Part shown: positions 1-64,000 of the stretch, piece by piece
Layout: each line of letters begins with the position of its first letter
How positions within the stretch are numbered: position 1 is the stretch's first letter
Source of the DNA: Oculina patagonica
Taxonomy: Eukaryota
NCBI RefSeq assembly: GCF_052425735.1
Contig: NC_135764.1
Span: 18,414,001 to 18,478,000, forward strand
DNA: 64,000 nucleotides
Reading direction: 5' to 3'
Position numbers and translations under genes: made by a program
Notes under the pieces: generated by a model
What the model was told of the DNA's origin: nothing
Seen by the model: only the letters and a program-made list of their open reading frames with translations
The model's database searches: none

Positions 1-969
1 AGATCCGTAACCGACGGATCCCCACATCCGTTGCTTGCCATACTTATCTGTGTCATCATTCTGCTTCAACAGGTTCACAGTGGCAGTGTCTGCGAGTGTA
101 AGACTTGGACATGATAGGATGGTTGTAAACAATGTTGCAAAGAGCAAGTAAAGGAAGATAAAAGTGTTTTTTCTTGTAGGGGTCTTCTTAGATTTCTGGT
201 CCTGTAGGGCGATCATATCTGATTGAGACCATGGAGTTTCTTCAAGAGATTCGTCTGCCATTTCCGAGACTTTGTCTAAGGACGTAACATTGTTTGAGGC
301 AAGTTGTGCTCTTCGGCCGGTCTTCACGTTAGATCTTGCCAGTTCTAAGTGCTTGTTAAACCCGTCCAAATCCATGGTTTCTTCCGCTGGGGAAACGTTT
401 CTTATCAACTTAGATATTTGGGAAGGACTCTGCGCGTAAAGTTTCGACTTTTTCATGACTTTCGAGTTGATGCCTAGCCGTGTTTTAATTTTCGTTGATC
501 TTTCGTCGTTTTGCGGGCCAAATAAAAATGACGCATGTTGTGTGGCGTGTCTGATATCTTTTGCCATGGCTCGACCACTGACACTTGTTGTCGGCTCTGT
601 CTCGCAAATATTGATGGGAACGAGAGCGTAGGCGACCATCCCTGCAATAATAGCAATCATAGATAAAACAAACAAAAGCTTTCCTTTCTTGAATCGATCA
701 GCAACGCACCCCCAAAATGGAATGAAGAAGAAAGCGATGTAAGGCTTCATCCCTGTTATGGCACCGATTTGACTAGCGGGCAGCTCGAGTTGTTTAAAGA
801 AAAGAGCTAGGTATGGCAACAGCGATCCTTGAGCAGAGAAAAAGAAAAAGTAAAATCCTTTGGATACTAAGTAAACCTTGTTGATAGCACAACAACCGTC
901 TTTGTTGTCTTCGTCGTTTTGAGTGTCATCATTGATTTTCTCGGTTTCCTCCGGAGCCTTTTCAGACAT
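1..969 (-). CDS. MFSD6: MFSD6-like major facilitator superfamily transporter, copy 1 (5' part; runs off the window start)
   Basis: Absent from the ORF track. Hand translation from ATG 969 to base 1 gives 323 codons with no stop found: MSEKAPEE...GCCAINKVYLVSKGFYFFFFSAQGSLLPYLALFFKQL...PFWGCVADRFKK...PSLTLADTATVNLLKQNDDTDKYGKQRMWGSVGYGS. These are the same motifs as in the three complete paralogs. Confidence 0.9.
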   Translation of the reverse strand, partial: MSEKAPEETEKINDDTQNDEDNKDGCCAINKVYLVSKGFYFFFFSAQGSLLPYLALFFKQLELPASQIGAITGMKPYIAFFFIPFWGCVADRFKKGKLLFVLSMIAIIAGMVAYALVPINICETEPTTSVSGRAMAKDIRHATQHASFLFGPQNDERSTKIKTRLGINSKVMKKSKLYAQSPSQISKLIRNVSPAEETMDLDGFNKHLELARSNVKTGRRAQLASNNVTSLDKVSEMADESLEETPWSQSDMIALQDQKSKKTPTRKNTFIFLYLLFATLFTTILSCPSLTLADTATVNLLKQNDDTDKYGKQRMWGSVGYGS

Positions 970-3244
970 TCTTTAGGAGGTTGTCTGTATCCAAACTTTG
1001 AGAATCACTGTGATATTTAAAAACAGAGTAAGGCCAGTAACTTAGCTTAGCTGTGAACAAGGATCATGAACTGTTTATCGTCAAACGCGATGAATAAGTT
1101 ATCAAACCCACGTGCAAGTTCAAGTGCGCATCAGATAAATGATGATTGTTTGCGGGTGGCTTGCTGGTTAACGCGGGTGCCACTAATAGCCACGGGAAAA
1201 CAAAGCCTCTTTTCTTGAGGTATAAGTGTTTCGCTTAATCAGTCTGATTTTTCGTTCAATCACTCACTCTTTCAGTCATAAGGATTTGAAAATATAACTC
1301 TCATATCAGTCTGTTACTTATCGATTGTATGGTGCTAAACCCGTATTTTTAAACGACCGTAGGGTCAAGGGGGTTTGACGGTGCCCTACTTTCTGCCCCA
1401 GCAAATCATTTTTGCGAAGCTATTCAAATTAGACCAGCATTAGCAAATTTAGTTTCTACGTTTTAGACACATACTCAATACATTTTCCGACTGTGGTCTA
1501 TTTCTAACTGTACTCCTAGAACTGCAACTGAGAAAACAGTTTTCAAAAAGACGCATAAAATCTTGGTAAAATTAATATTCAATACGTGATTAAGAGTGTG
1601 CCCGTGAGAGAACAGGGCAGAACCAGGTAACAAGTGATACAGCTCATATCACCGATTTCGCCCAAACTTAGCATAAATGTTGGGTATGGTGAGCTATTTA
1701 CTGTGGCAAAACATTAACTCAAAATATTTTATTCCCTTCAAGTTATGGCACCTTTTGAAAAAATGGCCATTTTTCACTAATTTATGCATATTTAATTAGC
1801 TGACTTTGATTGACCAGTTCCACAAGAAAAAAAGACTTCTGAAAATAAAATTCACTGCACTATATTCTTTGGTTATTAGGCTTTAAGTACAATAATTGCC
1901 TTCAACCGTCCGATTTGATTTCTTCTCCTCAAACGGTCTTTTGGAAGGTACACATTTCGTACTGTTGGAAATAGCCTTTAACTAGTGCCCAATATCTCCC
2001 ATGAGCAACAACTTATATACATTATTCTTACATGGGTAATGAAATCCATCATTAAACTTCACAAAAATGTCACAAAATGTCTGGGGACTTCAATATTTTA
2101 TTAGTATTGAGGAACTAAACACACGTGACTTAACGATTTCTTGCTATTTCATCAAAATTCACCGAAACACAAAAGCCATTTATTTGCCTCAATTTGGCAT
2201 AAAATCGGTACGAAATAGCTAATCAAGCATAAATCTATAGATAACAATCAAAATATTGGCGAAGAAAAGGCAGTTAGGACATTTTTCGGAGCGTTTTCAG
2301 AGCCATATAATTCGGCAATGTTGTGATAGCAAATGTAAAAATAGCAGCGAAAGATTTTCTTCAAAAGCTCGCTCAATTCAACATTAGTCACATCAAAGTT
2401 AAGAAACAAGAAAGTAATACTACATACATGCCACTTATCGACACACAGATGCTTTCTTTTGAAGAATTTGTTCTTCCTCGCTGCACTTCGATTCTTCGAT
2501 CGATCTCAATTGACATGTACTGTTGCTTTGAGGCGCGCTGAACTTAGTCAATCCATCGTGGTTCATCCTTCGTGAAAGGTGTAAACAGGATGTCAATAAA
2601 GTCATTCAAAGAGCTGTTCAAAGTTCACGGAAGGACACTTGTCTCAGCCAGTTTGCATGAAATAAATTTAACTGGAAAATAAACAGCCGCCATGTTGAAT
2701 TTCTACCTTTGAGCCTGCCGTTTCAGTCAGCGGTACGGCCGTTCACTGGGTATCACGCGTCCATCACGCGCGACCACACGCGCGATCATTTGCTTTTCCT
2801 CCGCGAGTGTTCGTTGGATGCGTTTGTGATGAAAATGAAAATATTTTCAAATTGTCGTAGGGAAAACAATTTCCTACGCTACAGCTCCAAGTGTTTACCG
2901 CAATGTGATGCTGAACGAACTCTAGGGTGCTTACCATTTGTTGGAGAGAACCGGTTGGAATGACCACTGAAAAATGGAAAGGCTTCTTTCCAAAATTAGC
3001 AAACTAACCGAAATAGATGTCGCTTACCATGTGTAGCTCAGTTTCCTGTTATTTCTTTCCGTTGGTGGGAGACTTGAAGGATGGGAGACTAGAACTGGGA
3101 AACCTTACAAATGGTAAGAAAATTTCTGACGTTCCGTCAATTTCCAAAGAGATTTTCCAGAAAAAAAACTGTTCCATTTGACTTTCACCGAAACAGAGTT
3201 CTTGATTTTTCTGTTCAACGGTCGGCATGCACGGCAACCAAATC

Positions 3245-3480
3245 AAAATAATTGTTTATGTTCCAAAATGACGCTAAATACTAGTTATGCAACGCTTTCG
3301 AGTGGTATACTATGGAATATCCCACGAGTCACTTGTATTTTCTCGGTATACACACGAGCCTTTAGGCTCGTGTGTATACCGAGAAAATACAAGCGACTCG
3401 TGGGATATTCCGTAGTATACCACTCGAAAGCGTTGCATAACTAGTATTTAGCGTCATTTTGGAGCATAAACAATTATTTT
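3245..3480. repeat. 236-bp near-perfect palindrome (MITE-like hairpin)
   Basis: Arms 3245-3361 and 3364-3480 with a 2-nt loop (cacacgagcct-tt-aggctcgtgtg) and only a few mismatches. Confidence 0.9.
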
Positions 3481-4770
3481 TAGCATAAAAGACGCTACAC
3501 AGTTAAACAAATCAAAATGTCAACGTCTCCCAGTTACTTTTCAGACATTTGTATTTTTTTATAGCTTGTTCAAATTCCCCTCCCCTGGCGGAAATAGTGA
3601 TTAATACCGCGCATAACGATTACATTTTTTGACCAAATTCCCCTACCCCTGGGGCATAAATGGGGAAAAATGAATAACTCAGCAAAATTGGAGAATAACG
3701 TTTACCACGGGATAAATCACTATACGGTGGATAGCGAGGTAGGTTTTGTAATCGTTTCTTGCGCAAGTGCTTCAGTTGGGGGAGCGTCTGTGCTGAACTG
3801 AACAAAGTATTCACGTACGAAATGCCTTTAGCGACGCAGTCTATATGGCGCAGCAAATATATACATATATCTATAAAGGTGTTAATGTAGAGAGAGAAAA
3901 CAACAAAGAATAAAACGGGTTTTCCTCGCGTTGACCTCGAAAAAGACAGAAGACTACCTGTGCTGGTTGAAACATTAGCTAATAAGTTTGGCCGTCTTGC
4001 ATAGTCCTAGTCTTGCAATAAATTTGTTTAGTTTTAATGCGGGGTTTAAGCACACTACAAAAGTCTGCATTCGCGTCTTTGTAACTCACATAGCCACTTA
4101 AATTGAGTCGGTGATGAAGAAAATTATCATTTGAAGCCGCAATTCGTCACTTGCAATGTGGGCACTCAAGAGGAAAAATTTGTCCCCATAAAAGCCCTTT
4201 TCTAAAACAAAACTGCAGTAATGACGTTTATCGGTAAATGGACAGATGGAGAACTTTGTGGGATCCCGAAAAAGAGAGTGGGTACAAATTCAGTCTCCTA
4301 GCTACCAAAGTGTAATATAATATAGACGATTTGAACAGAAGGAATAGATGTACACAGGCCAGGCTAACAACCTGACCGCCATTTCTTCGAATGTCCATAT
4401 TCACCCCCTCCCCCACCTCCCAAAAAAGACAGAAACAACAAAAAAACAATAAACATACTAGTTTTAACCTGATATAAGATGGAAAAACTTGCTCTGATTA
4501 TTTAATGGTTTCCGACATTTCAGAGCTCAATTTCAGAGCATCAAAACCGATTGCATCGCATACATTACACTGCATCCAGTGTATTTCTCTTCAACTATTT
4601 ATCAAAAAAATTCAATGGAGAAGTTGAAAAAAATTCTCACTTTTACAAGAAACGCACACTACTTATAAGGCTAAGATCAAGCCCCGGTTGTTCAGAGGGT
4701 AGATAACGCCATCCGCTACTTATTCCGACAAAAACAAACATTTGCGGAGGAAAAGCAAATGAACACGCGT

Positions 4771-4840
4771 GTGTATAGCTGTGTATAGCTGTGTTGGGCT
4801 ATGTATAGGCGTGTATAGCTGTGTAGGGCTAGGCTATGTA
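4771..4840. repeat. Degenerate 10-bp tandem repeat (gtgtatagct)
   Basis: gtgtatagct gtgtatagct gtgttgggct atgtataggc gtgtatagct gtgtagggct. Confidence 0.7.
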
Positions 4841-7800
4841 TCCCTTTTATGAATATCCCTATATAGGATTTAGTCAAACAACTATATGATGACTACACTA
4901 CGTACTTGCCCCAGTGAACGCCCGTACCGCTGACTGAAACGGCAGGCTCAAAGGTAGAAATACAACATGGCGGCTGTTTATTTTCCAGTTAAATTTATTT
5001 CATGCAAACTGGCTGAGACAAGTGTCCTTCCGTGAACTTTGAACAGCTCTTTGAATGACTTTATTGACAACCTGTTTACACCTTTCACGAAGAATGAACC
5101 ACGATGTATTGACTAAGTTCATCGCGCCTCAAAGCAACAGTACATGTCAATTGAGATCGATCGAAGGATCGAAGTGCAGCGAGGAAGAACAAATTCTTCA
5201 AAAGAAAGCATCTGTGTGTCGATAAGTGGCATGTATGTAGTATTACTTTCTTGTTTCTTAACTTTGATGTGCCTAAATGTTGAATTGAGCGAGCTTTTGA
5301 AGAAAATCTTTCGCTGCTATTTTTACATTTACTATCACAACATTGCCGAATTATATGGCTCTGAAAACGCTCCGAAAAATGCCCTAACTGCCAATCTTCG
5401 CCAATATTTTGATTGTTATCTATAGATTTATGCTTGATTAGCTATTTCGTACCGATTTTATGCCAAATTGAGGCAAATAAATGGCTTCTGTGTTTCGGTG
5501 AATTTTGATGAAATAGCAAGAAATCGTTAAGTCACGTGTGTTTAGTTCCTCAATACTAATAGAATATTAAAGTCCCCAGACATTTTGTGGCATTTTTGTG
5601 AAGTTTAATGATGGATTTCATTACCCATGTAAGAATAATGTATATAAGTTGTTGCTCATGGGAGATATTGGGCACTAGTTAAAGGCTATTTCCAACAGTA
5701 CGAAATGTGTACCTTCCAAAAGACCGTTTGAGGAGAAGAAATCAAAACAGACGGTTGAAGTGAGTTATTGCACTTAAAGCCTAATAACCACAGAATATAA
5801 CGCAGTGAATTTTATTTTCAGAAGTCTTTTTTTCTTGTGGAACTGGTCAATCAAAGTCAGCTAATTAAATATGCATAAATTAGTGAAAAATGGCCATTTT
5901 TTCAAAAGGTGCCATAACTTGAAGGGAATAATATATTTTGAGTTGATGTTTTGCCACAGTAAATAGCTCACCATACCCAACATTTATGCTAAGTTTGGGT
6001 GAAATCGGTGACATGAGCTGTATCACATGTTGCCTGGTCCTCTTATGGACACACTCTTAAGTTTGATAGGGTTCAAGTAACCGAGCACATAACTTTTGCC
6101 GACACAAAATACTACTTTCACACATGAAGCTATTTTAGGTGTGGGGAAATAATGTCAAGGGATCTTTATTTTTCACGTTCTTTAATATCAATGCAACCTC
6201 AAGGTAAACTAACCACCTATGGTGAATTCCAGGCAACCAAGACGAAAAGCTTTTGTCAAGAACCCAGGTGTTGCAATTCGCATATACCCTAACACAATTC
6301 GAGAAAAAACTCTTTTAAGTGTCAAAAAATTAATATTTACAGACGTTTCGGGCAGAGCCTAACAACCCTAACAACTTGCCCTTTGATGCAACACAGCAGT
6401 TCCCGTTGCGCTTGCGTCACCCGTTTAAATCGAGATACGGCCAGCGCAACTGAGTGATCTTCAAACAATCATCTCGGGGGCCTCGAAAAGGTGGTGGCTT
6501 TACACGTACGACATACCCATAAGCATGAGAGCAAATTGATTAAGACGGAATCCACTAGGAAGTCGAGTAATATTCATTTACGTTGCACAAAATTCAGTAC
6601 CAGAATAATTTAAACCCTATTGCGTTATTTCTTACCCTTTATAAAAGGTAAAGATGTAAGTAATTATCTGTGATAACATCAACCACAATTTTTTATCAGA
6701 GTCTGAGAAAACGAATTTCAAAGTTCATAAGCTACAGTCAAAATCTAAGGGGTAGCCATTTTGTAAAATCTTCTTTAAGTGATTCAGTGGAACTCAGTGG
6801 AAATTCGAAATTTGTTTTCGATGTTTGGTGTTGTTAGAAGATATTTCTTTTGATAAGATATTTGAAGCGGTAACACAAAAGCTTGCAATAAGGTGTAAAT
6901 AATGTTGGTACATAATTTTGTCCAATAAGTACAAGAAGTCCTGGCTTATTCCGTCTTAACATTTTAAGGCACTACGCTTGCGTATGCTGCCTAGTCCTTA
7001 TGCTTATTGCAGTGTGAAGCCCCCTTGGTCTTATGCTTACCCTTATCCCCACAGGCTTCGTCGCTCGTGAAGAGAAAAAATAGGGCTTTTTGCCGGAAAA
7101 CGTTCTACGTTACTGCCGGCGAATCTTTAGAATTAAAGAAATCCGAAAAATGTCAGAAATATCCCGAAGGTTTGCCGTCGTAATTATTACCGATCCCTTT
7201 ATGCATAAGATCATAGTATCGTAACGAGACCAAGCTATAAACGTAAGAAAACCAAAATATCAAACTCGCATAACAGTGCAGAAGTTTAGGTTTAATAGAA
7301 CCTTCAGCAAATTAGCTCGCTCATTATATAAGCTTGCAGAAAAGCAACACCCAAAAACGGGCAGCAGTATAACATTCCTGAACAGAAATTAAAAGTTCTT
7401 ATAAAAAGCCTTGCATCAATTGACACAGTTTTAAAACATACAATATTTGGCAGACGCTTGCGATAACAATCTTCCAAGGAAACGCAATTAAACAGCCACC
7501 AGTGGCTATCATATAATACACCCTAATCGAAATGGCAGCTACATTGAAAAGGAAATAACTGTATCAATATATAGCGAAGAGTGCGATTTAAACTTTAATG
7601 AAGATTGTTTCAAATTGGCTTCCACAACAACAAAGCAATCCATAATTCCCTGTATAAGTCACGCCTGCAGGGAGTGTCATGGTAGTCTTATTCAGCGTTG
7701 CCAAGTCTTAGACATGTTTTGTTGAATACAATTACCATGAGTTGGCGTGTCACATCCAGGAATTTAGGGATTGTTTCTTACTTTGTTTGTGAAAACACTC

Positions 7801-7880
7801 AATGACTATTTTTCACTTTATTTTGCAGTTAAGGCGTTGTCAAAATAGCTGCCATTTCACTTTAATTTACTTGAAAACAA

Positions 7881-9470
7881 TTATCGTTTCCTTTCATCGT
7901 CACTTAGATCTGAGTACTCGGAGTCTGCGCTGCAACCTTCTTTACCATCTCTGGACCCGCAGAAGTAATTAATCAAAATATACACGCCTAAGACGACTAT
8001 GCACAAAACACCGAAAATAATGAAAGTCGTTGGCGCACCGTAATGATGCACCATAATGCCACCAATCACCTCACCGGCGCCATAACCGAGGCCCCAGTGC
8101 ACCCCGTGCAAGATACACTGCATTGTCGTTGCGGCGCCTGGGCCTGAGTTTATGCTGACGTAAGATAGGCAAGCAGCCCATACCGCCGCTGTTGTAATAC
8201 CGGGAAGTAGCTCCACAACAAGAACCATCCATGGAATGGGAATAGCTGAGTAGTAAAACAGTCTTATTGAGTAACAAATTAGTCCTAGATATAAGACTCT
8301 TGCGTGACCTATTCGTTTTATTAGTTTGGCCGAAAGAAAGTACATGCTGACTTCGGCAAAACAGTTAACGGCGGAAATGATACTAAAAAGAAGTTGACTT
8401 CCGCCCAGATCCTTTAGATGCCAAAACAGGAATGTTTTTATAAATGCCATAAGAAATCCTAAGTACAAGGCGGTGAAAAGAAACATAAGATATGTTGGGC
8501 TCTTCAAGGCTTGCAGCCCCACACTCAGACTTGCACCACGTGGCTTCTTCGTTTTCTCTTCGAATTTAAATTGCGTGGCTGTTAACAAACCCAGAAACAT
8601 CAAACCAGCGAAAGTGTAAAAACAAGGAATGTAATCAACAATCTCGTAGTCTTTGTCTTTGCCGCATTGGTGAGTTGTTTTCAGGGAAGCACCGACAACG
8701 AAAGCACCAACACCCCAGCCAATCGATCCCGTGAGCCTTTGCATGCCGTACTTGTAGGTTTCCGAGCCCAAAAGCTGAAGTGTTGCTGTGTCCACCAAAG
8801 CTAACGTCGGTGCAGAGATCAAAGTACCGAAGAAAGTTATTAAAAATAAGGTCATAAAACACTGGGTTGTGTCCAGCTCTACCCTAACCGTGGTCTTTTC
8901 GTCTAGATTAATGAAAAGTTCGAGCGACCAAGGCTTGGGGCCTTTGTAAAAATATGGCATAAAGGACTTTTGATGTTTATCTATCTCCACCATCTTGTCG
9001 ATACCTGGCTCGGGAAACTCATAGTTGGGACTGTCAATCACCGGTCTGTTCATGTCAATCAAGCTAGAATACTTAGGAGTAGACATGTTACAATATCGTT
9101 TGACCACTACTTTGTTCTCTTTGGGTCCTGGGACTAAGCTAAGAGTGAAGGTGGATGTAATCAAAGCGATGATGGAAATAACCATAACTAACTTGCTCTT
9201 CTGGCACTTGTCAACTATGGCGCCCCATATTGGAATAACGAGAAAGTTCACAAACGGCTTCAGTCCCATAAGAATTCCTACTTCGCTCGGTGAAAGCATC
9301 AGCTGTTTAAAATACAAAGCCAAGTATGGAAGCAATGATCCCCAGGCGGAAAAGAAGAAAAAGTAGAAGGCTTTCGGGATTAATAGTTTACGATTCACAT
9401 CAGGACAACATCGCTTATCTTCATCCATGTTCTCATGATCAGTAATAGCTTTCTTGTCTTCACTGGACAT
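7881..9470 (-). CDS. MFSD6: MFSD6-like MFS transporter, copy 2 (529 aa, single coding exon)
   Basis: Multiple hydrophobic TM segments; family motifs KAFYFFFF..GSLLPYL, PIWGAIVDK, YGMQRLTGSIGWG, FLFWHLKDLGG, QCILHGVHWGLG. Confidence 0.92.
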   Translation of the reverse strand: MSSEDKKAITDHENMDEDKRCCPDVNRKLLIPKAFYFFFFSAWGSLLPYLALYFKQLMLSPSEVGILMGLKPFVNFLVIPIWGAIVDKCQKSKLVMVISIIALITSTFTLSLVPGPKENKVVVKRYCNMSTPKYSSLIDMNRPVIDSPNYEFPEPGIDKMVEIDKHQKSFMPYFYKGPKPWSLELFINLDEKTTVRVELDTTQCFMTLFLITFFGTLISAPTLALVDTATLQLLGSETYKYGMQRLTGSIGWGVGAFVVGASLKTTHQCGKDKDYEIVDYIPCFYTFAGLMFLGLLTATQFKFEEKTKKPRGASLSVGLQALKSPTYLMFLFTALYLGFLMAFIKTFLFWHLKDLGGSQLLFSIISAVNCFAEVSMYFLSAKLIKRIGHARVLYLGLICYSIRLFYYSAIPIPWMVLVVELLPGITTAAVWAACLSYVSINSGPGAATTMQCILHGVHWGLGYGAGEVIGGIMVHHYGAPTTFIIFGVLCIVVLGVYILINYFCGSRDGKEGCSADSEYSDLSDDERKR

Positions 9471-12344
9471 CTCTAAGTGTTGCGCATCGACGTATTATTC
9501 CTTAATTGATGTGCTTTAAAATAGAATGTTTGAATCAGTAATAATTGGATCGAGTTTTCGTGCACGGGAGGCCAAAAAATTGAATTCCTGTCTGGACACG
9601 TAAAGTTTTCAAATTTGTGTTGCTTAAGTTAATTCGTCCGTTTATGGCTGGCCAGTGACAACATGTGAATTTTTTATGTTCAACACCCCAACAGGTGCTG
9701 TGTTGTTAAGCAACACAAAATGTCACTTACATCAGCCAAATCCCGCCGCCTTGGACTCAAACCAAAACAAGAAATTGAACAGATTTGATCACTTAAAATA
9801 GTTTTAAACCTAATACGAGGGGAAAAAAAACTAGCCAGTGGCCGTCTTATCTTGTCCTATGTTGTTTATGTTTATTTTACACCCTGATGTTCTTTAGAAG
9901 TGTGCGAACTTATCACCAATAGCGAGAAAACACCCACCCGGCCACTTTTAAAATACAAAAATGGCATAGAACTCTTATATTTTTTGATTGATTTGTTTGA
10001 TTTATCAAGCGCTTTTTCAACCAGAAAATGAAATAAATAAACAGTTCGCTTCTATGTAATTTGACGATCTTGGCTAGCCTAGCCAATTTAGACTTTTGAC
10101 TGTGGCTCCTTCGAAAAGAAATTAGGAAGAGATCGTGACACAAGTAATGGGTTTAAATTCTCAATTCTTATCGTTTTGCTAGTAAGCGTTAAAGTTTCGG
10201 TCTGTTTCAATGTATGTTATTCTTTGACTTTTCTAAACTACGTTTAACGTTTCTGCGAGACCAAGGCCACCCGAACATTTAACAGGTGGCTATTTTCTTG
10301 CCAAAAAGTTTAGATATTGACAAGTTAGGAAAGTCATTTTACTAAACTGGAAAGTTTTTAACTTTAGTGGAGTACCACTGGCTAAAAAGTTAAAAAAAAA
10401 ATCAAACTTTGACTATTTCAGCGTTTTCATTAGTTATTTTGATTGAACTATAATTAGCAATGAAAGCACTCAATGTGAACAAAATACTGGCACCGGTCAT
10501 TGGTATACAATTATTCTCTTCAGGAGTTTTGAAAAAGAAGCTCCTAAAAATCAGACGATAGGCTAGTTTTGTTCGTTTGAAAGATTCATGCTGCTTAGGA
10601 TAAAACGCATGAAAGGCAAATTGGTTTCTTTTGTGATCTTTTCGGGAGGTTTTTCAGTTTCAAGTGTTTTCCATCTCGAAATACGCCAAATATGACCGTG
10701 AGAGCCTGGAAAAAAGTCAAACGGAACAAGACACCATTTCTGTGCTGAGACATCCTTTAAGTTACAGGATTGCTAGAAACTGCATAAATCGTATAATGTA
10801 ATCTTAACGTTGGTCTTTGCCACTAGTTGTGGTTAAAAATAATAGGCAAATTACACAGTTGAGTTTCTATCTGTTTTATTTCAACTGAGAAAACAAGCAA
10901 AGTAGAACAAACAAACGCACAAACTCATGTCAAATTAACCGTCTGCTTTGAAATGACGATTCTAAAGAGCATACTTTTCAACGTCCAATTCAACATGAGC
11001 CAGCTAACAGCGATGATCTATGCAACTTCGTTTGTTGTGTTGTTTGCTCATACAAATCACTACAGTTCTTATAACGCAGCGTTATGTTCAGAGTTAATGA
11101 ACTTGCCACGAACATCTTCTGAACACAGTGACTTCGTGGTATTGTTGTAACTTACATGCTCGACTTAATCCTCTCAGACGACTGAATCGAAAGTAAAGTT
11201 GATTTCGAACGTACATGTTGAAAATATGAATGTGTTCAACCTTGTGGATAAAGCAGCAGGTAGCTTCTCACTTGTTGTTTTAATGGCGTGAAATATATGA
11301 AACCCTTCACTAGTAAAACTTGTTAACAAACTGAAACGGAGTTGTTCACAATAAAACGAGTTTAGTTGGTTTACTGCAAGCAAATTCGCAGAAAACCAAT
11401 CAGAAGTCGTAAGAAGCACGTGAAAAGCAATATAACCCACGTGATTGGAAATATGTTCGTTCTTATTATTATACCCGCTTGAAAACAACATTTAAACAAA
11501 ATTTAAGAACCGAGAAAGATGTTTATCAGTCAGTGACACTAGCTGCTTGTAAAAATGTTCGAATTCTTTCCACAGGAGTCGAGCCCATGACCTCAGATTC
11601 GTACCGCAGTGGGACGATCTACCCTTCAGCTAAAGGAGATTCGTGTGAGGTAGGCCGATTTGAGAAATCATGATAAGCAAACACTAAACCAAATTAACAT
11701 TTACTACCCTGGGTGGAGTATTCTTCTTGGCTTGAATATGATGCTGAAAATTGGGGTAAAGCGATCACAAATTTAAGAGGGAACACTGTAATCCTGCAGA
11801 AAACATCACTGCTGTAGGCACAATTGTTGTAAAAAGTTTGGTGAAGAATATAATATTTCGTATCACTAGTTTCCTAATAATTGTCCCCCCCTCCAAAAAA
11901 AAAAAAAATGCGCTACTGAAACCATTTGAGTGCGGATTGTTTTCAGTTATAGTTGACCGCTGTTCTTTTGCTTTTTTTCGTACCATTCAGAAAGTTTGAG
12001 TTTGCTCGACAACTTCCTTTCCCCTTGTTTATACAGGTTTTCCACGAGCCTTTAAGGTTAATTTTTTTTTAATTTTCGCTAAATCACCCAATTGTTTGCA
12101 TCTGTATGTCTTTGATCTTTATTATTCCTTGCTGTCATGAAACAAGGTTATTTTTTAGTCTTGTACAAGCGCAGGCTATTGCAGCGACCTTTGGGAAAAG
12201 TAAATCAGGGCATCTTGTGAAGTGGAATCAATCATACAAGGTAGATAAGCTTCCCCAGATGCACTCATTATATTCTTTGTCCAGGTACAGTTGTGAGTCC
12301 TGCTCACGCAATAAAAATTCTAAGTTTCATTTGTTTTGTTTTGA

Positions 12345-13881
12345 TTAATCACCTGCCTGATACCATTTAGAAATTCGTTTCAGTTGATTCAAATTTTCAA
12401 TAAAAATGTTACCTAAAAGAATACAAACTGCACCTAATGCGAACACCTTAAAAGCATTTGCCGAACCTAAAAAGTTAATCATAACACCCCCAAGCACTTC
12501 ACCACATCCATAACCAAGGCCTCTGTAAAACCCATAAAGAATGCCTTGATGGGTGGTGGCGTTTTCACTCGTTGATAATTCGTTGACGTATGAAAGCATA
12601 GCTACCCATGCTAAAGCGTTTGTTATTCCAGGCATGAACTCTAATGGAAGAACGAGCCATGGGTTTGACAAAAACGAATACCATAGACAACGTACAGTAA
12701 ATCCTGCAGCTGCAAGGTGTATCACTCGGTTGTGTCCCATGCGTGTGATGATTTTGTCAGATATAAGATACACAGAGACTTCAGCAAAGCAGTTAACGGC
12801 TGCAATAATGCTAAAAAGTAGCTGCGTGCCGCCCAAGTCTTTTAAATGCCAAAAAAGAAACGTTTTCATAAAGGCGTTCAGTATTCCAAAATAAAACGCC
12901 GTGAAAAGGAACATGATGTATTTTATGCTGATGCTTCGTTTGAAACCATCCATTATTTCACCATTTTTGGCCAACTTGGTGTCTTCTGAGCTATAGGCAA
13001 ACTTAAATTTTACGGATGTAAGAAGTGAAAGAAGCATTAAAGCACCGAATGTATAGAAACAAGGGCTGTAATTAATTTCGGAAGGTTTAGTGTAGGGATT
13101 AGGGCAGTGGTGACTCAGTGTGACCAGTGCACCGACTAGAAATGAGGCAACTCCCCATCCAACGGATCCCCACAGCCGCTGCCGCCCGTACAGGTGTACA
13201 TTAGGTCTTAACGTTTGCATGGTTACTGTGTCTGCTAGCGCCAGAGATGGAGACGAGATGATGTTGCTGATGAAAATAATGATGAGTAATATTGTAAATA
13301 GTTCTGTTGTACTGGGTATCTGTGACATATCGTCCTCTTTACTGGCATAGACCAGCGGCCATGGCTTGTCATTCACAACGGAGGAGACAAAAACAAAATC
13401 CTTCCAGTAAGAAGAAAAATTTCCAACATGCGGAGAAATTTCGGATGAATTATCTCCGCCCTCGATGGAACGCGATATGAAATTCAATGTGCAAAGACGC
13501 TCAGCTGGTGCTACTAAAGACAGCGAGAACTGAGACAATGCAGTAACAAACAGCGACAATAGAAGAATCGATTTTCCCATTTTAAATCGATCTACAAAGG
13601 CTCCCCAGAGTGGTGTACACACGAACTCAACAAAGGGCTTCAATCCCATCAGTATTCCCACTTGAGATGGCGTAAGATTCATTTGTTTGTAGTACAAAGC
13701 AAGATAAGGCAGCAGTGCACCCAACGACGAAAAATACAAGAAGTAAAATAATTTGGCTGGAATATGTTTCCTTTCGATTTGTGGGCAGCATTTCTTTTCA
13801 CTGTCATCGATTTGTGGATCTTCGTATTTGTCCCTGTGTTGGTCTTCTTTATCAAGTTCGGCATTTTTGACAGACGCTCAT
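12345..13881 (-). CDS. MFSD6: MFSD6-like MFS transporter, copy 3 (apparent 1-bp frameshift just after the start codon; possible pseudogene or assembly error)
   Basis: The ORF-track frame extends upstream of 13739 (..DDSEKKCCPQIERKHIPAKLFYFLYFSSLGALLPY) to an in-frame TGA at 13878-13880 without an ATG. An ATG at 13881-13879 is one base out of frame. The body is intact (YGRQRLWGSVGWG, FLFWHLKDLGG). Confidence 0.85.
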
Positions 13882-14479
13882 AGCTTGTTTGGATTTTGGA
13901 TTTGTTTGAATTTTGATTAACAGTCTTTTGTTTGCTGGGAAAATATTGAATAAACAGCAAAGTAAAGTTGATTACGCACAGCCGCACTTCTCCTGTTGAA
14001 AGTTGCTTGTCTTGAGCTTTCAGAGCTTTGCTTCAGCTTCAATTGCCCTGCAGTATGTTGATACTTGTGGAGTCGTAGTTTCAATGTGTTTCCTTTTAGC
14101 GAATTTAATATTTCTACTATATCTAGTTTTTAGCACATCACAGTTATTTTATCAGGGAAATTTCTGACTTGTTGCACACCTAGAGTCGTTAACCACCCGT
14201 TATCACCCGCGGTCATAGATTTATGTCAGGGAGTTTTGGTTGTCATAAAAATGTGCTTTCTTAGAGACTATTTTTCCTTAAATGTTGGTCAGTAGACTAA
14301 CGCTGTAAAAGAAACAAAGTGTTAACGTGTACAATGTTCTATATGTCATGGTTGGTCTTGTCGTGCGACAATTTCCCCGACTATTAAAGACAAAGGAAGA
14401 AATGGATGATAAAACGTTTGAAAGCTTTCGTGCTGTATTATTTTCGTGCTGTTATATATTTACCCACGCAACACGGTAG

Positions 14480-14655
14480 AGCTCTTAGGAATTTGTCAGA
14501 AAGAGTACGTGCATCAAAGATCGAATTGGAATTCGTGGAGGGAGGAAAACCAGAGAACCCTCGTAGCAAAGACGAGAACCAATATTCAATAACAATCTAA
14601 ATACGACGCCGGGCCCAGTATTCGAAACCGGGTAACATTGTTGGGAGGCGAGCTC
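14480..14655 (-). mobile_element. Degenerate tRNA-derived SINE fragment
   Basis: ggagggaggaaaaccagagaaccctcg...gacgagaacc...ttcgaaaccggg...ggaggcgag; the minus strand carries a B-box-like ggtttcgaat. Boundaries approximate. Confidence 0.45.
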
Positions 14656-17063
14656 CTTAAAACTTTACCTCATAATTATTTGCAGTTAAGGCGTATTTCA
14701 CAATACCAACGAAACGTTTCTGAACTTCTTTTGGGTTCCAGGTTTTACGCGCAAAGCCGATAATAAGCGGAAACTTTATTAAGCGGGCAGTAGTCCTTAT
14801 TAAATGGTTATCTCTAAAACAGTTTATTAAATGGATATTCCTGTTTTAAGCGTGCACACATCATTCGATTTTACCAACCAATATGCCTGATACTAGAAAG
14901 TGAGAAAAAAGTGAGATTTTTATGTTTGAATATCCTCGCATCATAAAAACGGTGACCTCTCACTAGCCATTAGTGAAGTGGCTAATAAAGATATGGAAAC
15001 TGAATTTATCACGAATCCACTATTTCTTCACAAGATGGAATTTTCATTGAAGTATTATTGTCTTTCAGATTCGATTCCCCGCGTTTTAAGTTCGATTGCC
15101 AGCTGTTGTTCGGGAAAATGAGTCCGCGCTCCTCCCCCGACAGAGAACGGACACGAGAGCGGCCGAAATCAAGCCTTTTGCGTTTTTGAACCAAAAAATT
15201 GAACACTGTGTCTCTCATTCAGGTTTGTTTGTAAAACAAATTTGTTTGACCGTAGAACCATGCTGCATAATCATATATGATACAGTTCCGATTGGTGACA
15301 AAGCGCGCAAAAAAACGCTGCTACACCTAATCCCGGCTTTAGAAAATTCTGCCAGTCCAACACTTTTGTAAATTTTTTGTGTTATGTAATTCGGAGGTGT
15401 TCATCTTTGATTATCAACAAAATCACACGAGGAATAAATGTTAACGCCATAAAGCTGGAGCAAAATATTGCATGCGACCGTCGCGCTACCGCTGCTGAAA
15501 TAGCCTGCGGAACAAATTCTAGAGTTCTTCAATGGCTTTTACATACTCAATTTGCATTTTTCAGTTCGAAAAATTCAACCATCTTTTCCGTCTTTTCTTT
15601 GCCATTACCGGATCATTGCCCCTAAATCGTTAAGTATACCTTTTTTTCTCTTAATTTGGGATGTTGCTGCAACAGCTAATAAAGCGCCTGGAAGCCGTTT
15701 CTTCGCACTGTTCAAATGTGTATCGCACCATGCCATCCTGAAAGAAATGAGCTCGAGTGGACGCGAAAGATTCTGCCTCGAGCTCCCTGGGTAGACGTCA
15801 AGGGTAGACGTCACAACAGCCTCTGGACCCAATCCCCTCAGAACACGGCCGTGAAACAAAATGGCGGCGTTTGAGTGCTTTTTTTCTGTACTTCGCCGGG
15901 ACGCAGGAAATCGAAAATTCAACCAAATCCAAATCCATCTATATATCTTTTATCTTCCATGAAACGTCTTGGTGTAACTTGCCGACCAACATGTTTCACT
16001 AGGGACGTGAAGTGGCCGTGTAGCTAAGGGCTTAAGTCTTGTGTGTCGCTACCTATTTACTTAAACTTAAGTAATTTTTGCGAGAGTGCTTGTCGTATGA
16101 GGTTGCCCTCATGACTTTTGCAACGCGAAGGGCTCTCTGTAGAAAAACAACGTTTCGTAGAAGAATATTGAAATAGTGAAATATGCATGGAGATTGCATT
16201 TCTCTGATTAATTTCCCCTCTCCAACTGATGCAATTTGCAGAAAACTACAGCGGAGACTTGAACGACTTCAAGAAATGAGTCTGCACGCGAGGTAATCGC
16301 TGCTGTTGCCTTAATTGTTTTTTTTTTTGGTTCTTGCATATTATGTTCTTTTGTATTTAAAAAATCGACATCTAAGGAAATTTTACGTTTGGAGGGAATC
16401 CGGCTCCATAGTTTGGATGTTACGCACTGTATTATATTAAACTCAATTGCTTCTTTGAACAAAAATTGCAGGTCAATCACACATGTCTGCAAGCGAACAA
16501 TTAACTAGTTTTAACGGTGTTTTAAAATATTCTTATGTTTCAAAAAGGGACAAAACATCATTCTCAATACAACTGGAATGAAAAAAAAATCACTTGGACT
16601 ATTTAACACTTCAAATGACGACCAAAATATGCAAGTTTAAATAGCAATGATCATCTATTGCTAGGATTGAGTGGTCATGTCCAAACCTCAAGGGACTGAA
16701 TTTGTTGACTTGCTTTTTTGTATTAATTGCTAGATTTTCTTTAACCCATTATACTCATGGAAAAAATTGTTTCAAAGGCCGGGCCGGCTGTCAAGTTTTT
16801 ATTAGCGAGGAAACGATTATCACAACAATTTCCTTATAAGGAGAGCAGAACAATAGAAGTACCAGTCGCGCGAGGGTTAATTTTACTTAAGATATAAAAA
16901 TTTAACCTCACTAAACTAAACAGTCCTCTTGTTTCGTTTGATGATGTCACCCATTGTAGGTAACTCAACATCCAGCCTTAAGCATCAATGAAGGTTGTCA
17001 ATGCGTTTTGGAGTGCGTGCCCACTGGAAAAACCAAAAACAATTCTACTGAGTCAATGGAAGA

Positions 17064-18683
17064 ATGCCCGAGGAATACAAGGCGTCCCAAGAAAGACTTT
17101 GTGGCAACAATGATGAAGGAGATGAGAATTCAAAACATCGCTTCGATTGTAAAATTAACCGAAAGCGACTGGTGTCCAAACTATTTTACCTGTTCTACTT
17201 CTCGGCTTTTGGATCGCTGTGGCCCTATCTATCATTGTACTTTAAACAGTTGTTTTTATCACCACGACAGCTGGGCATCCTTGTGGCTGTACGATCTCTT
17301 GTCCAATTCGTCTTTACACCTGTTTGGGGAGCTCTTGCGGATCGCTTCAACAAAAGTAAATTTGTTTTATTATTAGGATTGTCAGCTTGGCTATTGTCAA
17401 CATTTTCTTTGGCCATAATACCGATAGGAGAAAGACCGAAAGCCTGTTATGAGATGAACTCCCTGTCCTTGTCATTGTTTCAAAATGCCTCTACGCGCAA
17501 GACTAACTTCACAAACGTAACAGCACGACCTCATCGACCTAAAAATTCTATCGATCACCAACCTTATGAGTCTATTTTTGGATCCAGTAGATTTCTTCCA
17601 TGGGCTTTAAGCTTTTTCTCAAATGAATACGAGCCTGAGAAGTCGACTAAACTCAAAGAAGATACGTTTCCGGACCTAAAATATTATCCCTCGCCTGAGA
17701 AAATCTCCGATTCCTCTAGACTGTTCATTTTTATGGTTTGCGTTATAGTATTTGGGCAGATCTTTGCATCGCCAACGCAATGCCTGGCGGACACAGCCAC
17801 ACTGCAAATTCTCGCAGAGGACAGCCATGAATATGGAAAGCAAGCTTTTTGGGGATCGGTTGGTTATGGAATGACGGCTTTCATCGTTGGCACATCTATA
17901 AGTGGACCGAAAACTCTTAATCCCTGTAGCCACGAAATGGACATCAACTATATTCCCTGCTTTTATGTGTTTGGTTTTTTCATGGTGGCTACATTGATTG
18001 TAGCAAGTCGTTTTAATTTTAAACCTGTCGATCACTCACAGTGTAAAGAAACTGCAATAGGTGGGCTTAAAGTGCTTAAAAACTTCGACTATGCGTTTTT
18101 TCTATTCATTGTCTTTTTTTGTGGCACAGCTTTTGGTTTTATACAGACATTTCTCTTTTGGCATCTCCGTGAGTTAGGCGGGCAGCAAATGCTGTTTGGG
18201 TTGATAATCCTGGCCAACAGCACAGCGGAAGTGGTGGTTTACCTTTTGTCAGAGCGTCTGCTCCGGAACATCGGGCACTTCAGGGTGATGTACCTGGGAC
18301 TTCTGTGCTACGCTCTGCGATTCTTTTACTACTCGTATTGTAGCAGACCTTGGCTTTTCTTGCCAATAGAACTCATTCAAGGGATAACAACTGCCGCTGT
18401 TTGGTCATCGTTTGTTTCCCATGTTGGTGCAGAGCCTGGTGTGGCTACGACACTTCAAGGACTCGTTAACGGCTTTTACACCGGCTTAGGTTACGCCAGC
18501 GGCGGTCTCCTGGGAGGTGTTATGGTTCACGAATTTGGTACCAGTACAGCTTTTCTCGTTTTTGGAGAATTAAGTTTGATAGTTCTTTTTGTGTTTATTA
18601 TAGTGAATAATGTTCGCCAAACAGAAAAGAAACCTGACATTCATTTTACAACTGTTAGCCAAGCAGATGAGTTTGAACAGTAG
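17064..18683 (+). CDS. MFSD6: MFSD6-like MFS transporter, copy 4 (539 aa, single coding exon)
   Basis: KLFYLFYFSAFGSLWPYL, PVWGALADRFNK, LADTAT, YGKQAFWGSVGYG, FLFWHLRELGG. Oriented divergently from copy 3. Confidence 0.92.
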   Translation: MPEEYKASQERLCGNNDEGDENSKHRFDCKINRKRLVSKLFYLFYFSAFGSLWPYLSLYFKQLFLSPRQLGILVAVRSLVQFVFTPVWGALADRFNKSKFVLLLGLSAWLLSTFSLAIIPIGERPKACYEMNSLSLSLFQNASTRKTNFTNVTARPHRPKNSIDHQPYESIFGSSRFLPWALSFFSNEYEPEKSTKLKEDTFPDLKYYPSPEKISDSSRLFIFMVCVIVFGQIFASPTQCLADTATLQILAEDSHEYGKQAFWGSVGYGMTAFIVGTSISGPKTLNPCSHEMDINYIPCFYVFGFFMVATLIVASRFNFKPVDHSQCKETAIGGLKVLKNFDYAFFLFIVFFCGTAFGFIQTFLFWHLRELGGQQMLFGLIILANSTAEVVVYLLSERLLRNIGHFRVMYLGLLCYALRFFYYSYCSRPWLFLPIELIQGITTAAVWSSFVSHVGAEPGVATTLQGLVNGFYTGLGYASGGLLGGVMVHEFGTSTAFLVFGELSLIVLFVFIIVNNVRQTEKKPDIHFTTVSQADEFEQ

Positions 18684-20159
18684 ATCAAAGATGTTATGCC
18701 TGGAAGAAACAGATACAATAAATTTCTAATTAGCGATAGCAGGTTGTTATATTGATCCCCCGCAAAATCATTTTTCGGTGTTACTAGTTCTCGACCAACA
18801 TTTCAAATAAATTTTACGCAAAAAAAGCAGATATGAAATATTATTTCCTTCTTGAGTTTTTTCATTTGGAATTTATACGAGTTGTTTAAGCTAAGCATCA
18901 TTTGTACCGTTTCCCCTTGTTGTCCTAGTTGCTTATGAGACATAAAACAATTTAACTAAACAAATGTGGTTTCTGAGAAAATTTATGCTTTATCAAATAA
19001 AATATTACATCAACTTACATTTAAAGACATATAAGAAATACTGATTAACCATCAATTACATGGGTTGGAATTGTCAGCGAAAAGTCTATTTGAACTGCAT
19101 ATCAAAATGTTAACAAAACCATTTGTGAAAACTCTGTGAAAAATTGTGTTTTTTATGTCATTTTTTACGCTTACTTGTTGTTTTCTTCTCTTATGAAAAA
19201 CATCGGTTTGCAAAGAATTAAAACATAGAAAATGTATCCTAGACACATAGCCAAAAAACTGGGAATTTTTAAACGAAGGCAAGTGAAACAGTGGTTTACA
19301 TTTAATAATTCATCACAATCTCCGAAATAGCAAGATTACAAAAACGATGTCATTTCCAGTATCGCTACGTTTGGGTTTTATTTCATGCATTATAAAACTT
19401 CTTTCGTTGTTGGTTAAAATACATTGTTGTGTGTCCACGCCTAAGGAAAGGTTCATCCAAACTTATCCTCGGTTTTGGGAAGACCATTATTGTGTCACCA
19501 CATGCAGTCATGTCATATATGTCGAACACGTTATAGACGGTGGACTTAAGACTTTACGTTAACTGATCTGAGAGTCGACCAAGGATAACTTCGCTACATT
19601 ATGAAATTTAGCTTCAAGGCATATAAGTCTAAAACAGGGGAAATCCGAACAAGGAATTGTTGTGTCATTGGGTATAAAGGCAAATAGGATGCAAGTTGAA
19701 CCTCGCGTAACCGGACACCCTTGGGACCCGAATAAGCCTATGGCAGGTTAAAGTATACTAAGTGTCCGCTTATGGGAGGTGTCCGTTAGCGAAGGCTTGA
19801 CTGTATTGTGTGTTTTTTTTAGTAATAGTCCTGATGGACCAACTAGAACGGGCCCCCTCTTGTGAAGGTAATAGGTAAAAGAAAATTGCCCCTGGCCATT
19901 CTTCTGCAAATTCGGCTATCATTTATAATTTTGTCACATTTTCGCACAACTTTGCTACGGAGATTAAGTTTTACATTATTAGGAATTAAAGGGGATTTAC
20001 ACAAATAAAAAAGAGAAATTAATAGCTAGGGATTTTGGATAATTGAGGATTTTGCATTGAGGGCAGGTTATCAGGAATGAGGGTTTCCTTAGTTCAAGGC
20101 CATAAATAAAAGAATAAAGAATGTTCTGGGCTTGTATGTAGAGTTACGTCGATGTTTTG

Positions 20160-20852
20160 TCACGGCCGGTAAATGTGACTTCTAGCGGCTGCCATTTCAC
20201 TCAGAGATCGCTCTAGGTTGACTTTCTTAGTGTCAGTGGTTTTACATCTGTTTAGGTGACACAGTCGCACTCTAATACTTCTACCAGCACAGCTTTTCCC
20301 TTCATTTGAAGGAGGAGGGCTCGTGCAACTGCGCTTGGAATATGTTAACCCCCCACCACAGGTTGTAGTACATCTTGACCACCTGGACCACTCTGACCAT
20401 CCTCCATCCACAGAGATGTCTGTTGACAAAATAAAAGATCATCTCTCAAGTGTCCCAATTAGCTATTTTAACAATAGAGTGTTTCTGTCGAGGAACTATC
20501 AGACCGATAGTTCCTCGACAGAAACACTCTATTGTCTTTATTGTTCACCACTAAATTTTCTTCCGCGCGCACATACAGAACAAGCATCGTGAATTATTTT
20601 TACTTTTGAAGATAAAAAACTCAATTGAAAGCCGAAATTTAACAAACGAAACAAAGCCAGACGAGAGATCCACTGAATGCAGTGAATTTGGTTGGGTTTT
20701 TTTGTCTGCAGGCAGCTTGCAATTGTTTACAAAAAACAGTCACGGGCGGGCACTATCGATCCGGACATTTTTAACGAGAGGGCACTATGGGCTGATAGTG
20801 CCCTCCGGCGGACGGGCACTATCGCGTCACGTGTTTAATTTAAACCAATCAA

Positions 20853-20883
<31 letters not shown>

Positions 20884-23800
20884 TCAACATGGAGGCGAAA
20901 CAGAATTTGTGCGGGAATTCCATGTCATTTTTTTTTTTACCAGAATATAATATTTTAATGACTTGAATCTCGGATACTTGTGGAAAATAGCAAAAGAGTT
21001 TAGTTTAGTGAGTTTTAAAAACGTCAGTGTACCGTTATTTGTCAACTGTCAAAATCATGTGTAGGTCTATCGCTATCGTCGTATATAGCATCTAGTACCT
21101 TTTATTACATATCGCATCAAAGGCACATCCTGTCTTGGCTATAAAGTATTTTTTTTGTGCATAAATTGACTCTATTGTGCTCTAATCACGAACGCCTCAA
21201 AACTAAGTTTATGAACTTGACACTTGTTTGGAGCAACTTTTCCAAAAGACAGAGAAAGAAAAATACAAATATTTAGCCATAGGGTGAGGTGTGATGGTGT
21301 GTGGTTGTGCCCGGCACGATACAGATATATTATGTTCTTACGCAAGGCACCTTACCCTCACACAGTCTCTCCATCAGGAGTAACATGCAGGCAACTGTTT
21401 GTAATTGACAATTCCTGCTGCGCTAGTTATTATTTTATCCAACATGGCAGAAATGCCGTTATTTTTATTGTTTTTTTGAAGATTGGTTTCGCTGACGTAC
21501 ACGTACGTGGTAAATTCTGTATTTGTCAGTTGGTGGGGTCTGTAGTAGTCCTTTATGTTATTGTCTGCTTTCTCCAAGTACTATGAGTCATACTAATTGT
21601 AATACCGACGAAACTTTTTCACTGTCAGTATTCCATTACAAACCTTCACTGTTATTTTTCTTTGCTGTACTTTCATCTTCGTGTTTTTGACTAATCATAG
21701 CATCTTGTCCCGTCAGCTTATTAACGAGTCTTGTCAGCGTCTTTGCAGCCTCGGCTAGATTTGCCGCCAATTCGGCATTTTTCACATTTTTCTTGTATTC
21801 GAGTTCTTGTTTTTTCGCATCTTCCTTTTTAGCTTTTGTCTTGTCAACGGGACTGGCCTGTTGTGTCTGGTTATCGTTTTGGGTTCTATTGTCTTTTTTG
21901 TCTGCTTTAGATGCCGTGTCATCAGAATGTATTTGGGAAGACGATTTTACTCCACGAGCTTTAGCTTTTAAAAGCTGTTTGACCAGTGATGCGTAGTTTG
22001 GCAAAGTCGACGTGGACTGTTTTTGACCAAGCGAGTTTAATCTATTTAGCGCTCTTATTCTGGAAGCAATAAGACTGGACAGGGTGGGGGCAAGTCCACC
22101 TTGTACGGCGGCATCTGATACATAGTTACTGTTGTGATTGTTGTAATCAATCATGGTTCTAGCTGGTGGATTTTCCTCTTCTTCTTCATTGGCTTGACTT
22201 AAGTATCCCTCGTTTGACTGCTCATCATACGGAGCTTCGCCCTGTCCGTTGTCGTCTGCAAAAGCCACGTTGGTATTATCATTATTTTCGTCATTGTAGT
22301 TTTCCATTTCATTACCGAACAAAGGAGAGTAGGCCGTGTTGTAGTTGTTGTCTTCAATTGGTGTTTCTTGGTACGGATCTTCGTTGTCTTCAGTTTGCTG
22401 TCTTTCCATTGGAGAATACGGCTGGCTGGCTTGGTTATCACCGTTTATAAACACAGTCGATGGGGCTCTTAAGGGACTGACCTCGTTTGTCCCGTCTAAG
22501 TGAAGCATTGGTGACATCAAATTGTTTTGGCCGTAGGTGGAAGTCGCAAAATTTCTCAGTGGAACAAGAACTTGTTGCTTCTTGACTTTTTCACTGGAAT
22601 GGCTCGCTAGTATATGCTTTTTATTTCCTGAGTGGATTAAGCAAAATGGGTTAGAATGCTAGAATAGACAAGCATGATCAGACTATAGTAAACTGCGCAG
22701 CAGCGGGCATCATTTTCCTTTTTTTTTTAAAGAAAATTCTTGTCTTTTTTTGCCTCATATCAGTCATAAGTTCTCCATTAACTTATATATCTTGATAAAG
22801 TATCGGCATCTTAACATAGAACAATAATCTCTTTTTCTTTCAAATGGATGATAATTCCATGATTTACGTCCAGGTTGTTGTTTCGCCATCTCCGAGAGAG
22901 TCTGACAGCCTCCAATCAAGACTGCTGAACTGCCAACTGGGAAAAAGGTGACAGTCTTTTTTCGCTTCCGAGGAATAAGACCAAAAGCCGAAAAATCTTA
23001 AAATGTTCCTTGTTAAGATTCTCCGGAATCGCAAGGAAAAAAGGCTGAAAAAAACTTAAGAAGTTTCTCAATATATGAAAATAACAATAGAAAGTGAAAA
23101 AAATACTTTACAAAAGTCCTTGAAGAATGTCGAAAATAGTCTGTTGTTTATGAAAAAGAATTAAAGCCGGTTAATTCCACTAAAAAAGGTATATTTTTCT
23201 GTTTATCTACAAACAAAAATTAAAAAAAATGATTTTTCTGGTCTTTTTCATTTCTGAATTTATATTTTTGTGAAAAAAGTAGAATTGCTGGAAGCCTATC
23301 ACTGATTTGAACTGACTTGTACAAACAGGGCCTTATCATTTCCTTTTGCCTCCAAAGCGAATCCTTCTTGTCATGCGAATGAAACCTTTTTAAGTTGAAT
23401 GGTTTTGCACTAAGACTCGTCTTAAAACAGAGTCCACAAGGAAAATGATCTTTTCCTTGCAGTGTAATGCTTGCATTTCTCTGGACGTGAAATTAGCAGT
23501 CTTAATTGGTAAATACACTGTATGTCAACGAACTTAATAAGCGTATAACATTAACTGTATTCCTTAATAAACTATTTTCTGTTTTACCTTACTTCTCAGT
23601 TTTATTTTGCTTTTCTTTGGTCTCCAGATATTAAGCCTTACAAATAAGCCTACGTTCTTAAGAAAAAATGGGTGTAATATAAAAGTGTACAGAGAAAAAT
23701 GGCCTACGAAGAGGAATTACACAGTTTGTCCATTCAGTGATTTGTCATGCAATTTAAAACATAGATCGGTAGTCACTGATCGGCTGTCAATATAGATGAG

Positions 23801-24132
23801 ACTTGTTTGTTTAAGTAGCAATAACGCACACGCATGAAATTATTGTGATGTATTTGTTCAGATCTTTTGTAAATCATTGTTATTTTTTGTCTTTTAGGTT
23901 TGTGCTCGGTACCAGAAGCAAACTGAAATCTAAATGTAGAAAAATTTAGTCCATCGCCTTTCAGACAGGCTTGCCATCATTCTGGAACGAAACAGGTAAT
24001 ACTCTATGTCCGTTTATGAGAAATAAGAAACATAATTTGATCCTGTGAGCCCTTACCTTTTCTTAGCAGACTTCCACCATTTGTTATAAAACATGTTAAT
24101 AGCAACAAGAGAATTAATTTTATGTTTTCCAT
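20160..24132 (-). CDS. Gene A: secreted low-complexity (N/D/E/Q-rich) protein with a C-terminal thrombospondin type-1 repeat, 439 aa (462 aa with optional exon)
   Basis: Exons: 24132-24057 (gccATGG; MENIKLILLLLLTCFITNGGSLLRK signal peptide), optional 22936-22868 (69 nt, in frame), 22627-21644, 20419-20160 (DGGWSEWSRWSRCTTTCGGG..KRSCTSPPPSNEGKSCAG..RLCHLNRC). All introns are GT-AG and phase 1; the total length is divisible by 3. Confidence 0.8.
20471..20535. repeat. Perfect 30-bp-stem hairpin at the end of an intronic MITE-like element (~20460-20880)
   Basis: acaatagagtgtttctgtcgaggaactatc-agacc-gatagttcctcgacagaaacactctattgt. Confidence 0.8.
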
Positions 24133-25689
24133 GGCGGTATCCTGCAAGAAAAAAATATGGCATTTATCAAATATTCTTAATAGTGAGAAATCATGAAACG
24201 TTCAGATTTTGTTCAAGTGTCATGAAAAGGATCGTACATCTACACCTACTCTTAACACCTTGGAAATTCTGTTAGGCAATAAGTTATGATTGTCAGCTAT
24301 GCTTGTTGTTTAAAGGAATAACAATAATAAAACGAATGACCATTAACGTAAAGGCATAGTAAATTTATTATCCTTCAGTCGTCGTTAAGTGCCTCTAATA
24401 GTTTGTCTGAAACTTCGAAAAAGCATGTTAGAGACATAGATTTAATTTTCGTTTTTGTCGTGAAGCTATGGTAAAGTTTAATGATGTAACTTGAAATATA
24501 CGCCGAGCATCACATGTCTCCTCGTCAACAAACGAAATTCCCATTTTAAGAGAAAAAAACGTAAAAAGCAATAGGCACGTGTAGCGAGAATTGTTGTAGA
24601 TCGAGACTGGAAAGACGAAATAAACGCGAATTCAAGAGTAAAAGTTTATTTTTCTCTAACGTTATGGCCCCCAATAACGTCGGATTGCAATTTTGCCGGA
24701 CTCAGCAACTCATCAACCAAGTAGTCGACCTGATGAATGTTATACTTCTTAAAAATAGAGTTAAATTTTGTAACTGTCTGTGCACTTGTAAAGTCAGAAG
24801 ACTATTTCATTAAATGTGGATAGATTTAATATAATTAGCCGCGTATTTATCTTAAGGCTAATGTCAAATAAATATCCGACTCTTCAAATTAAATGTTTAT
24901 CTTTTACGCATTAGTACCGAAACTATGAACGGAAATAACGAAGAAGTAATAACGTACCTTGGGTGTGTCTGAGGAAGTAACGGAGCTTACAGTGAGTGAT
25001 CACATTGAACGTCAAGAGGACAGTGTATTTGATCAACACACTGAAAAGAGGCCACAGACAAAGAAGAGATTAATTATGCTTTATGCAACCTGTTTGTTAT
25101 TAATTGACGAGCATGTGTGACGGGTACCATCTCATTTAAGATATTACCATAAACCAAAAGAAAGCGGCTGTCGTCTTACAACAGAACTCTTTGGCCAACC
25201 CTGTAAAAGTGAGGATCAACTCGAGATAATACCAAGATCAGGGACACAAACAGCCGTGGACTGGTTTAACGATATTTGATTTCTTTACAACTATTTAAAG
25301 TCATTTAGATATTCGCATCTGTTGGAATTCGAATGATTATGCATTTCCACGCATCAATTAAATGACGCCGTTTTAAAAATTATCAAAATCTCGAACTCTC
25401 TTACTGGCTGGTGAAGTTTACATGAGTTTCGACATCAGCAATGCATCTTTACAATTTGTTGCCGCCGGCGCCGAAGGTAAACTACAACCAGCCAGCCTCC
25501 CGCCTTATATGCGGGTGGTTGTTGCCAAGGATGCATTTATTTGGTGCAGGTCGTCTCCAAGAACTCTACCAATGTTACGTTATATTATTTATATTTCCAA
25601 CCACTTTCTTCTTCTTCATTGTGGTAAATAAACTATTATCTTTTGTTGTTTCTTGGTCTCAATTCTACCGAATTAATTATATAGGGAAA

Positions 25690-27025
25690 AGAACCCTATT
25701 CCCGCACAGAGAAATCCACAAGATGACATGGACATCCCCAAACGGCAAGGTGAAGGCACGAAGAGGAGCAGATGTTGGGAGTGACCAGCTGCTGATGGCA
25801 ACGCTGGCTATCAAGCTGCGCAAAACCAAGAAGGGAGTGCTCAGCGACTTGATTTTGCAGACGACATCTGCCTCTTAGCCCATCGCTCAGATGCGCCGAT
25901 CACCCTGCATGGAAAGATAGTTGAAGAAGTCAACGAGTTTACGTACCTTGGCTCCAAGATGACCACCGATGGAGACTCAGAGTCAGAGATTAGAGCAAGG
26001 CTCTCCAAGGCAGGGCAAGCATTTGCCTCCCTCAAGAACATCTGGAAAAGCAAGAAGATCACCCTAAAGACTAAACTCCGCTTCTTCAAGAGTAACGTTC
26101 TCACCACGTTGCTGTATGGGTGTGAGTCATGGAAGGCCACAAAAGCCATTTGCCACAAACTTGACACATTCCAAAATCGATGTCTACGCCGCATTCTGAA
26201 CATCTTATAATAATAATAATAAAACTTTATTTAAACTCGAATTTAGAGTAGCTTAACAAGCTAATATTTCCGAGAACGAAATAGATAACAACAAATTAAA
26301 ATAAAAATTACTATTTACATATTTAAAATTGACTTATATTAACTAATTGAATGGGCTTTGCAGATGTGCCTTTTACAGTCAGATAAGTTACATAGCCTTA
26401 TAAAGTTAGGTAGAGAATTTCATTCTTTTGTTGCCAGATAAGTAAAGGAGTGGAGACCAAAAGTTGTAGTTCTAGGTTTGGGCATTTCCAGTATATAGTT
26501 TCCACGCAGGTTGTATGAAGTAGAACGGAACGAGAACATGTTTCTCATATAGGCTGGATAGTCATTGAAAAATAGACTTTTGTACAAGAGGAATTTACAG
26601 ATGCGTTGATCATGAAGTTGGAGACAGTTTATCTTGTCTAGCAGCACATTATAAGGCGATTCAAAATTACTTAAAAAATCAATCTTCTGGCCTAACATCA
26701 TTTCAAACGCCGAGCTACCCCGGGCAACCTCAACAAACAACATCAGCTCCGAGGTGAAGAAGAGAAGGTGGCGCTGGATCGGACACGTCCTCAGGATGGA
26801 TCCATCATCAATTCCCAGAGTTGCTCTGCACTGGACTCCATCTGGAAAAAGAGCAAGGGGACGACCAAAAGAGACCTGGCGGCGGACAGTTGAAAAAGAG
26901 ATGCGGGAAAGCGGACTCAGCTGGGGAGAGCTGAGAAAGAATGCAAAGAACAGGCAGCAGTGGCGGAATCTGGTAACGGCCTTATGTGCCCAAGGGCACG
27001 AAGAGGACTGAGTGAGCTGAGCTAA
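25690..27025 (+). mobile_element. RTE-clade non-LTR retrotransposon remnant, internally deleted and interrupted
   Basis: Endonuclease pieces TLFPHREIHKMTWTSPNG and RRGADVGSD; RT motif FADDICLL; FTYLGS..IRARLSKAGQAF..LLYGCESW..FQNRCLRRIL; RRWRWIGHVLRM..GKRARGRPKETWRR; stop at 27011 followed by a short tgag-repeat tail. Confidence 0.9.
26207..26681 (-). mobile_element. 5'-truncated LINE 3' end (CR1/L2-like) inserted into the RTE remnant
   Basis: Minus-strand peptide LLYKSLFFNDYPAYM..SYNLRGNYILEMPKPRTTTFGLHSFTY, then AATAAA and a (TTA)n tail. ATCTT is duplicated at 26202-26206 and 26682-26686, and the RTE frame resumes (NIFWPNIISN). Confidence 0.8.
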
Positions 27026-27598
27026 GCACCCGATTTTAGACCTTTTTTTAATTAAATTGAGTGTAATCAGTAAATGGGAAATACTTTTCTCCCTCATTGC
27101 TTCTCCTGTCGTGTTTTTTTTCTTTTTCTTCCCTTAATTTTTACTTTCTTTACATATTCCTAAGAAGTGGGGGCAATGGCGGCGTCCCTGTCTTCTCTTT
27201 CCAAGCCCTACATCGGGAGGGGTAGGGACAGTTTAAGAATAAAGTTGTCTCAACATAATGCCTTGGATGCACAGAGAGTGAGGATTAATTTTTATTAAGG
27301 TTAATATGATACACTGGCAAAAGAAAAAGAGTATTTCCCGCAGGACTCCGAACGAATCAAATTCACCATACGTGCATCGGTTTTTACGTCTTTATTGTTA
27401 TCAATCACAGGACAAGTAATACACAAACCTGGTAAAACATTACATCACAAATAACGGACTATTTAGCGGTTACCTCCGTGAGACCAGTCTTAATGCACTT
27501 CTGGATTCACATGTTTGGACATATAGTAAAGGTAACTGCTTACATTTGTTAGAGCCGTTTCCGTTAACCTCTGAGCTAATTTTGTTCGATTATGGTAT

Positions 27599-30500
27599 TT
27601 ATTTTGTTGTCATGCTGTCACCAGCACGCTGAGATCTTCCAACTTTACCTCTCGCTTTATGTAATCGAGACGTTATAATCTTTTTGTAAACCCTGGAACG
27701 CTTTAATATTCTCCTTAACGGAGACAGACTTATCTTGAAACGTTGAATACGAAAGCCTACTGGAATAGTATTGCGCCTTAACGGAAAACGTCGAAACGAT
27801 TGAGAGAGACTGACTGGAAAGTGTAAGCGTACTCGCTTCCTTAATATTGACTTGTGCCGGGTTTTGAGTAAGCGACGAGGATTAATCTGATTTCCAAGCG
27901 AAGAACCCTTGGAAGCAGCTGCTGAAATAGAATCAAAATATGTGTGAGCTTGGTTTCCTGTTTACTGTGATGGTTGGATCGATATTTGATTCACATGCAT
28001 TTTAAAAAGAGCACATTTGAAATTGCCCGTATGCTATTTCAAGCTCTTTACGTGCATAAAAAAATGTAGCTACAAACTTGAATGTTGTCCTAGTGTATTT
28101 TTTTACAATGTATATTGTCCGGGTATTTTGAGCATCGTGGTAATACTATTTTTCTTCCTAGCTCATAATTAATTCAAAGTCGACACTGTGGTGGAAACCC
28201 ATAATATTGTTATCTTAATTGTATAGGAAGTCACTATCACAGTCAATTAACTCTGCATCGTGTATACCGTCAAAATTGCATTGGACATATTTCTCGTACT
28301 AGCTGATAGACTGCTAACACGAAGGCTAAAACATGTTTAAAACATGTGTAACTCAAATAGTGTACAACTGATTTGTGAAACGTTGCTTATACTGTTTTTT
28401 GTTTTTGGATTGCGTATCTATCTTAAAAAAGTAAAAGCATACTTACGTATGGAACTTCTTTCAACAAACATTGTGTCCGGTCCACTGTCGCCACGTAAAT
28501 CCACGCTGTGATCAAAGGAATATGGGTACCAGCCCCTCAGCGGATGAAACCAGTTTCCTTCAAAAAAATGTTCAGAGTAATAACTTGTTAATTTTCATAC
28601 TTTAGATGTGATTGAAAAACCGCTCTCTTGGAAACATTTTATTGAAGAAAGTAGCTGACATCAGTTATAATATATTAGCATAACAGTAAATGGGTGTACT
28701 GATTTGTTACCAAAGTAGCACATTTTTAAAACACTTAATGACTGGTTTCCCGAGAAACCAGTCATTAAGTGATTTGTTATATGGCTCAACGAAGACTTAG
28801 AAAAATGGCGGTCGTCGCTCAACTTAACATTCGCGGGCAACAGTGCACTGTCACCCTCTGACGTCACAGATTTTACAATGTTGCCCGCTCAGAGATTTCT
28901 GGCGGGAAACAGTTTTACTGTTAGATGCCATGTAACTTCGAAGTAGCCAATGAGAGCGCGCCCTGTTGGGTAGAAAATTTCAGCTATATTTAACAATTAT
29001 TCACCGACACTGAGGTGAATAATGGTTTTAGTATATACCACACAAGTTGAATAACTACCGGACCAAAACATCACTTTCGGTAAACAAAGCGACGCGCGAA
29101 TGCAGTTTGTTCTCTTTAGTTGTTCGGAGGTGAATAGTACTTTGCTTATCACCTCCGAGTTAACCAATCAGCGCGCGCGAAAAGCACTATTCATCTGTGT
29201 GGTATATACTAAAACAAATTACTGTGTTGTCCTCAGATTACAGTTAGTGAAAGAACTCTCAAAAGAAAGAACAGTACAGGAACTCTCTCAAGGAAAGTCA
29301 TGGCATATTATTATAGACATGGTTCGTACAATCTTGAAAAGGTCTTGAATTTTAGCAGTCGTCTTGAAAAGTCCTTGAATTTGGTTAAGTCCATGAAAAG
29401 TACTTGATTTTTTCAGTAGGTCTTGAAAAGTCCTTGAAATTTAGGATTTCTTGCACGCCCTTTTACTTTTCTGATAAATTAAATGATTTTGGTAAGAAAA
29501 ATTTGTTCATGAACGACTTCTAAAATGCGAAATAACTTGCGAAAATGTGGGTGTAAAACGCGAACCCCTACATGAAGCATGATTTAGATCTTTGCTTTTA
29601 TTTCATGCACCAAGGCTTGCACCAGGCCTCTGATGTGGGGTTGTCCACCATGTAGTTTTGTTGGAAGGGGCAACATGGCCGATAGTGAGTAAACATGTAG
29701 CGTTGTTTTGAATTCCTTCGTTTGCAATTCAAGTTAGCTATGGGCAAATGTGTATTCAATCGTAAATGGTTTAAAAGTGATGAAAAGTTCAGCTGGGTTA
29801 AAGAATTTAAAGGCGACAAGCACAAGGCTTTGTGTTGTGTTTGCAACAAAGTGATCGACATCGAACGCATGGGAGAAAGCACTTTGAAGTCTTACATGAA
29901 AGGCAAGAAATATAAAAGGAACACTGTTGTCGTTTTAAAAAAAGTTAAATGCCATCACGATGATCTCCTCAACCAAGCCTGAACTATTTAAAAGTTGTAG
30001 ATGACTTAGGGCCGAATCGCACTATCGGACAAGTTTTAAATGTCATAACATTTTTGACAAAAACAAAATTGTCGCGACAAGTCAGAGACATTTTGAAGAA
30101 AACAAAAGGTGTAATTATTAGTACAATAGCTCTGCACGTGCTTCTGGCATCCCTGTACATTTCTCAGCACGGCCGTCTTTGGCAAACATCAAATATGCAG
30201 TACAACGCGGTAAAATAATTCGCATTTAACATGTTTAAAGTACGCGTGTTCTCATGCAGTAGAATAATGAGTCGTCTCAAGATAACTTTTTCTTTTCTTA
30301 TTCTTACATTTGGCCAAAACACTTCACTTATAAATATGCTTTGCCTCTCGCGAAAAGATTTTGCGGCTGGATTATGATAGTGAGAGCCACATCACGGTGC
30401 ATACTACACCCAACAATTTTTGAGTGCGTGTTGTTTTTCGGTGCAATTTGGACCAAACACAATAGCCAATCAACAACATATTGTTATCTGGCATTACGGG

Positions 30501-32199
30501 GTATGGGAATGTGACTTGTCATGAATTGTCCTACCTTGAGGCAGGACAACGGCCCCTTTGATGATTTGTCCGTTTTGACAAAATTTACCCTTGTCCAACA
30601 AGTCGTTCGTTCTTGTTTTTGCAATTGTTTGACAAAATGTATCGCGCGTGCAACGCGGACCAATCATAAGACAACTGCTTCTTTGTTTTCCTGAAATGTT
30701 GGACAAGTTCTAGGTCTCAAAAAACGCATTCGCACTTGTTTTCTGTAACAAGTGACACGTTAATGATGAAATCTACCAATTGTTACAAAATTTGTCTGCT
30801 AGTGCGATTTGGCCCTTAGTTGAGTGTTTAAGAAATGAAAAAGAGGGCGGAGAAATCAGAGACTTTTGACTCAGTCCTTGAAAACAAGTTTTTGTCCTTG
30901 AAAAGTCCTTGAATTTTGTTTGTCTGAAGTTGTACGAACCATGTATAGATTCTTACGTGCACTGACATTACATATAGGTACGTGGGAGCTGAAAATAGTA
31001 TTATAGAAAAGTTGTTTTCAACCAGCTCCTTTCTCGACTAATATACCAGTAGTAACTTACTATTAACATGACCGTATCCATGATATCCGTGCCCATAACC
31101 ATGACGAAATCCATAACCAGCTGGAACATGTCCAAAATGCAGTCCATACCTAAAACGGCCAGGATAACCATAACCAAAGCCGTGTCTTAGCGAGCTGTAC
31201 CATGGACCACGTGCAAAGCCATGTGCAAAGGGATAGCTTCCACCGTATCCTAAACCGTGTCTCCACTGACCGTGTCTGTAGAACATATGGTGACCAAATG
31301 GGCCAAGCGGTCCATAATGTTGTGGTAAATGAACTGGGTAGACACCGTGTGGATGATATCCATGATAAACCGGGATGTTGAGCGGATGACGATGCATTAA
31401 GTGATGGATGTACTCGCCAGCTGCAGTTGGCACACCATTAGGCATCAAGGTCATGTGGCTCGCCGAGGGAAGCAACGAACTGATGCTCGGTGGAGCTGCT
31501 AGTGTAAAGATGTCGTGTTTTTTGTGTCTAGAAATCAGATTAGGTTTGATCGGCTTGTGAATAATTCTGTGTCTCTTGGTCTGATGACCACGCTTTTCTG
31601 TAAACAAACAAAAAAAAACAAACAAAGGAAAACGTATCAAGGAGTTCACAATGTCGATGCTCCTAAATTTAAACCTTTAAGTAGTTACGTATGATTAATC
31701 GATCGGTTGTTCGCTTGAAAATATACATGTCATTTGCAAAACAAAATAAGTTGCCTGCACGAATAAACAGCGACCAGACAACGTTTTCGCTTACTCGAAA
31801 AAAAGTCGCTTATTAAAACTCAACTTTATCTCAAACTTTCCTAGAGAATTGATCCGCATGATGTATAATTATACATAGAGTTCTGGCGTATAGGCATTTT
31901 CAGCATTTTAATTTTTCAATTAACAAATTACACAAAAGGACAACAGTTTAAATTGCTCGTACAATTCGGTAAAAGTTCGGGCTATTCCATAGGTTATTTT
32001 TTTTTTAAATGTAAAAGCATGACGAACAATAAGCATTGAAGAAACGAGATTCATCGAAAAATCTGTAAAAGACCAATATAAAAGCAATAGTAAAGCGATG
32101 AAATCTTGGGAAAGAAGACTTACCTATTGTTCGCTTTGGTTGAACCATTGTTGAAGTAAGAACAAGCAAGGTGAAGTATATTAAAACTTTCTCCTTCAT
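27599..32199 (-). CDS. Gene B: secreted His/Gly/Tyr/Pro-rich protein with an Arg/Lys-rich C-terminus, 348 aa
   Basis: Exons: 32199-32124 (MKEKVLIYFTLLVLTSTMVQPKRTI), 31597-31061 (HGY-rich), 28557-28447 (NWFHPLRGWYPYSFDH...), 27921-27599 (PRRLLKTRHKSILRKRVRLH...MTTK*). All GT-AG and phase 1; 1047 nt with no internal stop. Confidence 0.8.
29318..30943 (+). mobile_element. Deleted hAT-like DNA transposon with a 6-bp TSD, in intron 2 of gene B
   Basis: TIR catggttcgtacaa/ttgtacgaaccatg; TATAGA on both flanks (29312-29317, 30944-30949); subterminal cttgaaaagtccttgaa repeats; residual BED-finger-like transposase N-terminus MGKCVFNRKW..FSW..KALCCVCNKVIDI..MGESTLKSYM. Confidence 0.75.
30009..30815. 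mobile_element. PIF/Harbinger-like MITE nested in the hAT-like element
   Basis: TIR gggccgaatcgcacta/tagtgcgatttggccc; TTA duplicated at 30006-30008 and 30816-30818. Confidence 0.75.
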
Positions 32200-32859
32200 G
32201 TTTCTTGTTCACGCTCGTTTCCTAGAATGAAACTGGTCTCAGTATATCGTTACATCAACGAGATGTAAAGAAAATGAGACCTTACAAGGTGTTATTACTT
32301 ACGGAATTTCAGTGAGTCCAACAGTTATTTTTTCGGAGCGTGTGATTGTTTTTCTTTGAAATTCAAAACAGTTATGGTTGCTACCAAATTTTACAGGTGA
32401 CAGATAAAACTAAACATTCCGTAGCTTGAACGTCAGAGACTGTTGTTGATCATTTTCTCAATTAATAGGGACTCATGTTATGATTATACCCAGTCTGCCG
32501 GCCTTGACAGAAACACTTAAGATACGTACTTTCGGCTAATTTTCTCAGTTGCAGTACTTTTAAGTTTATTACGAGTTTAAAGATAAGACAAAAAAGTAGT
32601 GGAGGAACACTACTCATTTGTTTTCGTTCATCATCTAAACTAGATCTAAACCTATTTTTCTGCACGTTGGGTCGACAGAAATCGAGTTAAAGCAAGAATG
32701 TCTTTGCTCTTAAACTTAACAAGCTATATTTTAGTGATTTAGAACAGTAAACGTAGTGGATAAAAGGCTAAACTAATGAAAACATTATGATTTTACGGTC
32801 CTTAAATTTGGAATCAACAAATCAGAAGAACTTTCTCTTTCTTTCCTAAACGCTTCAAC

Positions 32860-34300
32860 TCAGGGGGGAACGCATTCCCCGTCAAACGTACTTTTCTGTC
32901 TGTCTTTTCTCTGTGTCTCGTTCTTATCTGACTGGCTCCAGGACAAGCCCAGCCACTGGATTTCTGCTACTGTGGGTCTTCTCCACGCGGTGTGTCGTCT
33001 TTCCTGGTTCTTTTTGTCTTGCCCACTCCAGCGGAGGGTCTGGTGGACAATGCTGGATGGTTCTTTTCTCAGCATATGGCCATCCAGGCACATTTACTGG
33101 AATATACGTTTTCGGATTTGCAAGTGCATTCGATCTTGCCCCGTTTTCTTACACAAGTCTTTATTGGAGATATTCTCTGGCCACTGGATGCGTAGGAGGC
33201 TGCTTACTGTGAGGGGGTGGGGGGACAACCTCCCCCGCCCCGACCCAAGCCCTTGCCCTTTCATACACTATTTTTGACAAAAAGGTAACCCTTTCGTATA
33301 CCTTCGATGGAAAATGACACGCCTTTCATATAACTACATAAGGAATACTGCTTCTCTTTTCTTACGTTTTCACTTGGAAGACATCACTTAGCAAAGGTCC
33401 GCAATTTTGTGATTTGTGCGTTTTAATGTCTTTCAGGTCTTTTCCTGTCATACAACCTTATCCACTTCTATTTTCGCTCGTTCAAGGATTATACTTCTTT
33501 TTAGCAGTTTATGTTGATATGTAAGGACATTTCGGCAGGAGTAATGTGTAAAGTATAAATTGGTGACGTTGGTGGAGGTCAATTCAGGGGATTCTGAAAG
33601 TATTCTTTCCATCGGGCTAGTTTTTTTATCTTTTTCTTATCAATTTCGTGAGAACTTTACCATCCTTGTCTTTGACAGGCTGATCCGTTGTGCGGTGTGA
33701 TACTGTAAGCTTTCGAGCGATAAATTAGAGCTAATCTAAGAGAAACAAGTTTTTCTCTTAGATTAAATACTTAGCATAAAATAAACTAGAGCTACGTCAA
33801 ATTCTGCTGACGTGCAGCTTCCTTTGCCTCTCGTGTTTTGCCCTCAATATAGTCTCAATTCGCTGTGTTAAGCCCGTGTTGAGCCGTTTTCTTGCTCGAT
33901 CTGGTCTTACTATCGGTCACAGCCGCTTTTCCTTTCCTTCGCTCCTCTTCTTTCGGTACTACATGGTTTGCTATCCGCTCCTTATTTTGTCGAGTATTCT
34001 TCCTCAAATCCTCCTCAGAGGTCTCATTCTTTACGGACTTTGCTTGTTCCCAATACTTCTCTTAAGGTGGGAGTGGAATTCAGTGAGATGTTCTGTCGAC
34101 ATAACTATACCACTACTTAGGAGGGTTGAATGCCGTATTTAACACTTTCTCTTCGACGTAAAAGACGGGTGGAAAAACTCTCTATTGTTTCCTACTAAAT
34201 ATGCAATGTTTTTGTTGACCCACTGGAACGCGTGGTGATTGATCTTAAATGCTTCCATAATTTATCGCCCAGATAGGGATGATTGTTCCACCTTTTGGAA
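32860..34300 (-). mobile_element. Old, degraded RTE-clade LINE remnant
   Basis: Minus-strand fragments LLRIQWPENISNKDL, GHMLRKEPSSIVHQTLRW..AWRR and LARWKEYF, with many frameshifts. The upstream boundary is approximate. Confidence 0.6.
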
Positions 34301-36592
34301 ATTAAGAATCACGGTGTGTTAAATACTATAATAAGGGAGTTTGTTTTCAAATGTCCACAGTTTTCTTTATTGTTGTACTTTTTTAAGGTATCTTACGTTG
34401 AAGCGTTGCTACTTTTAGCGCCGACTAATTGCTATAAACGAACTTATGATAAGAACCATTATAAACCAACCATAACTGAATAACGGCAGCACTAAACCGT
34501 TGAACATATCTAATCAAAGTCTCTACGAGATACCGACTTTTTTGCATGAAGTATGAGTCGAAGGTTTATCCTGTGCATTGTTCTTCGAACTTATCATTAC
34601 AGTTGCTTTGTAGTTTAGTTTAACAATTTCCTATCTTCGCGGAGGAAATGCAGCCATATAATTTTGTCAAAAATGGCTCGTCCGCGCCGGGTATTTATAC
34701 ACATATTCCTCAAAATTACACAAATAAACAGTGCAAATTTCACCGAGATCGGACAATTCTATACTTTAAAATTGCAAGGACCTTTCGAGGCAGTCGATTA
34801 CGGCAGCGAAATTAGCAAATGAAACAGCAAAATATGCGTTCGATGCTTTGTTTTTGTGACGCCATATTTGAATTGTTATAGGTAGACCGCTGTTCAATGT
34901 GTTCAAGGCCGTATCGTTACGATTGCTTCACGAAAAAGTACGAAAAAGTACGGATATTCACGACTACTGTCAGAGAAAACATTGCGCATATAATTGCAGC
35001 GTAAACAAATCGATACAGTCATGCTGCGTTTTGTCTGGGCTCTGCGAGGGTCGGATATCAAGACAGCTTCTTCGTGGGCTTAAGAAGGATTAAACAAAAG
35101 CCATATATACAGTGAATGCTTTCGAATTATATTTGAAGATGAAATACGAAAGAATTTTGCTGTCTTTGACTGAAATTCCACTCGAACTGCGTAGATACGA
35201 TCGCATGTTGTAAAGCCGATTCATGCAACATTGCTGTCAACGCGAGGTCACGCCCCTAACGACCTAGGCTGATGACGAAATAGAATGGCGCTTGCAAGTA
35301 GCAACCAAATTTGGCCTAATTTTTAACCGCTCCTAAGCTAAAAGAAGCCCCCATCTCTTGCATTTGTTTTAACTTTAATAATATCTTTGAAAAGAGCGAG
35401 TTTTTTTGGTGTGGCTTATTTTTGACGTTTGTAATTTTTAAACGATGTAAGTGCTAGTGATTATTTATTCGTGTCTTACCGTTAGTTGCGCAATCCATTG
35501 TTTTTGCGACGCTTTTTATAGATCGCCTTTCAGACACACGTGCGTTGAGATAAGAAAACTGACATGTCACTTTTAAAATTGTTATATAACGTTTGTAAAT
35601 GTGACAAGTCACGTTTTTTTCACGAGATGGCAAGTGATCACCCACAGCGGAAAGTAATCCCTTGAGAAATTAAAACAGTCCCTTGAGAGTTAACAAGAAT
35701 GTGGTTCCACATTTACCCCCACTTAACTGCTATTCTCCTTCATTTTGCTTGTAAACAAGCAAAAAAATCGAAAAAAAAACTGCGTAGAATGATACTTTCA
35801 CATCCTCGTTCCCAGGGTCTTCATTCCCTTTGACCAGAGCCTGCGCAGAAGGGACGAAGACTCGAGGTACGAGAATAGATACCTTCATTAGTAATAATAA
35901 TCAACGAAGGGCAGATTAAAATTTGATCAATCTGTAATAACTAAGTATTTAAAAATATTTTCTTTTGTATGGCAAGCGTAAAATGATTTTATGGACCCTT
36001 CATTAATAATACAGCTTGGAAACTGATTTCAAAGTTTTGTAGCTGCTACATGTACTACTGTAAACTACGATTCGATATACTACGATACATGCAGGCAATG
36101 CGGTTACTGTTGTGAAATTAAAACAGCAAGCTAATGAGGTTCTGAATAGTTTGGCAACGTATACAGCGTAGCAGACCATGCTTGCTTCTTTTAAGGAGAA
36201 TAGGAATGATCATTTAGCCCTAAAACTATTTTCGCAAGTGTTGTATACGTAACGGTAATATTTTGTTATACGCTGCAAATTTTATTAGGGCGAATTCTAC
36301 ATGGTATCTTAACTCCGCAGAAACAGCTCAGCCCCTGGCCAGGGTCCTTTTGTGCTGTGTTCTTTTGCAAACGTTTAAAAACATACTGCCCTCTTCTCCC
36401 AGCAGTTGACGAGAGTTCTGGGATATCTTGCAATGTTTAACATCCTATCAAGGGGTGTAGCAATACCCCAAATCATTTGGCGATACAGAAACCGAAGTCA
36501 GCAGAACGTCAGTTGGTGTTAAATAAATAGTGGAAGATAAAATGAAATTGAACGATTCCGTCTCGTTAGAGCGAAACTAAACTTTTTGGCGT

Positions 36593-38683
36593 TTAAGGTT
36601 TTGTAACTTTCTTTGACGTGGATTTAGATTTCATAGCTTTTATAAGTTTCTGTCTTTCAAGCTCCGTTTCTTTTCTTATTTCCTCCATTCTTTCAGCGAC
36701 ATCTTCCATTGGAGAGCTGTGTAAGTTTCCTGTGTTATCCAAAATCTGATCTTCTACCATGGTAGTATCAATGGCTGTAGAAAAGTAAAGCAAATCAGTA
36801 AGCATTTTTATGTACCTACTCATTCTGCCGGAAAATTATCAAAGTGTACTTCAATCAAGGAAATGATGTAACACAAGAACAGCTGTCGCAATGCACGTTT
36901 TCGTCAATCATAACTTTTGAATTTGTATTCATTATATGCACCATGATTTCCTGCATGGCCTCTGACTTGTAAGCAGCTCGATGTTCCGGATTTACGAGTT
37001 GTTCTCGCAGCGAATATAATTGTCTGATTATCGTATTTTTTCTTAAAGCCTGATTCTCTGCAAAAACTGGTTATATATAATATAATTGTTATTAGGACAG
37101 TTTGGCAATCACATGATTTTGTTCACAATACAATCAACTCGTAGCAGAATTGTGTTCTCTCCCATTTTGAAATAATGGCGTTTGTCTGACACTCTATTGG
37201 AATCAGCTTTGAAACTTTCATTTTCCAGTAAGCAAGGCGTATACCAATTTCGAATCTTATCATCGTAAACAAAAATGTTGTAGAGAAAACAATGCCACTT
37301 AAAGAGTAAGAGATTGACATTTTTTGATTTATTCTTACGATAAACTCCATGTCCTCCAAGGAACGCTGGCCCCGAGTTATAATACCCATGTACATCAGCC
37401 GCATGGCTCATAAACCCCGGATATTGCGGAGGTATTATTGGTCGTGGAATAAGAGTCCCTGTGACAGGCTCCTGATACATCCCGTCGTTTGGATCTGCTA
37501 GAAAAACAGGCCCAGACGCCTGCATATGGGGCCAGTGGGTATGATAACCGTGGCGAAGACCCCAAGGTATTGTACGATGGTATGAAGCTGGGTGTGGATA
37601 GTAGCCGTGAATCCCCGCGTGCGGAAAGCCAGGATGAGCGTGCAAGAGGTTAGATCCAGGAAACAAGGGATAGCCATGGTGTAGAGGATTTGGTACTCCA
37701 TGCGGTCCAATGAATAATTCGTTTTCAGCATTTGCAGGCGGAAGATAGGGTCCCTCTAGGATGGAGGTCGCTACTGGTGGAACAGCAACAACTTCCTGTC
37801 GCCGATATAGACTGCTGTGATGATTCAGTGGGTACCTAGTACCAAGTTTTTGGTTCCCTTGCAGATTAATTTATAAAAGATTGAGTTCATTGCTTATGAT
37901 TTATGATTCATGTATCTATGAACAAGAACTAGAATAATTGTCATGCGTTGAAATTATTTTAAGGTTTCACAGAAAACAAACCTCAGTAGTTGTCTTATTT
38001 CACACTGCTCCAACAAACATTTCGATAAACATGCATAGCTAACATTTTAAAGTAAACTTAGTCCGCACACTTAACCGAAACTTCGCGTGTTGGAACAAGA
38101 CTTTTGGCCTTCACTTCAGACATTCTCTAAAATAATGCTTTGTCGGCTACATCTGTGGATTTTTTATTTTTCATTTTCCGCATTTTAATAACTTGTTTTA
38201 CCGTTTAAATGCCAATAGACTATGCGACCGCGGTTTTCATTTCATACATTATGTGGTGGACAGTGGACTTTACAGTGATGTCATATTACTCTTGAAAATC
38301 ATTCTATTCAAGCTTATTATATTCACGTGATAATGGAACTATATTCAGAAAGATAATGGTTCTTCAGAGAGCATCACACGAATGAAAATGCCCGTTTTAC
38401 ATACAAGGATGAATAATCTACTTGGCAAGACCATGCTGAACAGCCTTAATCCATCGATATAACCCTTATTAGCAAAAGCGACCGAAAATTAGACTCTTAC
38501 CCGAGGTCGATCTCGAGGAAATTGAAATGATGTGATAAATCGCATTACTTTACACTGAGTTGCCAGCATGTTAAAAAATCTCTGAAAAACTACTGTGTGA
38601 AACATACCTGTTACCGGTCGAGAAAACACCTCCTGGCCAAAGAAAACAAAGATGGCGAGTCCATGCATAAAAGCTAAATACAT
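36593..38683 (-). CDS. Gene C: secreted His/Pro/Gly/Tyr-rich protein with a charged C-terminus, 258 aa
   Basis: Exons: 38683-38608 (MYLAFMHGLAIFVFFGQEVFSRPVT), 37857-37339 (..LHHGYP..HAHPGFPHAGIHGYYPHPASYH..LRHGYHTHWPH), 36774-36593 (..MEEIRKETELERQKLIKAMK..). GT-AG and phase 1; 777 nt. An alternative ATG lies at 38698. Confidence 0.8.
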
Positions 38684-39153
38684 CGTGCAAGCTGGCATAT
38701 GCAAAGAGCAAATTTAATTTTACTGTCCCATTCTTTCAAAATAATACTGAACTGTAAGTAACGGAGTGAGACAGACACGTAACCCAACCCACCACTACAG
38801 GGATCAAACTTTGTTTATGCTTGCCAACGGGAAAACTTGACAAAATAAGTGTAAACTACAGTGGTTTAAACACTTCTTTTAAAGGGAGTTTACGAAACGG
38901 GACCCTTTACGTTTTAAAAACAATAAATTACGCAATGGCATCGTCAGTGGACATCACACTAATGGTTTTCTTGCGCGAAAAATTAAAGGAATAAAAACAT
39001 ATTTCGAAACTAATTGTGGATCTCCAAATTAATAATTGGATTTTACATTTATTTCTTAAAAAATGAACGCAATTGATATGTTTACTCCCAAATAACAATT
39101 TTCCAAAGTAACAATTAAAAAATGTTTGTTAAAGCAGCGGTGGATTGCCAGTA

Positions 39154-40416
39154 TCAGCCTCGTGGGTGCTCGACAGCAATTAATGGAAAGAAGATAAATG
39201 GATCCTTTGAGTCATAGCTGTTGTCTTTGTTCAGGATTCTGTAGGCGGGGCCCGTCAAGTATGACTTATGGTCTTCGCGTGCTGTAGTCTCGTGTGGCAC
39301 GCCACGAGCATCTTTCATGATAGGAACGCTAATGAGGCCTAGTTTGGCTTCTAGAACAAAAGAAGCAGATCAAGAGGTCTTTTAAAACCTTCATTTAAGG
39401 GTTACAAACTAATTCAACAACTGTTACTATGATGTCTCCGAGTGAGGCTTCAGGTGGTAACCGACCTGCAACTCTACTTCTTATTCTTTGACAAATGCCT
39501 CTGCGGTATGCACGACAATCATCATAACACAAAAAGATGGCTTTAAATTTAGCATAACTCCCCTTTCTCTTATCCCCAAATCAAGCTACTCCCCCCCCCC
39601 CCCGTGAAATCCTTCATTCCTTTCCTTCCAGTAGATAAGTTATAGTCGGTCCCTCACAACAGTATTCGAGAGCGAAACATTGCACTTTTTACGGACACCA
39701 CATTGGGAAACTGTTCAGGGGTCTCGGTGTGGAAAAAAGAAAAAGGCTTTGAATTAAACCAATCTTATAAAGGTTATGACAGGTGTAAGCCTAGTCATCA
39801 AGAAAATCAAGGAAATAGTCATATCAAATCAAGCAAGACTTGCATTGCCTCAAAATATTCCAAATTAGTCCTTGGTGCTGAATCGAAATTTATCTGTTTG
39901 GTTTCGTTTATCGTCACAATCAACCTGTATAGCTAAATCACAACAATGGCAGGTTATGTTGGCCGACAACACATGGACATTATTTTTTAACAGTCTTTGT
40001 TAGGCAGTTCCCTTGCTGTTATTTTATTGCAGTATTAAGATTATATTAGACTCTTCTTAACCGACATAACTGTAAAATATGAATTTTCACGCTTATTTAA
40101 CGTTGACAAACAGAAGTAATTATGCGTCCAAATTTGTTTATTATACTTTGCCACAAAGAAAGATTTTTGATCGAAAAGTACAACACACGTTCCCAAAGAC
40201 ACCTTTCTTAAACTTCCCTATTTAGTATTTGTTGGTGAGAAAAAACCAAACCAAGGCAGGTTCATCTATTTTTTCAACGAAGCATCACTTTTTATTTACT
40301 GATGCCAGCGGTTAAACAAACTTACCGTCTTTAATTCTTTCCCTTGGCGGTCTTCCGTTCGCATCTTTAAATGTCAGGATTATTAAAAAGAGCAAACGTT
40401 TTAAGGATTTTGCCAT
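39154..40416 (-). CDS. Gene E: small secreted protein or peptide precursor, 95 aa, ending in ...EHPRG*
   Basis: Not in the ORF track. Exon 40416-40326 (MAKSLKRLLFLIILTFKDANGRPPRERIKD, donor G|gtaagt) joins in phase 1 to 39350-39154 (acceptor ttcttttgttctag; EAKLGLISVPIMKDARGVPHE...DPFIFFPLIAVEHPRG*). AATAAA lies ~100 nt downstream. Confidence 0.65.
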
Positions 40417-41728
40417 TACATTTCCTCAGGACCTCAATAAATCAAATTCTCTGTTTTACGGAACTGATAAAATTATAGGTGTTGACACAAAGGGGACTGG
40501 AAAGGAGTTATTGCCTTTTAAATCCATAGAAAAGACGAACCAGTCTTCAATGATGAGCCCGCGTTCTCATTGGATATTCCTAAGTAACCGATCACTGAGA
40601 CGTTTGGGATTGAACGGCTCAGGTATTGTTTAACAAGTGCTTCACATATGACTAAGCTACTGGCCATTCTCGTATCTCTTCACATTTGACAGAATAATGT
40701 GTGTTTGGCGAACGTTTATCTTAAAGGATAATTTATGATGACTTTCAAAATGAGCGTGTATCTTATTAGCGTTTAATCCTAGACACATCTGGCAACTTTA
40801 TTAAAACTGCCATCTTGAATCTGCCCATTGTGTTCTTATCACTTTTAAATAACGTAAGTGATAATTATATTGTAACGCCGCTTTCGAATTGGAATGCAAT
40901 TCATTCCTTTGGAATTGCAATTCATTCAATTGTTTTTTTTCTTGTTTCTAGCGATAGAAGAAATGATAATGGGTGCATTCCCTTTTTTTAAAATTTATGC
41001 ATTTTCACAAAAACAAGACAGTGCATAAACGATACGCTACTTACAAACGACTTTTACAAAAAAATACATTGAAGATTACAATAGTCAGTGCATTCAATAA
41101 AAAACATGAAATTTGCGGTGAGAATTTTTCAACAAATGGAACAGAGTAATATTAATCACGAAAACAAAACGGAAAGAAGCTGTTCCTTTTGAAAATTCTC
41201 TTTGTGATAACACCGCGAGAAAACATGGCGATCGAGGGTGAAACTTTTCTGCTTCATCTTCCGTCTTTATGAAGCCTTGGAGAAAGTTCGAGGGAAAACC
41301 TCTCGCTGCTTGAAAAGAATGGCTCTCTATTTACACTCGACAGGAATTGGATTAATTTGAATCAATTCAACGGGTTAATTTTAACGTTTTTTTGCTAAGT
41401 TGTTGACCTTGCTCTGTGAACGAACAGTCTGGTTGTACCAAATGGAACAGAAATTTTTCGGTCATTTCGGGAGAAATGGAAAAGAGGAAAACTTCTGAAT
41501 GTATTCTATTTTTGCGAAAATTTTCAATTGGGAAGAACCGTTCCATTTGATTTTTCACCGGAACAACCGGTTTCTGCGTACAAACGGAAAGCGCCCAACA
41601 TATCCTTCATCAGCCTACTAAAATGGATACAAAGTGTAGACTTAACTCAATATACACTTGTAACACAAATAATTATGCATTATGATAAATGTGTCACTGA
41701 ACACCAGAATTACTATATATAAGGGGCG

Positions 41729-44700
41729 TTATCTTTCGTCATTTTCAGAGTCATTGTGCTCCTCATCAACATCGTCATTGTCAGCGTCGTCATAGTCACG
41801 CAGCTGATGTTTCGGTGGAGGCTCATCTCTCTCACTGTCATAATCATCAGTGTCATCATCGTCTTCATCGCCATCTTCGTTCTCATTGTCCAATGGATAT
41901 CTAACTTTCGGACGCCTTGGGTGAAAAAATGGAAACCCCATTCCAGGCCTGGGGTGGGGTGTAACAAATGGTAAATATGGATTTACACGAGGAAGAAAAA
42001 GCGGTTGGTGAAACATAGGTTGCCGCCTAAATCCAAATGGTATCGCGCCCTCTTGCTGGGTAAGGATGGGATTTTGAAGACCTCGCATAAAATTAGACAA
42101 TTGAACGTTTTGAAGGTTTTGCAATGGAGGTACGTCTTGCTGGTTTTCTAGTAGTTTGGCCTTCAGCTGGAGTCGAGGGAGGTGATTCTCCATCTGGTCT
42201 TCAATTAGTTTTCTCTGCTCTGCTAGGTTCATTTCTTGTATTTGCGGGCTATTTCCTGGCAGGTTGCCATTTTCACCCTGTGTATTTTCTAAGTCGGGCA
42301 TTTGGGACATTGGGCGGAACGGACCTTGCGTCATCATATCTCGTGCGTCCAGCATACCTCCATTCAAACTAGGCATTCTATTCGTGTGGTGAGAATCGAC
42401 TTCTCGTCCGATTTCCGTACTTTTCATGCGTGCAATGAAGTTAAGAAGATCCAAATAGTTTGCACGTTTAGCAGAGAGGTCCTCGTCATCCTTATCCAAA
42501 GAAGACGGCGGGTTAGTATCCTTGTAACTTTCTTGTATTTCTGTTTTGGCAGTTTTGCTAAACTGATTGTTTTTTTCGGGCAACTGACTGGAAGAGTCTT
42601 GTTTATTTGCTCTTTGCTTAGCAATGTGTGTTGATTTAGCTTTTTTCACCACTTTATCCAAAAGCTTGAGTATTGCAGCCCGAAGTTCGATTATGGTTTT
42701 GTTTTTGGAGGCATCAGATTTGCCTTCTATGTTAAATATGCTGACCTTTTCGTCGTCCTCCTCTCCTTTTGATCCCGACAGCTGGAAATGTCCATCGCTT
42801 ATTTTTCTTTTGATAGCTTGAGCATCTCTGGAATGATCTCTATAAAGTGCTTTTAAAAGTTTTCGAAACTGGGATCCAACTATGATTTTCTTAGCAAAGT
42901 GGACGTTCTGAGGATTTTTTACTAAAACATCCTTCCTCGTGCCTGGCTGAGAAATAAACTTGACATTCTGACAACAACTGAATGCTTTTGAAGAATTAGA
43001 TGATCTCTTTTCTTTAAAAGGTGTACTGTCTGTATGTTTCCTGCAAATATGAATTCTAGTTTAGTTGTTTTTTAATCATAATCAAAACTAACTTTAAAAG
43101 AAAGATGAACTGTTCAACGATAAAGTGTTCTTAAGAATTGATGTGCTATGTGCTTTGTAAACTGTGTTGGTATAGGTGAAGTTTTTTTTATTAACAGCTT
43201 TTATTTACATCACGTTACAAAGGAAAAAAAAGAAAAAAAAAACAGAAGTACCATCAATATTCACATAAAAGATCTAATTTACATATATGCATTCAATAAG
43301 CTATAGAAGATTAAAGGTTCATAGCACTTAAAAGTATTCTCATTAAATGTATTCTCAGGCATGCATGGCTTTTCCTTTTTCCAGTGAAAACTGTGTTTTA
43401 TGATGGGCACCAAAAGAAGAAGGGAAGCCTGGAAATCCTTCTATTTTGGGGTTTACTTCTTTTGTTCTGCAGGTCCATATGAAATACCTGGCCACAAGAA
43501 AGTAGAAGTATTGTTTTGTGTGGAAAAGGGTATCCGACCTTAGACCAATGATTATAGCGGGGGCAAGTGTGTTGGATTTCAACATTATTTGATTTTGAGC
43601 CAACCATTTCATAAAGTCCTGCCAGAAACAAAAAGTCTTGCTACAGGTCCAGAATAAATGTATAAGGGACTCTTTCACAGTTCCACAAAAGGTACAGATA
43701 TCGTTTTCTCTTAAGCCGATTTTTTCTTAAGAAAGTCATTTGTCGCCAGTCTTCTATGAAGTAGTTTAAACTGAAAAATTATTAATTTGGTAGCTTTTGT
43801 GCTGCAGAAAGGGAGTCTGTAAGCCATCTCCCAGTTAATTTCTTCTGAGCATTCTAGCTAGACTGCAGTCAACACACCACTTCTCTTGGCTTTTCGTAGG
43901 GCTGTTTTGTTTATCGCTGACTAGCTTTTCATATGCGATTCTATTGGGCTTAGAAACTTTTGTGAAGTTGTCAACAAAGGTGCTTAGTTTTTGTTTTTTA
44001 CGTATTGTTTTTTTTTTTGTGTCATTTCTTACAGATTTTATGCACAATACGACACCATGATAAGTAAGAAAATTTGTTTTAGTGTCAAAGCGTTCCTTAA
44101 ACTCCGGGAAAGAGGAACTTCTCAGCGTCTTGTCAGTTAATGTCGGAGGAAGCGAAAGCCAGCCATTCCCATTTTTACAATCCCTGGTATACTTCGTTAA
44201 ATGGACGCTACAATTAGTACCCTTTTACAAGAAAACGGATACAAAAAATCTGTGTTGACTTAGCGTATAACAAACCAGCTATTAATGTTTTTCGCGCTCT
44301 TTAATTTTTATAAGCGTTGAAACAATGACAGCTAGTAAGCGATTTCCTTCAACATTTTTTTTACGCAAACACTACCAAAAAGAATAGAAACAAAACCCCG
44401 CTCTGTCTATAGATCTCGTCGCTTTTCCCACACTCGAAATTCCAAGATATATTTAAGTGTTTGTCATAAATATACGTTCGCCTTCTGCCCCGGTATTAGC
44501 CATCTGGACCACTACCCATGATCACAAAGCGAATCGTGCACATGCTATACCTAGATAGAAGGTGTGTACCTGTGAAACGCTTGCTCCATGTGCGTTTTCT
44601 CCACTTTCGATCGTGTTGTTTCACTTCTTTTCTCCACAGCTCTAACTTTGGGAATCAGTTTGTTATTTTTCCATCGATTAAGTATTTTGGTGGGCTGCCT

Positions 44701-47109
44701 TCCCTGGATGGTAATGCACTCTGAAGATGGTTTAATAAGCGTTGTTAATGTCTATGTCATCTGTAAAAACGTTCTGTTATAGTTAACTTTACCCAAATCG
44801 AGTTCAATAATACTCAACAACAGTTGAAGTATTAATGCTTTTCAAGGTCACTGATCTTATTACTTGACCTACTTAGAAGAATCTGGAGGAGTATTTATCA
44901 AATAAATGAACTGATAAATTCAGCTAATTGTTGTAAAAGATGACAGCAGCTATTTTGCCAGCTTGATAGCAATTCCATTGTCACGGAAAAATAATATATG
45001 GCCCTTTTAGTTTTAAAAATGCATTTAACACAAGTGAGTAGTCATTGTTTATCGCTTGGCGGGGTGGGGGAGGATTTGGGGGTTTACTTGATTTTGGGAG
45101 GAGTGAAGGGGGGGGGGGGTTCATTCGGGTAGAGCTGTGCGAGCAGGGGTGGGGGTTAAGAAAAAGAGAAATTTCCTGTTTAGCTTTTTTGTTATCTCAC
45201 TTTATAAACATACAAGTGTCATTTGTAACTGTTACATTTAATATAATTTTATCAAACCAATTATACGAAAAAATAAATGAAAAACACAGTTTTCTTTTAA
45301 GTAAATGTAGTTTGTTTTTTTTTTCCTACCCTGTTGAGTAAAGGGTTTTTTTTTATGATAAGCCAACTCGAAGAAAGAATCGCTACACTGGTTTCAGCAA
45401 TGTCCTCGGTGAGATTGAGGATAAGGCAACGAACTCGACATTTATTTAGAAGAACATGGACTAGCAAAGATAGGGAAGAGTATAGAGAAGATATGAGCAA
45501 CGTCATGGAGCCGGAGGGTACTCACTATTCGGCCAGTCTCCGCCCAGAAGGGGTACCTTTTTCAGGCTGTAGGTATATGAAAGGGTAGGGATTTCACAAG
45601 TTGGAGTATACAGAAGTGTAGGTAAACTGTCATTTAGGTTTTAACAAGGACCTTTCAAAACATCTAAAACAGACACACCGAATCGTCGTGTCGTTTAAAG
45701 TACTTTAAGAGGGTTTTCAACTAAAAAATGAAGGAAAGAGATGCAGTATCCTTTTTGTAGGTTGGTGAAAAGGGGTACATTATCTCCAATCGATGGTACA
45801 CGAAAGAGTACCATTTCTGTCAATAGGGTGTATGAATGGGTAACTGGAAAGAATACTGTAAACCCTTTGAAATTGGAGCAACCCCATATTTTTTCCGAGA
45901 CCCCCTCCCCCCCCCCCGCCAAGTTACTAGTGGAAGAGGGAGAAGACGGTGATAGTGCTGTCGAGAGTGACAAAGGTGGAAGTGTTGTGCTAGTAAACTT
46001 GAATTGCCTCCCTGATGACAATGATGCGATGCAGTTCGTAACTGATAAATTGTTTTTCAGTGGTGCATGCCGCAACGTGTTAAAAACATGCAAGTAATTT
46101 ATATCACAAAACATGTATGAGAGACACGGGGGGGGGGGGGGGGGGGGGGAGGTGGGAAGTGTACTTGGAATGGTACCAGTCATGGGGGGTGCTGAAACAA
46201 TAGCCATTCTTAGACGATGGATCGGATATTTTATATTGTTCATAATACAGAATCCTCCAAACTCCCCACCCCCTCCCACCCCAGGCGATAAATAAGGACT
46301 GGTCCCTAATGAAACTGCGAAGAAAATCCATGTTTTGTTTAAATAAACACTGGTGATGCAGGATGCACTGCAAAATATAATCTAGATAAATTCCATTTAA
46401 CAATCAGTATTACAAGGAAATAATTAAAATTGAAAACGCCCCTCTATATAATGTGGCGAATGTCAACCACCAATCAAGGGAAAAATTGTTTCAGTCTATC
46501 ATAGCATTTTTCGTTCTCCCAAACTCAAGTGTTTTTTGAAAGGAGGAATTGATAGCATTGCCAAAACAAATATAAGAGAAACTTTGTTCCTTTTTCATCG
46601 ATCGTGTTAAATTTTGTTGGCTTTAAATTTGGGTAGAATTATATTTGTTAATTATAAGAGTAAGGAAAACGAAGAATCCATATCAAACGGATTATTCCTC
46701 TTTTGTGGTTGTCAAACATCAATCAGAAGAAGAACTGTTCCAGTTTATAACACAATCTTGAATCGTGGTGAACATAAATGTCTGAGAAAGAGACGTGATA
46801 CCATGGCCAACTATATATCAAAACAAAACTAACAATACAATAAATATTACGTTGTTGCCTCTGCAATTAACCCAAGGGCACAGAATTAGGAGGATCATAT
46901 ACTTTGACTGTATTATTGTACACCAAACGGGGCTTTTACCGAACCATACTTGGATAATACAAAATATTTGAAAATTATATGTTTATTTGTCCGAGTGTTA
47001 TGAAACATAGTGAGGAGTATTTTGTCATTGTGATTTGCCCACATTGCTTACCTGACTCTTGGTTTATCGCAAAACACAGCACCATCAAGCTCAACACGGC
47101 TGCCTTCAT
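41729..47109 (-). CDS. Gene D: secreted low-complexity protein with a basic N-half, Q/N/P/F-rich middle and Asp/Glu-rich C-terminal tail, 506 aa
   Basis: Exons: 47109-47052 (MKAAVLSLMVLCFAINQES, phase 1), 44720-44570 (ECITIQGRQ...QAFH, ends phase 2), 43040-41729 (starts phase 2 and runs into the 310-aa ORF ending ENEDGDEDDDDTDDYDSE...DNDDVDEEHNDSENDER). Phases match; 1521 nt. Confidence 0.8.
43195..44125 (-). mobile_element. Truncated Tx1/L1-like LINE 3' end (post-RT zinc-binding region), in an intron of gene D
   Basis: FQFKLLHRRLATN..ENDICTFCG..ESLIHLFWTCSKT..FW..ARYFIW with frameshifts, followed by an AT-rich 3' UTR. Confidence 0.75.
45040..46308. mobile_element. Degenerate MITE or composite with G-rich inverted ends
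   Basis: agtcattgtttatcgcttggcgggg (45040) is the inverted counterpart of ccccaggcgataaataaggactggtccc|taa (46280-46308). The interior contains an aggggtacc-type repeat resembling one at ~33240-33330. Confidence 0.45.
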
Positions 47110-49107
47110 GCTGTAAAAACTCATTAATTTTCTCTTGTAAAGCCAACTTCACATTTTAATAGTCTTCGTTTTTCCTATATGAATCAAGAGCCATTTACAA
47201 CATTATTCTTCTTAGTCGGTTGCAACTCATTTATTATTGAGAGCAAGAAAGTTGAGAAACACTGACCAAGACAGGTTAACTGCTATCTTTCCACAATGGA
47301 AAGCCTGTCCATCAAAGCTAAGGCGGAGAATACCTGTCATATCTTCTGTTAACTTGTGACCTGTTATTCAAAGACCTGCTCTGTAGATATCGCTCTGAAA
47401 GCCGTTTGGCGGCAAAATGACATTTCAACTACCCACCATCGAATTTCTTTTTATTCTAGGCAAGTCTAAGCCATTAAAAATTTCTTTTTAACCTAAAAAT
47501 CTCCTTGAATTTTACGAGGACAGAAGAAAACAAGATATGGGCTGTTTTATTTTTGTATTTGTATTATAGTGTAGAGAAGCTAAGAACGTCGAAGTCCTTT
47601 ATGAAACACATGTTTTTACTTGTTTCCTCGTGCTGTTCTTGCGAATCCGTGCAGACAAAAGCATTTAAAACTTGAGGAGTTAGTAGGTGGGGGTTGGTTT
47701 TGAGAAGCAGGGAGCATTAAAGTAAGTACGTTCAGTGGAATTACCTTCCAACTAAAATGAAAGCAAAACAGTCTTTCAAGTTATCTTAGTACTCATGTTT
47801 CCCTTTCCCTTCAGTCGCCTTAATTTTGTCGCCATGAATTACGCAGCGTAAAAATATCAACACCGCTGAACGCATAAACAAGGTGATCAGTCAAACAGCT
47901 AGTTTCCAAAATGGCGGCCAGGACTGTCAGGTTACAGTTAAAACGGTTATTTTTTACAGTGAAACTACGCCTATTACCCCGCTGCTTTCGCAAATTACGG
48001 AACTCCATAAAAGGCAGATAAAGATTGGCTACGCGTGTGAGTTTGGTGGACCAAAATGACTCTAGTTTGTAATCACTCCAAGAGATGCTAGTTTCGAATG
48101 GTGGTTAGCTGTAAAGTAACATGAAAGGAGGGCCATTTAGCGATTTTGTTTTTTGTAACCACGGTAACTTTTTTTGGCTAGGTGTGGTAAATACGATGTA
48201 CGTTTCAGGTAGTGAAGGGCACTGATCGTACTGACTCCATAAAATCTCCCAGCAAAGTGAAATAGTGGCGTTCGATTGGAAAGAAAAATTGGGGTAATTA
48301 AATCTGGGAAAGCCTTTTCAACACATCGGCGCTATAGAGCTACAATAAAGCAGAAGAACATAGTAAGATTAAGATAGAATACCTTTATACTTACAATCAA
48401 TAGATATAGTCAGGAGACAAAGCAATCCGACATGTTTAATTCTGGGGTCATTCTGATATCACGGGAAGAGTTTAGTAGTTGACTGATCCAACATAAGGTC
48501 GTCTTTTCCACTCTAGGCAGGTCTGAACAAATGATTGCTTTTTTTCCTCAACTGAAAAAAGAAGGAAGCTTAGTCTTTAATAAAATAATAAAGGTCACGA
48601 TGGAAATGGCACAAACCATTTCTGGCCAATTGATCAAAATGCAAGTCAATTCATGACAGAGGCCTTTCAAAAAGGTCAGTTCCTGCAGGAGCTCCATCCA
48701 TGTCTTTAAACAGTTTCAGTTTAGGCCTACAATGTCCACCGAATGAATCATAGTTTAATAAAGTTAAGCGACACGAGAATAGGGCCGCTGTTATAGCCAG
48801 TTTGCTCAACTTCTGTTCAACTTTAACTGTTTCTGCATACACATGTACATCTGTAATCATTTACAGCGGTGGTTTTTCTTTCTCGCTGGAATATCAAGTA
48901 GTCCCAAAGTTAAAAATACCTTGACGAAGTACTGCACGTATTGCTCGGCTATAAACAGGAACCTTGTATTGTTTTTAATTTTACATGTGAAGTATTCTTT
49001 GTGCGAGTATGATAAGCGAACAAATTAAAGTACTTCGTCTCGATACACAACAACAAACACCGCATGTTTTCATACTAGAAAACATGAATACAAACAGAAT
49101 TTAATAC

Positions 49108-49297
49108 ATGAAGAGAACTGAAGATCTTCGCAGTTGTGAACACAACTTAAGCAGTTGCGAAAAGAAAGCCCGAAAAAGTCAGGCTTGCTGGGCTTTCTTT
49201 TCGCAACTGCTTAATCTGTGTTCATAACTGCGAAGATCTTCTCTTCATTTATTCTTCATCCGCAGTTCGAATATATGATTTCATATATTCAGAATTT
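49108..49297. mobile_element. Short insertion with an internal 52-bp inverted repeat and a 13-bp TSD
   Basis: cagaatttaatac at 49095-49107 and 49298-49310; stem 49120-49171 pairs with 49190-49241. Confidence 0.75.
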
Positions 49298-49734
49298 CAG
49301 AATTTAATACGTTCATTACTATAAAGTGCCGTTGAGTAGAAGTTACTCGGCTTAGAAATGATCTCGGTGAGTTTCACATTTCTTGTACGAACTACTTAGT
49401 CAGTCATTATCGTTCGATAAGTAATTATAATCGAGTACTTGTATTTGGCTATTTATTCTTAAAGTTTCCAAATGTCGACTACTCAATCTATCTAAAGTAT
49501 GCATTTGTTTTTATCAACAAACGGTGTTGCGGAGTATCCTTGCCTTTGAAAGCTTTAAGAAATGTCCCCACTTCGCTTGTTTTAACTTTAAAATTAGCTT
49601 TCTCGCCCTTTACTTGTTACAAGCTACATGAATACTACATTCAAAGTTAAGCAGGTTATCAGAACAGAAACAAGACATATTTGCAGACCACAATGTGCTG
49701 CCGGATTTCGCACAGGACTAATATTTCTTACGCA

Positions 49735-50473
49735 AGCCTTGTCTCGATTTTATGACGAAAGATCCCTTCTGTTTTGTATATCTTTCTTCCACTTAAAGTT
49801 TGTTCGTCGAGTTTAAAGCAAGGTTTTTACATGCAATTCTGTCAGATTCAGGTCTGAAGCAAGCTCAGCTTGTCTGCGTTCTGTGACAAATCGACATTTT
49901 GTAAACACCGCATTGCTCCGGTCTGATAAGTTGAAAACAAGGGACGCAGTTTTTTTCTCTCAATGATCACCAGCGTTTTGCTAGAGAATATTCATACCTA
50001 AAAGTAAAAAAGGCAGTTCTTACGCAACGTAGATTGGTTAAATGTAGTTGATAAAACTATATATTTTAAGAGCTCCATACGAATAAAAAGAGCTCCTTAC
50101 ATCTGACTATAAACAAGGAAATAATATTTTCTCTTCAGCCAAAGAAGGTTTGTCTTGCTTCATCCCGGTAAACAGTTGATTATTCGCCGACAACAAGACA
50201 CCTCAACCTTACCGCTAATACTTGCTTTATTTCCGCATTTCTCGGCGACCGCAGTAGTTTTGTATTACTGCACTACTAAAGTTTCAAACTTAAATTAGGC
50301 AAAGAACAAAACTACGGCACTGCACGAAGAGCAACAAGCAATGATGGCGCGTCAATTGAGTCACCTTTGGAAATCCGTCTCTGCTTCTCCACTGTTTCAT
50401 CCGATCGATTTAAAATATTTTTGATAGTAAAAGAATTTCCAGAAGGTGAAATGAGTGGATAGGGAAGGTGCAT
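49735..50473 (-). pseudogene. Decayed tandem duplicate of the neighbouring NKL homeobox gene
   Basis: Exon 1 from ATG 50473: ..SPSGNSFTIKNILNRSDETVEKQRRISK..APSLLVALRAVP* (premature stop). Exon 2 from 49997: GMNIL*..KKLRPLFSTYQ/frameshift/FTKCRFVTERRQAELASDLNLTELHVKTLL*TRRT..KWKK, i.e. WFQ has become LL*. Confidence 0.88.
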
Positions 50474-50695
50474 TGCTTCTTTTCGCCTTAATGATTCTTG
50501 TTCAGAGATACGTACTTGTTCACATGGGTGTGTTCAAAGACTGGCTCCGGAATTTATATTGCTTTAATGCATTTTGGGGAAAGAGCGACGTAAATAACGG
50601 GTTGTAATGTTTAAAATCGGTTGTATCAAGAGCAATGAAGTATAGATAAGACAGTTTTTCAGGGTAAATTTGGCAACAATTTAAGGAATTAGGAG

Positions 50696-50777
50696 TTCCG
50701 CTTCCTGAGACGGTATCAAGATAAGCATTTCAAACAAACGGGACTCTGTTAATTGCGGTTAGCACCGACAGCAGTCA
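50696..50777 (-). promoter_or_regulatory. Conserved upstream element of the homeobox pseudogene (tandem GGAA ETS-like cores)
   Basis: Gapless 82-bp alignment with 55618-55699, 54/82 identical by hand count, with identity concentrated in blocks. Confidence 0.6.
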
Positions 50778-52437
50778 AAGTGTTTTGTTTACTTTGAATG
50801 GACATTTCATTCCAAAGGAGCTGATTATGAAAGCGCCGTTTATAATCGGAGCCGGGGGGGGGGGGGGGGAATCGGAGAGCACTGTTTAACGATGAATGTA
50901 AAGGATCTGATTCATTTCTTTTCTCATTATGAAGACGAACAGTGGACCGATGTCTGCGTACACGAGATTAATCACAGGAAATACATTTCCTGCCTTCTAA
51001 CAAGTACGACTGTCAGTTCAGGGAGAATTGTGGCCCACTCTCTGATCTTTACAACTCCTCAGTTGTAAACATTTTTAAGAAAGATGAAGTTTCTTGATTT
51101 TTCAATAATTGTTGCGTTTTCTTCCTGCAGTGACCGACAGTGTCTGCATGAGCAGCTTCTTCCCCAGTCCCTGGAATTTTGTCTCCCAGCAATTCTCAAA
51201 TTTATATTTTTTTTTCCAGATAAAGAAGAAAGAAAGACACCGGCCAGGTTGGATCCAGGCTCCAACACGTTAACAACTAGGCAACCACGCCTCACTAATG
51301 TACACATCGAACATTCTGGCAATCTCCCCATGACATTTGTGTTTTGATGCCCTGACCGCATACTTCAGTACGGAAATAAATCTGCTTAACAGAAAACGAG
51401 CTGATAATGTGATAAAAGTCCCTGTGTCTATCACCTCATTTAATGTCCCAAGGAATCAGTCTTTCATTTCTGAGAACACCAATTCATTTTCAAAGCCTGC
51501 TGCCAAGGACATTGATCCTTAGTTTTGAACAGCTTATCAATAGTCTCGAAACACAACTTGATTTTTTTACATTTGAACAAATCAGAACATTTATTCCCGT
51601 TTCAAAAGAGGCTGGCAAAAAATAGCAGGAATATTGGCTTATATATTTCCATTCGTTTCTCTAATGGTTTTGTTTACAGGAATTTTTTCGATTTACTTTG
51701 GAGAGTTTGCACATTACAACAACTGAACAACAACAAGCTTTATTTGCATGACTACATAAGAATACAGTTGTATTGCAAAAGCTGCATATTTTAAACGTGT
51801 GTTTAGAAACTGTCATTTCACTTTAAAGCACTAGGTAATGTATTTCATGTAAGACCGTCTAAAATCGATTAAAACTGAAATAATAAAATCGGTTAAAAAC
51901 AGCGCTTATCGAGTGATGATCACAACATTGAACCAACTTGAGATCTGTCGGGCCGACAGAAATTACAGTTTCATCTGGATAGAGGACTCACATCAAAACT
52001 AAATGCAGCTGACGTGGCCTTTCTTACCGAATGTTTAAGTAAAATTGTTTGTATCATTTGTATTAGCTGCACGTTGTTTAAAGCGCTGCAAAATGCTGCT
52101 GTGATTTTATCATTGAAAGCTTTTAATTAAAGATAAAAATTTAAATAATCAGTAAATGAGGTGACCTAAACCTTCTTTTTTAAGATGGGTTCGTTGTTGC
52201 TTTTTAACTTGAAATTGATAAAAATAACAAGACACTAGTTCCAACCAAATATTGAAAAGGTTTTCTACGAAGGCTAAAAAGCGAACAACATTCACAATCA
52301 TACTATATTTTTAAACTTGCACAAACAATCAACTTAAAAACTCGCTTCAAAGTCAAACAACAACCATGCCTTTATTATTTCATATATATACATGTATGGT
52401 AGCTAGACATTCAAGATTAATTTGCTGCATTACATGT

Positions 52438-52638
52438 CTACTACTACTACTACTACTACCACTACCACTACCACTACCACTACCACTACCACTACCACTA
52501 CCACTACCACTACCACTACCACTACCACTACCACTACCACTACCACTACCACTACCACTACCACTACCACTACCACTACCACTACCACTACCACTACCAC
52601 TACCACTACCACTACCACTACCACTACCACTACCACTA
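52438..52638. repeat. (CTA)n grading into an (ACCACT)n microsatellite that runs into an assembly gap
   Basis: Directly visible tandem array. Confidence 0.97.
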
Positions 52639-52783
52639 NNNNNNNNNNNNNNNNNNNNNNNNNNNNNNNNNNNNNNNNNNNNNNNNNNNNNNNNNNNNNN
52701 NNNNNNNNNNNNNNNNNNNNNNNNNNNNNNNNNNNNNNNNNNNNNNNNNNNNNNNNNNNNNNNNNNNNNNNNNNNNNNNNNNN
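52639..52783. other. Assembly gap (N run)
   Basis: Run of n characters. Confidence 1.
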
Positions 52784-53358
52784 GTTGATTGTGAACGACC
52801 ACAATGAACTGATTGTTAAATATGCTATTTTAGATAACACACTATATAAAATTAACAAGCCGGCATGCACATAACCAAGTTCTCTTACGCTTAATTCACT
52901 GTTTCAGACTATGTAGCGTGATTGCAAGGACGAATAAACAAAATCCCTTTTTTGATGTATATGGATTTCGGGATTAAAAAATTAAATGTTTACACGGTAT
53001 GTTTAAACACAAAGACTCTACCAAAAGCATTCTATAGTTACAGGAAGATGCACTTCTTCGTTTATATCACTATTATTTTGATCGGCGGGCCTCACGGTAG
53101 AAATAAGGTCATGCATTATACTCTAAATATCAGGAAAACTTACTTTAAATGACTACATAGAGAAGACTTCGAATATATTAACAAAGAAGAAGCCTATATA
53201 GGTTTTGCAGTTTGTGTTTTCGAAAGCTGTGCTTCTTGGGTAAATTTAAATGACTTTCAGTTGTCGCAAGATACTTTCTATTCCATCAAGTGTGTAGGAA
53301 AATATCTCATTACGAACTGTACTGAAAATATAGTACTTTTTACGAACCTTGCTGATGT

Positions 53359-55296
53359 TCAAAAAAAGGCAAAGCTTTTGACACACTCTGCATTGTAAAA
53401 TCTCATTGTATTTGTCCCAAGGAAGCCTTGCTTGTGGGTTCCTCCGCAAAAGAGTTGCATCTCCGATGATTGAGCTTCTCCTTGGTCTTGTGTTTCTTTC
53501 TTCCACTTTGTTCTTCGATTTTGAAACCAGGTTTTTACTTGCATTTCCGTTAGATTCAGGTCTGAAGCAAGCTCAGCTCGTCTACTTTCTGTGACATATC
53601 GACATTTTTCAAACTCCTTCTCCATCGTTTGGATTTGATGAGCTGAAAATAAGGGACGTAATTTCTTTTTCTTCATTGGACGCCTTCGTTTCTTCTGAAG
53701 ATTCACACCTAAAGATTAGAAAAGAAAGCCTTATCAAAGAATATTACTCATGTAAAATTACAAAGGTGAACACTTTACGGACTCCGCAGGAAATTAACTA
53801 AAGAGGTGCCACTTCTGACAAGCCAAGGCAGCTACCCAGGGCACATTATAAAGGCATCGTGCATAAAGCTGCTTGGCTCTTGAAGTTTTACGGAACAAAA
53901 AGTTAACTTCAGAACGATTGCTTTTAAAAAAAAAATGTTTTTGTTAACAGAACTTCTATTTGAAAATGTAATATATTAAACTGAAGCGAAGGAAGGCGGG
54001 GAAGAAGACATGATTATTATAATGAGTTGCTAACAACCTCGAAGCTATCTCGCTTGTTTGAATACAATTAGGTGTTAAGTCCTTTTAAAATGAAGAGAAA
54101 AAGACATTCGATAAAGCAAATTCATTGGACAGGTCTAGGGTACACAATTAACAACGATGATATCACAAATGACGCTCGACTTTGCAGTAAATCAAGGGCA
54201 ATATTTACCATACCTCGCCCACCGAGGCTCGGACCAAAAAAATATTTTTGTTCTGTTAAGTCCAGTAATGTTCGTTCACAACGCTTTCTAATTAAGTAAG
54301 GGTAAAGAAATCAACATTAAAATAACCTGAGTTTGTAAGTTTTCGGAATCAGCTTTGATAAACACATAGACATGCTGCCTCAGTCCGCGTCCAAGCTAAA
54401 AATGTAAACATCTCACGCAATTTTGCCATGAAACAAATTACATTAAGACTAAAACAAAATAACAGTATTTTTGTAGCACGGTTTAAACTAGCAGCCGGGA
54501 AGCGTTTTGGTGAAATCATGTCAAAAAGATCTTGTACTTGCAACTTTCAGTGAACATATTTTATTGTACTCTATTCTAGGAAAATGATACGCACGCTTTC
54601 TTGTTAAAAATATTGCAAGGCTTTTATTCCCTACATAACTGAAATAATCATCGACAAATTCATGTGATTCTAAGAAGAGGTACCTTTACTTTTAAACGAT
54701 ACCTGTTTGTCCAAAATAAAACTAAAAGCAAAAAACTAAAACAAAGAAGCCGTTTTAAGAGTAAAACTTTGTTTATCGTTCTTCGACATCTCCTGAGCCT
54801 GATCAGAAAGAACTGGTTTTAAAGCTTCCTCAACTGCATTGATGATACAGAGGATTCTATATGAACGCGATTTTCATTGAATAGACAACGTTATTTTAAA
54901 CAACGAGTTATGCAGAAAGAAAAACTCTGCAGTTACTGTTAACATGCCCGCTCCTTTTGTTAACTTACCAAAGGAACCTACGTGGTTCGAGAAAGTAAAT
55001 GGAGTCATCTGAGCAACTGGCTGGGGAGATGGAGATGAACAGAATCCAGGCAAACAAGATGACAAATGTGGACGGTGATACCCTGGAGGAAACACTGCAC
55101 GAGGAGCAACAAGAAATGATGGCGCTGGGCATGGCGCATCAAGTGCGTCGATCGATGTGGCATCTTCAGAAATCCATTTCTGCCTTTCCACTGTTTCATC
55201 CGATAGATTTAAAATGTTTTTGATGGAAAACGAATTTCTACTTGGTGAAAATGACGAGATGCTGGGTGGGGAAGATGCAATACCTCTTGTCGCCAT
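53359..55296 (-). CDS. ANTP-class, NKL-subclass homeobox transcription factor with an EH1 repressor motif, 225 aa, two exons
   Basis: Exon 55296-54969 (EH1-like SFSIKNIL; donor G|gtaagt) joins exon 53708-53359 in phase 1. Homeodomain KKKLRPLFSAHQIQTMEKEFEKCRYVTESRRAELASDLNLTEMQVKTWFQNRRTKWKKE. Confidence 0.92.
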
Positions 55297-55617
55297 ATTG
55301 GTCCTTGATCAGGGACATGTGTTACCCTTCTGGGCGTGTAACATGGCGGCTTTTTGAAGAAAGGCTTTGGAATTTACGATAATTAATCCTGTCAGTCATT
55401 GGCAGACAGGATGTCGTCGACGTCGTCGAAAGAACGTTATCAATAACACTATCAACTACACAATGTTAAAGGGTTTACAGTATGCTTTTACAAAAAGAAT
55501 ACGCATGTAGTTTAGTGCAGTGGCGTGAGATCTGGGCTAGCACGATATTTGGGAAAGGTTTATGACCTATGATTTTTTTCAACGTAATATCTTAATTTTA
55601 TGACGATTGGATTAAAT

Positions 55618-55699
55618 TTCCGCTTCCTGTTGCGGTTGAAAAACTTGAAGTGGCAGTAAACGGAACTTTGCCAATTGCACTTGCCACTGAGAGCTGTCA
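55618..55699 (-). promoter_or_regulatory. Candidate proximal cis-regulatory element of the homeobox gene
   Basis: About 320 bp upstream of the ATG; shared with the pseudogene copy; minus strand reads caggaagcggaa. Confidence 0.6.
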
Positions 55700-58600
55700 T
55701 TTGACACATTTTATAGATATTTCATAAAAAAAACAAACTTTGTGAAAGTGGTACAATAAAATCGATTACTTGTTTTAAAACAATTTTTAATTTAACTGAG
55801 TTGTATGGCAAGAAAAAAGAAGCAATGCGAGTGGCCCTTAAATATTGGTCGAAAAGACTGCCGAATTGGATTGTGAGTTTCCTTAAATGAACTCTACAAT
55901 AAACTAAAATGTGTTCAGGCTATGCAGATAAACTTTAATTTAAAAAGCCAAATCAGAAGGCTTCTTCATAAATATTTAAGAGCAAATCCCACAGAAACAG
56001 GAGGATCGTAGTGTACTGTGTTCTGTATCAATAACTTTTACCGGTTACTAAAATGTAATATTCTAGTGTATAGCGTAAATTTGTTTTTAAAAGAAAATAT
56101 CTTTCTTTTTTGTACTGAATACCCACAATAGTAGCTGTAAGGACCAAAAGTTACGGAATCACTCGCTATCGCTGGGCATTCCTCGGTCTCACTTTACCAT
56201 ATTGTCAAATGATAATAAGAGGTGAACTAAGCACACAGTTTAAAGAATGAATGCAAAATTTCCCCTTTGTTCTTTCGCCGAAGTATGGTCACGTGATCTA
56301 TCACTGCCATATAAAGAGGACAATTATTTGGTGTCAATTAGCACCACTCAATGTTACGAACCACTGTTTAAAAGTGCTGTCTGAACACTTAGATCAGCAT
56401 GAAATATAATCTTGCTCTTGGTTATGTTAGACACAAAGCTTTACAGTCAGTGGAAGACCAAACGCTTTAGAGTAAATACCCCAGTGTTTCTCCCTCAATC
56501 ATCCTAAGGAATTATGAACTTTAAGATGAAAAAAATTGTAATAAAAGAGAACATTGGAAAGCTTTCTACTTTCAGGGTGCACTTCTATATTCTACAATCC
56601 TATTTGTTTTGAAACGTTTCACAGAAACTCCCTTTAAACGTTGACCAAAGTTATTTCCGTTCTCACATGTTCAGTGCTGTTTCAAAGTGCTTCCAAAGCA
56701 TCCGGTGAACTACATCATTAATAACGGGAGGGGTTGAAAAGATTGGCTGCAAGCATCTTCAATGCTCACTGATGTCACTCAGAATGAAGCTAGAAATAAG
56801 TAAACACTTTCAACTTTAGTTAAATAAAAGGAAGCGCGTTTTATTTGACAATGAAAGGAGCTATGTCACGGATAGTGCTTCTTAAAAACGTTCAAGCTCG
56901 TGTCGACCTCACCTAATATTAACCTTTTTGCTTCTTGGTTTATTATTTAACCTTTGCTTTTTTCTACCTTAGTAAATCATTATTTTGAGGCTTCTTTGGA
57001 ACTGAAATATATCGTGACATATCTCATCTTAGCTAAAATTTCATACTATCATTCTCTTTATATTTGCACTCCAATAAAATCGTTTTATAAAGATAACTGA
57101 ACGTTATTCTGTGTATTACTCACACCAGTACGCCGATATATGCGCTGATAAAATATGTCAAGTCAAGCTTATTACGAGATTAAATTGTTTATATTTTAAA
57201 ATCAAGCTGTGTACACGGGATCATGACGAAGGTCGATAAAGATCATTCACTTATTATTGACAGCGGTATAACTAATTATCACTCTATTGCGGAGTAAACT
57301 TTACCGAAACATTTGATTATAACCTGACAAAGTTGGGAATCATAATGAGAACACAATTATCAGTTTGTTTTCTCCTTCTTACATTGATGTAACCTGAAAG
57401 GCAACTGAGCAGTCATCTACCTTGTTTTAGCTCGCTCACTAACACTACTTATATTTCTAATTATTACTTCTTTTATTTCCAATGAAAGAACATCCATAGA
57501 GAACATAAATATAAAGAAACTTTCTAATGTTCCAGCTGACTAATTTAACACCGTGCATTTTTATTGGAGAGGAGAATATCAAGCAAAATATATTCTCACA
57601 AATAGAGTCGTAACCTACAGAGTTAAATAATATATTTGTAATCTTTCTTTTAACTTTCTATTTATTGCACGTAACCAGACCCCTTTCTTTATCTTTATGT
57701 ATTAGACTAACTACTGATTTTGTATTTGGTAATATATCTGTAAAACTAAAGGGAAAAAAGTTTGTTGTTGTAGAAACTGCAAATATTGCTCATCTTAAAA
57801 GGCAATAAGAAAAAATTCATTCACTACAACGTTAACGGGACGGCGATAAGCTAATGAAACTAGTGGAATGTGAATGGAATTGATGTAAGTTGGCAATGCA
57901 CCGCCATGATGTCTGCAACATTATTTCACCTCGCGGCCTTTTCAGCCGGTCTATATTTTTAGATGTGTCGAAAAAAAACTCGCGAACTCGTCTAACCGAA
58001 GATGCGAATTTCTGTAGATATTGATAGGGGAAACCGTACCAAATTATTTTGGTGTGAGCCAGCTACTCTACTATGTTGCGTAAAGCAAATAAGGTTAGTT
58101 TATTACAAAAGGTTCATTGGAATAAAAGTATAGCTTTGTCAGTTGAAACCATACGAAGTTAATGTCGCCGTTTTCAAATTGTTTTAAGATGTAGTGGTAC
58201 ACTATATGGTCTATTGATGTGAATGTTTGCCTGAATTTAAACTGCTTTACAAAAACGTCTGGTAAAATACACGCTCAAGGTTCTTTCTCGTATTACATTG
58301 CCAAAGCTATAAATTATTTGAAGGTTACAAACCCCAAATACTGCACAAACGATACTTTCCAGGTACCTTAGAGCTTTTCATTAGGATTTAAGTATTGTCT
58401 TGGCATTGTATTTACTGAAACTCTAAGCTAATAAAAGGTAACGTAGGTAAACGTTATAACTCAAATGTAATTATTCGACAATACAAACCTTGATTTTTTG
58501 TTATATCTTTCTTTGATCTTTGTTGATGATGCTTTAGTGTCTTGCGCCATATCAAAAGGTCGATTCAATAAATCCCACCCGTCTTCATTGTAATTCGTGC

Positions 58601-59659
58601 CTGTTTTTCACTGGTTTGTTTCACTGGTTGGTCAAAAATTAGCCTCCCTCTTATTTCATTTTACGGAAAAGCTAGTAGTAATGTTTGTTTCTCTTAAACT
58701 TGTTTTCGCCGTCGAATTATCTAGATGACTTGATTGTTTGGCGTGGTAAGAGCCATAATTATGTGCCCTTGTAAGGTACAAAGTGGCCTTTGGGCCATTT
58801 TAGAGACACTGAAAGTCGATTAGGTTAACAGATATAAACTGTATAAATGGTGATGACAGTAATATAGCAAGTTATCGCATTAAGGGGAGACTGGCCTTCA
58901 TGCGATCTGTTACCATTTGTGACCCGATTTTCCACCCGAGACTCAATATCACGTTATTTACTAACAGAAGATTCTCACGACATAACTTTCAATGTTTTTC
59001 CTTTTTGTATTCTATCACTGCAATCGTAACTGAAGATATGATGAGCGTAAAAAAATATTTCTTTTAGATTCGGATTGAATATTTGTTTCATTTTAAAATT
59101 TGCCAAAGCTGAATTCCAGACAATTATATTACTATTAATAATATGTGACTCGATTCAGTGAAATAAAAGTTACACTTGCCAAAGGAAATACGTACAAAGG
59201 GCAAAAATCACTTTTTTTTTTTAGAACGTACAAGAACCACAAAAGTCTCTAAAATTGAAACTTAGGGAATAACGACAGACTTGAAATGGTCTACCTAATA
59301 TCAAACTGTTACTTATTAAATATCCCACATGAAGTAAAGGACAATTGAATTGATTTTCAGTGGCTTTGTCAGCTCTGCCGATATAAATTAATATATTGAA
59401 ATCAATTAACGTTTATCGTAGTAGCAGTTGAGAAATTCCCATTTTAAGGCCGGAAGCCTGCACAACAAAAGGTAATGTGTTTTTGCACGTTCGCCCTTGA
59501 GAAGATCAAGAATGATTTCCAGTGAATAAGGTGTCACCATGCGTTAGTCAATACCTTTTTGTTTGTCGTAGATTTGATGTTTTATGCTCAGAACGATTTT
59601 CGTTTGAGTGTCGTTAAACCAAAACCAAAGTAATCATTTTGGCAAACAAGTGGTCATTT

Positions 59660-59998
59660 TTATTACGTCACTGGTAACCATAGCAACTGTAGAATATGCT
59701 AAAAACACCCTTAATTTCGTTTTAAGTGCTTATAACTCAAAAACGAGCTCGTTGACCCATTAATTTTATGGCAAAGTTTTAAAAAAGTCTGTTTGTGGGT
59801 TCAGAGCCACTTCAAATTTTCGAAAATTTAAGGTGGCTCTGAACCCAAAATGCAGAAGTTTTTTTAAAACTTTGCCAAAAGTTGTATCCTAACATGCTGA
59901 TCATTATTCCATTATGAAAAAGTGGGGGTCGTTTTGACTTATAAACACGAAAATTAAGGGTGTTTTTAACAGGTCGTACCGTCGCTTTGGTAACTTGT
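59660..59998. repeat. Palindromic MITE-like element centred at ~59821
   Basis: gggttcagagccacttcaaattttcgaaaatttaaggtggctctgaaccc; outer pairs aaaaacacccttaatttcgt/acgaaaattaagggtgttttt and ggcaaagttttaaaaaa/ttttttaaaactttgcc. Confidence 0.7.
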
Positions 59999-60282
59999 GG
60001 AGGCAGCGTGGCCGAGCGGTTAGAGCGTTGGACTTGCAATGCGGAGTTCCCGGGTTCAAGTCCCGCCCTACCCGCTAGCTGAATTTGTTCTTGGTAGTCC
60101 CAAGTTCAGATTCTCGACCACGCTTGTAAATAGCCAGCTGGTTTGCCTCCGGCCATCTGGGATTCTTAACGTTGTTATGTTTATTTGATTTATTTGTTTC
60201 TTTCATTTGCTCGGCCCCACTAGCCTTTGTGCTCTAAATACTGCCGAGGGTAAATAAAGGTTATTATTATTTTTATTTTATT
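59999..60282 (+). mobile_element. Full-length tRNA-derived SINE
   Basis: Pol III A box tggccgagcgg and B box ggttcaagtcc, ~200-nt body, aataaa plus (tta)n tail; acttgt duplicated at 59993-59998 and 60283-60288. Confidence 0.88.
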
Positions 60283-61199
60283 ACTTGTAATGTCAAAAAA
60301 AATAATCATAACTTGTTCACCAGTGACTGGACATCTGTTTAATACCAAAACTGTTGCATCAACAGAAAAGGAGTTGTAGTATCGATTCGTCAAAGTTGAG
60401 GTGCTAAAAAAAAAGGAACCGTTCTTCAGCAGATGGTTTAACGATAAAACGAAAACGATACGTAACCAAATACTTCATTTCATAATTCACAGGAGAAAAC
60501 TAAAGATCAATGTGCCGCAGTAAAATAAACCGTGAGAGATGACAGTGGCTTAATATCTTGTTTATGCTATAAATTTAAATGTGGTGTGGATTATGGAACT
60601 TAGGGTAATTATTCATCTTAGCGACTCACGCTGTTATGTTTATTTATTTTACTTATTTTTTTTAGTTATTCTTCATTCTACCACCTTGCTGATAACAAGT
60701 TGGATACATTCCTTCATCAGCAAAAACATTTGCCAAATGTTTTTGCTGGACTGGATTTCAAAACGACACAGTTGAGATTTTTTTTAGCAAACACATAATT
60801 CTAACCGACTATGAGCTAGCTGGAAAAGGCGAATTATATTGCAAAAGAAATTTAAAACGATACAAAAACAAGTCAACAATTCCGTGATGTAAGTCATTCT
60901 AAGAAATGTCAGTAAAATACGTTTCTTAAAATAAGAGATGTCAGTAAAAGACGGCACAGTTTGGAATGGCCTTGGTCAATCATAAATATGATTACAGACA
61001 AAATTGGCCTGGACGACACCAAGTCTTGTCAACAATTCAAACAATATTGATAATAATATTTTATTAGTAGGTACGAAATGAAATTTCAAAACCGGAAATG
61101 ATCAAAGTAATGAGCATTTACAAGCGTTTATAATGATTCGAGTACAAAGGCTTCTAACAATATGGAGGCCGTAAAGAATGAATTTTCCCTAAGTACTAG

Positions 61200-62010
61200 C
61201 AACAACAACAACAACAACAACAACAAAGTTTATTTGAACTGTAAAATTACAAAGAAATGTTTAAACAATAAATAAATTAAAAATACATACAGTTGCTGGT
61301 CACCCAAATAACTAAAAAGCTAAACTAGTTGGGTGACCACCATTTATTAATTTAAAATAAATACAACGTCAGAAAAGAGGCATTTTACATTTTACAATTT
61401 TACACAATTAATTAAGGCGGTAGATTACAGAACAAATAATTCTTAAACACGTATGTACAACAACAACAGCAGCAAAAAGATAATAGTAAAAAGAAAAAGG
61501 AAAAAAAAAATGAAAAATGGCAGAAATACCAAAATAAAATTATTAGTAGAAAAACTTAATAGAAATTAATGAAATGCAATGATAATTCTCTTTTAAATGA
61601 ATAAGGAGATAGAATCTTAAATCTCTCATCAATTTCATTCCATAATATAGGTCCGTTGTATCTTATATTGAATTTGCCATAGTTAGTTCGAATTTTTGGA
61701 ACATAAAAAGTTGACCTAGATGCAAAGCGTGTGTTATGCTTATCAGAAGTTTTAATAAAAAAGTAGTCAAAAACCTTAGGTAATTTGTCATGGAAGAATT
61801 GGTGCATGAAGTAAAGGGTTTGAAGTTTGATATGATCTTGAAGTTTTAGAAGTTTGAGTTGAGAAAACAAAGGACTAGTATGGGCATCAAAATCAGAAAA
61901 GGTAATTAGACGGATTGCTTTCTTTTGCATTCTTTCAAGTGGTGTAATATTATGATCATAGGTGTTACCCCAGACTATACAGCAGTATGAAAAAAAAGGA
62001 AGAATAATGG
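61200..62010 (-). mobile_element. 5'-truncated CR1/L2-like LINE 3' end
   Basis: ILPFFSYCCIVWGNTY..LERMQKKAIRLIT..HTSPLFSQLKLLKL..RTNYGKFNIRYNGPILWN; 3' UTR ends in aataaa plus a (TTG)n tail at ~61200-61235. Confidence 0.88.
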
Positions 62011-63537
62011 CATGGCATAGTAATAATGGCAATAATGGCATAGCCAGGAATGTATTAAAAGGTCTGTTGGAAAGGAGATATTTTCTATAATCGCATCTGT
62101 GGTAAAGTTATTCGTTTGAGAAATGTGAAAGGTGAAAAAAATAAAGTAGTTGGCCTCTGCTGATTTATTCCAGAATTTTCTGTTAATTCTGTTTAATCAT
62201 ATCAGTGGTATAATTACTGCAGAGAAATGAGTGGGGGATTTTTTTTTTCGTGCTACGTTTTTGAAGGACAGGGATTCTATTTTCATACAACAGAAAGGAA
62301 CAGTTCTCGCAACTCTAGTGTGCTATTGGCAAATACCAAGGATTAAACATCCATCGCATTTGAATAATTGCAATATTTTTGAAAAAAAAAATCGATAGCG
62401 AGTCCCGTAATCCTTTCAAACAGTGGAACCTCAGCTGGAAATTGATGGCCCTGTGTTAACAGAATGGTCCCATTTGTAGGTTTTTTTTTAGAAAAAATAA
62501 GTCGAAGCTCTGAATACGGAAAGGGTAAAATGACAAACAGCTTTTGCAATTGTTATTGAACCTCAAATTGCTACCTTTTTCAGCGTTTAATGTTTTACTG
62601 TAGGAAATTTAAACTGCATACATTGTCTACATTGTTCCGTAGGTTTGGCTGTAACAAAGCTATGATACCTGAAAATAGTACTGCTACTAATACTACATGT
62701 ACAGTAAAGAGATGTGGTTTAAAGGTCTGTTTTATTTACCGGAAAGATTATTTCAGATTTTAATATTTACTTCATCAAGGACATGTTCAGGTTCAAAAAT
62801 GTACAATATAAAATATTGAAGTAAGACAGTTAGACGTAACCGTGAGGGTTTGAAGTGATTCAAAGAAGTTACTCGAGGAAATTAGCTGATTCTATGAAAA
62901 GCGTAATAAAGGTAATTAGTCTGATCTCCTTCCGCATAACTATTCTTAATCGCACTACCCTTCCTAAAATGGTAATACTATTCTTCTGATTGACTGGACT
63001 GACGGTTCATTTATAACATTTAAATAATTCTCCAATCCAGTGACAATCCAAAACTTGTCCTTTCAGTTACAAAATTGACGAAATGCTGAAAAAGTGACTG
63101 ACAAACAAATTATAGTCAGTAATGATAGAGGGCCTGCATGAATCAAAAGATTTTGGAGACAGCAGGTGTCAACAACCAATAAATCAGTTCGTTACTAAAT
63201 TTCCGTTACAGCTTTTGAGGGTTAACAAGATTTGTTCAAGTGAAAAGAGAATTAAGGGATTAACACCCACACTTTCCACACCAACGTGAACAAGGCCAGA
63301 GGAATACACAATTTGGTAAACTATACGCTATACAATGAAGGTAGTCGGGGATGGACCGAACAAAACTATCTCACTGGTTGAGGACAAGGAGCAGGGTTAC
63401 CACAACCAAAGTCAAAGTATCGGACAGGTAGCACGAGAAACAGCGCAATAACTCTATCAAATGTTTTGCGGAGCTATCAGTATTAGTCCTATCCCTCCTG
63501 ATCTGTAGTATCTTTTTAAGTTTAACAAGTTTCAATA

Positions 63538-63705
63538 NNNNNNNNNNNNNNNNNNNNNNNNNNNNNNNNNNNNNNNNNNNNNNNNNNNNNNNNNNNNNNN
63601 NNNNNNNNNNNNNNNNNNNNNNNNNNNNNNNNNNNNNNNNNNNNNNNNNNNNNNNNNNNNNNNNNNNNNNNNNNNNNNNNNNNNNNNNNNNNNNNNNNNN
63701 NNNNN
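63538..63705. other. Assembly gap (N run)
   Basis: Run of n characters. Confidence 1.
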
Positions 63706-64000
63706 GAAGAAAGGTTCTTCATCTACAATATCTTCACTATAAATCTACACTATAAATCGGAAAAAATAAATAAAATACAATGTTTGTTGAAAGAGACCAC
63801 ACCAATCTCTAAATAACTACATGTATTGAACACTGTCATCGACTAAAAAGGTGTGTAATGGAACATCCAAGTGACCGGCAGATCCTTTGTTATCATGCCA
63901 TCTGTCAATCATGCAATTCTTAACAACGAGCGGTTGTGGCCAAATGGGGTCAATGATATTCACATACGTTAGGACAAATATGATATAAAATATTTAGGAA

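Follow-up and report, generated by a model that had tools for sequence, protein, structure and literature searches.

Described systems of secreted, compositionally biased proteins

The vertebrate SCPP cluster, which comprises the caseins, the enamel proteins and the SIBLINGs and descends from SPARC-like 1, is a regional run of genes whose products are secreted, disordered, compositionally biased and not mutually alignable. SCPP genes characteristically have phase-0 introns throughout and, close to the leader, an S-x-E motif for phosphorylation; the leader has its own small exon, and one member carries an RGD tripeptide. In corals, the skeletal organic matrix proteins (SAARPs, galaxins, USOMPs and coadhesin) are also secreted, some of them acidic and some with TSP1 repeats, while cnidarian TSR proteins carry TSP1 repeats with WSxWS and CxxxCGGG signatures. 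Spinalin, a protein of the Hydra nematocyst spine, is reportedly secreted and Gly/His-rich, with a charged tail following, and typical cnidarian neuropeptide precursors are multi-copy.

Features of several of these systems are found in a locus of the coral Oculina patagonica, contained in a window of 64,000 nucleotides (the whole stretch of DNA that was analysed). The locus consists of five spliced genes on the minus strand of chromosome CM126641.1, transcribed in the order D, E, C, B, A and occupying at most 27 kb, and hence physically clustered in the way that SCPP genes are. An initial annotation had described five consecutive genes for secreted proteins and interpreted them as a co-regulated locus for one structure or secretion; the observation of the five-gene locus is confirmed, and its interpretation is partly supported. 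What is new here is the purifying selection on the genes, their assignment to five mutually unalike families, the conserved gene order, an E-C pair in Nematostella and the RGD of B.

Gene models and transcription

All five gene spans had been placed correctly to the base, with the difference that RefSeq starts D at an upstream ATG (47124). Gene A (20160..24132, minus strand; coding exons 24132-24057, 22627-21644 and 20419-20160) encodes 439 aa, identical to XP_078376365.1, and gene D (41729..47124, minus strand; exons 47109(47124)-47052, 44720-44570 and 43040-41729; 506/511 aa), whose middle exon was located through homology to Stylophora exon 2, is identical to O. patagonica XP_078376360.1. 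The four exons of gene B (27599..32199, minus strand; exons 32199-32124, 31597-31061, 28557-28447 and 27918(27921)-27599; ~347 aa) are matched by spliced Logan transcripts of other corals (1.3 kb) and by the RefSeq models of its orthologs in Orbicella (LOC110051239) and Stylophora (LOC111328409). Gene C (36593..38683, minus strand; exons 38683-38608, 37857-37339 and 36774-36593) encodes 258 aa, or 253 aa in the RefSeq version, which starts at the second Met, and gene E (39154..40416, minus strand; exons 40416-40326 and 39350-39154) encodes 95 aa; the GT-AG joints 36774/37339 and 37857/38608 of C and 39350/40326 of E are confirmed on the minus strand by RNA contigs of three runs. The genes can no longer be called hidden, as GCA_052425735.1 annotates all five, including the small E, and each stands in GenBank/RefSeq as an "uncharacterized protein".

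In RNA runs of five studies the A-B stretch, about one fifth of which is exonic, is represented by 0.14-0.26 of its words, and seven of these runs contain the C-E-D stretch as well; the polyA raw-read run X23 has no reads on the stretch and counts neither way. The packing of D, E and C is tight, with intergenic gaps below 0.5 kb. Specifically, the 3′UTR of D runs to ~41035 (RNA contig coverage 41034-42199) and the first exon of E reaches upstream to at least 40647 (~40650-40800), while the polyA signal of E (AATAAA) is at 39053 and transcription of C starts at ~38695, with an Illumina adapter at 38695 in run X3. In one sample, a single RNA contig spans from the last exon of E into the first exon of C.

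The C-B and B-A spacers, by comparison with these gaps, measure 3-4 kb and are rich in transposon debris. Transposon remnants occupy 25400..27150 in the A-B spacer, where a DUF6451 match is found on the plus strand (25959-26210, E 3e-11). It had been stated that no other host gene lies between the five, and this holds: the sole extra annotated model, an 89-aa GenBank gene model on the minus strand just upstream of B (32209..33093), has an ORF with 39% identity (E 1e-11) to an opposite-strand repeat fragment at 26754-27011, and was ruled out as a sixth cluster member in being a dispersed, transposon-derived fragment.

Five secreted protein families

All five proteins have the N-terminal hydrophobic stretch expected of the signal peptides that had been proposed (10-residue Kyte-Doolittle maximum 2.1-3.3, a hydrophobicity heuristic and not SignalP), and the same kind of scan finds no membrane-like window after the leader in any of them. 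As in SCPP genes, a small exon of its own encodes the leader. The intron after the leader is in phase 1 in all five genes, the first coding segments being 76, 76, 76, 91 and 58 nt long (A, B, C, E and D, respectively).

In protein A the leader is followed by a basic propeptide ending in KVKK, an acidic Asn/Asp/Glu-rich region and helix-like blocks, and the C-terminal part consists of one TSP1 repeat and a short tail. The repeat is a bona fide one, with a Pfam TSP_1 match at residues 362-412 (37-40 bits vs a cut-off of 21.6) and the motifs WSEWSRWS and CTTTCGGG, as in cnidarian TSR proteins; however, A differs from these in having a single C-terminal module behind ~340 residues without a recognised domain, and the other four cluster genes have no TSP1 repeat. 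Indeed, TSP_1 in A is the only Pfam match among the exon translations and full-length orthologs, in agreement with the earlier view that the locus encodes one TSP1 repeat and no other recognisable folded domain. In protein B the leader and basic propeptide are followed by a region rich in His, Gly and Tyr, then by a 37-aa exon carrying DLRGDSGP (its RGD is present in 4/4 full-length orthologs) and finally by an Arg/Lys-rich tail. Protein C has a leader and a short propeptide that is closed by a conserved RR/KK, with Gln next, followed by a core of two invariant blocks around a variable His/Pro/Gly/Tyr-rich spacer and by a charged, helix-like C-terminal exon. In D, the leader is followed by a Cys-Cys pair and helix-like blocks, both conserved, and by a Pro-rich basic stretch, and the Asp/Glu-rich tail ends in NDER. 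E is a small secreted protein ending in EHPRG, directly before the stop.

The biased compositions that had been noted are thus present (B with R 11%, G 11% and H 9%; C with P 12%, G 9% and H 8%; D with its Asp/Glu tail). As secreted cnidarian proteins rich in Gly and His, with a charged tail following, B and C resemble spinalin, but their 9-11% Gly and 8-9% His fall short of the reportedly far higher values of that protein, which was compared by description only. The claim of disorder stands for C, which is predicted to be disordered (AlphaFold pLDDT 46, without secondary structure); D is probably disordered too, judging from a low-confidence Atlas model of its Stylophora ortholog (pLDDT 0.37). 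The AlphaFold model of E is weakly beta (pLDDT 61, pTM 0.34), and nothing better than E = 1 was retrieved with it by Foldseek from the PDB. No named neighbour of E was found in the Atlas, and the profiles of E and C, searched against PDB sequences, matched no known family.

The word tandem, if taken to mean tandem duplicates, does not apply, since the five are families without detectable mutual similarity. Comparison of all pairs of family profiles with hhalign gave a best P of 0.0075 (B vs C), against 0.012 for a reversed control, and profile comparisons of the N-terminal 90 residues with reversed controls did no better than full length. Paralogy was also sought with BLASTP of B against C, and neither this nor any profile-profile pair rose above the reversed controls, so that a common origin is not demonstrable. 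A, B and C share a layout of leader, basic propeptide, dibasic pair and hydrophobic-Pro motif, a resemblance without statistical support. In the literature searched, neither the genes nor any of their accessions or conserved peptide motifs are mentioned. Each gene appears to represent a different, undescribed and cnidarian-restricted family, with a product that would be cargo of the secretory pathway.

Selection on the proteins and conservation of gene order

Purifying selection acts on all five genes (dN/dS 0.05-0.40 in comparisons with one near and two distant corals). The values are 0.05-0.08 for E, 0.09-0.21 for C, 0.07-0.32 for B, 0.16-0.24 for A (31 homologs) and 0.25-0.40 for D (30 homologs), making E and C the most constrained. 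The description of the proteins as fast-evolving fails for these two, which are strongly conserved and neither of which is merely low-complexity; E has 95% identity to its counterpart in the close relative L007, 85% in Stylophora, 75% in the distant coral L006 and 46% in Nematostella, and its terminal Gly is invariant across five species including Nematostella.

With a leader and a C-terminal Gly (an amide donor), E has the features by which amidated peptide precursors are recognised. The genes could, in this respect, encode precursors that neurons or gland cells secrete in a regulated manner, with E and C being processed to possibly amidated or pyroglutamyl peptides and D acting as a granin-like acidic packaging protein. 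The invariance of the E glycine from coral to anemone, the conserved RR/KK and Gln of C, the acidity and 13 dibasic sites of D and the strong constraint on E and C are all compatible with such a role. However, the C-terminal motif of E is present in single copy and the whole 65-70 residues are conserved, unlike the multi-copy precursors typical of cnidarian neuropeptides; no granin or hormone family is matched in Pfam (for D, no Pfam family was found with P0095 or P0048, the traits in common with granins being acidic composition and dibasic sites alone); and A, with its TSP1 repeat, and B, with its RGD, indicate matrix or adhesion. We consider this explanation unlikely. A multi-copy neuropeptide reading of the E-like gene of Nematostella was rejected, its 76-bp repeat unit being out of frame and a stop ending every copy.

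Gene order is conserved as well. Order and strand of D-E-C-B-A are kept in at least four coral genomes, as seen in L007 with L002, in Stylophora (L001; B and A are fused there in model SpisGene8432) and in L006 with L003. In Nematostella, the C ortholog LOC116615559 is preceded on its own strand by an E-like exon, 4 kb upstream, and no other cluster member was found within 10 kb on either side of the C gene. Judging from this comparison, the E-C pair was already present in the ancestor shared by corals and sea anemones, and because Nematostella makes no skeleton, C and E would be older than skeleton formation. If about one in ten genes encodes a secreted product, it is unlikely that five leader-bearing genes stand consecutively on one strand by chance. 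The view that the five are a unit kept together by evolution is supported by the conserved order and strand and by the small gaps between D, E and C.

A conserved order may nevertheless arise among genes with no common function, when long-range regulatory elements, for instance those of an NK-like homeobox gene, select against rearrangement and the genes are bystanders of a genomic regulatory block. In Oculina such a homeobox gene lies upstream of D, ~6 kb away, and one lies upstream of D in L007 and Stylophora; moreover, the five families show no sequence relationship to one another, and the contig depth ratios C:E:D vary across three runs, although depth is a poor measure. On the other hand, searches for a homeodomain in the 10 kb upstream of D in L006, and around the E-C pair of Nematostella, found none. 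Bystander genes of regulatory blocks usually form a mixed set, whereas the members of this cluster all encode domain-poor secreted proteins and share one strand, with D, E and C within 0.5 kb of each other. We regard the five as rather unlikely to be mere bystanders.

Relation to the skeleton and to the SCPP genes

The skeletal organic matrix had been among the structures suggested for the locus, and the SCPP genes had been offered as its analogue. A biomineralisation locus, as a coral counterpart of the SCPP cluster, would agree with proteins that are secreted, compositionally biased and clustered, with the RGD of B, as in SIBLING proteins, and with Atlas language-model features of C and of the D ortholog, for which caseins, enamelin, MEPE and cuticle proteins are the closest neighbours (0.63-0.82, leads only; scores to SCPP-type families are 0.63-0.71, below the trust level of the tool). 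What remains of the SCPP analogy is composition and arrangement. Homology is not part of it, since there is no sequence or Pfam relation (casein, enamelin and osteoregulin families gave no match in exon translations or full-length orthologs); the leader introns are in phase 1 in contrast to phase 0 in SCPP genes; and S-x-E motifs are nearly absent (three in A, one in D and none in B, C or E).

The skeletal option is further weakened by the E-C pair of Nematostella and by searches of skeletal proteomes. Matrix proteins are recognised by mass-spectrometry detection in cleaned skeleton, and in the tables searched none of the five was so detected: the Stylophora accessions for A, B and D (XP_022788499, XP_022788554, XP_022788570, PFX26874 and PFX26888) are absent from the skeletal-proteome accession table of PMC7115838, and the accessions and conserved motifs of all five are absent from the supplements of the Oculina and comparative skeletal-proteome papers PMC7902050 and PMC9532382, which is weak negative evidence in view of the incompleteness of skeletal proteomes. 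Therefore, while some coral matrix proteins are acidic or carry TSP1 repeats as the cluster proteins do, we found nothing to support a link of the five genes to the skeleton, and a skeletal locus is very unlikely.

A proposed function and its implications

The explanation that we prefer, tentatively and at somewhat less than an even chance, is that the products of the five genes are released together and enter a soft extracellular layer, be it matrix, mucus or adhesive, as opposed to the skeleton. On this view evolution has fixed the locus as a block in which each gene (D > E > C > B > A) is a transcription unit of its own, common regulation would keep the block intact, and one secretory cell programme would release all five products. 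More specifically, A, B and C may be made as precursors with a basic propeptide of ~20-30 residues and, at its end, a conserved pair of basic residues (KK, KK and RR, respectively), at which a proprotein convertase could cut. The TSP1 repeat of A might then bind matrix or cell-surface partners, the conserved RGD of B integrin-type receptors and its polycationic tail polyanions, whereas the invariant C-terminal glycine of E could become an amide. Motifs as short as an RGD tripeptide or a dibasic pair may, however, owe their conservation to other causes.

A more far-reaching account, which we hold to be very doubtful, would see here an ancient hexacorallian secretome cassette, in which an E-C core older than corals was joined by D, B and A in the stony-coral lineage to form one co-regulated unit responsible for depositing the organic interface of the tissue with the substrate or skeleton. 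In this unit C would be the amelogenin-like His/Pro-rich scaffold, B the RGD cell anchor, A the TSP1 linker and D the acidic component, the whole being a convergent, non-homologous counterpart of the SCPP genes.

Many of the genes that underlie the secreted materials of corals (mucus, matrix, adhesive and skeleton) are uncharacterised orphans. The block described here provides five well-supported and strongly constrained candidates, for which exact models and named Stylophora, Orbicella and Nematostella orthologs are available, and the conserved arrangement of the five genes suggests common control. Since both E and C exist in the genetically manipulable Nematostella, their function can be tested there directly.

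Gene models and transcription

The initial annotation described five consecutive minus-strand genes for secreted proteins, in order of transcription D (41729-47109), E (39154-40416), C (36593-38683), B (27599-32199) and A (20160-24132), and this observation has been confirmed and sharpened. The GT-AG junctions predicted there were checked for C and E against RNA contigs from three runs, placed on 36200-42199, in which the joints have CT..AC ends, equivalent to GT..AG on the minus strand. The contigs join C at 36774/37339 and at 37856/38607 (an equal fit one base on gives exon ends 37857 and 38608) and E at 39350/40326, all on the minus strand, and translation using these joints gives 258 aa for C and 95 aa for E. 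The 5′ end of C, marked by an Illumina adapter in run X3, is at 38695, and the AATAAA of E is at 39053.

By homology and consensus splice sites, gene A has three exons, and its product is XP_078376365.1. Gene D also requires three, a two-exon join being possible only via a weaker acceptor; its middle exon (44720-44570) matches exon 2 of Stylophora and restores the phase, and the product is XP_078376360.1. Gene B requires four, including a 37-residue exon (28557-28447), exposed by orthologs, that follows the His/Gly/Tyr-rich exon and precedes the basic tail. This full architecture is present in 1.3-kb Logan transcript contigs from other corals, which must be spliced. The last-exon acceptor of B (27918-27921) is a CAGCAG tandem acceptor, both choices being in frame (347 or 348 aa). 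A fraction of 0.14-0.26 of the words of 21644-31597 was found in RNA runs of five studies, close to the exon share of the stretch, and therefore A and B are also transcribed.

D, E and C are spaced less than about 0.5 kb from each other. In run X1 an unbroken contig (depth 32.6) crosses the E-C intergenic stretch (38607-39345), from the last exon of E to the donor of the first exon of C, and the stretch is uncovered in X3 and X7 (38800-38999); the three genes are separate units with occasional read-through. The read-through in X1 may be allele-specific. The same run has a 10-bp deletion at 38697, beside the transcription start of C.

Existing annotation and its errors

The cluster had been called hidden, which is not borne out, because the annotation of GCA_052425735.1 already lists all five genes, each as "uncharacterized protein". 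The order there is a homeodomain gene (225 aa), then D, E and C (511, 95 and 253 aa), an 89-aa model, B and A (349 and 439 aa) and a pair of MFS transporters. By exact-sequence look-up the RefSeq products of genes A and D map to chromosome CM126641.1 of this assembly, with gene spans exactly equal to the lengths in the window, and the large exon of A has 99% identity to an Oculina patagonica protein. In the literature searched, no mention was found of the genes by LOC number, accession, locus tag or any of six conserved motifs.

The 349-aa B gene of the Oculina assembly (L005 1934-11512, window 32199-22621) runs into exon 2 of A, and in the first Stylophora annotation the two genes are fused as the 650-aa protein SpisGene8432. 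The E exon is perfectly conserved in Stylophora (85% identity; 14892-15089 of locus L001), where the listed annotation calls no gene.

Protein features and constraint

By a heuristic, the N-terminus is hydrophobic in all five proteins and no membrane-like window occurs further along, in agreement with the signal peptide proposed for each. The TSP1 repeat that forms the end of A is the sole Pfam match among them, as the initial annotation had it. The profiles of E and C gave no matches in PDB sequence searches; in AlphaFold, C came out without structure (pLDDT 46) and E as a weak beta model (pLDDT 61) that matched no fold, and the Atlas model of the Stylophora ortholog of D has a pLDDT of 0.37.

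Values of dN/dS were taken from codon alignments with three corals: one closely related (L002/L007), one distant (L003/L006), and Stylophora (L001). For E they are 0.05-0.08, for C 0.09-0.21, for A 0.16-0.24, for B 0.07-0.32 and for D 0.25-0.40. The description of the proteins as fast-evolving and of low complexity suits D and, in part, A and B. It does not suit C and E, given these values, the long invariant blocks on both sides of the variable His-rich spacer of C, and the conservation of E over its whole length, with an invariant final Gly.

The third exon of B contains DLRGDSGP, which Oculina shares with Orbicella, Stylophora and a fourth coral transcript, and the tail is Arg- and Lys-rich. 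C has a conserved RR followed by Gln (KK instead of RR in Nematostella). In D a Cys-Cys pair is conserved, and the protein has 13 dibasic sites and an Asp/Glu tail. That the proteins are peptide or granin precursors for regulated secretion is rather unlikely.

A small first coding exon ending in phase 1 is common to all five genes, and A, B and C have in common a leader, a basic propeptide, a conserved dibasic pair and a hydrophobic-Pro motif; this layout is an unproven lead to kinship. Neither BLASTP of B against C nor profile-profile comparison of all ten pairs gave anything above reversed-sequence controls.

Conservation of the block

Searches by tblastn with the five gene models against fetched loci showed that several genomes keep D-E-C-B-A with order and strand unchanged, as the proposed synteny check had sought. 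In the close relative the arrangement is homeobox-D-E-C-B-A-MFS. Stylophora shows homeobox-D-E-C plus the fused SpisGene8432, the named orthologs all being on one 699,694-bp scaffold. In the distant coral D-E-C comes first and, beyond a gap of about 2.7 kb that separates the two fetched loci, the tail of B, A and an MFS gene follow. Two N runs (52639-52783, 145 bases; 63538-63705, 168 bases) are outside the gene block.

An NK-like homeobox gene (53359-55296, minus strand) is about 6 kb upstream of D, a linkage kept in the close relative (L007) and Stylophora. The genes might be bystanders kept together by a regulatory landscape, and the presence of this neighbour in three corals speaks for it, but a search of 10 kb revealed no homeobox gene in the distant coral (L006) or in Nematostella, and we regard this explanation as possible but doubtful.

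A profile search with C among 1.84 billion representatives returned seven proteins only, including Nematostella vectensis LOC116615559. The accession of its assembly, GCA_932526225 or the RefSeq twin GCF_932526225, appears beside the assembly name jaNemVect1 in four of five papers listed, two of which name this sea anemone in their titles. At this locus the C ortholog is preceded, 4 kb upstream and on its own strand, by an E-like exon that has the acceptor phase of E and ends in KHSQG and a stop. The origin of the E-C pair is thereby placed before the stony corals, and the pair cannot be skeleton-specific.

In this locus (L008) the true first exon of E was not located, and the annotation (1488-6175) makes one gene of the E-like terminal exon and a transposon-type endonuclease ORF (Exo_endo_phos_2, 493 aa). 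At 6098-6786 a 76-bp tandem array consists of about nine copies of the last 25 codons and stop of this E-like gene, each copy being out of frame with the preceding one and ending in a stop; a 34-bp array follows, and a 69-bp array is upstream (5511-5877).

What the block may be

Skeletal organic matrix had been among the proposed roles. For A, B and D, no Stylophora accession appears in the table of accessions published for that coral's skeletal proteome (PMC7115838), and the accessions and conserved motifs are missing from the supplements of two Oculina/comparative skeletal-proteome papers (PMC7902050, PMC9532382); with the Nematostella pair, these absences make a skeletal-matrix locus improbable, though proteomes are incomplete. 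Of the cluster reading, the conserved block of secreted-protein genes stands, and the shared structure or secretion is still a matter of interpretation. Our preferred reading, held tentatively, is that the block may be a co-regulated secretory programme contributing to a soft extracellular layer.

Follow-up and report, generated by a model that had tools for sequence, protein, structure and literature searches.

A gene of four GT..AG exons lies on the minus strand of the Oculina patagonica window analysed here (the whole stretch, 64,000 nucleotides), at positions 27599-32199, exactly where an earlier note on this DNA had placed it. Its coding exons, of 76, 537, 111 and 320 nt, are all joined in phase 1 through canonical splice sites and give an unbroken open coding sequence of 1044 nt, which runs from an ATG at 32199 to a TAA stop whose final base is at 27599 and encodes 347 aa. 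The features of the locus are:

32124..32300, minus strand: exon 1, with a 5'UTR extending to at least 32300; contiguous with exon 2 in the X4 contig
32199-32124, minus strand: exon 1 coding sequence, 25 codons plus one base, donor ATAG|GTAAGT
32199-32143, minus strand: predicted signal peptide, about residues 1-19, in exon 1
31598..32123, minus strand: intron 1, 526 nt, phase 1 (474 nt in the Orbicella counterpart)
31061..31597, minus strand: exon 2, 537 nt, 179 aa, a basic N-part followed by a His/Gly/aromatic low-complexity region
31062..31373, minus strand: His/Gly/aromatic 'sticker' region, residues 101-204
28558..31060, minus strand: intron 2, 2503 nt, phase 1 (286 nt in Orbicella); joint 28556|31060 in three runs
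28447..28557, minus strand: exon 3, 111 nt, 37 aa, a symmetric phase 1-1 cassette encoding an aromatic/acidic linker
28487..28495, minus strand: RGD (R226-G227-D228), in exon 3, context VDLRGDSGP
27919..28446, minus strand: intron 3, 528 nt, phase 1; joint 27918|28447 in three runs
27599..27918, minus strand: coding part of exon 4, a polycationic tail of 106 aa, plus TAA at 27601-27599
27725..27760, minus strand: family-wide tail motif VGFRIQRFKISL, residues 295-306, in exon 4
27370..27598, minus strand: 3'UTR, with AATAAA at 27396-27391; transcripts end at about 27370-27378

Intron 2 has been enlarged in Oculina by nested transposon debris, detected as inverted repeats.

Splicing was read from contigs assembled from three runs of three independent studies (X1, X2 and X4). 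All three carry the joints 31060|28556 and 28447|27918, where the junction ends are CT..AC on the plus strand, that is GT..AG on the minus strand, and the X4 contig additionally continues across the exon 2/exon 1 junction, entering exon 1 at 32124. Splicing thus joins exons 3 and 4 to exon 2, one of the points on which the earlier note had said that its reading could fail. No paralog of any exon was found in the 529-Mb assembly, and since this contains a single locus, the spliced form is RNA and not a retrocopy. The contigs stop 13-21 nt past the AATAAA at 27396-27391, and a few minus-strand reads of poly(A) libraries fall in bins 27400-27727. In RefSeq, the locus is entered as "uncharacterized protein LOC144659739", and its protein XP_078376366.1 is identical to our model except for one extra Ala at the exon 3/4 junction. 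This residue is consistent with use of an acceptor 3 nt upstream, the acceptor of intron 3 being a tandem CAG|CAG. The RefSeq and ortholog entries were already known, in databases that name the family only "uncharacterized protein". LOC144659739 is shown by these data to be a genuine, transcribed, single-copy gene of four exons with a product of 347 or 348 aa, and the predicted signal peptide indicates that this product enters the secretory pathway.

A conserved neighbour on the same strand, present in Oculina and Stylophora, encodes a secreted acidic (Asp/Glu/Asn-rich) protein with a TSP1 domain. The older Stylophora model PFX26888 (650 aa) extends the family gene into this downstream acidic exon. 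Such a long isoform was rejected, because the acidic exon belongs to a separate gene (Stylophora LOC111328397) with its own signal peptide and TSP1 domain, and because the Oculina transcripts end at the poly(A) signal right past exon 4. PFX26888 thus wrongly fused the family gene with its acidic neighbour.

Translation of the model bore out the composition that the earlier note had described. Exon 2, expected to hold about 27 His in about 179 aa with few acidic residues, contains 27 His (15%), 28 Gly, 18 Pro, 16 Tyr and 3 acidic residues in 179 aa, so that Gly and His make up about 31% of it. The short linker of exon 3 has 7 aromatic and 5 acidic residues among its 37 aa, and the Arg/Lys-rich exon 4, put at about 106 aa, has 20 Arg, 11 Lys and one acidic residue in 106 aa (net charge +30); as the earlier note had noticed, it is missing from the list of open reading frames, because it has no Met start. 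The full protein has a pI of 11.4, 32 His, about 57 Arg+Lys and no Cys. The stretch of 110 aa after the RHPLNI motif (roughly residues 101-210) has 18 His, 25 Gly, 27 aromatic residues, 11 Pro and 8 Arg, and no acidic residue. By calculation, the mature protein carries a net charge of +75 at pH 5.5 and +46 at pH 8.1, and that of the His/Gly/aromatic region falls from +22 to +7 between the same two values.

The recurring HGY and RHG(F/L/Y) motifs that had been pointed out in exon 2 were compared with 2000 composition-preserving shuffles. HG[YFL] occurs 7 times (0.8 expected), RHG 4 times (0.3 expected) and G[YF]G 6 times (0.6 expected). None of the 2000 shuffles attained the observed counts, and the motifs therefore go beyond what composition alone would produce. 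When a DNA-level tandem array was looked for beneath the His/Gly/Tyr stretch, a single unit of 12 nt, present twice, was all that appeared; the stretch is low-complexity sequence of a degenerate kind, not a tandem array.

Orthologs with matching architecture were found in Orbicella (O. faveolata LOC110051239), Stylophora (S. pistillata LOC111328409, XP_022788570), Pocillopora (P. damicornis LOC113666550 and P. verrucosa LOC131787102), Montipora (XP_068716498 and XP_068754365) and Acropora (A. millepora LOC114964128 and A. digitifera LOC107338375), so that the family extends over at least six genera of both major coral clades. Common to them are the signal peptide, an aromatic/cationic middle region and two motifs, IH.LM.RHP and, in the tail, FRIQR; alignments indicate that the N-terminal hydrophobic signal sequence, present in Oculina, is kept in all of them. 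Identity to Oculina is 76-94% per exon for Orbicella, about 41-77% for Stylophora and about 33-44% for Montipora and Acropora. Family-wide, the whole proteins have a pI of 10.5-11.7 and the middle region has 21-27 aromatic residues and 10-15 Pro per 110 aa, with no Cys. The low-complexity region is His/Gly-rich in robust corals, and Arg replaces much of the His and Gly in acroporids.

Inspection of the alignments revealed several conserved motifs. The basic N-part of exon 2 carries HKKHD..LAAPPS.SSLLP and IHHLMHRHPLNIP, the latter being the Oculina form of IH.LM.RHP(L/F)N, which lies in the basic region that follows the signal peptide throughout the family. In the tail, the positions P, F, G, R, I, Q, R, L and P at VGFRIQRFKISL are invariant in the alignment with Stylophora, Montipora and Acropora, and a motif (F/V)(G/A)(F/L)RIQR(F/Y/L)..(S/R)L was present in all 12 orthologs examined. 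Across stony corals the tail thus holds a nearly invariant short motif close to FGFRIQR(F/Y)KI.L, and for this reason it is more than a generic polycation. The RGD of exon 3 sits in a predicted disordered region; it occurs in Oculina, Orbicella, Stylophora and Pocillopora, and is missing from Montipora and Acropora. Neither the RGD nor the FGFRIQR(F/Y)KI.L-like motif had been mentioned in the earlier note.

The Orbicella gene also has four exons (76, 585, 111 and 314 nt), with an intact ORF and the same phases as in Oculina. The dN/dS ratio against Orbicella is 0.27 overall. Exon 3 is the most conserved part (94% identity, omega 0.125), and within exon 2 the N-part (0.15) has a lower ratio than the low-complexity part (0.36). 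The exon 4 tail, which the earlier note had taken as coding, is under purifying selection (omega 0.24). With dN/dS well below 1, each exon past the signal peptide is therefore constrained as coding sequence. The low complexity and the lack of a known domain would fit an ORF arisen by chance, a transcript that codes for nothing or an artefact of annotation, but this possibility is effectively refuted by the spliced transcripts of three studies, the intact Orbicella ORF with identical exon phases, the low dN/dS ratios and the orthologs in at least six genera of both clades.

Database searches placed the family apart from all others. An exhaustive HMMER search returned coral proteins only, all named matches being scleractinian; no relative outside corals was found at E <= 0.001, and no similarity to Hydra, sea-anemone or octocoral proteins was detectable. 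Neither the separate exons nor six family members matched Pfam, and a PDB sequence search gave no match. Queries of the ESM Atlas, by feature as well as by structure, yielded nothing usable (the top feature score, 0.80, is at noise level). Among named matches, sequence comparison thus shows an orphan family restricted so far to stony corals (Scleractinia). AF2 applied to the Orbicella ortholog (11-row alignment) gave a mean pLDDT of 35 and a pTM of 0.15, with a helix at residues 2-18, the signal peptide, and a low-confidence helix near the C-terminus (pLDDT 56-67); the ESM Atlas pLDDT was 0.31. The protein is accordingly predicted to be almost wholly disordered. Full-text literature searches found no paper naming the ortholog identifiers (LOC, XP, SpisGene, pdam or UniProt, for Stylophora, Acropora, Orbicella, Pocillopora and Oculina) and none on a His-rich coral secreted protein, and the ortholog is not present in the accessible part of the supplementary files of the Stylophora cell atlas.

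The earlier note had held that the likeness to known His-rich proteins was one of composition only, and the coral-only HMMER result, with no Pfam or PDB relative, agrees with it: what the coral protein has in common with histatins and with the proteins of squid beaks and worm jaws is its composition only. The roles that the note had proposed, a metal-binding or Tyr-cross-linked material or an antimicrobial precursor, are likewise analogies of composition. Like the coral protein, with its predicted secretion and disorder, the squid beak proteins HBP-1 and HBP-2 are secreted, disordered, rich in Gly, His and Tyr and endowed with HG-aromatic motifs. An HBP-like switch, in which deprotonation of His would permit self-association, is plausible. 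However, exhaustive HMMER and PDB searches found no sequence homology to HBPs, and beyond the HBP-like features the coral protein has about 57 Arg+Lys, a polybasic tail and an exon with RGD, so that it remains strongly cationic at pH 8. Hydra spinalin and the polychaete jaw protein Nvjp-1, compared here by their general description, are also Gly/His-rich secreted proteins of hardened structures; their Gly+His content lies above the approximately 31% of the coral exon 2. With adhesive glycoproteins of the vitronectin type, as these are generally described, the coral protein shares secretion, an RGD (here in a region predicted to be flexible) and a polybasic segment that might bind glycosaminoglycans, but it has neither folded domains nor homology to them, and its RGD is confined to robust corals.

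Hydra spinalin is a Gly/His-rich protein of nematocyst spines, and the coral product could be an anthozoan functional analogue of it, that is, a structural protein of the cnidocyst. It is a cnidarian secreted protein rich in Gly and His, and in robust corals the signal peptide is followed by short basic stretches with KR at their end, which recalls cnidocyst pro-peptides. These KR sites are not kept in acroporids, whose orthologs also lack the Gly/His richness, and the exhaustive search found no similarity in Hydra, sea anemones or octocorals, although all have cnidocysts (low-complexity proteins diverge fast). We regard a cnidocyst role as quite unlikely.

A role in host defence, in which the whole protein or fragments released at its many dibasic sites would act in mucus or tissue like histatins or other cationic antimicrobials, appears improbable as well. 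Histatins are also His-rich, cationic and secreted, and the signal peptide, the pI of 11.4, the net charge of +30 of the tail and the 15% His of exon 2 would suit such a role, as would the conserved 19-aa core of the tail, which is bordered by RR, KR or KK in most robust-coral orthologs. These dibasic sites, however, are not kept in Montipora or Acropora, and the coral protein is about ten times longer than histatins. The maximal helical hydrophobic moment of the tail is 0.55, versus a shuffle mean of 0.60 (P = 0.67); amphipathicity does not exceed chance, and an amphipathic-helix reading of the tail was rejected. Many antimicrobial peptide families are fast-evolving and duplicated, whereas this gene is single-copy, under purifying selection (omega 0.27) and has strict one-to-one orthologs. 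Defence would moreover leave the conserved non-cationic motifs of the N-part and exon 3 unaccounted for.

Our best guess, a tentative one, is that the protein serves as a self-associating scaffold of extracellular matrix or adhesion. In acidic secretory vesicles, the 32 His would contribute roughly 30 positive charges and keep the protein soluble. Upon release at the pH of seawater or calcifying fluid, the His/Gly/aromatic region would shed most of its charge (+22 to +7), which might allow it to self-associate by aromatic and cation-pi contacts, with metal bridging between His as a possible aid. The tail, whose positive charge is permanent, would attach to polyanions, for instance sulfated glycans or acidic proteins of the matrix, and the RGD would give an integrin handle. 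Integrin binding is nevertheless not the core function of the family, because Montipora and Acropora have no RGD and Acropora isoform X2 skips exon 3.

In squid beak proteins, deprotonation of His followed by clustering of Tyr leads to phase separation at pH 6-7, and the derived peptides need four or more tandem GHGxY copies for self-coacervation (PMC6884462). The pattern GHG.Y had zero matches in the Oculina protein or any ortholog, the Oculina protein having only the seven degenerate HG[YFL] units. This lack of strict GHGxY units speaks against a scaffold, as does the His/Gly richness being specific to one lineage, the robust corals. A net charge near +46 at pH 8 tells against simple self-coacervation unless a polyanion takes part as a partner.

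Stony corals build reefs, and most of the known matrix proteins between tissue and skeleton are acidic or are domain-bearing adhesion proteins. The product might act in the space of biomineralization: calicoblasts would secrete it as a basic, disordered counterpart of the acidic proteins of the skeletal matrix, and it would shape the organic matrix or anchor it. Loosely comparable are amelogenin and, in pearl oysters, shematrin and KRMP, basic framework proteins rich in Gly and Tyr. Among named matches the family is confined to the calcifying order Scleractinia, its members are secreted (going by the signal peptide), predicted to be disordered and rich in His, Pro, Gly and aromatic residues, and the conserved same-strand neighbour in Oculina and Stylophora is a secreted acidic TSP1 protein. 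The Stylophora ortholog XP_022788570, however, is not in the skeletal protein tables of Peled et al. 2020 (PMC7115838), nor in the accessible part of the skeletal-proteome supplementary files, and the main texts on the Acropora, Oculina and Desmophyllum skeletal proteomes describe no such His-rich or basic protein. These negatives weigh little, because the protein is a poor tryptic substrate and because a protein that organises the matrix need not end up enclosed in the mineral. Even so, we judge this role to be unlikely.

As a single-copy, order-restricted protein, apparently secreted, disordered and cationic/aromatic, the LOC144659739 product is a well-defined candidate for matrix assembly, adhesion or defence. 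If it is an ordinary component of mucus or matrix, the value of this work is a corrected and evidence-backed gene model. If its likeness to the His/Gly/Tyr material proteins of squid, worms and Hydra is functional, it would be convergent, and relevant to bio-inspired materials. A more speculative proposal, which we hold to be a long shot, is that of a stony-coral innovation coupling the skeleton-forming epithelium to the acidic organic matrix: the His/aromatic region would form a pH-switched condensate, the tail would complex acidic skeletal proteins or sulfated glycans, and the RGD of robust corals would engage integrins of calicoblasts or desmocytes. If this were true, the protein would be a missing basic partner in coral biomineralization and in the adhesion of tissue to skeleton.

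The His-Gly-Tyr repeat gene of the minus strand (gene B, 27599-32199; RefSeq LOC144659739) was read on both strands, and its exons all have GT..AG borders and phase 1:

32199-32124, minus strand, exon 1
31597-31061, minus strand, exon 2
28557-28447, minus strand, exon 3
27918-27599, minus strand, exon 4

Joined, they form one open CDS of 1044 nt (347 aa). Its ATG (at 32199) and the last base of its stop codon (27599) are exactly where the earlier note had placed them. Exon 2 (179 aa) has 27 His, 28 Gly, 18 Pro and 16 Tyr for 3 acidic residues, exon 3 (37 aa) has 7 aromatic and 5 acidic residues, and exon 4 (106 aa, hereafter the tail) has 20 Arg and 11 Lys, giving a net charge of +30. As had been noticed, the tail exon is invisible in the ORF track, because it has no Met start. 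The whole protein has a pI of 11.4 and no Cys. Its recurring motifs are in excess of composition: HG[YFL] was found 7 times (0.8 expected from 2000 shuffles), RHG 4 times (0.3 expected) and G[YF]G 6 times (0.6 expected), counts that were reached in 0/2000 shuffles. A DNA-level tandem array was looked for under the His/Gly/Tyr stretch, and was absent. Exons, composition, motifs and coordinates thus all agree with what had been read from the sequence.

Contigs assembled from three runs of three studies (X1, X2 and X4, whose run type we guess to be RNA), together with one raw poly(A) library, were mapped to 27400-32300. One contig of 1.28-1.39 kb in each run contained both joints, 31060/28556 and 28447/27918, and the skipped segments have CT..AC ends on the plus strand, that is GT..AG on the minus strand. 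Exons 3 and 4 are therefore joined to exon 2, as the earlier note had proposed. Because each exon has a single locus in the 529-Mb assembly, the intron-less form can only be mRNA, and the first of the refuting conditions named in that note therefore does not hold. The X4 contig runs on from exon 2 into 32124-32300. At the other end, an AATAAA is present at 27396-27391, and all three contigs stop 13-21 nt beyond it. Few raw poly(A) reads fell on the exons; they were of the minus strand, in bins 27400-27727, where the tail coding sequence ends and the 3'UTR begins. Intron 1 was covered at 31633-31956 by one low-depth X2 contig, as would fit either pre-mRNA before splicing or a little genomic DNA in that library.

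The gene already has an annotation, though not an assigned function: XP_078376366.1 ("uncharacterized protein LOC144659739 [Oculina patagonica]", 348 aa), a member of the cluster of the exon-2 protein, matches our model at every residue but for an additional Ala where exons 3 and 4 meet (...IPAASKG...). Intron 3 ends in a tandem CAG/CAG acceptor (27918-27921). In all three runs the contigs are spliced at 27918, which yields ...IPASKG...; the RefSeq form fits splicing 3 nt further upstream. Either form, with or without the extra Ala, is found at this junction in other corals.

Intron 2 (28558-31060) is 2503 nt long in Oculina, versus 286 nt in Orbicella. This nearly nine-fold difference is due to nested inverted-repeat transposon debris:

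29025-29215, intron 2, MITE-like unit of 191 bp with perfect 20-nt terminal inverted repeats
29314-30947, intron 2, element of ~1.6 kb with 30-nt subterminal repeats (CTTGAAAAGTCCTTGAAT...)
30004-30820, intron 2, element of 817 bp with 34-nt inverted ends

The MITE-like unit had very high depth in the RNA-run contigs, and the ~1.6-kb element contains an 86-aa ORF with paired Cys residues (29722-29982). On both sides of gene B (26420-27100 and 32860-33277), ORF fragments contain RWIGHVLRM...GRPK.TW, which we take to be a sequence typical for the C-terminal part of the reverse-transcriptase ORFs of retrotransposons common in coral genomes.

Word-indexed and exhaustive HMMER searches, the latter with a single-sequence query, matched coral proteins only. 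Named orthologs were found in Orbicella faveolata (LOC110051239), Stylophora pistillata (LOC111328409), Pocillopora damicornis, P. verrucosa and P. meandrina, Montipora foliosa and M. capricornis, and Acropora millepora and A. digitifera, and so cover both major scleractinian clades. Sea anemones, octocorals and hydrozoans contributed no named match to these searches, though proteins of low complexity diverge fast. A sequence at 399-797 of L004, a Logan contig of SRR23916682, is divergently related to the N-part alone (LAAPPSISSVLP...HNLFRQHPMFNVP; it matches exon 2 with E = 1.6e-5). Its exon stops ahead of any His/Gly/Tyr region, and it could belong to an early-branching coral or a non-scleractinian.

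The Orbicella locus has four exons of 76, 585, 111 and 314 nt, with the same phases as in Oculina. Nei-Gojobori dN/dS between the two species was 0.27 for the whole CDS, 0.15 for the N-part of exon 2, 0.36 for its His/Gly/Tyr part, where repeat-unit indels are present, 0.125 for exon 3 and 0.24 for the tail. Therefore, every part after the signal peptide is constrained as protein in the gene B frame; that the ORF has no function is highly improbable.

Comparison of the orthologs revealed which features belong to the whole family. All have a signal peptide, a pI of 10.5-11.7, hardly any Cys, the motif IH.LM.RHP(L/F)N, and a middle region (the His/Gly/aromatic part of exon 2) in which 110 aa hold 21-27 aromatic residues and 10-15 Pro. 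The tail has more to it than positive charge: its motif (F/V)(G/A)(F/L)RIQR(F/Y/L)..(S/R)L, FGFRIQRFKISL in gene B, is nearly invariant. In contrast, the richness in His and Gly is lineage-specific, with 11-18 His and 17-25 Gly per 110 aa of middle region in robust corals, versus 7-9 His, 6-7 Gly and 13-18 Arg in acroporids. The "His-Gly-Tyr repeat" of the earlier note therefore describes the robust-coral flavour of a more general region, which family-wide is cationic, aromatic and Pro-rich. Likewise, the RGD of exon 3 (VDLRGDSGP) occurs in Oculina, Orbicella, Stylophora and Pocillopora, but in neither Montipora nor Acropora. Acropora protein isoform X2 does without exon 3, in keeping with its being a symmetric phase 1-1 cassette. 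A second RGD (LWRRGDRLGL) was seen in the His/Gly/Tyr region of several robust-coral orthologs (Orbicella exon 2, at 10551-11135 of locus L003, and orthologs P0004, P0015, P0021 and P0101); its RGDR aligns to a gap in the Oculina protein.

No Pfam family was matched by any family member, no sequence relative was found in the PDB, and ESM Atlas feature searches gave no usable match. For the Orbicella ortholog, AlphaFold2 (11-row alignment; mean pLDDT 35, pTM 0.15) predicted just two helices, that of the signal peptide and one of low confidence at the C-terminus, and the ESM Atlas model had a pLDDT of 0.31. On these predictions, intrinsic disorder describes the protein best.

The function proposed in the earlier note, a metal-binding or cross-linked structural protein or an antimicrobial precursor, was drawn from analogy only; the structure of the gene was correctly read. 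Squid beak HBPs phase-separate via tandem GHGxY repeats, of which at least 4 are required, His deprotonation preceding Tyr clustering (PMC6884462). Gene B does not encode an HBP-type repeat protein, because the coral protein contains no strict GHGxY unit (0). The same physical logic could nevertheless apply, by analogy, to the coral His/Gly/aromatic region, whose calculated charge falls from about +22 at pH 5.5 to +7 at pH 8.1. At pH 8.1 the calculated charge of the whole mature protein is still about +46, an argument that it would assemble with a polyanion and not alone. We tentatively favour, as the best explanation, a secreted, disordered scaffold of the extracellular matrix or of adhesion. 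Outside the cell, His would be deprotonated and the aromatic/His/Arg region would self-associate; the tail would bind polyanions by its charge plus its conserved motif, and in robust corals the RGD may act as an integrin handle.

The protein might instead be a host-defence polycation or a precursor, which we consider unlikely. The helical hydrophobic moment of its tail was not above shuffled controls (P = 0.67), which weakens the classic amphipathic-peptide reading, and the dibasic sites that surround the conserved tail core in robust corals are missing in acroporids, which weakens the processed-peptide one. A spinalin-like cnidocyst protein is more doubtful still. Our literature search found no paper naming any ortholog, and the Stylophora ortholog is not listed in the accessible parts of cell-atlas supplements.

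Some 5 kb downstream of gene B, also on the minus strand, lies the ortholog of Stylophora LOC111328397 (20163-22637). It encodes an acidic secreted protein that is rich in Asp, Glu and Asn and has a TSP1 domain at its C-terminus:

22637-21639, minus strand, large exon
20426-20163, minus strand, TSP1 exon

An exon neighbouring gene B is 99% identical to a GenBank Oculina patagonica protein; the GenBank model ACROYT_G025543 begins within the acidic exon and seems to lack part of its N-terminus. The pairing of the two genes is kept in Stylophora, where the original annotation had both in one 650-aa model (PFX26888), later split by RefSeq. This fusion is an artefact, because Oculina transcripts end right after exon 4. 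The gene B protein might, with rather low probability, be a basic partner of acidic matrix proteins in the biomineralization space. The Stylophora ortholog is absent from the tables that Peled et al. 2020 (PMC7115838) give for the skeletal proteome and was not found in the accessible portion of skeletal-proteome supplementary files; the main texts on Acropora, Oculina and Desmophyllum skeletal proteomes mention no His-rich or basic protein like it. What probability remains goes to some other role. The functional readings are all inferences; the gene model, its expression, the secretion signal, the predicted disorder, the constraint and the taxonomic range are what the data show.

Secreted, disordered proteins rich in His, Gly and aromatic residues are known from other phyla; gene B encodes a variant that is specific to stony corals and unusual in combining an RGD cassette with a polybasic tail that bears a motif. 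Although uncharacterized coral-specific genes are many, gene B is a clean candidate.
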